From: an uncultured virus (IMG/VR IMGVR_UViG_3300028840_003539)
Taxonomy: Duplodnaviria > Heunggongvirae > Uroviricota > Caudoviricetes
Reading direction: 5' to 3' (one strand)
Virus record (IMG/VR): IMGVR_UViG_3300028840_003539
Length of the DNA stretch: 20,000 bases
How positions within the stretch are numbered: position 1 is the first letter of the stretch; each line of letters opens with the position of its first letter. The notes under the pieces were generated by a model that ran no database searches, was not told the DNA's origin, and worked only from the letters and a program-made list of their open reading frames with translations. Position numbers and translations under genes: made by a program. Shown here one piece after another: positions 1 to 20,000 of this stretch.

Positions 1-249
1 GCGCTGTTGCTCGGCAGCAGCAACGGCGAGGTAGCCCGGCTGCGCCATCTCGTCGCGACGCGGCTGGAGCCAAGCGTAGCCGCGTGGGAGTTGCTGATCG
101 CACACGACGGCGTCACAGCAGGAGACCCAAAGACGGGCAAGCAACACTACTGGAAAAACGTCGACACGGCGCTGACCGCGCTTCAAGCCAAAGCCGCGAC
201 CAGGACGGCGCCGGCTGCAGTCAGTGTCGAAGACATACGAAAGGGCTGA
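1..249 (+). CDS. 5'-truncated hypothetical protein (C-terminal part)
   Basis: Frame 1 is open from base 1 to TGA at 247-249; the next ATG follows 3 nt later; codon style matches the neighbours. Confidence 0.65.
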   Translation, partial: ALLLGSSNGEVARLRHLVATRLEPSVAAWELLIAHDGVTAGDPKTGKQHYWKNVDTALTALQAKAATRTAPAAVSVEDIRKG

Positions 250-252
250 AAG

Positions 253-582
253 ATGAAAGTTTCGGATTGGGTCATGCTCGGTGGCGGAATCTTCCTCGGC
301 TGGATGCTCTTGCGCGGCAAGTGCAGCAGCGCGCAGCTGTCAACGATCGCCGGCATCTACGGCATGCCGGCCGGCACCGTCGGCGTGCGGAAGCCGACAA
401 GCCCCGGCGCGGCTGGCGGCATCGAGATCTTCGACAGGCGTAACAACGCCGCCATCATGCACGTTCTCGACGGCGACTGTGACAAGGCCGTCGCGCAGGC
501 TTCGACTGCCGTCGCGCAAGCCGCGGGCAACCGGATGTTCGCCACCAAGGCGTACGATGGCAGTCTCTACGTGGTGAGCTGA
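253..582 (+). CDS. Small protein with N-terminal membrane anchor (putative virion membrane protein)
   Basis: N-terminus MKVSDWVMLGGGIFLGWMLLRGK is hydrophobic followed by basic residues; the stop overlaps the next ATG (TGATG). Confidence 0.75.
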   Translation: MKVSDWVMLGGGIFLGWMLLRGKCSSAQLSTIAGIYGMPAGTVGVRKPTSPGAAGGIEIFDRRNNAAIMHVLDGDCDKAVAQASTAVAQAAGNRMFATKAYDGSLYVVS

Positions 583-758
583 TGGCGTACGAAGTGACGA
601 CGAAGCGTAGGCCTGTCCGCGTGCCGCTGCCGACGCGCCAGTTCGGTCTCGGCGACGCCATCGCACGCGCCACACGCGCAGTCGGCATCCAGCCGTGCGC
701 GCCGTGCAAGCGTCGGCAGGCGGCGCTCAACCGCCTGCTCGTGTTCGGGAGGCGATGA
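582..758 (+). CDS. 58-aa GLGD...CxxCxxR...LN protein (absent from ORF track)
   Basis: Manual translation: MAYEVTTKRRPVRVPLPTRQFGLGDAIARATRAVGIQPCAPCKRRQAALNRLLVFGRR*. It overlaps the upstream stop (TGATG) and the downstream start (ATGATG), exactly filling the gap. Confidence 0.8.
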   Translation: MAYEVTTKRRPVRVPLPTRQFGLGDAIARATRAVGIQPCAPCKRRQAALNRLLVFGRR

Positions 759-1015
759 TGAAAGCTTGGCGGGAGCTATCTGCCACAGTCCACGACGCGT
801 TGAACGACATCGTGACAAACGCGGGCGCTGAAGAGCTTAGTTCGCTGCAGGAGCGCGGCGTAGATCTTGAAGAGTTCTTCGGTGAGGAGCCAGACGACGT
901 ACTGCTCGACATGCTTGACGCGTTCGAGAAGCTCGTCGAGCTGCGGGATGAGTTCGGTGTGTTGGCGGAAGGCGAAGCGCTGCGTGAACCGTTGTACCCG
1001 AGAGGAAGCAACTGA
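755..1015 (+). CDS. Small acidic helical hypothetical protein
   Basis: ATG at 755 (or 758) after GGGAGG; MMKAWRELS...; Asp/Glu-rich; stop overlaps the next ATG. Confidence 0.75.
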   Translation: MMKAWRELSATVHDALNDIVTNAGAEELSSLQERGVDLEEFFGEEPDDVLLDMLDAFEKLVELRDEFGVLAEGEALREPLYPRGSN

Positions 1016-1233
1016 TGAACTGGTGGCTCATCGGAGGCGCGGCAGCGCTGGTGCTGATCGCACGGAAGGCGAAGGCTGCAAGCGCGCAGTGCCAGCACTG
1101 CTACGACGCCAAGAGCGCGGCGTACCGCGCCTGCACGGTGATCCCCGCAGAAAATCGTACAGCGCGTGAGACGTGCTTCCGCGTCGCCGACGCAGCGCTG
1201 TCAGCGTGCCTGAACCAGTGCCGAGGAGGATGA
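1015..1233 (+). CDS. N-terminally anchored six-cysteine mini-protein
   Basis: MNWWLIGGAAALVLIARK anchor, then C-x2-C-x10-C-x13-C-x10-C-x3-C; GAGG upstream. Confidence 0.75.
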   Translation: MNWWLIGGAAALVLIARKAKAASAQCQHCYDAKSAAYRACTVIPAENRTARETCFRVADAALSACLNQCRGG

Positions 1234-1234
1234 A

Positions 1235-1591
1235 ATGTCTTGGTTGAAGTGGGGTCTGATTGCCGGCGGCGCGTACCTGGGGTACAGAGCGATCAAAGCA
1301 AGCACTGCGCCGACGCCCGAGGGTGGCGTCGTGACGCCGGGAACCACCGTCGTAGCCCAGTCGCCCAACGCGCTGCTTGAAGCAGCCCGCAAGCGCCTAG
1401 ACCCCAACGTGGTCTGGACTTTGACGACGTTCGCGACAAAGCCTTTCGTCGTTCTCCAAGGTACAGTGAACAACCAGCCATTTAGCAGGACCTTCGACAA
1501 CCAGGCCGCCGCAATGGCGTGGGTGATGCAAGGGAAGTTGAATGCGCAAGGCACGCAGGCGCGCGTCAACTGGAACTGGCGAAACGAGTAG
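1235..1591 (+). CDS. Protein with N-terminal membrane anchor
   Basis: GAGGAGG RBS; MSWLKWGLIAGGAYLGYRAIK anchor followed by a Pro/Thr linker. Confidence 0.8.
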   Translation: MSWLKWGLIAGGAYLGYRAIKASTAPTPEGGVVTPGTTVVAQSPNALLEAARKRLDPNVVWTLTTFATKPFVVLQGTVNNQPFSRTFDNQAAAMAWVMQGKLNAQGTQARVNWNWRNE

Positions 1592-1596
1592 CAAAG

Positions 1597-1950
1597 ATGC
1601 TTTACAGCGTCTACAACTGGAACAAGAAGGCCTACGACGTCTTCGAATCCCGCAGCGGCGAGGCCAACGGCCAGCGTCCGAAGCCACGCCGCACGGGTCC
1701 AGGTCCGCAAGGTCCCGGCCAGCAGCTAGAGTCGTTGCTGCCGATCCTTCCACTCGACGCGATCCTGCTCCGCACGGCGCGCAAGCCGGCTGGGCGCATC
1801 GCTATCCATCACACATCTCCGGCCGTCGGTCTTGGCTGGTCGCCGGAGGAAAGCTGGTTGGTGAGAAAGCCGTGGTTGATGTTAGGGATTGGAGCCCTCG
1901 GGTTGCTGGTGGGGTATCGGTTGCTTCACCACATCGCGAGGAAGCTGTGA
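1597..1950 (+). CDS. Protein with C-terminal membrane anchor
   Basis: ATG 5 nt after the previous stop (MLYSVYNWNKKAYDVF...); GLG motif, then hydrophobic WLMLGIGALGLLVGY and a basic tail. Confidence 0.75.
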   Translation: MLYSVYNWNKKAYDVFESRSGEANGQRPKPRRTGPGPQGPGQQLESLLPILPLDAILLRTARKPAGRIAIHHTSPAVGLGWSPEESWLVRKPWLMLGIGALGLLVGYRLLHHIARKL

Positions 1951-2366
1951 ACGGTGACGAGAAAAAGCTTCTGACAGACTTGCAGTTGCAGATCGTCAAA
2001 GCTTCCACCAAGCAAGAGACGTGGGCGAAGACGCACGACGCTAGGCTGGAGAAGATCGAAGGCTCGCTTGAAATGACCAACGCCGCGGTACAGAGAATCG
2101 GCAGCGAGGTTGCTCTTATTCAAGGGCAGGCTTCCGCGCGCGACAAGCGCATCAGCACCGAGGCTTCTAGGGTTGCCAAGATCGAACGGCGCTTGCGAAG
2201 GCAGGAAGACACTGGCGTGCACAACGTCGCAGAGATGCAGGGGGCGCTAAAGGCACGCGAGGCGACACGCAAGGGCTTCCTTTTTGCGTTCGCCGTGCTA
2301 GGAGCCATCGGCGTCGTCGGCGGCATCGTCTTCGGCGTGTTGAAGATCACGGGGTGTGGGGGCTGA
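1947..2366 (+). CDS. Coiled-coil protein with C-terminal transmembrane helix (holin/XhlA-like architecture possible)
   Basis: GTG start overlapping the previous stop (GTGA); heptad-like LEKIEGSLEMTNAAVQRI; C-terminal FLFAFAVLGAIGVVGGIVFGVL. Confidence 0.7.
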   Translation: MNGDEKKLLTDLQLQIVKASTKQETWAKTHDARLEKIEGSLEMTNAAVQRIGSEVALIQGQASARDKRISTEASRVAKIERRLRRQEDTGVHNVAEMQGALKAREATRKGFLFAFAVLGAIGVVGGIVFGVLKITGCGG

Positions 2367-2369
2367 AAG

Positions 2370-3170
2370 ATGGCAGGCTGGAAAAAGCACGTAGTAGACG
2401 TGGCTCGTCTCAGCGCGCAAGTGAGTCAAGAGATGCAGAAGCATCTTGACGTCATTTTGGCAGAACGAATGTCGAAGCGCGCCGACCACGCACGTCTAGC
2501 AGCCTCGCAGGAAGCTCTCCGGCGGCTTCGTGAGCTGTGCCCAGGCATACGGGCATTTTCAGAGATGCCGCTGGAAGAAGCTGAAGCTGCAGTACGTGCG
2601 CTAGCTAGAGACAACCCGCGCGACCTGACCGAGGCCGACCTCAAGCACCTCGACGTGTCGAAGCTCGACTACGGCACGCGACGCCGGAAGCCCCGCGGGA
2701 CCTTCATCGAGCCGATCCGCAACCCCAGTGGTGCCGTCGCACGCTGCGAAGAGTTTCACGGCGACGGCGGCGCTTGTGATAGCTACGTCGAGAAGCAGCT
2801 CTGGATGCCCGGACCGATCGTGCTGATGGGTACCTGCATCGACTGCGGCTACAACGTCACCGACCGCAACAGCGAAAAGGACGGGCGCTACGTCCACGAC
2901 CACAAGTCCGGCGTCAAGCTCTACCGCCGCGCCAAGACCGGCGAGCGCTCGACGAAGACGCTCACGCCGCCCCGCCAGGTGTTCGTGCTAGGCGACTGGC
3001 TCGGCTGCACGTACGACGACGGTGACGGTGAAAAAGAACTGACAGGCTCGTCGCGCGTCAAGGCGTGCACCGACAACGGCAGGCGGCTGTTCGCCATTCA
3101 TTCGACCAAGGGCTGCCTCTACGTGATCTCGGGCGGCAGCTTCCGCATCCGAGACTGGATGTACGACTAG
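2370..3170 (+). CDS. Hypothetical protein with two NP motifs and a beta-rich C-terminal domain
   Basis: 266-aa ORF filling the gap; RDNP and IRNP motifs; C-terminal domain with EEFHG, YVHDH, GGSFRI. Confidence 0.8.
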   Translation: MAGWKKHVVDVARLSAQVSQEMQKHLDVILAERMSKRADHARLAASQEALRRLRELCPGIRAFSEMPLEEAEAAVRALARDNPRDLTEADLKHLDVSKLDYGTRRRKPRGTFIEPIRNPSGAVARCEEFHGDGGACDSYVEKQLWMPGPIVLMGTCIDCGYNVTDRNSEKDGRYVHDHKSGVKLYRRAKTGERSTKTLTPPRQVFVLGDWLGCTYDDGDGEKELTGSSRVKACTDNGRRLFAIHSTKGCLYVISGGSFRIRDWMYD

Positions 3171-3178
3171 GAGCTAGC

Positions 3179-4516
3179 ATGCCTACGAAGCCCAAGAGGT
3201 TGATGATCGAAGTCGATCTCAGGACCGAGCCAGGAACGCTGCACTCTATTCCTGCGCGGCCAGGCGACATCGTCATCGACGGCGATGGCAATGAAATCGC
3301 CACGGATCTCGACTACAACCGCCGTAAGGCTGCCATCGACTTCGTCGATCCGACGCAGCCGCCGCCGACGGAAGTAGTCGGTGACCGCTACGTCTTGAAC
3401 CACACGCCAGGAACAGTCCATCCAGGTTGGGACAATGCGACGCAAGGTGACATCGTCGAGTTCGTCGAAGGACCGCTTCCGACCCTCAATAACTGGGTCG
3501 CACAGCCCCCGGTCATCGGCTGGACGATCTATATAACGGCGCTGGACTACGACCTCCTGTTCGACAAGACCTCGACCTGGGTGCCGCGCATCCTCACAGG
3601 CGTTCCTGCAACGCGGTCAATCATAGCCGGCGCCGGCTTGGTCGGCGGCGGAAACCTGTCGGTGGACCGTACGATCGACGCCGTAGCGCATCCCGACGGG
3701 TCGATCGTCGTCAACCCGGACAACATCCAGGTCGGTGTGCTCGCGACTGATGGGCAGCACGGCGTACGCGGCGGCGGGACGCAGCACGCGTTGGCCACAA
3801 CGCTCGTCGCTGGCTTCATGTCGCCCGCAGACAAGGCGAAGCTCGACGCGGCTGCGCTGTCGTTGTCTGACACGCCACCAGTCGACGTGACCAAGTCACC
3901 TGCCGCGGCAGGCATAGCAACCGAGGCCTCGCGCCAAGACCACAAACACGACGTTGCTACTGCAACCGCGGTTGAGTTGACCGACACGACGAACGCAGAA
4001 GGGGCAGCGACGTCGCTGGCGCGGTCCGACCACAAGCACGCGCATGGAGACCGTGGAGGAGGTTCCCTGCATGCGTTGGCCACGACGCTCGTTGCCGGCT
4101 TCATGTCGCCGGCGGACAAGACGAAGCTCGACGGCCTTACGCCAGGCGGCGGCGGACAGAAGACCGAACACATCTCCATCCAGTCTGGGGACAGGGCGTA
4201 CAGCAAGACCGGGCTCGGCGTCTACTTAGTCGTCGGCCGGTTCCGTTTCCGCGGGACGACTGTAATGGGTACGCCCGCCAACATCCGAGCGAACTACTGG
4301 CAGTCAGGCACTCCTGGTGCCGCCGTGTGGTGCAGAATCCAGGACGCCACCAACAACAACACAATTTGTAGCTCGGCGACGACGAGCCAACTCGACGACG
4401 AGTTCAGAGACCTCGGCGCGTTGAGTTCCTTGCCAGCAGGCCCTGCTACTTTCGAGGTGCAGGTAAAAGCGTCTGGCGGGCAGGTCCGAATCGGCGGCGT
4501 CATCATCGAATACTAG
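3179..4516 (+). CDS. Fibre/spike-like protein (DUF2793-like segment, fibre repeats, C-terminal beta domain)
   Basis: AGGAG RBS before ATG 3179. PPP..GDRY..W..GDI..W..P..GW resembles DUF2793. AGAGLVGGGNLSVDRT, two HALATTLVAGFMSPADKxKLD repeats and two RxDHKH motifs are typical of phage fibre shafts. Confidence 0.75.
   Translation: MPTKPKRLMIEVDLRTEPGTLHSIPARPGDIVIDGDGNEIATDLDYNRRKAAIDFVDPTQPPPTEVVGDRYVLNHTPGTVHPGWDNATQGDIVEFVEGPLPTLNNWVAQPPVIGWTIYITALDYDLLFDKTSTWVPRILTGVPATRSIIAGAGLVGGGNLSVDRTIDAVAHPDGSIVVNPDNIQVGVLATDGQHGVRGGGTQHALATTLVAGFMSPADKAKLDAAALSLSDTPPVDVTKSPAAAGIATEASRQDHKHDVATATAVELTDTTNAEGAATSLARSDHKHAHGDRGGGSLHALATTLVAGFMSPADKTKLDGLTPGGGGQKTEHISIQSGDRAYSKTGLGVYLVVGRFRFRGTTVMGTPANIRANYWQSGTPGAAVWCRIQDATNNNTICSSATTSQLDDEFRDLGALSSLPAGPATFEVQVKASGGQVRIGGVIIEY
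3785..4132 (+). repeat. Intragenic 63-nt (21-aa) direct repeat, copies 3785-3847 and 4070-4132
   Basis: HALATTLVAGFMSPADKAKLD vs HALATTLVAGFMSPADKTKLD, with mostly synonymous nucleotide differences; both are preceded by HGxRGGG. Confidence 0.9.
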
Positions 4517-4525
4517 GAGCGTGGC

Positions 4526-5137
4526 ATGAGCCTGGACTACTACAGAATCTGGTGCGTGACCGACGGCAAGTACGAGTACGAGTGGAGCGAAACGGAGCCG
4601 ACAGTCTGCCCTGTCAACCCCGCGCATACGATCGACCCGACGAAGACCGCCGTAGTCGACACACGCGCGGAGCTTGACATCATCGTCGACCCGGCACCAA
4701 GCGCCATCTTGCCAGGCGCGTCTCTCGTCGTCGCCAACGATCGCCCTGCGGTAGAAGTTCAAGACGGTGGTCTTGGCTGGGGTGCTGTGGACGCGCGTTG
4801 GCCGCACGAGCTGAACGCGAAGGCGCGGCTCAAGGTCTGCATCAAGTTCATCCTGAAATCGCTCGGGACGGGCACAGTCGCTCGCATGGGCGCCCGCGTC
4901 AAGGCAGGCGGGGAAGGCGACGATTCGTCCGAGACGTGGGAAGACACCCAGTACGTCGACGCTCCTGTAACGCACACGACGCTGGGCGAGATCTTCATAG
5001 CGGAGTTCGACCTCGACGCAAGCTCGTTCAACATCAACGACGCGGTCGCGCTGCAAGTCGGACGTGACGGAGCACACGCGAACGACACCCTCGACCAGCC
5101 AGTGCAGATCTTCTGCGTGAAGGGAGTTGCGATCTAA
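4526..5137 (+). CDS. Putative virion protein: N-terminal C..CPxNxxH motif plus beta-rich domain
   Basis: AGGAG RBS; YRIWCVTD...W...PTVCPVNPAHTID; the rest shows alternating beta-strand patterns. Confidence 0.75.
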   Translation: MSLDYYRIWCVTDGKYEYEWSETEPTVCPVNPAHTIDPTKTAVVDTRAELDIIVDPAPSAILPGASLVVANDRPAVEVQDGGLGWGAVDARWPHELNAKARLKVCIKFILKSLGTGTVARMGARVKAGGEGDDSSETWEDTQYVDAPVTHTTLGEIFIAEFDLDASSFNINDAVALQVGRDGAHANDTLDQPVQIFCVKGVAI

Positions 5138-5556
5138 TGCCAGGCAACGAGACAGTAAGCAAGTCCCCGCGTGCTTTTCTGCCCGTGCAGTGGACGAAGG
5201 AAGGCTTCACGGCAGGCCAGGCGGTGGGAGTTTCGCTGCAGATCAGCAGCTTTCCAGCGTCGATCTACGAGATGTCGCTGCTCCGCGAGACGTCGCTCCT
5301 GACGGTCGCCATCGTCCTGAGCGCGGCGCCAACCGCCGGTTTCATCCGCTTCGAACTGACGAAAAACGGCGTCGACACAGGCAAGACCGTGGACATGGAC
5401 ACGGCGAAAGGCACCAGGTACATGTGGGAATTTCGTCCCGGCGAGCTGACTGGTGCCAAAGGTGACCGGATTGGAGTAAAGTGGGGCAGCAGCGGGACGC
5501 TGACGCCGAGCGGAAGCATTGACGGAGCTGTGCTTCTCGAAGTGCAGGACGCATAA
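5137..5556 (+). CDS. Small all-beta protein (putative vertex/spike-associated)
   Basis: TAATG coupling; GGGAG upstream; beta-strand pattern throughout. Confidence 0.75.
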   Translation: MPGNETVSKSPRAFLPVQWTKEGFTAGQAVGVSLQISSFPASIYEMSLLRETSLLTVAIVLSAAPTAGFIRFELTKNGVDTGKTVDMDTAKGTRYMWEFRPGELTGAKGDRIGVKWGSSGTLTPSGSIDGAVLLEVQDA

Positions 5557-5597
5557 AAACAACGCGCTCTGCCTGGGCGCGGCGAGGAGATTCGAAG

Positions 5598-7223
5598 ATG
5601 GCTGCTGGAGATACCAAGAAACCACACGTCAGTATAGATCCCGGTCAGCACAGCCCAGGCGTGCTGCCTACGCGGCCAGTCGGACCAGGCGAAATCCTCG
5701 TCGACGGCGACGGCAACCCCATCGGCGGCAGCACGATCATCATACCCGTCGATCCATCCGGCGATCTCGCGCTCGCGGAAGTCAACACGCTCGCTGAAAC
5801 TCTCCGCAGCGAATTGCTGCAGAAGATTCAGGACGCCTTCGACGGCGCTGTCGCCATGATGGAAGCGTCGGACGATGAAGTAGTCGACGAGCAAGAAGAC
5901 ACCGCGCTGGCAACCATCGAAGCACTAACGGTGAAGCTCCACGCGGAGATCACCCAGGTAGGCGAAGACGCCCTCTCGGGCGCCATCGCGCTCGTCGATG
6001 CGCTCAGGTTGGAGCTGGCGGAATCCGGCAGTGACACCGAAAGCGAGATTGCACAGTTCGAGCATGACATCTCCGAGCTGGAGCAACGTGTCACTGACTG
6101 CTTCGCTGGCGCGGTCGCACTCATCGACAAGCTCGCGCTCGACGTAGCTGTCGCGAAGCAGCACGCCACCGCGGTAGGCGCAGCACTTGCAAACGTGCAG
6201 GAATCGCTGCAGCAGGAAATCTCCGACTGCTTCGCTAGCGCGGTCGCGCTCGTCGACAAGCACACGTGCTGCGACGATGCGTACGCGCTGGTAGATGCAG
6301 CCGCCGCGGTTGCGAAGAGTGATCTGGAAGAAGCCATCGATGACGTCTTTGGTGGCACCGTCGCGCTCGTCGACAGGTCCGCGCTGAAGCTAACCTCAGC
6401 CATTCATACCGAAGCTGGCGGGCTGGTGAGCAATGCCGCCGTAGGTTTGCAAGCTGCACTAGATCAGGCGACCGATTCTCTCCAGGCCGCCATCGCCGGC
6501 GTGGAAGATCGCCTCACGGCGCGCGTCGGCAGGCTGTACGAAGACCACACGACCGACGCTACGCCAAAGGTCATCGCGACGGTTACTCCGTCGCTCACAC
6601 AAACCGTGCGCATCCTGGTCAAAATCCAGGCGCGACGAGCTGACCGGCGGCAGCACGCCGCGTACACGCTCGAAGCACTCGCGCGTGCCGTCGCGGCATG
6701 GGACACCTTGACGCTTTCCGTCGCGATCCCGAGCGACGGCGAAACAGTGACGATCGACGCCGTCACGTACACCTGGCGTGCTGCTCCGGTCGCAGCCTAC
6801 GACGTCAACATCGGTGCCGACATCCAAGGTTCGATCGACAATCTCGTTGCCGCAATCAACCTGACTGGCACAGCCGGTGTCGACTACGGCCCTGGAACGC
6901 TGCAGCATCCAACCGTCTCGGCTGTGAAGACGTCGACGACGACGATGGACGCGGTCTACAAGACGCCAGGAGTCGTAGGAAACGGAATCGTCGCGACCGA
7001 GACGATGGTCAACGGCGTTTGGACCAACGGCGGCGCAGGGCTGGCTGGTGGCTCGGACATGCTGGTGACGCTCTTCACCGACGACGACGATGTCGAAGAC
7101 GACGTCGCCTGGGACGCCACGATGGCTGCGGGAGCTGGTCAGGACGTCGAGGTCAAGGTGATTGGCAAAGCCCTCGCCGACATTCGTTGGCTGGCCGAGG
7201 TTCGCGTCATCGAGCAACCGTGA
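5598..7223 (+). CDS. Large fibre/spike-like protein: shared N-terminal module, acidic helical repeats, C-terminal beta domains
   Basis: GAGGAG RBS; N-terminal PG.L...P..PGEILVDGDGN shared with the 3179 protein; five D.(F/L)..(A/T)(V/I)A(L/M) repeats; Thr/Val/Gly-rich C-terminal half. Confidence 0.8.
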   Translation: MAAGDTKKPHVSIDPGQHSPGVLPTRPVGPGEILVDGDGNPIGGSTIIIPVDPSGDLALAEVNTLAETLRSELLQKIQDAFDGAVAMMEASDDEVVDEQEDTALATIEALTVKLHAEITQVGEDALSGAIALVDALRLELAESGSDTESEIAQFEHDISELEQRVTDCFAGAVALIDKLALDVAVAKQHATAVGAALANVQESLQQEISDCFASAVALVDKHTCCDDAYALVDAAAAVAKSDLEEAIDDVFGGTVALVDRSALKLTSAIHTEAGGLVSNAAVGLQAALDQATDSLQAAIAGVEDRLTARVGRLYEDHTTDATPKVIATVTPSLTQTVRILVKIQARRADRRQHAAYTLEALARAVAAWDTLTLSVAIPSDGETVTIDAVTYTWRAAPVAAYDVNIGADIQGSIDNLVAAINLTGTAGVDYGPGTLQHPTVSAVKTSTTTMDAVYKTPGVVGNGIVATETMVNGVWTNGGAGLAGGSDMLVTLFTDDDDVEDDVAWDATMAAGAGQDVEVKVIGKALADIRWLAEVRVIEQP

Positions 7224-7229
7224 TATAGT
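7201..7229 (+). promoter_or_regulatory. Candidate sigma70-type promoter (extended -10)
   Basis: TTCGCG (7201-7206), 17-nt spacer, TG-A-TATAGT (7221-7229), upstream of the purine-rich RBS AAGGAAAGGAAAAAGGAA. Confidence 0.5.
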
Positions 7230-7290
7230 CTGCGCGATCCGCGCTAAATGAAACACCCGCGCTGGTGCGGGTAAGGAAAGGAAAAAGGAA

Positions 7291-8691
7291 ATGGCAACCT
7301 ACGCACTGCCGACGAACATCATTCTCGGCAACAACGCAGAGAGCGTGCCCAAGGTCGTATTCCCGTTTCGGGACGCGCTCAACAAGCTGACGGGCGGCAC
7401 GGGCGTCAACCCGGTAACCGACATCGGTGACCCCGCAGCGGGCATCGACGTCAGCCCGCTGTCCTACCAGGCCGGCTCACAGGATCTGGAAGACGGGCTG
7501 GTCGACGGCGCCCTCGCGACTCCCGTCGGCGGCTACTACTTCGCCTACGGCAGCGGCAACCGCGCCACGCCGCAGAGCAACCCGTTCCTCTTCGCCCAAG
7601 TCTTCGGCATGGAGATCGCCGAATTCTTCTCGTGGTGGTACGAGGGCACGGTGGGCATCGGGGCCGAAGTCGACGCGGAGATGGTGCTGAAAAGCGTGCC
7701 AGGACCCGCGTGGGTGCCCGGGACGCTCAACGGTCTGGACTCCGGCATGAAGCTGATGGAGTGGCAGATCGCGCAGCAAAACAACGCTGGCCAGCGGGGT
7801 CTCGGTGGCAGCATCTACGACGGGAACACCGGCAACCAGAGCACCTTCCCCAACGCCCTGGGAAAACACGACTACGCCAACATGATCGTCTTCCCGATCT
7901 GCGCCACCGCCGGCGAGAGTGGTGGCTGGTTTAAGGAAGCGGTAACCCTCAAAAAGATGACGCTCGGCAAGTGGTCGGACGGCTCGATCATCAAGATCAG
8001 GCTGGCCGACGAGCCGAAGTGGATTCACTTGCTGGCATTTCCGAACGTCGCCGCGCCCGACGCCATCGACTCCACCACGCCGCTGGCCGACGTCGCCAAC
8101 GGCAACTACAACTGCCTGGAGTACAACATGCCGTTGGGCGACAGCTCGACGATCAACGGCCTGTTCCCGAACTGGCCGGACGTCGCCGACAGCATCATCG
8201 CCCTGGGCATCAAGCACTACTACATCGGGACGTGGCAGACGCCGTTCCGTGGCCGCGTGTTGCTCGTCAACAGGTGGTGGTACAACACCCTCACCATCCA
8301 GGAGCAGCAAGCCATCACGTCCGCCGCGTATCAGTGCGCGATGTCCAACCTGGCCTACATGATGCAGGGTCAGGATGCGATCATCGACCGATTCCAGCTG
8401 CTCGGAGGCGTCGTCCACGAGTCACTGCCGAGGGATTATCTCGGCGTGCTGCGGGAGGCGACCGACGAGATCATGGAGACGTACAACTCGCCCAACAAGA
8501 CGCCGCCGCCGCCGGGCTACACGGCTTCGTCCGAGGACAGCCCACGCGAGTACGAGGCGATGATGCGTCACTGCCGCGCCTTCTGCCGCCACAACTCCGT
8601 CCGCTGGCGCTCGGGCAACCTCGACCGCAGGTTCCGTTTCGGCTCGCGGCTCGACTACGTGCCGAACCTCCAACCCGACGTGAAGCTGTAG
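7291..8691 (+). CDS. Divergent TRAP transporter substrate-binding protein (DctP/TakP-like), no evident signal peptide
   Basis: The motif order matches the TakP-type family: FGM..EFFSWWYEG, IVFPICATAGESGGWFKEAV, KIRL, NGNYNCLEYNMPLGD, KHYYIGTW, LLVNRWWYNTL..EQQAI..AA, LPRDYLGVLREATDEI. Confidence 0.75.
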   Translation: MATYALPTNIILGNNAESVPKVVFPFRDALNKLTGGTGVNPVTDIGDPAAGIDVSPLSYQAGSQDLEDGLVDGALATPVGGYYFAYGSGNRATPQSNPFLFAQVFGMEIAEFFSWWYEGTVGIGAEVDAEMVLKSVPGPAWVPGTLNGLDSGMKLMEWQIAQQNNAGQRGLGGSIYDGNTGNQSTFPNALGKHDYANMIVFPICATAGESGGWFKEAVTLKKMTLGKWSDGSIIKIRLADEPKWIHLLAFPNVAAPDAIDSTTPLADVANGNYNCLEYNMPLGDSSTINGLFPNWPDVADSIIALGIKHYYIGTWQTPFRGRVLLVNRWWYNTLTIQEQQAITSAAYQCAMSNLAYMMQGQDAIIDRFQLLGGVVHESLPRDYLGVLREATDEIMETYNSPNKTPPPPGYTASSEDSPREYEAMMRHCRAFCRHNSVRWRSGNLDRRFRFGSRLDYVPNLQPDVKL

Positions 8692-8704
8692 GCAACGAAG
8701 CCAC

Positions 8705-8735
8705 GGTCGGGAGCTGCCTAGCGTGGCTCCCGGCC
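8705..8735 (+). terminator. GC-rich hairpin after the TRAP-like gene
   Basis: GGTCGGGAGC pairs with GCTCCCGGCC (10 bp incl. one G-U), 13 nt after the stop; U-tract is weak. Confidence 0.5.
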
Positions 8736-8758
8736 GGTGCTCTTCATCAAGGCACGCC

Positions 8759-9130
8759 ATGATCACCGCTGACGACGACCACTACACGTTCGGCTACGGC
8801 GCCGAGGAGTCCTGGTGGGAAGACGAGACGCCAGAGCAAGACTCCTGGTGGCAGAAGCTGATGGCGTACGACCCTGGCGTCAAGACGGCCTACGACGCGT
8901 ACAAGCAGGCACGCGCCGCCGGCATCAGTCCAGCAGAGCTGATCGATCCCGGCGTCGCGAAAGCTGCTACCGTATCCAAAGCTGCTGCAGTCGTCGCAGC
9001 CGCGCAGATAGAAGCCGAAGCGAAGAAGCGGCTTCGAAGCGCTGCTGAAGGCGGTGCGACAGCTGGCTTCGTCGTCGGCGCGCTGCTCGTCGGCGGGCTT
9101 CTCCTCTTTCTCCTCACCAAAAAGAAGTAG
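8759..9130 (+). CDS. Protein with C-terminal membrane anchor
   Basis: MITADDDHYTFGYGAEESWW...; Ala-rich helix; FVVGALLVGGLLLFLLTKKK. Confidence 0.75.
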   Translation: MITADDDHYTFGYGAEESWWEDETPEQDSWWQKLMAYDPGVKTAYDAYKQARAAGISPAELIDPGVAKAATVSKAAAVVAAAQIEAEAKKRLRSAAEGGATAGFVVGALLVGGLLLFLLTKKK

Positions 9131-9461
9131 ATAGACGTCTGCCACCTGCGCTTCGCCGGGGAGACGTCTTCTGTGGAGATGTGACTCACGTGGGAGGCGG
9201 GCGCCTTCGGGTGAGCCCGCAGCAAGCGTACTTCAGCCCCCCGCTGCTCGTCAACTTTCTTTGTATCCTCAACTACTTTTCCGTAGTCCCGCTAACTTGC
9301 TTTAGCAAAACGTCAGCACTACTACAATTTGGCCTTGAGCAGCCAAATCTCGTTCTGTAAGCTCTACTACATCAACGGCAGGCCAGCGCGACCCCCAACC
9401 GCCCTCTGGCGCTGCTACTCGGCCAGCGTTCTGTCGCAACGCTGTCGCCTTGGAGGGTCGC

Positions 9462-10934
9462 GTGCCACTCACAGCACTGCGTCTAGTCAACAAACCAGGG
9501 CGCCGCCGCCGCAAGCCCTTCCCGAGCTACAGCAGCGCCGGCGCGAAGCAGAAGAAACGGAGGAAACCCGTGCCGCAGACCAGGCGCAAGGTACTCAAGC
9601 GCGTCAAGATGGGCAAGGGCTACCGCTGGAGCTACGGCGGGAAGCTGATCCCCGAAGCGAAGGCCAGGCGCATCAAGGCCGCGCGCAAGCTCACCGGGAC
9701 CAAGCCGCGCAGCAACCCGACGCGCAAGAAGCGCACGGCTGTGAAGAAAGCGCCGGCCCGCAAGCGCAGCGTGCGCTACGTGCGCAGCCTGACCAAGCCT
9801 GCCCGTGCTCGCATTCGTCCGATCAAGAAGACGGCCGCGAAGCCTCGCACGATCAGTCGTGTCGCTGCGGCGCGTGCAAACCCAAGGCGCAAGAAGCGCG
9901 TGTCGACTGCGACGCGCAAGAAGATCTCCGCCGCTCTGAAGCGGTATCACCGAGGGACCAAGCGGGCGAGCAGCAACCCGCCGACGAAGAAAAGGAGAAA
10001 GACCGTGGCAAAGAAGACCACGCGTCGTCGCAAGACCACTCGGCGGCGCACCAGAAGCAATCCTCCCCGCAAGCCCAGGTACGGCACCAAGGCGTACTAC
10101 CGCTGGCTCGGCAAGAAGGGCGCAGCGGCGCGTCGGCGCAAGAGCGGAGCCCCGAAGCGGCGCCGCAAGACGACCACCAAGCGTCGTGTGCGCTTCAAGC
10201 GCGGCGCGACCCGCTACAGCAAGCAGCGCGTGCTGCTGCGGCGCAAGCCCCGCGGCCCGCGTGTCAGACACCGCATCCGTCGGCGAACCTACTCACGGAA
10301 GGGCCAATCGCACTACCGCTACAGGATCGTCAAGCGCAACCCAGGCCTCAAGGACATCGGGGCGCTGTTCGGCAAGGTGCTGCCGATCTACGGCGGCTTC
10401 ATCATCTCGCGCATCGGCGCGTCCGCCATCAACACGTACCTCGTGCCGAAGATGGGCGGCTTGCAGACCTCGCTCGGCAAGGCGGCTCCGCTGCTGTCGC
10501 CGGCGCTGCTGCTCGGCCTGTCGGTCTTCGCTGGCCCGAAGGTGCTCAAGGGCAAGACCGGCGGCCAGATCCTCGAAGGCCTGCAGCTCGGCAGCGTCCT
10601 GCAGATCTTCGACGGCATCGGCAAGCAGTTCATCGCGCCGGCGCTCGCCGGCCAGCCCATGCTCGCGTCGGCCTTCGGCGGCTACGACGACATGGGCGTG
10701 ATGGGCATGGGCGCCTACATGGCCGACCCGACCGGCTACAGCCTGCCGCCCGCGCACGCGACGATGGAGCCCGGCATGGGGCTGGACGTCCACGAGGCGA
10801 TGGCGCTCGACGCCTACGTCGCCGACGACGGCCTCGGCCTGAGCGTGGAGGAAGCCCTGGCTGACTCCGAGAGCGCGTACATGCAGCGCGGTGGCGCTGG
10901 TGGCTCGCTCGCCAAGACGGTGTTCACCTACTAG
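9462..10934 (+). CDS. Arg/Lys-rich protamine-like protein with hydrophobic helices and an acidic Gly/Met tail (putative genome-condensing core/membrane protein)
   Basis: GGAGG then GTG at 9462; about 290 aa almost devoid of acidic residues, with five xxNP motifs; then amphipathic/hydrophobic helices and a GMG/GLG acidic tail. A second in-frame RBS+GTG occurs at 10005. Confidence 0.8.
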   Translation: MPLTALRLVNKPGRRRRKPFPSYSSAGAKQKKRRKPVPQTRRKVLKRVKMGKGYRWSYGGKLIPEAKARRIKAARKLTGTKPRSNPTRKKRTAVKKAPARKRSVRYVRSLTKPARARIRPIKKTAAKPRTISRVAAARANPRRKKRVSTATRKKISAALKRYHRGTKRASSNPPTKKRRKTVAKKTTRRRKTTRRRTRSNPPRKPRYGTKAYYRWLGKKGAAARRRKSGAPKRRRKTTTKRRVRFKRGATRYSKQRVLLRRKPRGPRVRHRIRRRTYSRKGQSHYRYRIVKRNPGLKDIGALFGKVLPIYGGFIISRIGASAINTYLVPKMGGLQTSLGKAAPLLSPALLLGLSVFAGPKVLKGKTGGQILEGLQLGSVLQIFDGIGKQFIAPALAGQPMLASAFGGYDDMGVMGMGAYMADPTGYSLPPAHATMEPGMGLDVHEAMALDAYVADDGLGLSVEEALADSESAYMQRGGAGGSLAKTVFTY

Positions 10935-10953
10935 GCCGCGCAGCGGTCTGGTG

Positions 10954-11013
10954 AAAGTAAACCGACCCGTAGGTGTGCCTGCGGGTCACTTTGCCCTGAC
11001 TTCATCCAGGGCA
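10954..11013 (+). promoter_or_regulatory. Two tandem hairpins in the leader of the capsid-like gene
   Basis: GACCCGTAGG-TGTG-CCTGCGGGTC (10964-10987) followed by ACTTT; TGCCCTG...CAGGGCA (10992-11013). Confidence 0.6.
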
Positions 11014-11074
11014 CGTGCGTGTCGGTTTCCTCCCGACGTTAAAAAAGGACGGTAGCGCACGAGGAGAAAGAAAG

Positions 11075-11683
11075 ATGCCAAAGCTCGTTGGAGTCCGTGA
11101 AAGAAGGCACCAGCCGTTCTACGACACCCTGTTCCGTTGCAACGCGGACGGGCCGGCGCCGAGCGTCGGCCGCACCACCAGGCTCTTCGCCTCGGGGACC
11201 AGGCTCAGCGACACGTCCTGGACCAACATGAACATGGCCGGCGCGCTGCCGTCGGACAACACGTTCATCATCCTCTCGATTCGCTGCTGGATGTTCTTCA
11301 AGGGAACGACGCAGGTACCGGAGCCGTTCACCGCAGCGGACGCATACGTCCAGATGGTGCACCAGCTCTACCTCAACTTGTTCGTCGGCGACAAGCCGCA
11401 GTTCCTCGCGCCGTCGTGGTACTTCCCCGCAGGCGGTGGAATCGACGGCGACAATTCTTCGACGCCGATCGCGAACAACGGCGTGCCGTCGCAGGAGTCG
11501 ATCCTCAAGCTCGCCAAGCCGATCCCGGTGCCAGCACGCCAGCACTTCTACGTCGAAGCAACCTTCTTCGACACAGGCAGTGTCTCGGTGCTGGACAACA
11601 TCATCAACATCAACGGCGATGGCATGCCGTTGCGCGAGTGCAAGGTGATGCTCGACGGCATCCACACCCGCGACGTTCAGTAG
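11075..11683 (+). CDS. Candidate major capsid protein (single jelly-roll-like; inferred)
   Basis: Strong GAGGAG RBS; 202 aa, beta-rich; QPFYDT..TNM..GALP..FIILSI..LAKPIPVP..FYVE..VMLDG; strongly biased codons; flanked by hairpins; directly after the basic core-like protein. Confidence 0.55.
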   Translation: MPKLVGVRERRHQPFYDTLFRCNADGPAPSVGRTTRLFASGTRLSDTSWTNMNMAGALPSDNTFIILSIRCWMFFKGTTQVPEPFTAADAYVQMVHQLYLNLFVGDKPQFLAPSWYFPAGGGIDGDNSSTPIANNGVPSQESILKLAKPIPVPARQHFYVEATFFDTGSVSVLDNIININGDGMPLRECKVMLDGIHTRDVQ

Positions 11684-11743
11684 CACTTCCGCGGGCACGG
11701 CTACGCCCTTCGGGGTCACGCCTACCCGCTGTCGTGTGCCTCT

Positions 11744-11772
11744 GCCCCCCAGGGTACGCCCTGGGGGGCTTT
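11744..11772 (+). terminator. Perfect 11-bp hairpin with short U tract
   Basis: GCCCCCCAGGG-TACG-CCCTGGGGGGC then TTT. Confidence 0.65.
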
Positions 11773-11830
11773 CCTCTACCAAGGGTAGAGAGGTGCCGCC
11801 CACCATCAGCGGCCAAGGCAGGAGAAAACG

Positions 11831-12466
11831 ATGGCCCCGCAGCGGAGGAACAACAACGCTGGCGCTGTCATCGCCAACATGGCGATGCGCCTCCAGCATC
11901 ACGAGGCGCAGCTGCAGCAGCTCACCGCGCTTCAAAAAGCCACCGCGGATGCACCCAAGTGGATCGAGCAGATTCCTGGTCGCCGCGTGCCGTTCGGTGG
12001 CGTCATCGACATGCCGATCCCGGCAAACTCAACCTCGATGGTCAGTGGGCTCTTCAATGTCGCCGAAGACGGCCCGTTCGTCCTCACCGCCGTTGCCCTC
12101 TTCTACAAGCTGACCGAAGGCGACTTCGCAGGCATCTGGGGCTACGCGACGGCTGCTAGCTCACGCATCATTTCGACCTACCCCGCGGTAGGGTTCGTCG
12201 GGATGGACAAGCCGCACGTCACCAGCGGCGGCCTGCAGATCGTCGACCGGGGCAGCGACCGCCTCTGGCAAAGCAAGGAGCTTCCCACGTCGCTGTTCAG
12301 CGAAGAAGCTGGCGGCGTCTACGTGCTGCCCGTCGCGTGTCTGTTCGAACGCAGCAGCGCGGTCGAGGCGACGTTCGCGCCTGGCGTGGCGGTCGAGTAC
12401 GCGGGCCTGGTGGAGTGCATCCTGCTCGGCTACAAGATCGTCCAAGGACAGTCGTACCAGCCGTAA
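11831..12466 (+). CDS. Second beta-rich capsid-like protein (candidate single jelly-roll paralog)
   Basis: AGGAG RBS; N-terminal helix, then DGPFVLTAV..LQIVDRGSDR..LPVACLF..VEATF..CILLGYK. Confidence 0.6.
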   Translation: MAPQRRNNNAGAVIANMAMRLQHHEAQLQQLTALQKATADAPKWIEQIPGRRVPFGGVIDMPIPANSTSMVSGLFNVAEDGPFVLTAVALFYKLTEGDFAGIWGYATAASSRIISTYPAVGFVGMDKPHVTSGGLQIVDRGSDRLWQSKELPTSLFSEEAGGVYVLPVACLFERSSAVEATFAPGVAVEYAGLVECILLGYKIVQGQSYQP

Positions 12467-12477
12467 GGAGGCGTTAG

Positions 12478-13149
12478 ATGGCCGCCCCACGACGGCATGG
12501 ACATCCTTGGCGCCAGGCGCCGACGCCTACGGAGCGTGGCGGTGACCCCACTGCGCTTCGCGGCGAGCTGACGCCCGTCGGGCCGGCGCCTTCCAGAGCC
12601 ACCACCTTTCCCGTCAGGGAGATGGACGCCTGGATTCGGACGCTCCCACCCAAGCGCATCACGAACCTGGTGGTCAGCGGCGAGGTGAGGTACGACCACA
12701 CGCTAAACGTCGGGCAGAAGCTCTCGATCGTGCTGGCCCCACACGTGCCGCGGGAAGGCTACGTGTGGGTCATCAACGACATCGACTACTACGCGACGAT
12801 ACCGCCGGATGGACTGGTGGGACCGCCGCAGAACCTGGCCCCGGAAGCGCTGGTCGGCATCCTCCGCTGGGAGTTGCTGTTCGGCGGCACGGCGCCGCTG
12901 CTGACGCCCGCGCAGCGGATGTCGCCGTACGCGCCTGGGCCTGCGCAGTCGACGTCGGGCTGGCCGTGGCTGAACACGCCGTTCGGTCCACAGCGGATGC
13001 CAGCTTTCGCACTGTATTCGGCGGGCACCGAGGAAATCCGCGTCGACGTCACCGTCGAGGCTCTGCCGCGCTTCCCGATCACCCGGTTGGGCGCAAACCT
13101 ACACGGCTTCACGGTAGACGCGTCGCACTTCCCGACCACCTGGATGTGA
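12478..13149 (+). CDS. Third beta-rich capsid-like protein
   Basis: AAGGAGG RBS; Pro-rich N-terminus; VPREGYVWVINDIDYY..LRWELLF..IRVDVTV..ANLHGF. Confidence 0.55.
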   Translation: MAAPRRHGHPWRQAPTPTERGGDPTALRGELTPVGPAPSRATTFPVREMDAWIRTLPPKRITNLVVSGEVRYDHTLNVGQKLSIVLAPHVPREGYVWVINDIDYYATIPPDGLVGPPQNLAPEALVGILRWELLFGGTAPLLTPAQRMSPYAPGPAQSTSGWPWLNTPFGPQRMPAFALYSAGTEEIRVDVTVEALPRFPITRLGANLHGFTVDASHFPTTWM

Positions 13150-13155
13150 GTCGGG

Positions 13156-13313
13156 GTGTTGGAGGGCTTAGAAGGCAGTAATACGGCGATCTTGCGCAAG
13201 AACGAGAGGCTTAGGGGGTCGACTCGTAACTAGCGCGCGCAACAGCCGGAGCGACACCGGCACTGGGGCGGACAACCCTTTGCTGTACTACTGCCTTCTT
13301 GGCTCTCTGACAT
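13156..13313 (+). ncRNA. Unassigned highly structured intergenic RNA
   Basis: Long closing stem 13156-13189 / 13280-13313 (~31 bp, several G-U pairs on + strand, perfect AGAAGGCAGTA/TACTGCCTTCT core) enclosing several short hairpins. Confidence 0.55.
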
Positions 13314-13327
13314 GGTAGGATGGTGAC

Positions 13328-13744
13328 ATGTCACGATACGTCCTCGAACAGGGTCGTCGTCACAACCCCACCGCGTTTGCTCCACGTCCGTACCCGCGAG
13401 GCCAAGTCGGCTGGCCGGCCCAGCTGCTGACGCCCAACGCGAGCACGTACGTCGCGCCAGGCAGCACGCTGACCCACCTTGGGCAGGATGAGCCCAAGGA
13501 CAACAGCAAGCTGATCATGGGGCTCCTGCTCATCGCTGCGGCCATCGTCCTCTGGAAGCTAATCACGCCCGGCGCAGGGCGCAACCCCGGAGGCAAGAAT
13601 AAGGTCGCCCGCGTGTTCAAAGGCGCGAGCGGCTGGTACTACAAGCTTGCGCGCAAGAAGGCGCGTCGCTACGGCCCCTTCGACAGCGAGTGTGCCGCGA
13701 CCGAGGCAGCCGAACGCAAGGGCTACAGCGTAGTGGAGGATTAG
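13328..13744 (+). CDS. Single-pass membrane protein with two NP motifs
   Basis: AGGA RBS; RHNP, HLGQ, TM LIMGLLLIAAAIVLW, GRNP, then a small basic GWYY...YGPFDSE..A domain. Confidence 0.8.
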   Translation: MSRYVLEQGRRHNPTAFAPRPYPRGQVGWPAQLLTPNASTYVAPGSTLTHLGQDEPKDNSKLIMGLLLIAAAIVLWKLITPGAGRNPGGKNKVARVFKGASGWYYKLARKKARRYGPFDSECAATEAAERKGYSVVED

Positions 13745-13745
13745 C

Positions 13746-14039
13746 ATGGGCAAGCCACAGACGCCGCAGACCGCGCGCAGGCGCGCCGCGCGCATGGTCG
13801 ACGGTGCGAGCGCGAACCAAGCCTGGGGAAGCGCCCCTGACTTCGAAACCGCGGTCGAGGCTGCTACGGAGGCCCTGTACGACGCCGACTGGTGGGTCAC
13901 TGCTGTAACCAAGCATCGTGGCTTTCAACATCGGCTCACCCGTCCTGGCAGGCGCCGCATTCGCACGATGTCGCGTGCCCTGTTGCAGGCGGCAGACTTC
14001 CTCGCCTCGCTGTCCTACGCGTTCGAGGAGGAGGCCTAG
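13746..14039 (+). CDS. Hypothetical protein
   Basis: GGAGG RBS; fits exactly between neighbours with 1-nt gaps. Confidence 0.7.
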   Translation: MGKPQTPQTARRRAARMVDGASANQAWGSAPDFETAVEAATEALYDADWWVTAVTKHRGFQHRLTRPGRRRIRTMSRALLQAADFLASLSYAFEEEA

Positions 14040-14040
14040 C

Positions 14041-14445
14041 ATGCCCTACGCAAGCAAGGCCCAACACAGGCTCTTCCGCGCGATGGAGTCGCGGGGCGAG
14101 CTGCCCAAGGGCACCGCATCCCGCTGGATGCGCGAGACGGCGCACTACGAGAGCCTGCCAGAGTACGTGAGCGGCTTCGGCGCGGACGCTGAATCCCGCG
14201 ACACGTTCTACGACCTGGCGATCTTGGGCGCTGGCCTGCTCGGCGGCTTGGTGCTGCCGAAGCGTTACAAGATCTGGTCTTCGATCGCTGCTATCGGACT
14301 CGTCGTCACTCGGGGCTTCGCTAAGTCTTCGTGCCACGAGAAAGCGGCAGCGCTACACGCACGCGCAGCGGCGGGCGAGCAGGTCAAGACGCCGGAGATC
14401 GACTCCTGCATGGGCTTCTGGCCGAAGTTGAAGTTCGCGTCATGA
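14041..14445 (+). CDS. Membrane protein with N-terminal MPxxSKAQ..RGELPKGTA..W module
   Basis: GAGGAGG RBS; MPYASKAQHRLFRAMESRGELPKGTASRW..LPEYV, then SGFGA and two hydrophobic segments. Confidence 0.75.
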   Translation: MPYASKAQHRLFRAMESRGELPKGTASRWMRETAHYESLPEYVSGFGADAESRDTFYDLAILGAGLLGGLVLPKRYKIWSSIAAIGLVVTRGFAKSSCHEKAAALHARAAAGEQVKTPEIDSCMGFWPKLKFAS

Positions 14446-14657
14446 CGCAGTCGTACTACAGCTTTGGTCAGGCCACGACGCCCGCGACGACTGAGCCTGC
14501 AGCAGCGCAGCCGCCGACGCAGACCTTCTGGCAGCGGCATGGTGCAGAGATCATCGTGGGCACCATCACCGCGGTGACGGGCGCGCTGGCGGTCTACTTC
14601 GCCATGCGGCTAGTGGAGTTCCGCGACGTGGCACGCGCGCACGAGGCACGGGGGTGA
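14442..14657 (+). CDS. Small membrane protein
   Basis: ATGA overlap; MTQSYYSFGQ, Pro/Thr/Ala linker, TM IIVGTITAVTGALAVYFAM. Confidence 0.75.
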   Translation: MTQSYYSFGQATTPATTEPAAAQPPTQTFWQRHGAEIIVGTITAVTGALAVYFAMRLVEFRDVARAHEARG

Positions 14658-14660
14658 TCT

Positions 14661-15227
14661 GTGCCCTACGAACCGCTGGTCTACGTCGACGAAGGAGGCG
14701 AAGTCTTCGCCAACCCGCTGTCGTACGGTAGGAGCAAGCGTCGTTTCGTCGAGTTCCGGCGGGGTCGTGCAGCAGAACCTGGTCGATCGTACCGTGGGTT
14801 GCGTGTGCAGGTTGGTCTGATTCGCGAGCCCGGCTACGACCCGAAGGCTGCACCACACATCCGTGGCTCAGCGGACGTCTACGCACTGATTCGCGAGCAC
14901 GCCTACGATGACGTGCAGGAAGCCTTCTACGTCGTCCTGCTCAACGCACGCTCGCAAGTCCTCGGCATCTACGAAGCGCATCGCGGCACCATGACTGGCG
15001 TCGAGGTGCAACCGGCGGACGTGTTGAGGCCCGCCCTCGTTTCAGGTGCGGCAGCCATCGTCGTCGCACACAACCATCCAAGCGGCGACGCAGACCCGAG
15101 TCACGACGACAAGGCGTTGACGAAGCGCCTCACAGAAGCATGCAAAATCGTCGGTGTGCAACTTCTCGACCACCTCGTGATCGGCGAAGACAGCTACGTC
15201 AGCTTCGCGGACCGCGGGCTGCTCTGA
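14661..15227 (+). CDS. radC: RadC-like JAB/MPN domain protein
   Basis: QEAFYVVLLN...AHNHPSGDADPSHDDKALTKRL...LLDHLVIG..YVSF: intact E..HxH..S..D JAMM motif of the RadC family; lacks the N-terminal HhH part. Confidence 0.92.
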   Translation: MPYEPLVYVDEGGEVFANPLSYGRSKRRFVEFRRGRAAEPGRSYRGLRVQVGLIREPGYDPKAAPHIRGSADVYALIREHAYDDVQEAFYVVLLNARSQVLGIYEAHRGTMTGVEVQPADVLRPALVSGAAAIVVAHNHPSGDADPSHDDKALTKRLTEACKIVGVQLLDHLVIGEDSYVSFADRGLL

Positions 15228-16438
15228 TGCGCATGGAGCCTACGCTTTTTCTCGTCGGCCAGCTGCGCGAGATCATCCGCGAGCTGAACAGCGGTAGGTT
15301 CGCCTGGGACCTGGTCGCTGACACAGCCGTCACGATCGCTGGTGAAGGGCTCGACGTGGGCGAGTTGGGCGACCGCCTGCGCGAGGCCTACGAAGCCCGC
15401 AGCAAGCCGTTGGTGTGGCGTGCGATCACAATGACGGGCTGGCGGTGCTGGGAGCTGCTGCAGAAGCCTCTCGAAGCGGTCCCTGCTGCGGTCACAGATG
15501 AAAGTACGGACCGGCGACTCAGCCTCGGCATCACTGTCTTTGAGGGCGATGATGGACCACCCTTGGTGTCTGCGTGGTTTCACTGGCCGCGCGCGTTCTA
15601 CACCGAGCGTGTCGCAGCGGTGTCGAGCCGGGACGTGCGCTCGTTGATGTTCGGCGTGAGTTGGGCAGGCGCGCTGTCCGACGATGCGTTCGACATCTTC
15701 CATGGTTCCGTTGTTCCATCAGCGCGGATGCAACCGGCGCCGCGGCGATGTGGACGCCCACCCGCTGGGCGAGTCGTGGTGCGGCTCAGCGGCAACCGAT
15801 TGCCTGTAGGTGCGTCGGACGGCTACGAGGAAGCCTTCCTAAGCGTCCTTGGCGTCTACCGTGACTTGCCGAAGCTGCTTGAGCAAACGGCGAGGTTGAT
15901 CGATGCAGCTGCTGGGGTACGCGAAAACCCGCGGACGACAAAGATCAGGTTGTACCCTGACCTTCCCACTGGCGAGCCTCACTTCGAGGACGTAACAGCT
16001 GTCAGTCCACGCGGCGTTCCAGACTGGATGTTAGTCTCGGCGCCCACCGAAAGACACCGAACGCGCACGGGGCGCGTTCCGCCGGGTGGCTGGACGATCA
16101 CGCACAAGCCAACAGGGCTTGCGATCCTCCGCGGTCTGACCAGGGCAGACGCTGCACTCGCAGCTCGTGTGATCGCGCGCGAGGCACCCTGCCTGAAAGA
16201 CGTAGACGAAGTAGTCACCGACTGGTCACGCGACCCGCTGCGTTCCGCCTTCGAACTGATAGAGAAGCTGCGAAGCCTGCTCTCGCGCAAAGCGGACGTC
16301 TTGCGCGAAGGGCAGAACGTGCCGATGATTGCCGAGCTGATCCAGTACGACCTGATAGCGCCGCGCGAGCTGCAGAAGCTACCGCCGGCGACGCAGGTGG
16401 CGCTCGACGCCTGGCTGGAAACGGCGAAGGTGCGCTGA
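15227..16438 (+). CDS. Hypothetical multi-domain protein
   Basis: TGATG coupling at both ends; 403 aa; internal RENP; WTITHKPTGLAI segment in the C-terminal part. Confidence 0.7.
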   Translation: MRMEPTLFLVGQLREIIRELNSGRFAWDLVADTAVTIAGEGLDVGELGDRLREAYEARSKPLVWRAITMTGWRCWELLQKPLEAVPAAVTDESTDRRLSLGITVFEGDDGPPLVSAWFHWPRAFYTERVAAVSSRDVRSLMFGVSWAGALSDDAFDIFHGSVVPSARMQPAPRRCGRPPAGRVVVRLSGNRLPVGASDGYEEAFLSVLGVYRDLPKLLEQTARLIDAAAGVRENPRTTKIRLYPDLPTGEPHFEDVTAVSPRGVPDWMLVSAPTERHRTRTGRVPPGGWTITHKPTGLAILRGLTRADAALAARVIAREAPCLKDVDEVVTDWSRDPLRSAFELIEKLRSLLSRKADVLREGQNVPMIAELIQYDLIAPRELQKLPPATQVALDAWLETAKVR

Positions 16439-16947
16439 TGCCCGTTCATCCCCTCGCAGAACGCAAGCTGCCGCCGAGCCCCGGCACGAAGTTCGGAGCT
16501 GCACGCAGCGCAGCCGGCCGGCCGGCCGAGTGCGGCGGCGGGCACTGCGGCGTCGACCTGTACTACTGGAAAGCGGGGCTAGACCCGAACACAGGCATCG
16601 GCCGCCCCGTCTTTGCTGTCGCTGCCGGCAAGGTGATCGCGGCGAGCGAAAGCGATTCAGCGGGCAAGTACGTCTGGATCAAGCACGACAGCTTCCGCAG
16701 CCACTACGTTCATCTTGACAGCTACTTCGTCAGGACAGGCGACACGGTTGCCGAGGGGCAGCAGATCGGCACGTTGGGCCGCACGGGCATCACGACCGAC
16801 CCAGCGCATCTACACTTCGGCCTGTCGACGCTGGCCGGCAAATACTACGACCCTGAGCCCAAACTGCGCGTCTGGCCGCTCGTCGGTGGCGGCATCGGCT
16901 TGCTGCTCGTCGCCGCAGCGGTGCTCTACTGGTACTGGAAGAAGTGA
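16438..16947 (+). CDS. M23 family peptidase with C-terminal membrane anchor
   Basis: HCGVDL (HxxxD), GRPVFAVAAGKV, YVHL, V..GD.V..GQQIG..G.TG, HLHF (HxH); C-terminal GIGLLLVAAAVLYWYWKK. Confidence 0.92.
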   Translation: MPVHPLAERKLPPSPGTKFGAARSAAGRPAECGGGHCGVDLYYWKAGLDPNTGIGRPVFAVAAGKVIAASESDSAGKYVWIKHDSFRSHYVHLDSYFVRTGDTVAEGQQIGTLGRTGITTDPAHLHFGLSTLAGKYYDPEPKLRVWPLVGGGIGLLLVAAAVLYWYWKK

Positions 16948-17852
16948 TGCGGCGCAACCCGCTCGACCCGGACGCGCACGCGCGCGACCCGCACCCGACA
17001 GCGCTGGCGCGGGGGCGGGACGACCGGCGCGGCGTGCACACGACACCCGACAAGCTCACGGCGATCTGGTACGCGATGATGAAGGCATCGCACTCGCCAC
17101 CCGGCGAGGACGACACCGGCGTCTTATTTCTGCTTGACACGCAAGGGCTCGAAGCCCACCCGGACTTCGACGCCGAGATCGAGCGCAAGCACACCTACTT
17201 GCGCGACCTGGCGTGGCTGGTCACCGGCGAGTTCGAGCTAGACCCTGAAAATCTACAAGACCACGACCGCCTAGCCGACCTCATCCGAGGTGACCTCGAA
17301 GACTACGAGACCGAACACCAGGTCGACGTCGGAAACAGCGTGCTGTCGACGATCTACTTCGGCCCAATGGGACGCGGCGTAGGCAACCAGCGTATCCTCG
17401 GCGCGCTGCTAGAGATGGCCGAAGGCGGCGATGCAGACGAGATCATCGAGGTGCTGAAGAAATACTACAAGAGCAACGACCTCGAAGACCTGCCGCTGGA
17501 GTGGTTCGCCTACGCGATGCAGCAGTGGCGATACTTCGTCCCAGTCGGCTTCGACCGCGTCGTGCGAGTCGAGATCGTGCGCCCGTGGAACGACTACCTC
17601 TACGACGAAACCGACCACGACGCGTTGAACGAAGCGGAAAGCTCCGGGCTGCCGTTCTTCATGCTGGACGACGTCTACAGCGGCCTTGACGAAGGCGACT
17701 TCGAGACCGCGACGGTCTACGAGCGGAAGCCTCGCCCAGGAGCCCGGCTAGAATGGCACGGCACGAACGTCGCGCGGGCACGCGCAGCGTTCCCTCAACT
17801 TGCCAGCAAAATCGAGAACGTCTGGAAGACGCCTTTCGTCGCGGTAACTTGA
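16947..17852 (+). CDS. Acidic protein with ADP-ribosyltransferase-like motifs in permuted order
   Basis: Starts MRRNP; GVHTT..TAIWYA..GVLFLLD near the N-terminus, QQWRYF in the middle, EWHGT near the C-terminus. Confidence 0.6.
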   Translation: MRRNPLDPDAHARDPHPTALARGRDDRRGVHTTPDKLTAIWYAMMKASHSPPGEDDTGVLFLLDTQGLEAHPDFDAEIERKHTYLRDLAWLVTGEFELDPENLQDHDRLADLIRGDLEDYETEHQVDVGNSVLSTIYFGPMGRGVGNQRILGALLEMAEGGDADEIIEVLKKYYKSNDLEDLPLEWFAYAMQQWRYFVPVGFDRVVRVEIVRPWNDYLYDETDHDALNEAESSGLPFFMLDDVYSGLDEGDFETATVYERKPRPGARLEWHGTNVARARAAFPQLASKIENVWKTPFVAVT

Positions 17853-17891
17853 AGTTGCAGGCCGCGCGCTAACTGGAGTAAGCTGCTGCAC

Positions 17892-18344
17892 ATGTCACGC
17901 GCTAACGGAACACCGAAGCCCCTCCTCCGCCCGGACAAAGCCTGCGGGTTCACCTACAACCACAAGGCCGAGGCCGACCGGCACTTCTACCTGTACGATG
18001 ACGTCAGCGACCTCGTGTTTGAAGCCGACGGCTACTTGCAGCCGCAAGCCGAAGACGAAGACCCCAGCAAGCAGCGCTGGACGATCTACCTGATGTGCCC
18101 CGCGTGCCATCAGACGCTGCGTCTCGACAGTGAGAAGAAGCCGTTCGAGGTAACCGAGCGCGGCATCGAGACGGGTGAGCCCATCGGCTGTTCGTACTGG
18201 CTCCACAACGTGGACGGCTATACCGGCATGTGTCCCTTCCGGGGCGAGTTGCAGCCGCCGAAGTCGCCTGAATGGGGCGAGGTGCGAACCGACGTTGGCG
18301 TCGTGCGGGTCAAGATCGACGCCTGGATTCGTCGAGCGTTTTGA
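17892..18344 (+). CDS. Zn-ribbon-like hypothetical protein
   Basis: GGAG RBS; MCPACH ... IGCSY ... MCPF. Confidence 0.75.
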   Translation: MSRANGTPKPLLRPDKACGFTYNHKAEADRHFYLYDDVSDLVFEADGYLQPQAEDEDPSKQRWTIYLMCPACHQTLRLDSEKKPFEVTERGIETGEPIGCSYWLHNVDGYTGMCPFRGELQPPKSPEWGEVRTDVGVVRVKIDAWIRRAF

Positions 18345-18389
18345 GCTAGAGTTTTTCAGCGCCACCGTGCGCAACGCTAGGAGCCGGAG

Positions 18390-18860
18390 ATGAGCTGGAA
18401 GGACTACGTCAACATCTACACGATCGGTGGCGCCGTTGCGGGCGGCTACGTCGGGCACTCCAAGTACGGGAAAAAGCACGGTTATACCGCGCCCGTCGTT
18501 GGCGCGATCGGCGGGCTCGCTGCCGGCTTGCTCGTGCAGAAGCTCGTCGGTGGGCAGCAAGCGAAGCCCGCTCAGGTCGCCGCCGGCCAGCAGCCGGCCG
18601 CGCAGGTGCAGCAACCCGCCGGCGGCCAGGGCGAGTACGTCGACCTAGACGGCATGGGCGAGTACGTGCCGCCGCCTTCGCCGAACGCCAGCGCAGCGCA
18701 GCGCGCCGAGTACGAGGCACAGCAGGCCGCCTTCGAAAACCTCGGCTCGTTGTCGGGCAGCGACGGCCTCGGCTCGTTGTCGGGCACGCCCGGCTTCGAC
18801 GCTGACGCCATCGACTACGCCGAGATCTTGGGCGAGGACGGCGGCAGCGACTTCAACTAG
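18390..18860 (+). CDS. Glycine-zipper membrane protein with Gln/Ala linker and acidic tail
   Basis: AGGAG RBS; IGGAVAGGYVG and VVGAIGGLAAGLLV; GMGEY and LGSLSG x2. Confidence 0.8.
   Translation: MSWKDYVNIYTIGGAVAGGYVGHSKYGKKHGYTAPVVGAIGGLAAGLLVQKLVGGQQAKPAQVAAGQQPAAQVQQPAGGQGEYVDLDGMGEYVPPPSPNASAAQRAEYEAQQAAFENLGSLSGSDGLGSLSGTPGFDADAIDYAEILGEDGGSDFN
18740..18786 (+). repeat. Exact 20-nt direct repeat (LGSLSG x2)
   Basis: CCTCGGCTCGTTGTCGGGCA at 18740-18759 and 18767-18786. Confidence 0.9.
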
Positions 18861-18871
18861 CGGAGGCGGCG

Positions 18872-19549
18872 ATGCCGGGGAAGCTGGGCTTCGACCCGAA
18901 CTGCGAGGTGTGCCAGGGCGACGGCTACCTCGACCTCTACACCGGGCACTTGGAGCAGTCGGTCATGCCGCCCCGGTGCCCGGCGTGCAACGCCACGCCA
19001 GTCGAAGTCAAGCCGGCGTGGCCTGACGACGACGCTGACGGCTGGCTCGACGGCGTCACGCGCAAGCCTGCACGCTTCACCGGCGGCAAGCTCGACCCGA
19101 TAACAGTCGACACCATCGTGATCCACCGCTACCACCGCGGCTTCTGGAATGCTGGGCCGCGCTACTTCGCCAACCCGACGACGAGCGACCGACGAACCGG
19201 CGAGATCATCCCACGCTACGTCTCAGCCCACTTCAGCGTGCACAAGCCGGGCTGGTTGCGCATGCTGACGCAGCACGCGCCACTGAGCGTCGTGTGCTGG
19301 CATGCGCCGCCCTACAACTTCAGGTCGATCGGCATCGAGCACGATGCCGGGCCGAAGGGGCTCAAGGAGCCGTGGTGGGAGGAGACAATCGTCGAGAGCG
19401 TGAAGTTGGTCGAGGCGTTGCTGAAGCAGCTGCCCAACGTCAAGCAGCTCGTCTCGCACCGCTACATCTGCCCGAAGAACCGTCGTGACCCGGGCAAGAG
19501 CTTCCCGTGGGAGCGGTACGAGCACTTCGGGCTGGAGATCATCAGGTAG
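18872..19549 (+). CDS. N-acetylmuramoyl-L-alanine amidase (Amidase_2) with N-terminal Zn finger; putative endolysin
   Basis: GGAGG RBS; IVIH, VSAHF, WHA, NFRSIGIEH, SHR, RRDPG..FPW motifs; N-terminal CEVCQGDG...CPAC. Confidence 0.9.
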   Translation: MPGKLGFDPNCEVCQGDGYLDLYTGHLEQSVMPPRCPACNATPVEVKPAWPDDDADGWLDGVTRKPARFTGGKLDPITVDTIVIHRYHRGFWNAGPRYFANPTTSDRRTGEIIPRYVSAHFSVHKPGWLRMLTQHAPLSVVCWHAPPYNFRSIGIEHDAGPKGLKEPWWEETIVESVKLVEALLKQLPNVKQLVSHRYICPKNRRDPGKSFPWERYEHFGLEIIR

Positions 19550-19671
19550 ACCTATCGGGAACGGCCTGCTGCTCCTCGCACGGGTTGGGCGGGCCAGCGC
19601 AGCCCTTGCCGGCCGTGGGCCGTTCCCGTCTATTCCCGTCTATCCCCGCCTCGATCGCCGGCTAGTAGCCG

Positions 19672-19830
19672 TCATGCATGTAATGAGGCGACACGCCCGT
19701 CCAGGTGGAGGTACCGAAGTGTAGTTGGTCCTTTGGGCCCAACCAGCTGGACCTGTTTGACTATGGCACCGTGTTTCTTTGCATATTCAATTAGCTCCCC
19801 AAACGGAAAGCCAGGCATGGGGTAAGGCAT
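19672..19830 (-). CDS. 52-aa minus-strand ORF (possibly truncated; loosely HicA-like)
   Basis: MPYPMPGFPFGELIEYAKKHGAIVKQVQLVGPKGPTTLRYLHLDGRVASLHA*; GGAG RBS 7 nt upstream; promoter-like element upstream; lower GC than the rest of the window. Confidence 0.5.
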   Translation of the reverse strand: MPYPMPGFPFGELIEYAKKHGAIVKQVQLVGPKGPTTLRYLHLDGRVASLHA

Positions 19831-19859
19831 GACCACACTCCGTAGGTCCGAGTGTGATC

Positions 19860-19889
19860 AGGCTATACATTCCCTAGTAGATCAGTCAA
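19860..19889 (-). promoter_or_regulatory. Candidate sigma70 promoter on minus strand
   Basis: TTGACT (19889-19884) followed by TATAGC at 16-nt or TAGCCT at 18-nt spacing. Confidence 0.5.
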
Positions 19890-20000
19890 GCAAAGGGTTT
19901 GCCGACTATGCTGGAAAATGGACTCGTTGCTCCAACAGAGGCGGGAGCTGACAGGATGGAGGCAATTCCCAGGATTTGGGCCGGGCGTGGTTACCAAACC

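Follow-up and report, generated by a model that had tools for sequence, protein, structure and literature searches.

The question raised by this locus is what kind of virus particle its genes would build. The window, the whole stretch of 20,000 nucleotides analysed here from an uncultured virus, carries an array of co-oriented genes, all on the + strand. A preliminary description read the array as the virion module of a probably tailless, internal-membrane bacterial virus of the PRD1/PM2/sphaerolipovirus type (Varidnaviria), with three tandem capsid-like paralogs. All of the components that it listed are present where it placed them; the word paralogs was not borne out, BLASTP and hhalign both being negative. 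Most likely, the window contains the particle-building genes of a bacterial virus, uncultured and about 75 kb in size. We favour, with moderate confidence, the reading that the block serves virion morphogenesis and lysis in a virus from a widespread, undescribed, non-tailed lineage with dsDNA genomes of about 70-90 kb; no published description of this lineage was found in the literature. What the sequences show is gene content, charge, membrane segments, predicted jelly-roll folds, conservation, synteny and, in the relatives, a lack of recognisable packaging or tail genes; each step of assembly described below, like the lipid and the shape of the particle, is inferred.

Membrane, fibre and cell wall hydrolase genes

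About ten to a dozen membrane-anchored proteins are encoded in the array, making the earlier count of about ten a fair one. A Kyte-Doolittle scan gave at least seven strong anchors. Strong 19-residue hydrophobic segments were found in a coiled-coil-like protein of uncertain start with a C-terminal anchor (1542..2366; segment 246-264, score 2.55), a 135-aa protein with a C-terminal anchor (8723..9130), a 138-aa protein with a central segment (13328..13744; 40% identical in L006), a small protein of uncertain start with a C-terminal segment (14331..14657), the M23 peptidase described below and the products of two upstream L001 genes. Weaker, glycine-rich N-terminal segments were found in a 109-aa protein (253..582; L005 homolog 40% identical), a 72-aa Cys-rich protein (1015..1233), a 118-aa protein (1235..1591) and a membrane protein that has a glycine zipper and an acidic tail (18390..18860; PF05433 at 22.2 bits, below the cut-off), for which a holin-like role is a guess. 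The window opens with the 3' end of a gene whose 95-aa product has a hydrophobic segment at its N terminus (1..249; full gene L001:2672-2959). Other small products are a 58-aa basic Cys-pair protein (582..758; phrog_32048, E 1.6e-7; homolog in L005), a RadC-like JAB domain protein (14661..15227; PF04002, E 1.8e-38) and a 150-aa Cys-rich conserved protein (17892..18344; 49% identical in L006).

Both fibre-like proteins of the preliminary description were recovered. The first, a fibre or spike protein (3179..4516), has two 26-residue repeats (residues 236 and 331 in the 3065 frame) and weak PHROG tail-fibre matches (phrog_7389, tail fibre, E 1.3e-4; phrog_7049, E 5.6e-3). The second is a 541-aa coiled-coil fibre (5598..7223) with four DxFxGxVAxxD repeats and a C-terminal globular domain; its C-terminal half is 45% identical to a 641-aa protein of L006, and the domain is also inserted in the DctP-like protein P0018. 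Between them, in the variable host-recognition block, lie genes for a 203-aa acidic beta-rich protein (4526..5137), with no homolog in any related locus compared, and a 139-aa beta-rich protein (5137..5556). Downstream, a 466-aa protein (7291..8691) has a fold like that of DctP/TRAP solute-binding proteins and lacks an evident signal peptide; it is absent from all five IMG/VR genomes and is probably a surface or host-recognition protein of the window's subclade. Upstream of the fibres, a 266-aa protein (2370..3170) with a conserved beta-rich C-terminal domain of about 150 aa (52% identity in L003-L006, 28-32% in 4 of 11 IMG/VR loci) is a candidate further capsid or vertex protein.

Two peptidoglycan hydrolases were identified, as described earlier, both above the Pfam cut-offs: an M23 endopeptidase with a C-terminal membrane anchor (16438..16947; Peptidase_M23, PF01551, 78.7 bits), with homologs in L006 and L009, and an N-acetylmuramoyl-L-alanine amidase with an N-terminal CxxC...CxxC region (18872..19549; Amidase_2, PF01510, 51.4 bits). 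At the domain level, the M23 domain also matches tape-measure and minor-head PHROGs. The host had been proposed to be a high-GC bacterium; peptidoglycan is all that is known of it, and high-GC rests on the 63% GC of the virus itself.

Core protein and jelly-roll proteins

Directly upstream of the first of the three proteins of about 200 aa (JR1, JR2 and JR3) lies the gene for a 490-aa protamine-like core protein (9462..10934), with a GTG start preceded by GGAGG. The earlier term protamine-like was apt: the first 275 residues contain 47 K, 67 R, 0 D and 1 E (net charge +113). This Arg/Lys-rich part carries NP motifs, proline following four of its five asparagines, a frequency reached in 0 of 10,000 shuffles. 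The C-terminal domain that follows, rich in glycine and hydrophobic residues, is 41-44% identical in L003, L004 and L006. The core and capsid genes are preceded by a non-coding gap with an AT-richer stretch (9131..9461) that looks promoter-like by eye; a consensus scan reported none.

JR1 (11072..11683; 203 aa) is a candidate major capsid protein with 229 homologs (47-79% identity among the matches listed). Its AF2 model is an eight-stranded sandwich (pLDDT 83.9, pTM 0.80), for which the best Foldseek match was the capsid protein 6oj0_Z of Sulfolobus polyhedral virus 1 (SPV1) (E 1e-3, probability 0.99), the best VIA match SPV1 6oj0_T (Z 7.7, rmsd 3.6, 127 aligned) and the best BFVD match a 211-aa viral protein (E 1.7e-5, TM 0.55). 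Other capsid rows in VIA were SPMV (6.6), HHIV-2 (6.2), HCIV-1 (5.8), P23-77 VP17 (5.7) and VP16 (5.3), and PRD1 P5 (5.7). JR2 (11831..12466; 211 aa), with an N-terminal helix before the jelly roll, is a candidate for a second protein of the capsid, either penton or second shell protein; its model (pLDDT 75.4) matched PBCV-1 capsid at Z 8.3 and SPV1 at Z 7.8 (135 aligned), and also EhV-201, STIV, HCIV-1, HHIV-2, P23-77 VP17, PR772 and FLiP. JR1 and JR2 are confidently modelled as single jelly rolls. For JR3 (12478..13149; 223 aa, beta-rich) the assignment is weak, the Atlas model being of low confidence (pLDDT 0.58; TM 0.46 to an NCLDV Capsid_N cluster); it has 73 representatives, occurs in 0 of 11 IMG/VR loci and is restricted to the window's subclade.

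The structural matches of JR1 and JR2 are all modest (Z below about 8), in a tool for which a best Z of 7-8 is typical where there is no true match. Non-capsid jelly rolls scored equally, among them the phage 7-7-1 tail fibre (7.1), the HFTV1 turret (6.8), PHM (6.7-7.9), nucleoplasmin and tailed-phage cement proteins. Profile searches against solved capsid proteins gave sequence homology to none. JR1, JR2 and JR3 are also without detectable similarity to one another, by BLASTP (E 0.3-1.7) or by hhalign of their alignments (49, 38 and 50 sequences; probability 0.1-0.9%); what JR1 and JR2 have in common is the fold.

Just 3' of JR1 lies a GC-rich hairpin with a T-rich tail (11744..11769; 11 pairs, 10 of them G-C), a possible partial terminator, which would fit expression of JR1 above its neighbours.

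Relatives and alternative readings

JR1 is the most conserved gene of the lineage, present in 11 of 11 IMG/VR loci, five of five genomes and three of the four longer metagenome relatives (L003-L006), of which L005 stops short of the JR1 site. In all 11 loci and all five genomes, JR2 lies immediately 3' of it. The 11 contigs span 23-86 kb, nine of them 75-86 kb and four with terminal repeats. The virion-module reading is supported, with a conserved core of jelly-roll rather than HK97 proteins.

Five near-complete relatives (G001-G005, four with terminal repeats) were searched in six frames. Terminase_6N, TerL_ATPase, Phage_capsid, Phage_portal, FtsK_SpoIIIE and Pox_A32 each matched none of the five, so that of the two kinds of packaging gene weighed in the preliminary description, FtsK/A32-like ATPase versus terminase/portal, neither was found. 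Packaging and tail families were absent from 112 ORFs of G001 (Pfam) and from 100 of these (PHROGs), and the claim that tailed-phage hallmarks are missing held for 30 window ORF translations (Pfam, PHROGs) as for the five relatives; ORF calls span 80-85% of the relatives, and the HK97 and portal result is one of profile searches. The lack of any terminase, portal, HK97 capsid, FtsK or A32 match in five relatives supports the tailless reading. The relatives do encode phage-type functions: an integrase, a ParB-like protein, a RusA-like protein and a GH25 lysin.

No canonical Walker A motif was found in any frame of the window, in open frames of at least 100 aa in G001 and G005, or in the called ORFs of three of the five relatives. 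G002 and G004 gave poor-context matches only. Walker A proteins number three or four in G003, and the five share no conserved P-loop protein. In the closest relatives (L003-L005), a Mg-chelatase-type AAA+ ATPase gene adjoins the DctP-like gene.

It is unlikely that the window belongs to a highly diverged tailed phage, with an HK97 capsid, portal and terminase that escape profiles and with JR1-JR3 as decoration, cement, baseplate or fibre proteins. Tailed phages typically have genomes of this size (75-86 kb), terminal repeats, an integrase and RusA; the Atlas clusters nearest JR3 and the DctP-like proteins bear the automatic label Uroviricota, the tailed-phage phylum; the 3179-4516 product has its tail-fibre matches, again at the level of domains; and tail-fibre, turret and cement jelly rolls score like capsids (9rkv_M 7.1, 8qpg_TD 6.8, 7dou_4 5.3, 7eel_H 6.0). 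Against this stand the four tailed-phage families matched in none of the five genomes, the 100 G001 ORFs with no PHROG head, portal or terminase match, and the Walker A result for G001 and G005; no terminase is known to lack a P-loop. G001 does have unassigned proteins of 587 and 631 aa; the former is a membrane protein with a tail anchor, the latter basic and of coiled-coil type. A decoration protein is seldom the most conserved gene of a lineage.

Improbable, too, is a known vertical jelly-roll lineage (PRD1/PM2-like or sphaerolipovirus/SSIP-1-like) with its FtsK/A32-type ATPase outside the examined sequence. Upstream of L001, the contig of the window extends beyond that sequence by about 51 kb, which could hold a terminase or an ATPase. 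Two adjacent single jelly-roll genes of about 200 aa recall the two-capsid-protein layout described for P23-77, IN93 and SSIP-1. Sphaerolipovirus-type viruses (P23-77, IN93, HHIV-2, HCIV-1, SH1) have an internal membrane and neighbouring genes for two capsid proteins, each with a single beta-barrel, and VIA matched P23-77 VP16/VP17, HHIV-2 and HCIV-1 at Z 5.3-6.7; the BFVD match of JR1 points the same way. SSIP-1, a tailless bacteriophage that is large at 44 kb, contains a membrane and has a T=49 capsid, described as having two types of protein; its structural genes of 210 and 211 aa adjoin, followed by 256- and 132-aa genes, and its gp41 is a basic, tail-anchored structural protein. However, SPV1 outscores every sphaerolipovirus protein for both models, and the packaging ATPase conserved in those viruses was found neither in the window nor in the five relatives. 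JR1 and JR2 HMMs match nothing in the SSIP-1 genome, and hhalign of JR1 with gp45 and gp46 and of JR2 with gp46 gave probabilities of 0.1-0.35%. SSIP-1 also has Walker A proteins, gp40 (structural) and gp41, and no giant protamine-like protein among the subset of its proteins translated.

A non-viral plasmid-like or integrative element, whose jelly-roll and membrane proteins would be used otherwise, as in a structure on the cell surface or in transfer by vesicles, is very unlikely: integrase and ParB-like genes are present, replication or packaging enzymes are absent, contigs of whole-element size are binned in MAGs from several phyla and many cellular proteins have jelly rolls, but three cell-wall hydrolases, fibres with phage-type repeats and a protamine-like protein accompany the conserved pair of jelly-roll genes, the relatives, with their terminal repeats, are classed as viral in IMG/VR, 72,556 plasmid records contain no JR1 homolog, and Pfam searches found no conjugation genes.

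Proposed particle and comparison with known viruses

In the non-tailed virus favoured here, a shell of jelly-roll proteins seems to enclose a membrane and DNA coated by a protamine-like protein; until now, such a design has been known only in much smaller viruses. The basic part of the 490-aa protein would neutralise and compact the DNA and may be cut at its NP motifs, and its hydrophobic, conserved C-terminal domain would tether the DNA to a lipid membrane in which the many small tail-anchored and N-anchored proteins would reside. JR1 would form the icosahedral shell, with JR2 as penton or second shell protein and JR3 added in the window's subclade; the capsid would form around DNA that is already condensed, instead of being filled by a motor. 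The variable block (3179-8691), with its repeat fibre, pair of small beta proteins, coiled-coil fibre and DctP-fold protein, would supply vertex spikes for host recognition, and the membrane-anchored M23 peptidase and the amidase would breach the cell wall as the virus enters or leaves.

Gene content and the best structural match suggest a plan like that of SPV1, in which single jelly rolls form a shell over a membrane, the core protein is protamine-like and a packaging motor is missing. SPV1 (Portogloboviridae; VP4 and VP10; PDB 6OJ0), the leading solved match of JR1 and among the leading ones of JR2, carries many membrane proteins in an inner layer of lipid, and a basic protein condenses its DNA. 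According to the ICTV profile, the family has a pair of capsid proteins, each a single jelly roll, a layer of lipid and a core of nucleoprotein, and its assigned functions include no ATPase. SPV1 differs in its 20-kb genome and hyperthermophilic archaeal host, the window's lineage having 70-90 kb and bacterial cell-wall hydrolases, and it has no sequence similarity to that lineage; the core protein of the window, at 490 aa, is predicted to be membrane-tethered and possibly processed. The Z scores of 7.7-7.8 reflect a common fold, which does not prove kinship.

PRD1 and PM2 (Tectiviridae, Corticoviridae) combine an internal membrane holding many small membrane proteins with vertex spikes and virion-associated muralytic enzymes, features that the virus of the window would share. 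Their double jelly-roll capsid, FtsK/A32-type ATPase and 10-15 kb genomes, in contrast, were not found in the window's lineage, and sphaerolipovirus-type genomes are of 17-31 kb. The placement with these viruses was therefore not upheld: there is no double jelly roll, no such ATPase and no capsid sequence homology, and the relatives' genomes of 75-86 kb are several times larger.

In adenovirus, the Arg-rich core proteins VII, V and mu condense dsDNA within a jelly-roll capsid and are cleaved from precursors by the adenovirus protease; the packaging ATPase is IVa2. Homology to them is lacking, and cleavage of the window's protamine-like protein, whose basic part is punctuated by NP motifs, is a guess.

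Gene content of the window

The window has a GC content of 63% and matches part of a 73.6-kb metagenome contig, with 18,688 of 18,688 compared bases identical; proteins of the window were also found on a 76.5-kb contig. About 54 kb of the 73.6-kb contig precede the window, and 2.7 kb of this upstream sequence was examined. Every plausible gene lies on the + strand, and the genes are densely packed. Pfam searches of 30 ORF translations gave three matches above cut-offs, all on the + strand: a RadC-like JAB domain (14661-15227), a Peptidase_M23 (16438-16947) and an Amidase_2 (18872-19549). PHROGs matches were at the domain level only, with 3179-4516 matching weak tail-fibre families and the M23 domain matching lysin, tape-measure and minor-head families. 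Terminase, portal, capsid, tail and ATPase families were all missing from the Pfam and PHROGs results for the 30 ORFs, and no canonical Walker A motif was present in any window open frame of at least 100 aa. No tRNA genes or Rfam families were found in the window, and its DNA did not match cultured phages. A search of IMG/VR for sequences identical to its ends was negative.

Strong C-terminal hydrophobic anchors are present in the products of 1542-2366, 8723-9130 and 14331-14657, in the M23 peptidase and in the products of two upstream genes. The product of 13328-13744 carries a strong anchor in the middle of the protein, and in four further small proteins the segments are either N-terminal and rich in glycine or of the glycine-zipper type. 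The co-oriented array set out in the preliminary description, with membrane anchors, a basic protein, hydrolases and no tailed-phage family, was borne out in the window. Given its anchor, the M23 peptidase may be a wall hydrolase bound to a membrane or the virion, and less likely a soluble endolysin. The C-terminal anchor is conserved between this protein (16438-16947) and its counterpart in a longer metagenome relative (L006:10389-10925). Genes in the block 3179-8691 vary, in keeping with a presumed role in host recognition.

The 490-aa basic, protamine-like protein is encoded by 9462-10934, which starts with a GTG preceded by GGAGG. Residues 1-275 contain 114 lysines and arginines against a single acidic residue. 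Within this basic part (9462-10286), four of the five asparagines precede a proline, which was equalled by none of 10000 shuffles, and 28-93 residues lie between the four NP sites. A fifth NP is located at the border with the C-terminal domain, a conserved region with many glycines and hydrophobic residues. These NP motifs may be processing sites. Similar (R/K/A)NP sites were seen by eye in the homolog from G001, an IMG/VR relative genome of 86.3 kb and 66% GC.

The gap 9131-9461, just upstream of the core and capsid genes, is the only sizeable non-coding stretch of the array. It is AT-richer, contains an inverted repeat and has, by eye, a promoter-like TTGCTT...TACTAC; a consensus promoter scan was at chance (2 found, 1.9 expected). 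The basic protein gene is followed by those of three successive ~200-aa beta-rich proteins, JR1 (11072-11683), JR2 (11831-12466) and JR3 (12478-13149). Between JR1 and JR2 lies a GC-rich hairpin of 11 pairs (11744-11769) that ends in a T-rich tail, a candidate partial terminator that may boost JR1 expression.

Predicted folds of JR1, JR2 and JR3

JR1, JR2 and JR3 had been described as paralogs. This was not borne out, as the comparisons were negative in every sequence test, ruling out paralogy at the sequence level.

Homologs of JR1 numbered 229; among those listed, identity was 47-79% and almost all had a length of 181-213 aa. An AlphaFold2 model of JR1, based on an alignment of 49 homologs, gave a beta sandwich (pLDDT 83.9, pTM 0.80). 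When this model was compared with the PDB using Foldseek, the top match was the capsid protein of Sulfolobus polyhedral virus 1 (SPV1; 6oj0_Z, E 1e-3, probability 0.99), with other jelly-roll capsids and TNF/C1q domains lower down. A search independent of Foldseek also placed SPV1 at the top (6oj0_T, Z 7.7, rmsd 3.6, 127 residues), followed by satellite panicum mosaic virus, HHIV-2, HCIV-1, P23-77 VP17 and VP16, and PRD1 P5. Non-capsid jelly rolls were nearly equal, including a phage tail fibre (Z 7.1) and the HFTV1 turret (Z 6.8), and PHM, nucleoplasmins and GOLD domains gave similar scores.

With a threshold of E 0.001, searches with JR2 identified 39 proteins, counting the one encoded in the window. 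Its model comprises an N-terminal helix and a sandwich (pLDDT 75.4), and matched the PBCV-1 capsid protein (Z 8.3) and SPV1 (Z 7.8 over 135 residues), with capsid proteins of EhV-201, STIV, HCIV-1, HHIV-2, P23-77 (VP17), PR772, FLiP, faustovirus and ASFV in lower positions. PHM, which is not a capsid protein, scored Z 7.8-7.9. The JR1 and JR2 models each contain one jelly roll, and double jelly-roll capsid proteins, as in the Bamfordvirae (PRD1, PM2, STIV type), match them only partially. Calibration of the structure search indicated that Z 7-8 is often reached by models without a true relative; the claim made for JR1 and JR2 is therefore one of fold and of a match list enriched in capsid proteins, not of homology.

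For JR3, 73 cluster representatives were found. A low-confidence Atlas model (pLDDT 0.58) matched an NCLDV Capsid_N cluster with a TM of 0.46, and the named Atlas clusters closest to it in features carry P2_N and P2_C, families of the PM2 coat protein (score 0.76, which is no more than a lead).

No capsid protein was matched when profiles were searched against PDB sequences, and tblastn with JR1 gave no match in phages and plasmids. Prediction of a JR1+JR2 complex scored 0.00 with controls absent, and is uninformative either way. The best BFVD match of JR1 was I1ZBH9, a 211-aa viral protein (E 1.7e-5, TM 0.55). Judging by its length and accession series, our guess is that this protein is gp46 of the tailless membrane phage SSIP-1; a look-up yielded UniParc ids only.

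Conservation and search for packaging genes in relatives

The gene order DctP-like protein (7291-8691 in the window), conserved 153-aa domain, basic protein, JR1 and JR2 was found in L003, L004 and L006, three of the four longer metagenome relatives, which are the closest to the window. JR3 and a membrane protein come next in L004 and L006, the contigs that extend that far, and among L003-L006 a fibre, the M23 peptidase and the 150-aa protein are reached only by L006. L005 stops short of the basic protein gene.

Searches of IMG/VR identified 11 JR1 loci with 42-47% identity, nine on contigs of 75-86 kb and the others on contigs of 55 and 23 kb. Five relative genomes (G001-G005) were fetched, four of which have direct terminal repeats. 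HMMs detected JR1 in 11/11 loci and 5/5 genomes, with JR2 immediately downstream every time, and detected neither JR3 nor the DctP-like protein in these 11 loci and five genomes. When the other window proteins were compared with the 11 loci by tblastn, the C-terminal domain of 2370-3170 was matched in four and that of the basic protein in one, with no further window proteins matched. This pattern of conservation indicates that the core of the lineage is the JR1-JR2 pair, preceded by a protamine-like protein.

Seven further JR1 loci were found in GTDB, five of them on contigs of 69-89 kb. The corresponding MAGs are labelled Gemmatimonadota (three), Thermomicrobiales, Galbitalea, Peribacteria and Kiloniellales. 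These five taxa are unrelated, and the host is not indicated by binning; the JR1 contigs in such discordant MAGs are probably free viral genomes swept into bins and not integrated proviruses.

A distant second JR1-like gene was observed at G002:11250-11969 and G004:53856-54572 (HMM E 1.8e-10 and 2e-8, respectively), and a further copy, at G001:5143-5835, was tied in by BLASTP clustering only. This second gene is housed in a conserved block of its own, made up of four or five small genes.

The preliminary description had proposed searching flanking sequence for an FtsK/A32 ATPase versus a terminase and portal. The same families were sought in the five relatives by six-frame search, and neither kind was found: terminase and portal families PF03237, PF03354 and PF04860 (Terminase_6N, TerL_ATPase and Phage_portal), FtsK_SpoIIIE PF01580 and Pox_A32 PF04665 were each present in 0/5 genomes, as was HK97-type Phage_capsid PF05065, searched with sequence profiles only. 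All of these families were positive in control genomes. Head, portal, tail and packaging families were likewise not identified in G001, where 100 ORFs were searched in Pfam and PHROGs and 12 extra ORFs in Pfam (112 in total). The functions assigned in G001 were an integrase, a ParB-like protein, a RusA-like protein, a GH25 lysin with PG_binding_1, DUF5131, DUF1643, a TnpB-like protein and a phosphatase. The TnpB-like protein (G001:33467-35512, 681 aa) combines a Cas12f1-like TNB domain with a match to a transposase PHROG. A 201-aa protein (G001:73452-74057), kept in four of the five genomes and flanked by basic coiled-coil and tail-anchored 587-aa proteins, has by eye a Cys-containing transglutaminase-like motif; it gave no Pfam match and no homolog in the window.

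Canonical Walker A motifs were absent from open frames of at least 100 aa in G001 and G005. The sole match in G002 falls within the basic protein, both matches in G004 are in frames of poor codon bias, and G003 alone has genuine Walker A proteins, three or four in number. The IMG/VR relatives have no P-loop protein in common, and within the window no packaging ATPase was found near the candidate capsid genes. A Mg-chelatase/MCM-type AAA+ ATPase (PF01078, E 3e-19) is encoded directly upstream of the DctP-like gene in L003-L005 (L003:4-576, L004:10-729 and L005:5087-5995). Its Walker A is visible in all three, and L006 contains the gene's end only. This ATPase was rejected as a core packaging enzyme because it is missing at that position in the window, where fibre genes are found instead, and because the IMG/VR relatives share no P-loop protein.

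Comparison with known viruses and proposed assembly

Across the two models, SPV1 was the best match of JR1 and JR2, yet Z was only 7.7 and 7.8, Foldseek E was 1e-3, and there is no sequence similarity. SPV1 has a ~20-kb circular genome and infects Sulfolobales archaea, whereas the relatives of the window are 75-86 kb, and the M23 and Amidase_2 domains of the window, together with the GH25 with PG_binding_1 of G001, point to a bacterial host. According to the ICTV profile of the Portogloboviridae, SPV1 has single jelly-roll hexamers of VP4, pentamers of VP10 and no ATPase among its assigned genes. The layers in that profile, a shell over a membrane over condensed DNA, are the same as those proposed here.

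The adjacency of JR1 and JR2 (11/11 loci), both modelled as single jelly rolls, resembles sphaerolipovirus-type viruses (P23-77, HHIV-2) and SSIP-1. Among bacterial viruses, SSIP-1 offers a precedent between these sizes: it is a membrane phage of 44 kb and T=49 for which two types of capsid protein are reported, and its record lists structural proteins of 210 and 211 aa encoded side by side. It differs in having structural proteins with Walker A, and hhalign and HMM comparisons gave no profile similarity to JR1 or JR2. By eye, SSIP-1 gp45 and gp46 (L047:34635-35959) have a short 'F..(N)..LP....I.G' pattern in common with JR1, with which hhalign disagrees. Known tailless membrane-containing phages named in the sources consulted have genomes of 9-44 kb, and a packaging ATPase is part of the description of the vertical beta-barrel groups.

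The window is most economically read as part of a tailless virus. JR1 would form the shell and JR2 the penton or a second shell protein, enclosing a membrane that bears many anchored proteins, and the membrane-tethered basic protein would condense the genome. This reading draws on JR1 being the most conserved gene, with a promoter-like gap upstream and the 11-pair hairpin downstream. Against it, the fold matches are all modest, JR3 is without a good model, close relatives have an AAA+ ATPase, and Atlas clusters related to the window proteins carry the automatic label Uroviricota.

Were the window from a tailed phage, an HK97 capsid, portal or terminase could be hidden among the unknowns of G001-G005, which were searched by profile only, or in the 51 kb of contig upstream. 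The HK97 capsid, terminase and portal families were found in 0/5 relatives.

The tailless lineage would belong to a known kind, the jelly-roll, membrane-containing viruses, with its particle, lipid layer and bacterial host deduced from genes. Tentatively, it may represent a widespread bacterial-virus lineage of family or higher rank, with genomes of 70-90 kb and without a packaging motor, in which a membrane-tethered, protamine-like polyprotein of charge +113 is cleaved at its NP motifs and condenses the genome, and a membrane and two (here three) unrelated single jelly-roll proteins close around it. Such a motor-less route would be SPV1- or adenovirus-core-like and, at four times the SPV1 genome size, might be new for bacteriophages, a proposal to which we give somewhat less than an even chance. 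A published description of such a lineage was not found in the accessible literature, which excluded most subscription papers and supplements. All cultured bacteriophages with genomes above ~45 kb are, as far as is known, tailed. If true, jelly-roll viruses of bacteria would extend to a larger genome size range, the archaeal SPV1 plan would have a bacterial counterpart, and the repeated evolution of assembly around condensed DNA would become testable. Virome surveys currently tag such genomes as tailed phages by default.

PF03480, the family of DctP-type solute-binding proteins of TRAP transporters, was precomputed on 8 of the 17 relatives of the DctP-like protein (7291-8691), and the Atlas model of this protein matched a DctP cluster with a TM of 0.56 by query and 0.86 by target. 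The window protein itself had no Pfam match at E 0.01 or better, no signal peptide evident by eye and no match in cultured phages, IMG/VR or GTDB genomes. Our guess is that it is a solute-binding fold recruited to a spike. An insertion in the related DctP-like protein P0018 corresponds to the C-terminal domain of the coiled-coil fibre in the window, and at L008:184-2217 the DctP-like gene is present as a tandem duplicate.

Follow-up and report, generated by a model that had tools for sequence, protein, structure and literature searches.

A conserved Asn-Pro motif in unrelated proteins of an uncultured Caudoviricetes virus: sequence evidence for selection and a possible role as a processing signal

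A short motif recurs in otherwise unrelated proteins encoded by the window, the whole 20,000-nt stretch of DNA analyzed here, which belongs to the uncultured virus IMGVR_UViG_3300028840_003539 (Caudoviricetes), a member of an uncultivated, virus-like lineage. Judging from the sequences, a genuine short linear motif with the dipeptide Asn-Pro (NP) at its core is located at the N-terminal edge of modules, and it is under selection at the protein level. As with motifs of the T4 gp21 and SPN3US gp245 type, it recurs in several unrelated proteins of one virus; it is conserved in four unrelated families, namely, those of the 9450 protein, the 13328 protein, the C-terminal part of the 2370 protein and the 16947 protein. 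Its density within families and its positional conservation are beyond chance, and this conservation is stronger evidence than proteome-wide frequency. A preliminary description of this DNA had proposed that an (R/K)xNP motif marks domain boundaries, and had held that a lack of enrichment, or of conservation and boundary position in homologs, would speak against it; both comparisons were made and the motif stood, four unrelated proteins conserving it at module starts. That description had also suggested a maturation-protease site or encapsidation tag that loads cargo into the virion, a role that is at present conjectural. By analogy with known phage systems, NP may tentatively be regarded as the recognition site of a processing protease, which is the best explanation of those considered.

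All 12 tetrapeptides listed in the preliminary description, distributed over six proteins, were found at their places, in every case in plus-strand ORFs. The chance tests were performed on a provisional set of 28 window proteins (5987 aa). NP alone was observed 18 times versus 10.2 expected (p ~0.01) and ranked only 9th of 370 dipeptides; [RK]xNP was observed 8 times versus 1.05 expected, ranked 1st of 377 [RK]x-dipeptide patterns, and reached 8 in 0 of 5000 shuffles, the excess persisting when 30-residue blocks were shuffled (again 0 of 5000). It should be noted that four of the eight [RK]xNP copies belong to one repetitive protein, the 9450 protein. When it was left out, [RK]xNP was found 4 times versus 0.88 expected (p = 0.011, rank 5 of 374), NP with R or K at position −1 or −2 was found 6 times versus 1.71 (p = 0.009), and NP alone 13 times versus 9.65 (p = 0.16). 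For the sister lineage (L005 and L006; 21 proteins, 5202 aa), likewise counted with the 9450 homolog left out, the values were 11 versus 9.7 for NP, 1 versus 0.9 for [RK]xNP and 3 versus 0.88 for [RK]NP (p = 0.054). Because the excess shrinks in the window and vanishes in the sister lineage without the 9450 protein, it is this one family that drives the proteome-wide enrichment; outside it, the frequency of the motif is near background, marginally up in the window and flat in the sister lineage. The enrichment seen in the window is mostly that of the 9450 family.

The 9450 gene (9450..10934, plus strand) encodes a 494-aa protein, the main carrier of the motif, whose first 300 residues are rich in arginine and lysine and are followed by a hydrophobic and acidic C-terminal domain; the arginine-rich half is presumably DNA-binding. 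The Atlas record of this protein begins at residue 5, that is, at base 9462. For this protein, 28 homologs and no Pfam or PHROG family were found. As had been noted before, Asn is scarce in the basic half, where five of the six Asn residues lie within NP (all sites on the plus strand): RSNP (N89, 9708..9719) in a low-confidence stretch, residues 86–111, past the predicted helix 69–82; RANP (N144, 9873..9884) immediately past the predicted helix 135–143; SSNP (N176, 9969..9980) two residues past the predicted helix 153–174; RSNP (N204, 10053..10064) in a low-confidence stretch ahead of the predicted helix 214–232; and KRNP (N297, 10332..10343) at the junction of the basic and hydrophobic parts. 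In closer homologs, the N144 and N176 sites lie on either side of a conserved 'RKKIS..LKR.HR' module. The junction Asn was retained in all 29 aligned sequences and the junction Pro in 25 of them, with NA or ND in place of NP in four family members.

When 31 family members were compared, Pro followed 147 of the 206 Asn residues in the basic halves versus 13.1 expected (11.3-fold, z = 37; the members are related, and hence these counts are not independent events), the runner-up dipeptide being only 2.2-fold over expectation. Among the 461 Pro residues of these halves, Asn preceded 147, Thr 27, Ser 17 and Gly 15; Ser, Thr and Gly are commoner there than Asn and yet stood before Pro less often than expected. 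A general NP bias of composition is not seen, because the C-terminal domains of the same proteins (5 versus 5.0 expected) and the 7291 family (14 versus 20.6 expected) had no NP excess. No DNA-level motif was found at the NP sites of the 9450 family. The copy number was five to nine NP per basic half across the family, and in distant lineages the sites shift: none of the four window sites aligns with NP in L006, which has seven. Two members, P0042 and P0043, contained zero NP, and in P0077 and P0088 homology extends 18–32 residues upstream of an NP, which means that shared modules are not always bounded by NP.

In the 13328 family, the 138-aa protein of the window (13328..13744, plus strand) consists of an N-terminal part, a hydrophobic helix and a small basic C-terminal part. 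NP of its RHNP site (N13, 13358..13369, plus strand) was present in 12 of the 14 homologs having this region, and N86-P87 of its GRNP site (13577..13588, plus strand), which separates the hydrophobic helix from the C-terminal part, was invariant (15/15). The 266-aa 2370 protein (2370..3170, plus strand) carries RDNP (N82, 2607..2618) in its N-terminal half and IRNP (N118, 2715..2726) at the opening of its C-terminal part (both on the plus strand). In the sister lineage, the latter part (residues 119–266) has an ORF of its own; this stand-alone homolog (L006:2529-2990) starts with V-N-P and the preceding ORF ends in RRRRP, the natural gene split landing exactly ahead of the NP of the 2370 protein.

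The 16947 gene (16947..17852, plus strand) encodes a 301-aa ART-like protein, and the M23 peptidase gene has a stop codon overlapping with the 16947 ATG. In the ART-like protein, RRNP (N4, numbered from this ATG; 16950..16961, plus strand) opens the conserved domain start (R/K)(R/K)NPLDP, with NP in 37 of the 39 homologs aligned there. Thirteen of these 37 domain starts are internal in longer proteins, and in the stand-alone proteins the motif lies 4–20 residues from the start. Fusions to NUDIX (3 of 20 relatives scanned), GNAT (1 of 20) and unknown modules were found, and in the extensions fused to 16947-like domains NP was the top dipeptide (30 versus 10.3 expected; 37 segments, 7443 aa). 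The two remaining carriers are the RadC/JAB protein (14661..15227, plus strand; RadC domain from residue 68), with FANP (N18, 14706..14717, plus strand) in its N-terminal extension, and a 403-aa protein (15227..16438, plus strand) with RENP (N234, 15920..15931, plus strand) and V at −3. Placement at a domain boundary, claimed at first for the motif in general, held for KRNP, GRNP, IRNP and RRNP; for RENP, FANP and RDNP no homologs were obtained. The labels given to the putative cargo were reasonable, the RadC/JAB assignment having been confirmed and the ART-like fold being a weak lead.

At 60 sites of 13 divergent members of the 9450 family, the motif takes the extended form [V/A/P]-[R/K]-[R/K/S]-N-P, that is, a hydrophobic residue and two mostly basic residues ahead of NP: position −3 was V, A, I, L or M in 34 sites (background 0.247, binomial 1.3 × 10−7) and position −2 was R or K in 39, as a recognition site would show. 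This consensus is wider than the (R/K)xNP form initially described. At the junction of the unrelated 13328 family, position −3 was V, A or I in 14 of 15 sequences. The predicted settings of the motif differ, including positions past helices, past a beta-sheet, ahead of a helix, past a hydrophobic helix and at extreme N-termini. The same extended sequence in unrelated families and differing settings, together with a number of sites that is kept while their positions turn over, points to a reader acting in trans.

According to the processing-protease explanation, such a trans-acting factor would read the motif, and a processing protease would cut at or beside the N-P bond; we infer recognition in trans, cleavage, the protease and the virion location alike. 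Cutting would break the basic half of the 9450 protein up into small peptides and would free or trim the modules behind the motif. One invariant NP copy divides the basic half from the hydrophobic domain in the 9450 family, a second sits past the membrane helix in the 13328 family, and the C-terminal part of the 2370 protein and the ART-like 16947 domain each open with a basic leader plus NP. The possible analogue is provided by the prohead proteases of T4-like and giant phages, each acting at its own short motif. A search for a protease gene, suggested in the preliminary description, covered about 40 kb (the window, 2.7 kb upstream of it and approximately 17 kb of the sister lineage) and revealed nothing beyond the M23 peptidase and the RadC/JAB domain, and RadC is described as more likely nucleic-acid-acting in the available text of the paper on polyvalent proteins (PMC5512222). 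None of the 28 window proteins belonged to a known structural family, and no capsid, portal or terminase was recognized in the window; tail-fibre-like matches were obtained for 3179–4516, and the Atlas neighbours were mostly viral. Against cleavage, Pro at P1' blocks most proteases, and a cut near the start of the stand-alone 16947-like proteins would remove almost nothing. A stronger version, in which the N-P bonds themselves would be scissile via an unknown N-P-specific protease or asparagine-lyase chemistry, with the 300-residue arginine-rich precursor converted to protamine-like peptides on the packaged genome, the hydrophobic domain released and co-delivered enzymes unmasked, is improbable. 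If true, it would mean that a bacterial virus has a processed DNA core like that of adenoviruses, and that this core relies on a cleavage chemistry known to date from reovirus capsids, type III secretion switches and RsgI.

A slightly less likely alternative is structural punctuation without shared machinery, in which NP would be a turn, or a helix stop or start, between basic segments and folded modules. This alternative requires no unseen component, and it agrees with the AF2 model of the 9450 protein, in which every NP falls between predicted elements and P298 is residue 1 of the helix 298–330, a position that fits a purely structural cap and so also counts against cleavage. In the arginine-rich half, NP would play the part that Ser-Pro turns have in DNA-binding repeats of the SPKK type; the residues after NP in the window copy are indeed basic (NPTRKK, NPRRKK, NPPTKK, NPPRKP). 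In the 16947 family, NPLDP would be just part of the fold: the first 30 residues of the 16947 protein were modelled by AF2 at pLDDT 74–78, with a beta-bridge at residue 6, and may be part of the fold. The families would then look alike only because these proteins often contain basic linkers, and retention of NP at the very start of stand-alone proteins, the near-background frequency outside the 9450 family and the result of the protease search over the approximately 40 kb of DNA read all agree with this. However, Ser, Thr and Gly make similar turns and caps and are commoner, yet are under-used before Pro, whereas Asn is 11-fold over expectation; the hydrophobic −3 and basic −2 and −1 residues recur in differing predicted settings and unrelated families; and linear motifs that are read by a partner typically keep their number while their sites change position, as seen here.

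The same evidence of recognition in trans would suit a tag for docking or sorting that stays uncleaved. The motif would then be a multivalent short linear motif whose single binding partner (capsid interior, membrane protein, portal or chaperone) brings the DNA-binding protein and the enzymes together with the genome. The retention of the motif at extreme N-termini, where a cut would serve no purpose, and the multiple copies per protein, suited to multivalent binding, argue for it, and a precedent for such multivalency is described in the available text on eukaryotic EH domains, which bind NPF in disordered regions (PMC12370899). Nevertheless, no virion protein was recognized in the window, and it is hard to see what an internal tag at a module junction would gain over a terminal one, which makes this explanation unlikely. 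Self-cleavage, in which, as in asparagine peptide lyases, the side chain of Asn would attack the carbonyl of the same residue, slowly or when triggered inside the particle or after entry, is very unlikely: the strict need for Asn in the 9450 family, the scissile N-P bonds of reovirus mu1, YscU and RsgI, and the position of the 13328 site just past the membrane helix, like the RsgI site, favour it, but the known sites each lie inside their own dedicated fold according to the available text of the sources (PMC3207474, PMC10328401), whereas most sites of the 9450 protein lie in low-confidence, probably flexible stretches (AF2) and those found here as a whole in unrelated contexts, the motif carriers showed no Pfam similarity to asparagine peptide lyase families, and the NPTH form was absent from the window.

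Should the motif prove to be a signal for processing or sorting, it would give a simple sequence rule for which proteins of an uncharacterised virus lineage are handled together, and would point to a genome-associated arginine-rich protein. To our knowledge, such a protein has no precedent among bacterial viruses, and a literature search likewise revealed nothing comparable. If it is only a structural turn, the Asn-Pro usage would still be unusually strict and could be exploited by annotation tools to delimit modules.

Among known systems, 2A-like ribosome-skipping peptides have N-P-G followed by Pro (NPGP); the window has NPGL and NPGG, and the 13328 family (NPGG, NPGH, NPGK, NPPG, NPKG) is also without NPGP. 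SPKK/SPXX are DNA-binding turn repeats of histones H1 and H2B, which the window copy of the 9450 protein resembles: a turn-forming residue stands before Pro, basic residues come next, and the unit recurs along a basic region. In the 9450 family, however, Asn replaces Ser/Thr, with S-P and T-P below expectation, and residues upstream of NP contribute to the motif, which is also found outside basic repeats. Polyvalent proteins carry two to fifteen conflict-related domains per polypeptide, whereas RadC, ART-like and M23 are separate genes in the window, only some relatives of the 16947 protein being multidomain (NUDIX or GNAT fusions). In the available text on polyvalent proteins, RadC, ART, GNAT and NUDIX-type domains co-travel in mobile elements and processing of multidomain proteins by peptidase domains is proposed, and that text mentions no N-P delimiter, the word 'linker' occurring 0 times (PMC5512222); no metallopeptidase domain of that kind was seen in the proteins studied here.

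As in the N-P self-cleavers, Asn-Pro is conserved in the 9450, 13328 and 16947 families. Five of the ten asparagine peptide lyase families are viral coat proteins, and N-P is cut in reovirus mu1 (N7), YscU/FlhB (N6, Asn-Pro-Thr-His) and the RsgI anti-sigma factors, as described in the available parts of the sources (PMC3207474, PMC10328401); the RsgI site lies just outside the membrane helix, and in viruses the cut frees a peptide inside the particle. Unlike these proteins, which have one site in a dedicated fold, the proteins analyzed here have many sites in unrelated, partly flexible contexts, and the window has NPTR and NPTA, with no His. Adenovirus core protein precursors, which are basic and condense the genome, are cut by the viral cysteine protease at a consensus shared with other virion precursors. 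They are likewise basic proteins with a short consensus that recurs in other proteins, although adenovirus is a eukaryotic virus with another consensus and a known cysteine protease, and cleavage and DNA condensation are putative in the lineage studied here.

In phage T4, LxE is the motif cut and the leaders target proteins to the capsid. In SPN3US, cleavage by gp245 follows AXE, with V, and less so A, preferred at P4, and several copies of the motif occur within propeptides, the N-terminal ones of 20–254 residues, according to the available text of the source (PMC10052503). The NP motif resembles the latter in being very short and recurring in several unrelated proteins of one virus, in lying at the boundary of leader and mature part, with several copies in long leaders, and in favouring V or A three residues before its last residue. 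Unlike in the prohead-protease systems, the motif, recognized here by comparison of sequences, is N-P after basic residues rather than Glu, and its main carrier is a 300-residue arginine-rich region, which is likelier to stay with the DNA than to be expelled.

The Asn-Pro (NP) motif was analyzed in the family of the 9450 protein (494 aa, + strand, 9450..10934), in which an Arg/Lys-rich N-terminal half is followed by a hydrophobic/acidic C-terminal domain. When the conserved C-terminal region served as query, 28 homologs were retrieved; with those of the metagenome contigs L003 and L006, the set comprised 31 proteins. In their basic halves, Pro came directly after 147 of the 206 Asn residues, where 13.1 such cases were expected (11.3-fold, z = 37); AA ranked next among the enriched dipeptides (2.2-fold). 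Asn preceded 147 of the 461 Pro residues; Thr, Ser and Gly were commoner in these halves, yet stood before Pro only 27, 17 and 15 times, respectively. No NP excess was found in the C-terminal domains of 9450-family proteins (5 observed vs. 5.0 expected) or in the family of the 7291–8691 protein (14 vs. 20.6), and these ratios (1.0-fold and 0.68-fold) rule out a lineage-wide NP bias. Only 20 columns were invariant across the 29 aligned sequences, among them N297 at the basic/hydrophobic junction; the residue after it was Pro in 25 of the 29, Ala in one and Asp in three. At the 60 sites of 13 divergent members, V/A/I/L/M occupied position −3 in 34 (background 0.247, p = 1.3 × 10−7), R/K occupied position −2 in 39, and R, S or K occupied position −1 in 39. 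According to pairwise local alignments, none of the four basic-half NP sites of the window protein aligned with an NP of the L006 homolog, which still had seven; it should be noted that the junction NP was misaligned by pairwise alignment with generic gap costs and aligned by MAFFT. In closer homologs, a conserved module was flanked by NP on both sides, and two members (P0042 and P0043) were devoid of any NP. In the AlphaFold model of the 9450 protein (mean pLDDT 61), a number of small elements within the basic half were predicted with confidence; each NP lay between predicted elements, and the helix 298–330 began at P298. A Pfam search of the 29 aligned sequences at E up to 1 gave five families, each in one member (best E = 0.014), and lent no support to a likeness between the 'RKKIS..LKR' module of this family and a homing-endonuclease DNA-binding motif.

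The motif was also traced in families unrelated to the 9450 protein. In 15 sequences of the 13328 family, N86-P87, located between a hydrophobic helix and a small basic C-terminal part, was invariant, with V/A/I at position −3 in 14 of them, and 12 of 14 retained the N-terminal NP. Contig L005 begins with a partial ORF that encodes a hydrophobic helix, SSRRRR-NP and a small domain similar to that of the 13328 protein; this ORF looks like a paralog and was therefore not counted as an independent case. The C-terminal part of the 2370–3170 product corresponded to a separate ORF of the sister lineage (contigs L003–L006), L006:2529–2990, which opens with V-N-P and whose start overlaps the stop codon (GTGA) of L006:1930–2532, an ORF ending in RRRRP. 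Together, these two ORFs matched the single window ORF in position and in the C-terminal part, the gene split falling directly before the NP of its counterpart. The sister-lineage protein L005:4021–5097, which had no window homolog, carried GALPNPP[KR]R twice, with a spacing of about 45 residues.

The 16947 family was represented by 97 sequences at E = 0.001 or better. Among the 39 proteins aligned at N4-P5, 37 had NP, one ND and one NA; the motif was within 20 residues of the start in 26, usually after M and two basic residues, and internal in 13 longer proteins. In 37 extensions flanking 16947-like domains (7443 aa), NP was the top dipeptide (30 vs. 10.3 expected), with SP at 1.4-fold and TP at 1.3-fold. 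Scanning of 20 long relatives revealed NUDIX in three and GNAT in one, and fusions to modules without family assignment also occurred. The model of the 16947 protein had a pLDDT of 91.9 (74–78 for residues 1–30). The preliminary description had labeled this protein ART-like; weak ART-toxin rows in VIA-align (Z 4.3–4.8, residues 2–267) and Atlas neighbors including Arr, DarT/PARP and ART-PolyVal clusters favor the label, but Foldseek against the PDB returned nothing at E = 0.001 or better. According to these comparisons, an ADP-ribosyltransferase-like enzyme is a reasonable lead for the putative product of 16947–17852. The model also showed a long helical insertion (residues 72–193), and many relatives had a conserved NPW..(Y/C).QP near the C-terminus.

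The assumption that (R/K)xNP marks domain boundaries held for the N297 junction, N86-P87, the NP opening the C-terminal part of the 2370–3170 product and the start of the 16947 domain. In P0077 and P0088, two relatives of the 16947 protein, the shared homology begins 18–32 residues before NP. In all-against-all BLAST of multidomain 16947 relatives, none of the seven listed off-domain alignments began within 10 residues of NP. Thus, the view of NP as invariably the edge of shared modules is not borne out by BLAST.

All 12 tetrapeptides listed in the preliminary description were present at the positions reported there. In the 28 proteins of the window, NP occurred 18 times vs. 10.2 expected (p about 0.01, rank 9 of 370 dipeptides) and [RK]xNP eight times vs. 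1.05 expected (0 of 5000 shuffles reached 8; rank 1 of 377 patterns), the latter excess surviving local shuffles in 30-residue blocks. However, four of the eight [RK]xNP copies belonged to the 9450 protein, so the proteome-wide frequency claim rests on one protein family. Without this protein, [RK]xNP was found four times vs. 0.88 expected (p = 0.011, rank 5 of 374) and NP 13 times vs. 9.65 (p = 0.16). In the sister lineage without the 9450 homolog, neither NP (11 vs. 9.7) nor [RK]xNP (1 vs. 0.9) was significantly enriched, and [RK]NP was found three times vs. 0.88 expected (p = 0.054). Enrichment over shuffled proteomes was obtained for the whole window, but outside the 9450 family the frequency was near background. 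A DNA-level motif was rejected: AACCC occurred 22 times on the + strand and seven times on the − strand, with about 26 expected per strand, and 17 of the 22 + strand copies were in frame 0, with variable third codon positions. This lack of enrichment as DNA, together with the frame-0 placement, indicates that selection acts on the protein.

The plausible genes of the window (G+C 63%) were all on the + strand. The provisional set of 28 proteins excluded long alternative-frame ORFs over real genes (e.g., 9329–10864, 511 aa, over the 9450 gene), which are shadow ORFs rich in Arg, Ala and Pro, of a kind typical for DNA of high G+C. Pfam matches at or above the curated cut-off were limited to RadC/JAB (14661–15227, +), M23 peptidase (16438–16947, +) and Amidase_2 (18872–19549, +), with a glycine-zipper in one further protein scoring just below it; neither Pfam nor PHROGs recognized a capsid, portal, terminase or maturation protease in the window. 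PHROGs gave tail-fiber-like and minor-head matches for 3179–4516, in which a unit of about 30 residues (GGG..HALATTLVAGFMSPADK.KLD) was duplicated internally. The metagenome contig L001 was identical to the window over 18,688 overlapping bases (0 mismatches), and the sister lineage shared 12 window genes with 35–62% protein identity in a different order, the block 9450-11075-11831-12478-13328 being kept. No relatives were found by DNA search of phages, by protein search of phages and plasmids, or in viral-contig and species-genome collections; among the collections searched, relatives were metagenome contigs only. Atlas neighbors of two window proteins were mostly viral clusters, which serves as a lead only. 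The best conserved protein of the region was that of 7291–8691: 9 of 17 homologs had a precomputed PF03480 (DctP solute-binding) match, and one, from a Planctomycetota MAG, was annotated as a type 2 periplasmic-binding domain protein; the window copy had no Pfam match at E = 0.01 or better. Beside its homolog, the sister lineage encoded an AAA+ ATPase of the Mg-chelatase/MoxR type (L005:5087–5995/L006:15–335), and it also encoded a small methyltransferase (L006:3280–3837); neither had a window counterpart by BLASTP. The C-terminal ~280 aa of the coiled-coil, fiber-like protein 5598–7223 recurred in the 641-aa sister-lineage protein L006:8460–10385 and in a C-terminal extension of one 7291-family member (P0018).

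A common C-terminal layout was noticed in at least nine proteins: a stretch rich in Gly and Ala leads into a hydrophobic helix, for which LLGxAALLAL is a frequent sequence, and a few terminal Lys/Arg residues close the chain (window 1597–1950, 1947–2366, 8759–9130 and 16438–16947; L001:187–2184 and 2194–2661; L005:646–2787 and 2809–3558; L006:2983–3276). Such ends resemble a tail anchor, or else a C-terminal sorting signal of the tripartite type, and as a sorting signal common to several proteins they may be more plausible than NP.

Strict use of Asn with avoidance of Ser, Thr and Gly, upstream determinants common to unrelated families, the placement of one sequence in differing predicted structural settings, and a copy number kept while positions drift argue that the motif would be read by a partner and is not just a local turn. 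These features, the likeness to the giant-phage prohead-protease system and the known scissile nature of the N-P bond led us to place a processing site first, albeit tentatively. Processing is opposed by the near-background frequency outside the 9450 family, by stand-alone 16947-like proteins that keep the motif at the very start, and by two cases in which NP is modeled as folded structure, namely, the 16947 N-terminus and the P298 helix; no protease gene for the motif beyond M23 and RadC/JAB was found in about 40 kb (window, upstream and sister lineage). A structural or DNA-binding turn, with which the modeled settings would be compatible, comes closely behind processing as a similarly tentative reading; the strictness of Asn and the avoidance of Ser/Thr/Gly before Pro speak against it. 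An uncleaved docking tag would likewise involve a partner and leave the motif at protein starts intact, but was considered unlikely. Self-cleavage at Asn-Pro was judged highly improbable: the N-P bond is cut in reovirus mu1, YscU and RsgI according to the available portions of PMC3207474 and PMC10328401, but Pfam gave no sign that the carriers belong to the self-cleaving N6, N7 or RsgI families, and the window lacked the NPTH switch motif. A Lys-Asn isopeptide cross-link and a sortase-B-like NPxT signal were dropped, as no feature supported them.

Among other known systems, the 2A-like NPGP was absent from the window and the 13328 family, so the motif is not 2A, nor is it of the SPKK kind. The literature searched gave no account of Asn-Pro as a delimiter in the proteins of phages; the available portion of the polyvalent-protein paper, which proposes that multidomain proteins of phages are processed by peptidases, mentions no such motif (PMC5512222). 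The closest documented analogue is the giant-phage prohead-protease system: in the available text on SPN3US, gp245 cuts after AXE with V or A preferred at P4, and several motif copies are cut within long N-terminal propeptides, the leaders removed being 20–254 residues (PMC10052503). A cut after Asn would make V/A at position −3 the P4 residue. Thus, although not classed among the maturation-motif systems, its protease, cleavage and virion location being putative, the NP motif may by analogy work like them.

Follow-up and report, generated by a model that had tools for sequence, protein, structure and literature searches.

Solute-binding proteins are textbook extracytoplasmic components of uptake systems. 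What, then, could such a protein do for a virus when it carries no signal for leaving the cytoplasm? The question is raised by a gene in a stretch of 20,000 nucleotides (the window) from an uncultured member of the Caudoviricetes, IMG/VR record IMGVR_UViG_3300028840_003539, which was first noticed in an annotation made from the sequence alone (the first-pass annotation). Here we show that the encoded protein, P0001, belongs to a clade that, judging from comparison of its sequences, is without an export signal, has kept a predicted binding pocket and is maintained by viruses, the transporter having apparently been shed as well in the 22.7 kb read; this combination points to a second life of the fold.

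Identity and predicted fold of P0001

7291..8691, + strand: coding sequence of P0001, an open reading frame of 466 aa encoding a leaderless homologue of TakP-type TRAP solute-binding proteins

As a single sequence, P0001 matches Pfam PF03480 at E 0.015 (15.1 bits; cut-off 23.4), and neither NCBIfam nor PADLOC returned a match to it. At the level of the family, 14 of 18 members match PF03480 at E <= 0.1 (best 5.9e-10), and a profile of 18 relatives matched TRAP binding proteins in the PDB at E values from 1.6e-14 to 4e-8 (5cm6, 1.6e-14; 7ug8, 3.5e-14; 4pet, 6.4e-11; TakP 2hzk, 4e-8). The AF2 model of P0001 (pLDDT 71.5, pTM 0.73) was paired by Foldseek with 7ug8 and TakP (E ~1e-10, probability 1.0), and comparison with TakP 2hzk in VIA gave a Z of 25.9 and an rmsd of 3.5 with 319 of 335 TakP residues aligned. 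The 50 VIA matches listed, with Z of at least 18.7, consisted entirely of binding proteins of the TRAP type and of sensors derived from such a protein. Model, Foldseek and VIA agree on a type II periplasmic-binding-protein fold of the TRAP/DctP kind, predicted to be complete in both lobes, and as judged by profile and model P0001 is a genuine, very divergent TakP-type TRAP solute-binding protein. No related viral model was found for it in BFVD (best E 0.016).

TakP, the alpha-keto-acid TRAP binding protein of Rhodobacter sphaeroides (PDB 2hzk/2hzl), has the same two-lobe fold, and its subfamily, which also supplies the comparators 7ug8 (a ketoacid binder), 4pet, 5cm6 and 2zzv (a lactate binder), shares only 12-18% identity with P0001. 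P0001 differs from TakP in having three additional loops, in being encoded by a virus, in lacking a signal peptide and in having no DctQM visible in the stretch read. The insertions (residues ~121-150, 166-190 and 404-418) are real and are modelled at low confidence. TakP forms a helix-swapped dimer; in P0001 the C-terminal tail is conserved, yet it has a pLDDT below 50 in the AF2 monomer; this extension is common to the exported relatives. The first-pass annotation was correct in calling the protein DctP/TakP-like and in describing 466 residues with several insertions, and the Foldseek comparison with TakP that it had proposed recovered the periplasmic-binding-protein fold.

Predicted binding site

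The arginine of the 'KIRL' motif, whose retention the first-pass annotation had singled out for checking, is R237 of P0001. Its counterpart in the alignment is TakP Arg177, and it occurs in 31 of 31 clade members, so that P0001 possesses the carboxylate-clamping arginine of the TRAP family. Conservation is similarly high at D284 (31 of 31), E209 (TakP Gln156; 30 of 31) and E277 (TakP Glu214; 30 of 31). The TakP cation is coordinated by the side chains of Gln156, Glu214 and Glu240 (PMC1839085), and the solved structures closest to P0001, those of the TakP subfamily, are binders of small keto or hydroxy acids. The Glu240 position is occupied by T317 in P0001, with Q316 adjacent, and glutamate was found there in 0 of 31 core-clade rows and in none of the 17 closest other relatives (P0036-P0053). 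The putative pocket, as aligned, retains the arginine that clamps the carboxylate, along with two of the three acidic or amide side chains by which TakP coordinates its co-ligand cation. The position of TakP Tyr100 is an arginine (R91) in close relatives of P0001.

Absence of an export signal and origin of the clade

The first-pass annotation had reported no Sec, Tat or lipoprotein signal, and this is borne out. Position 7291 is the earliest ATG, GTG or TTG 3' of the preceding in-frame stop, making an earlier start impossible; the N-terminus has neither a basic nor a hydrophobic leader; and residue 1 of the P0001 model aligns in VIA with TakP residue 31. A leader is absent from 32 of 32 members of the signal-less clade and present in the exported relatives, and all 32 begin at one and the same residue position. 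In the exported relative P0038, the residues that follow the Sec signal align with the initial residues of the clade. P0001 begins exactly at the start of the would-be mature exported protein, and no Sec, Tat or lipoprotein signal is available to export it.

The phylogeny that had been called for places the signal-less sequences in a single clade (32 of 71 rows, SH-aLRT 98), nested in a clade of 53 rows (support 100) that includes Sec- and Tat-bearing relatives. On this tree the signal-less clade has a single origin from exported relatives, and it has been retained at 31-56% identity within a subclade of the uncultured virus lineage. The next branches outside it are metagenomic exported sister proteins (P0038, P0040, P0043, P0047, P0050 and others), which share with P0001 the motifs specific to the family, both at the mature N-terminus and in the C-terminal tail, and, unlike the P0001 clade, carry Sec or twin-arginine leaders. 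The earlier suggestion of a repurposed protein gains support from the fold, the absent leader, the derivation of the signal-less clade from exported relatives and the kept arginine.

No DctQ or DctM was found among the open reading frames scanned in the 22.7 kb read of the roughly 76-kb element, nor among those scanned in the window and in the loci L001, L005 and L006. The reported lack of dctQ/dctM partners holds for the 22.7 kb read out of the ~76-kb element.

Genomic neighbourhood and virus lineage

5598..7223, + strand: upstream gene, P0020, 541 aa, with a G/P-rich N-terminus, a repeated coiled-coil region and a C-terminal module
6690..7220, + strand: C-terminal module of P0020 (residues 365-541), common to major tail proteins of cultured phages and inserted in P0018
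8759..9130, + strand: P0022, a small tail-anchored membrane protein, from its translation
9450..10934, + strand: P0021, a polybasic membrane protein whose N-terminal half (~290 aa) is hyper-basic and K/R-rich and whose C-terminal half contains Gly-rich membrane segments
11075..11683, + strand: P0167 (family A2), a hallmark protein of ~200 aa, predicted jelly-roll (AF2 pLDDT 80.9)
11744..11769, + strand: strong terminator-like hairpin 3' of the jelly-roll gene, 11 pairs of which 10 are G-C, followed by TTTCCTC
16438..16947, + strand: M23 peptidase, a cell-wall hydrolase (Pfam PF01551, E 3.8e-22), conserved in L006 and L009
18872..19549, + strand: Amidase_2 endolysin-like protein (Pfam PF01510, E 1.8e-13; PHROG endolysin families)

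The P0001 gene lies in a conserved, codon-biased block with the jelly-roll hallmark, small membrane proteins and a coiled-coil protein. Elsewhere, in L003-L006 (4 of the 8 other loci), the binding-protein gene stands a few kb upstream of a homologue of the polybasic protein or, in L005, which ends early, of the 153-aa protein that precedes this homologue; 3 of the 8 loci are too short to judge. In L003, L004 and L006 the polybasic protein, whose C-terminal half is conserved in these same loci, is followed downstream by the jelly-roll hallmark and then by two to three further conserved genes, and L003 and L006 also encode, downstream of the binding protein, A/E/K-rich tail-anchored proteins analogous to P0022. 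A YifB/Mg-chelatase-like AAA+ ATPase is encoded directly upstream of the binding-protein gene in L003, L005 and L006 and is absent from the window. Tandem divergent binding-protein paralogues occur in L008, and large variable loop insertions are present in P0001 and its homologue P0030. An Atlas search with P0021 was uninformative.

P0167 is the most conserved gene of the virus lineage, with more than 275 homologues, including relatives on records with direct terminal repeats. Its fold finds no better than weak matches, the best being to SPV1 capsid protein 6oj0 (Foldseek E 2e-3, VIA Z 7.3); by sequence, the A2 profile retrieved nothing from the PDB, and profile comparison revealed no relation between the jelly-roll family and the two following genes. 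Almost none of the neighbours of P0001 match Pfam, PHROGs, NCBIfam or PADLOC, and the earlier placement of the gene among virion genes is accordingly not demonstrated. No integrase or lysogeny genes were seen with Pfam and PHROGs in the stretch read. The surrounding virus lineage is almost entirely unannotatable and uncultured.

Within +-10 kb of the hallmark gene, 12 of 12 IMG/VR loci lack the binding-protein gene. A search of whole related records, run without a positive control, likewise failed to find it in 10 of 10, of which 9 have a completeness of 90% or more; hence the protein is not indispensable to the particles of this lineage. Scans of IMG/VR for the binding protein with alignment A1 and the deeper-clade alignment A4, and scans of species genomes, returned nothing, as did cultured-phage searches with P0001, the jelly-roll protein, the DNA at 5000-13500 and the P0030 insertion.

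The module at the C-terminus of the upstream protein P0020 is carried by 24 proteins, and homologues of it are present in L006 and L009, the latter also holding the M23 peptidase. Phage_tube_2 was detected in 2 of 23 homologues of the module, and tblastn with the module reached annotated major tail proteins of the cultured phages Sonora (E 2e-6) and DoCa5 (E 2e-5). BLASTP of P0018 against P0020 located a 116-aa copy near the C-terminus of P0018, itself a binding-protein homologue (48% identity, E 9e-29); this is one of 32 clade members. Atlas look-alikes of the module include phage cement and tube clusters, which we note as a lead only. Complex prediction for P0001 with P0020 residues 318-541 scored 0.00 in both runs, made without controls.

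Expression signals and codon usage

7221..7229, + strand: putative extended -10-like motif TGATATAGT (TGnTATAGT), read from the sequence and overlapping the P0020 stop codon
7271..7288, + strand: purine-rich Shine-Dalgarno run with three AGGA motifs, immediately 5' of the P0001 ATG
8704..8736, + strand: G+C-rich hairpin of 14 bp without a U-tract, 13 nt past the P0001 stop

The apparent promoter of the self-contained cassette described in the first-pass annotation is not confirmed: a scan with the sigma-70 consensus called none upstream of P0001, leaving only the -10-like match at 7221-7229. The very strong ribosome-binding site corresponds to the purine-rich run at 7271-7288, and the downstream hairpin is real (-38.5 kcal/mol, z -3.9, equalled by 0 of 200 shuffles), although it is not among the terminators called by scan. 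The strongly C/G-ending codons are likewise evident: P0001 (GC3 0.893, Nc 35.5) belongs to the top tier of codon bias together with the genes at 9450-10934 (P0021; GC3 0.881, Nc 33.1) and 11075-11683, and its base composition is that of neighbouring genes. Small hairpins at 7232-7272, upstream of P0001, are no better than shuffles (z -0.75), and scans for Rfam families and tRNAs found nothing in the window.

Possible roles of P0001

The explanation that we tentatively prefer, while giving it somewhat less than even weight, is that P0001 is a late-made, virion-borne ligand binder. P0001 would be produced abundantly in the cytoplasm late in infection and would exit the cell within the virus particle, and since it would leave on the particle, an export signal would be unneeded. 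There it may act as an exposed ligand-binding subunit, either an adhesin or a receptor-binding accessory, whose target could be a molecule that bears a carboxylate and is located at the host or close to it. Synteny, codon bias and the tail-protein module inserted in P0018 give indirect support to a virion-associated role, and the variable loop insertions in P0001 and P0030 together with the tandem paralogues of L008 suggest traits of a surface protein.

Known phages display surface domains, e.g. Ig-like domains, on tail tube or decoration proteins. As proposed for P0001, these present a cell-derived ligand-binding fold on the particle, and the P0018 insert belongs to a type of module found attached to major tail proteins. 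We know of no report of the periplasmic-binding-protein fold as a display domain of phage particles, and the available portions of the literature, where 'DctP' is confounded by dCTP, yielded no report of leaderless TRAP binding proteins in phages or of such a display role. If P0001 is particle-borne, it would add a new class to the receptor-binding or adhesion modules of phages and provide a ready-made, ligand-specific scaffold.

Several observations run against the virion-borne reading. Pfam, PHROGs, NCBIfam and PADLOC do not identify the neighbours as virion genes, and the jelly-roll match is weak (Z 7.3, E 2e-3); the module link comes from a single clade member of 32; the upstream gene in L003, L005 and L006 encodes the AAA+ ATPase and not a fibre-like protein; the binding-protein gene is missing in the 12 of 12 loci and 10 of 10 related records; and the third cation ligand of TakP, Glu240, is replaced by T317. 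A more specific proposal, which we consider unlikely, is that an undescribed lineage of viruses of 75-104 kb has taken the binding protein into use on its particles, as a device for attachment or entry, the intact acid pocket of the protein recognising a carboxylated host surface molecule or docking on a host TRAP permease. Among the roles listed in the first-pass annotation, that of a virion component has gained the indirect support named above and the cytoplasmic sensor or sponge is a live rival.

In that rival, which we hold to be doubtful yet a serious contender, P0001 stays in the cytoplasm of the infected cell and binds a small acid there, such as an alpha-keto acid, lactate or another signal, sequestering it or passing it to a viral protein. 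The conserved residues of the predicted binding site, the missing leader, the small keto and hydroxy acids taken by the nearest solved relatives (PMC1839085) and the AAA+ ATPase immediately upstream in L003, L005 and L006 all agree with such a binder. It leaves the insertion of a module otherwise seen in tail proteins hard to account for, however; no conserved enzyme partner adjoins the gene, the ATPase is missing from the window, and stoichiometric sequestration of an abundant central metabolite would seem implausible.

An entry adaptor, close to an idea of the first-pass annotation, would be a special case of the virion-borne reading: P0001 carried by the particle, at its surface or ejected from it, would reach the periplasm, where its ligand-closed form would dock on the host TRAP membrane component and guide genome entry. 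The entire fold and the predicted site are kept, as closed-form docking would need, and carriage by the particle would account for a leaderless protein in the periplasm; the steps are conjectural throughout, and we judge the scheme improbable. Also improbable, and ranked just behind it, is a purely structural re-use, in which the fold helps to build or scaffold the particle and the pocket is a relic. High codon bias and a place in the conserved block would suit a structural protein, but the gene is missing from related complete genomes, and the pocket residues are near-invariant across sequences of 31-56% identity, which argues for a working pocket.

Less probable again is a moron-type factor, in which a self-contained cassette of a resident virus alters host transport or blocks superinfection. 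The -10-like motif and the hairpin do flank the gene, but no promoter was called, the composition is as in the neighbours, the stretch read showed neither integrase nor lysogeny genes, and a cytoplasmic binding protein would be unable to serve a permease that faces the periplasm; nothing supports the superinfection-exclusion factor put forward earlier, for which PADLOC gave no match. Finally, although the homologue P0017 comes from a deposit labelled as a Planctomycetota MAG, it is extremely improbable that P0001 is a normal cellular TRAP binding protein whose contig is mis-binned or chimeric or whose start has been mis-called. That reading is already contradicted by the impossibility of an upstream start, the start residue shared by 32 of 32 clade members, the recurrence of synteny with viral hallmark genes in independent assemblies and the relatives of the hallmark gene on direct-terminal-repeat records.

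A TakP-type binding protein without a leader

The ORF at 7291-8691 encodes a complete TakP-type binding protein (P0001) that lacks a leader and has a conserved pocket; our literature search, by listings, turned up no description of a phage-encoded TRAP binding protein that lacks its leader. Alone, P0001 matches Pfam DctP under the cut-off of 23.4 (15.1 bits, E 0.015) and PDB entry 7ug8 with an E of 0.0019. Seventeen relatives with 31-56% identity, every one metagenomic, were found among 5.8 billion proteins, and the profile of the resulting 18-member alignment matched the TRAP binding proteins 5cm6 (1.6e-14), 7ug8 (3.5e-14), and 4pet (6.4e-11), as well as TakP of Rhodobacter sphaeroides (2hzk, 4e-8), the last alignment spanning almost the whole length. 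PF03480 was matched by 14 of the 18 members at E <= 0.1 (best 5.9e-10). The AlphaFold model (pLDDT 71.5, pTM 0.73) matched 7ug8 and TakP in Foldseek (E about 1e-10, probability 1.0), and in VIA it aligned with 319 of 335 TakP residues (Z 25.9, rmsd 3.5). Given these profile, PF03480, AlphaFold/Foldseek, and VIA matches, homology and fold are established, and the TRAP assignment of the first-pass annotation stands. Among the insertions which it had noted, those at residues 166-190 and 406-418 are, with the tail at 439-466, the low-confidence parts of the model. In P0030, a member of the signal-less clade described below, the same loop as P0001's own insertion holds an insertion of some 145 residues (~105-250) made of three helical repeats, for which no match was found in cultured phages.

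The absence of an export signal was borne out. Position 7291 is the earliest start codon possible downstream of an in-frame stop, so there is no hidden leader, and residue 1 of the model pairs with TakP chain residue 31 in VIA. When 1.84 billion representatives were searched exhaustively with the profile, 436 proteins reached E <= 1e-3, among them 88 with E <= 1e-10 and 26 with E <= 1e-30. All close relatives have a common motif at residue 1, and a basic or hydrophobic leader is absent from them (maximum 12-residue hydropathy 0.35-1.93 over the first 60 residues); farther relatives have Sec leaders (2.45-3.49) or twin-arginine leaders, and the residues past the Sec leader of one of these, P0038, line up with the first residues of the signal-less proteins. 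Another exported relative, P0046 (511 aa), has a hyper-basic N-terminal extension of ~90 aa before its twin-arginine leader.

In a maximum likelihood tree (IQ-TREE quick, LG+G4; 71 rows after removal of four rows shorter than 300 aa), all signal-less sequences form one clade of 32 rows (SH-aLRT 98) inside a 53-row clade (support 100) shared with exported relatives. The signal-less clade is thus monophyletic and appears to derive from exported relatives; the root was set on four typical TRAP proteins that do not fall on one side of a branch, so we infer, rather than prove, that the change ran from exported to signal-less.

Conservation of the ligand pocket

In the TakP paper (PMC1839085), the ligand is contacted by Arg177, through a carboxylate salt bridge, and Tyr100, and the cation by Gln156, Glu214, the Trp215 carbonyl, and Glu240. 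These contacts were placed on P0001 via the HMM alignment, and conservation was counted over 31 clade members. The conserved arginine singled out at first reading corresponds to R237, which aligns with Arg177 and is kept in 31/31; E209 (Gln156) and E277 (Glu214) are each kept in 30/31, and a nearby aspartate, D284, in all 31. R91 occupies the Tyr100 position and T317 that of Glu240, where glutamate occurs in 0/31 core-clade rows and 0/17 of the closest other relatives (P0036-P0053). With R237, E209, E277, and D284 kept in all or all but one of these members, the pocket is, as judged from the alignment, under constraint, and the putative ligand is likely a carboxylate.

Genomic setting

G+C in the window is 60-69%, and the + strand holds almost every long ORF. 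Informative Pfam or PHROG matches were obtained for just 4 of 30 ORFs. Features referred to in the text are as follows.

Features of the window
3065-4516: ORF with weak tail-fibre-like PHROG matches
5598-7223: coiled-coil protein (P0020) with a G/P-rich N-terminus, about five helical repeats, and a C-terminal module (6690-7220)
7221-7229, +: TGATATAGT motif overlapping the previous gene's stop
7271-7288, +: purine-rich run with three AGGA motifs, from sequence reading
7291-8691, +: binding-protein gene, 466 aa
8704-8736, +: hairpin of 14 bp starting 13 bases past the stop
9131-9449: 319-nt non-coding stretch, G+C below its surroundings, ahead of the polybasic gene
9450-10934: polybasic membrane protein
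11075-11683: jelly-roll hallmark
11744-11769: hairpin of terminator-like form, stronger than any other in the window, with 11 pairs (10 of them G-C) followed by TTTCCTC, directly 3' of the jelly-roll gene
14661-15227: RadC-like JAB protein (PF04002, E 1.8e-38) amid an otherwise unannotated block
16438-16947: M23 peptidase (Pfam/PHROG match)
18872-19549: Amidase_2 endolysin-like protein (Pfam/PHROG match)

The gene had been described as a self-contained cassette with an apparent promoter of its own, a very strong ribosome-binding site, and a hairpin. The AGGA-rich run agrees with the second of these, and the hairpin is real (-38.5 kcal/mol, z -3.9, equalled by 0/200 shuffles), but it is without a U-tract and is not called by the terminator scan; a consensus scan called no sigma-70 promoter upstream, and the promoter is therefore unproven. 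The 319-nt non-coding stretch ahead of the polybasic gene may act as a promoter or have some other regulatory function. The proposed lack of a dctQ/dctM partner holds only for the 22.7 kb read of the ~76-kb element, in which no DctQM was found.

The strongly C/G-ending codons first noted place the binding-protein gene (GC3 0.893, Nc 35.5) in one tier with the jelly-roll gene (0.877, 33.5), and also with the polybasic gene (0.881, 33.1), a bias that would be consistent with high expression. The polybasic protein (about 490 aa; also L003 3769-5211 and L006 4158-5657) is almost pure K/R/T/P and hyper-basic over its first ~290 residues; its C-terminal half combines membrane segments rich in Gly with an acidic tail, and the protein may be a membrane-anchored DNA condenser.

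Distribution within the virus lineage

A metagenome scan recovered the window's own virus and eight other loci (L002-L009), which were compared by tblastn of window proteins and by reading of locus ORFs; L002 and L007 were too short to show a gene order. The order in L003-L006 is YifB-like AAA+ ATPase, binding protein, 115-aa tail-anchored membrane protein, 200-aa membrane protein, 153-aa protein, tail-anchored protein of about 90 aa, and polybasic membrane protein (homologue of 9450-10934), with L005 stopping short of the conserved part of the last, so that its order is seen from the ATPase to the ~90-aa protein. In L003, L004, and L006 a jelly-roll protein (57% identical to 11075-11683) and more conserved genes follow, the L006 series closing with a coiled-coil protein and an M23 peptidase; L009 holds a coiled-coil C-terminus, the binding protein, and an M23 peptidase. 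The binding protein resides stably in this uncultured virus lineage, within a block that is both conserved and codon-biased. In L008 (184-2217), two copies of the leaderless binding protein stand in tandem; they are divergent, with 42% and 55% identity to P0001, and the second one runs past the contig end. The YifB/Mg-chelatase-like ATPase lies directly 5' of the binding-protein gene in three of these loci (L003 4-576, L005 5087-5995, L006 15-335) and is absent from the window.

More than 275 homologues of the jelly-roll hallmark (~200 aa) were found (47-79% identity, contigs up to 112 kb). The model of the hallmark is a beta-sandwich (pLDDT 80.9), and even its best fold matches, most of them to jelly rolls of viral capsids, are weak: SPV1 6oj0 (Foldseek E 2e-3; VIA Z 7.3 over 130 residues), then, in VIA, satellite panicum mosaic virus, P23-77 VP17, HHIV-2, and PRD1. 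With Z < 8, this may be just a common arrangement. The hallmark was found on twelve IMG/VR contigs; of ten records examined (75-104 kb), nine have direct terminal repeats and nine are at least 90% complete (CheckV). Over 10 kb to either side of the hallmark gene, tblastn, which does detect the binding protein in L002-L009, found it in 0/12 IMG/VR loci, and a profile search of whole records, run without a positive control, found it in 0/10; because of these absences, the binding protein is an accessory of one subclade of the lineage.

The hallmark (window 11075-11683, L010-L021, and the complete genome G001) marks a lineage of 75-104 kb viruses that looks essentially undescribed. G001 (L022-L026; 86,334 bp) is nearly blank in annotation: among 92 ORFs of at least 90 aa from a greedy caller, the sole Pfam matches (E <= 1e-4) are a GH25 lysozyme with PG_binding_1, a dual-specificity phosphatase, DUF1643, and a TNB match that is Cas12f-like and weak, and PHROGs, run on 49 of the longer ORFs, gave ParB-like hits, one transposase-like hit, and a few unknown-function families. 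Neither gave a match to a terminase, portal, capsid, or polymerase family.

Proposed relation to the virus particle

The C-terminal module of the coiled-coil protein, which is some 116-170 aa long and bears a Flagellin_IN-like motif (also L027 3001-3309), is present in 24 proteins of 297-947 aa. Phage_tube_2 was found on 2 of 23 module proteins (E 1.6e-19 and 2.7e-24) and a PKD-like domain on one. By tblastn the module also occurs in two annotated major tail proteins: that of Stenotrophomonas phage Sonora (E 2e-6, 48% identity), whose gene is immediately 5' of those for the tail chaperone and the tape measure, and that of Xanthomonas phage DoCa5 (E 2e-5). A further tblastn hit was PhiJL001 gp68 (E 2e-3). 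Atlas structural look-alikes, taken as leads only, are phage cement, stabilisation, and tube clusters (TM 0.60-0.73). Because Phage_tube_2 proteins and the two major tail proteins carry it, the module is a domain that belongs to exposed proteins of virions. Within the binding-protein clade, one protein, P0018 (514 aa), has acquired it as a 116-aa insertion near the C-terminus (residues 395-510; 48% identical, E 9e-29).

The binding protein would, on our reading, be synthesised late and abundantly, be built into or displayed on the virus particle, and act there as a ligand-binding attachment subunit. Repurposing, as proposed at first, agrees with the missing leader, the apparent descent from exported relatives, and the conserved pocket. 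For the virion role, the main competing reading is a protein that binds carboxylates in the cytoplasm. The virion role draws on the conserved, codon-biased block and on the module common with major tail proteins; against it stand the few informative ORFs and the weak jelly-roll match, and the placement "among virion genes" is tentative. The P0020-type module itself is promiscuous, occurring in the coiled-coil protein, in one binding-protein homologue, and in major tail proteins of cultured Stenotrophomonas and Xanthomonas phages.

Follow-up and report, generated by a model that had tools for sequence, protein, structure and literature searches.

The spacer between two protein genes of an uncultivated virus encodes a structured RNA that belongs to no catalogued family and that has been kept in its relatives by matching base changes. 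The element spans positions 13156-13313 on the + strand of the 20-kb stretch of DNA analysed here (hereafter, the window), where its two ends pair as a long rod closing a branched head. Its own fold, its relatives and a covariance model all support it, and they confirm the structured RNA that an initial annotation had observed at this place. We read the element tentatively, with a probability of roughly 0.45, as a module of a polycistronic viral mRNA whose rod would be a substrate of an RNase III-type enzyme.

A long rod between two co-oriented genes

The initial annotation had described a rod of about 31 bp, and every stem that it named is present in the sequence. The 5′ arm (13156-13189, + strand) and the 3′ arm (13280-13313, + strand), whose pairing is kept in the relatives, form three consecutive stems. 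The outer one (13156-13167/13302-13313) has 12 bp, four of them G·U; the middle one (13170-13180/13289-13299) has 11 bp, all perfect; and the inner one (13182-13189/13280-13287) has 8 bp with two G·U. A 2x2 loop parts the outer stem from the middle one, and a 1x1 A/C mismatch parts the middle stem from the inner one. On the + strand, G·U accounts for 6 of the 31 rod pairs. RNAfold draws the rod with 32 pairs, adding one U·G to the 31.

Folded as RNA with RNAfold, the + strand of the element reaches a minimum free energy (MFE) of -79.2 kcal/mol, a z-score of -7.76 that none of 200 shuffles equalled. The - strand reaches -62.3 kcal/mol (z -5.4). With DNA folding parameters the two strands are alike and both do better than shuffles (z -4.5 and -4.1). 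The raw energy is unexceptional in a window of 63% G+C, where segments of 160 nt average -60 kcal/mol (s.d. 8.5) and some coding segments of this length fold to -84 kcal/mol. What stands out is the single long local rod and the score relative to shuffles of the element's own composition. Among the 25 inverted repeats listed for the window, the rod is the sole one with arms less than 100 nt apart.

Within the rod, the MFE fold of the head contains a long irregular hairpin (hairpin A, 13193-13237, + strand), in which TGCGC (13193-13197) pairs with GCGCG (13233-13237) around an ACGAG/CTCGT stem, and a second hairpin (13245-13261, + strand) in which GCCGG and CCGGC enclose the 7-nt loop AGCGACA. 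Two of the three inner hairpins proposed initially, ACGAG/CTCGT and GCCGG/CCGGC, are therefore part of this fold. The third, TCTTG/CAAGA (13190-13201), exists in the sequence but goes unused, being displaced by the pairing of TGCGC with GCGCG.

The element takes up 158 of the 178 nt between the upstream stop codon (13147-13149) and the downstream ATG (13328), in agreement with the earlier remark that it fills nearly the whole intergenic space. Upstream lies P0002, the gene of a 223-aa protein (12478-13149, + strand; GC3 0.83), and downstream lies P0001 (13328-13744, + strand), which encodes a conserved small membrane protein of 138 aa. The start region of P0001 (13317-13330, + strand) comprises a Shine-Dalgarno (SD)-like AGGA (13317-13320), a 7-nt spacer and the ATG, with the SD beginning 4 nt past the rod. 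Both flanking genes and nearly all convincing open reading frames (ORFs) of the window are on the + strand. A consensus scan of 12000-14500 found no sigma-70-like promoter and no terminator-like site. We rejected an intrinsic terminator at the element itself: the rod is followed by GGTAGGATGG instead of a U-run, and the same scan found none.

The window is read almost wholly on the + strand, and its recognisable products point to a bacterial virus. A tail-fibre-like repeat protein of 483 aa (3065-4516) has a weak match to a PHROG tail fibre family (E 1.3e-4). Its ORF carries 92-nt direct repeats at 3757-3848 and 4042-4133 that are 80% identical and encode a repeated peptide ending GFMSPADKxKLD, which looks like an internal repeat of a fibre protein. 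Another ORF, at 5598-7223 (541 aa, no family match), holds, at 5760-6390, a ~129-nt (43-aa) unit repeated in tandem five or six times with 67-90% identity. Further along are a RadC-like JAB protein (14661-15227), an M23 peptidase of 169 aa (16438-16947) and an Amidase_2 protein of 225 aa (18872-19549). The stretch 16438-19549 runs from the M23 peptidase through a 302-aa ORF and two shorter ones (150 aa and 156 aa) to Amidase_2, and the 156-aa product has a weak glycine-zipper 2TM match. Small membrane proteins adjoin both enzymes, and by its gene content this stretch is a likely lysis or cell-wall module. Most other ORFs of the window had no Pfam or PHROG match. Strong hairpins also occur in other spacers, at 10930-11020 (z -4.6), 11684-11830 (z -3.8) and 19545-19690 (z -3.4). 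Near 11745-11780 the hairpin GCCCCCCAGGG...CCCTGGGGGGC is followed by CTTTCCTCT, and at 19545-19690 a long hairpin stands directly past the amidase gene; these other spacer hairpins appear terminator-like or stabiliser-like.

Compensatory changes and strand in the relatives

Scanning JGI metagenome contigs with protein alignment A1 yielded 10 loci: the window's own sequence (L056), seven relatives (L057-L063; 45-51% identity) and two loci (L064 and L065) that we disregarded as 16-residue matches. Searched gene by gene, P0002 has 19 relatives at 45-76% identity and P0001 has 13. Five pairs of P0002 and P0001 relatives have longest contigs of equal length, which suggests that the two are neighbouring genes there. 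All seven relatives, which represent five distinct sequences, carry an element of 150-165 nt in the same spacer. That spacer, of ~170-190 nt, follows the P0002 homologue in every case, and the P0001 homologue comes next wherever the locus is long enough. Every one of these spacers folds as a long rod with a branched head, and L060, L061 and L062 share one identical element.

Aligning these elements showed that the fold has been kept by compensatory changes. The alignment comprises six distinct sequences from three deep lineages, namely the window, L057 and a clade of L058, L059, L060 and L063 (the L058 clade). Its RNAalifold consensus has 44 pairs, 17 of which have changed on both sides with pairing kept, against 5.4 in column shuffles (0 of 500 reach it); these counts reflect few independent events and a consensus structure taken from the very sequences tested. 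Paired cells make up 93.5% of the observed alignment and 84.9% of the shuffles, and again none of the 500 shuffles reaches the observed value. When partners were slid by 1-3 columns, only 35-51% of cells were paired and two to five pairs had double changes.

Taken by itself, the rod has a consensus of 28 pairs and 95% of cells paired; its arms are only 50-62% identical between lineages. Eleven of the 28 pairs have changed on both sides, seven on one side only, seven are invariant and three depart only by unpaired cells. Within the 5′ arm, the block GGCAG (13174-13178, + strand) is invariant in six of six sequences; its partner at 13291-13295 (+ strand) is CTGCC in five of the six and CCGCC in L057. 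Over shorter distances the element is conserved more strongly than the gene upstream. Within the L058 clade it is 82-92% identical, compared with 78-81% for the upstream gene overall and 67-72% at third codon positions.

A covariance model of the six sequences (R1) matches the window at 13154-13315, where the + strand scores 108 bits and the - strand 21. Each of L056-L063 has exactly one copy by this model; L064, L065 and the rest of the 20-kb window have none. A closer comparison comes from a 219-nt contig of another sample, 92% identical to the window over 13155-13371, in which two substitutions fall in the rod. Both pairs are kept: 13308 T>C turns G·U into G-C, and 13312 A>G turns U-A into U·G. 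The comparison with variants covers this 219-nt contig; other short DNA fragments, which mostly diverge from the window, were left out.

The relatives also fix the position of the element with respect to its genes. At all loci the rod starts 3-14 nt past the upstream stop and ends 9-14 nt ahead of the downstream start. The window and L057 have their SD a little past the rod, and in the L058 clade four of the six letters of the SD GAGGAG fall within the rod's 3′ arm. A further observation concerns the other end of the rod. Directly upstream of it, four of the five distinct relatives carry GTGATAT(C)/GTGATAC (L057:3094-3106, L058:3682-3692, L060:3682-3697 and L063:435-445), a motif that is absent from L059 and the window, overlaps the stop codon in L057 and looks like an extended -10 box. 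The relatives that bear it may have a promoter at the rod's base.

The G·U pairs of the rod had been taken initially as a sign of RNA-level selection on the + strand, and the alignment upholds this view. Of its 168 rod cells, 137 are Watson-Crick, 23 G·U, 3 A·C and 5 other. The excess of G·U, 23 cells against 3 for A·C, speaks for the + strand because those 23 cells are mismatches on the opposite strand, and the compensatory changes in the relatives point the same way. Across the family, covariance-model scores lie at 108-180 bits for the + strand and at 21-52 for the - strand. The + strand also gives the better fold in five of the six members; in L057 the two strands tie. We rejected a small coding ORF in the spacer, since the window's spacer has stops in all six frames and a 1-nt indel separates the L057 version of the best conserved motif from that of the L058 clade.

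This strand asymmetry makes a DNA-level role very unlikely, whether as a cruciform or single-stranded hairpin serving as a replication, packaging or recombination site or as a REP/MITE-like relic. Such a role would suit the finding that both strands beat shuffles with DNA parameters, and the element sits just past a stop codon, as REP-like repeats often do. The rod's G·U count and the strong strand dependence of the covariance score argue against it, as do the single copy in the 20-kb window and the single copy per related locus. No patchy presence of the MITE or REP kind was seen: the element occupies one syntenic place, the same spacer, in seven of seven relatives at 45-51% protein identity, and its arms have diverged compensatorily, which vertical inheritance under a pairing constraint explains and mobility does not. 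The scan of 30 window ORFs also turned up no gene for an integrase, a transposase or a replication protein.

A DNA-level reading could also appeal to the rod's 11-mer AGAAGGCAGTA, which equals 1.5 units of a heptamer repeat that forms hairpins in Acidobacteria; no heptamer arrays occur in the 20-kb window. We met these repeats in 55 bacterial-genome loci (L001-L055) that match the rod-core pattern, and rejected them as relatives because they are unrelated tandem-heptamer hairpins. In them, (GGCAGWA)n faces (TWCTGCC)n across 40-100 nt, in intergenic positions that are often a few bases past a stop codon (for example, L012:5001-5127, L007:5001-5130 and L038:5001-5129). They occur mainly in metagenome-assembled genomes (MAGs) of Acidobacteria (Pyrinomonadaceae, Blastocatellia and Chloracidobacterium). 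A three-unit heptamer 19-mer is present 125 times in genome G001, 30 times in G005, 17 times in G003, twice in G004 and not at all in G002, and its reversed control is absent from these genomes except for 10 occurrences in G004. Five of the loci had no Rfam match, and we found no description of such arrays among the literature matches listed. The GGCAG core is common to the rod and the heptamer hairpins as well, and this sharing may be a coincidence.

Comparison with known RNA families placed the element outside all of them, as the initial annotation had supposed. Rfam 15 gave no match at gathering score in the 20-kb window. With the limit relaxed to E 10 over 13050-13450, the sole match was HOTTIP_1 (11 bits, E 7.1), on the - strand and outside the element, and with a limit of E 1 the five related loci gave two matches, both outside the element. 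ARAGORN found no tRNA or tmRNA genes in the window. No Rfam riboswitch family matched in the window or the five related loci, and a closing helix of 28-32 bp would be far too stable for riboswitch-like switching. A retron has no counterpart here either: the 30 window ORFs scanned include no reverse transcriptase family, and the element is flanked by genes for a beta-sandwich protein (223 aa) and a membrane protein (138 aa).

Several further collections yielded no relatives. The DNA of 12400-14100 had no match, in near or distant search modes, among 50,697 phage records, and two large window proteins had none there by tblastn. IMG/VR viral contigs gave no match with both flanking proteins, with alignment A1 or with the clade-specific RNA motif. 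A degenerate family pattern hit viral contigs four times, and we dismissed all four as chance because each scored below 8 bits by the covariance model. Neither the five genomes reached through loci nor a sample of 401 from the phylum of G001 yielded the P0002 family.

The branched head and the flanking proteins

Read 5′ to 3′, the relatives' heads consist of a short helix, a hairpin of variable length, a G+C-rich hairpin of 4-5 bp with a GNRA-type loop, and a small hairpin with GGACA in its loop. The variable hairpin is short in L060 and long in L058, L059 and L063, with its stem kept. Judged by eye, the loops atop the G+C-rich hairpin are of the GNRA type in five relatives (GGAA, GAAAG, GAGAA and GAGAAA). 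The window's head is only 36-47% identical to these heads and has no GNRA hairpin, and for that low identity the homology of individual head hairpins is uncertain. Comparing the folds by eye, it is uncertain whether the window's hairpin A is the counterpart of the relatives' variable hairpin; near the position of its GCCGG/CCGGC hairpin, the relatives have a 5-bp G+C-rich hairpin with a GNRA-type loop.

Two head sequences are conserved across large distances. The segment that best matches the relatives' heads is GGGGCGGACAACCC (13265-13278, + strand), which contains the motif GG-Y-GGACA-M-C and can be drawn as a small hairpin with GGACA (13270-13274) in its loop; the window's MFE fold does not form this hairpin. 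The motif is present in six of six distinct sequences. The other, GGCTCGACTGCAGG, is the same in L057 and the L058 clade, though the rods of these two are 62% identical. Two further readings of the head were tried and rejected: a tRNA-like or T-loop reading of CUCGACU has no flanking stem by eye, and a pseudoknot between the GGACA loop and GUCC of the 3′ arm fails in the window, which has no such GUCC.

A plain processing site needs neither a 90-nt branched head nor conserved loops, so the RNase III model leaves the function of the head unexplained. Because of this, two rival readings keep a share of our belief. The first, doubtful though deserving of weight, is that the element yields a stand-alone viral non-coding RNA (ncRNA) acting in trans, with a functional head that might serve, for instance, as decoy or scaffold towards a protein of the host or the virion, and a rod that would process or protect it, as the stems of rRNA precursors do. 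Head motifs conserved beyond the needs of pairing, GG-Y-GGACA-M-C in all six sequences and GGCTCGACTGCAGG in L057 and the L058 clade, argue for it, together with the greater conservation of the element than of synonymous sites. So do the relatives' GNRA-type loops, identified by eye in five of them, which are typical of tertiary-folded RNAs. The surroundings argue against it: the scan of 12000-14500 gave it no promoter-like or terminator-like signal, and the element is squeezed to within 3-14 nt of its neighbour genes. The poor alignment of the window's head and its missing GNRA hairpin would be odd for a conserved trans-acting surface, and the family's folds, inspected by eye, revealed no conserved pairing potential among the head loops or with sequence nearby.

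The pRNA of phage phi29 offers a precedent for a virus-encoded RNA of this general build. It has ~120-174 nt, with a helix of its 5′ and 3′ ends closing a multi-helix junction, and RNAs of the phi29 type carry two mutually complementary head loops for ring formation. The present element resembles pRNA in being virus-encoded, of similar size and closed by a helix of its 5′ and 3′ ends over a multi-helix junction. Unlike pRNA, it has no Rfam match, and no conserved loop complementarity was evident by eye. It is also embedded between protein genes, has no promoter or terminator consensus in our scan and belongs to a G+C-rich, unrelated lineage. By analogy, the head, freed from the late mRNA when the rod is cut, might be a new kind of virus-encoded RNA acting with P0002 in a lineage of uncultivated DNA viruses. 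There it could be a cofactor of assembly or packaging or associate with the virion, in a role like that of pRNA but unrelated to it; we consider this quite improbable.

The second rival reading involves the flanking proteins. For P0002, an AF2 model (pLDDT 64) shows a beta-sandwich (residues 56-217) behind a disordered, basic (Arg/His-rich) N-terminal arm. It matches viral jelly-roll capsid, cement and TNF-like folds weakly (best Foldseek E 7.7e-3; VIA Z <=6.7; BFVD E 1.9e-4) and no Pfam or PHROG family, and judging from the model, P0002 is probably a virion structural protein with a jelly-roll-like core. P0001 has one transmembrane helix (residues 60-79), a Lys/Arg-rich basic linker and a C-terminal domain of three strands and a helix (beta-beta-beta-alpha), with no Pfam match and no significant fold match.

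The coat protein of RNA phages recognises a hairpin that lies where the next gene begins. A translational operator of this kind, in which the basic arm of P0002 or the basic C-terminal domain of P0001 would bind GGCAG/CUGCC or the GGACA loop and so set the level of P0001, is an unlikely reading of the element. It would account for the linkage of P0002, element and P0001 at every locus (seven of seven relatives), although plain operon order explains that linkage equally. It would also suit the invariant sequence block within an otherwise covarying helix, the element's place immediately ahead of the P0001 ribosome-binding site, and the modelled proteins, with the Arg/His-rich arm and jelly-roll-like core of P0002 and the Lys/Arg-rich linker and beta-beta-beta-alpha domain of P0001. 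Neither protein gives an RNA-binding Pfam or fold signal, however: P0001 has no fold match, and those of P0002 are generic beta-sandwich matches.

A candidate processing module in a viral mRNA

The initial annotation had offered three roles, a viral ncRNA, an RNase III processing element and a regulator of the downstream ribosome-binding site; any of these would fit the anatomy. In the reading that we favour, that of an RNase III-type substrate in a polycistronic mRNA, the element would be transcribed within an mRNA running from the structural-protein gene P0002 into the membrane-protein gene P0001. Its 5′ and 3′ ends would pair as a rod of 28-32 bp with one or two small internal loops, and this rod would be cut by the host's double-strand-specific RNase III. 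Cleavage would uncouple the two cistrons, allowing them to differ in stability and translation. It would also remove the helix that abuts the downstream SD (and overlaps it in one clade), freeing the ribosome-binding site, and would set loose an RNA of ~100-130 nt made up of the branched head and a short remnant of the rod. Separating cistrons and removing a helix from an SD are ordinary phage biology. The invariant GGCAG/CUGCC and the GGACA loop of all lineages, with the GNRA-capped hairpin of the relatives, suggest that they have a specific partner, be it a protein or a tertiary contact. The fold, its conservation, its strand and its place relative to the genes are what the analysis shows; that the genes are co-transcribed, that RNase III cuts the rod, that P0001 is affected and that the head has a role are what we infer from them.

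Intercistronic RNase III signals are familiar from phage mRNAs, among them the R sites of the T7 early region and the N-leader and sib sites of lambda. The element is like them in lying between co-oriented genes of what is probably a viral operon, near the downstream ribosome-binding site and with no terminator, and in having a stem of at least two helical turns with small internal loops. It is unlike them in being about three times larger and without sequence relation to them, and its cleavage is a prediction. Its stem closes a 90-nt branched head with conserved loops rather than a simple hairpin loop, and its helix contains the invariant GGCAG/CUGCC block.

An idealised Escherichia coli RNase III substrate is described as a helix of 22 bp, or two helical turns (PMC3867540). 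The rod, with 31-32 bp and a consensus of 28 pairs, exceeds this E. coli reference. Internal loops can limit RNase III to one strand, leaving 3′ hairpins that stabilise an mRNA, and the sequences flanking 16S and 23S rRNA form long helices that RNase III cuts (both PMC3867540). As in those rRNA-precursor stems, the flanks of a structured RNA pair with each other, and cutting would free the inner RNA from a longer transcript; unlike them, the element encloses only ~90 nt and lies in a putative viral protein-coding operon. In its working it would be most like intercistronic phage RNase III signals and rRNA processing stems, and it stands outside the catalogued families.

Comparative genomics has predicted orphan structured-RNA motifs in phages and metagenomes (PMC10690425, PMC2864571), with more than 10,000 candidate motifs in one such study (PMC10690425). 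The element is like these in being an intergenic fold supported by covariation, with no function assigned, from an uncultivated virus. Its head motif did not occur in the portion of the PMC10690425 supplement that was searched, and Rfam 15 does not hold the element.

Structured RNAs within phage operons are a little-charted layer of viral gene control, and this element is currently one more well-supported orphan RNA motif, from a lineage without a cultured member. Its build is unusual, in that a helix of nearly three turns bridges two successive genes, from where the first ends to where the second begins, and holds a conserved branched domain inside it; the whole has been retained while the flanking proteins diverged to 45% identity. 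Small, self-contained and set in a simple reporter context, the element is easily testable. Should the rod prove to be an RNase III site, the element would do two things in little space, dividing a viral mRNA and producing a small RNA; should the head bind a protein of the virus or its host, the two would form a new RNA-protein pair.
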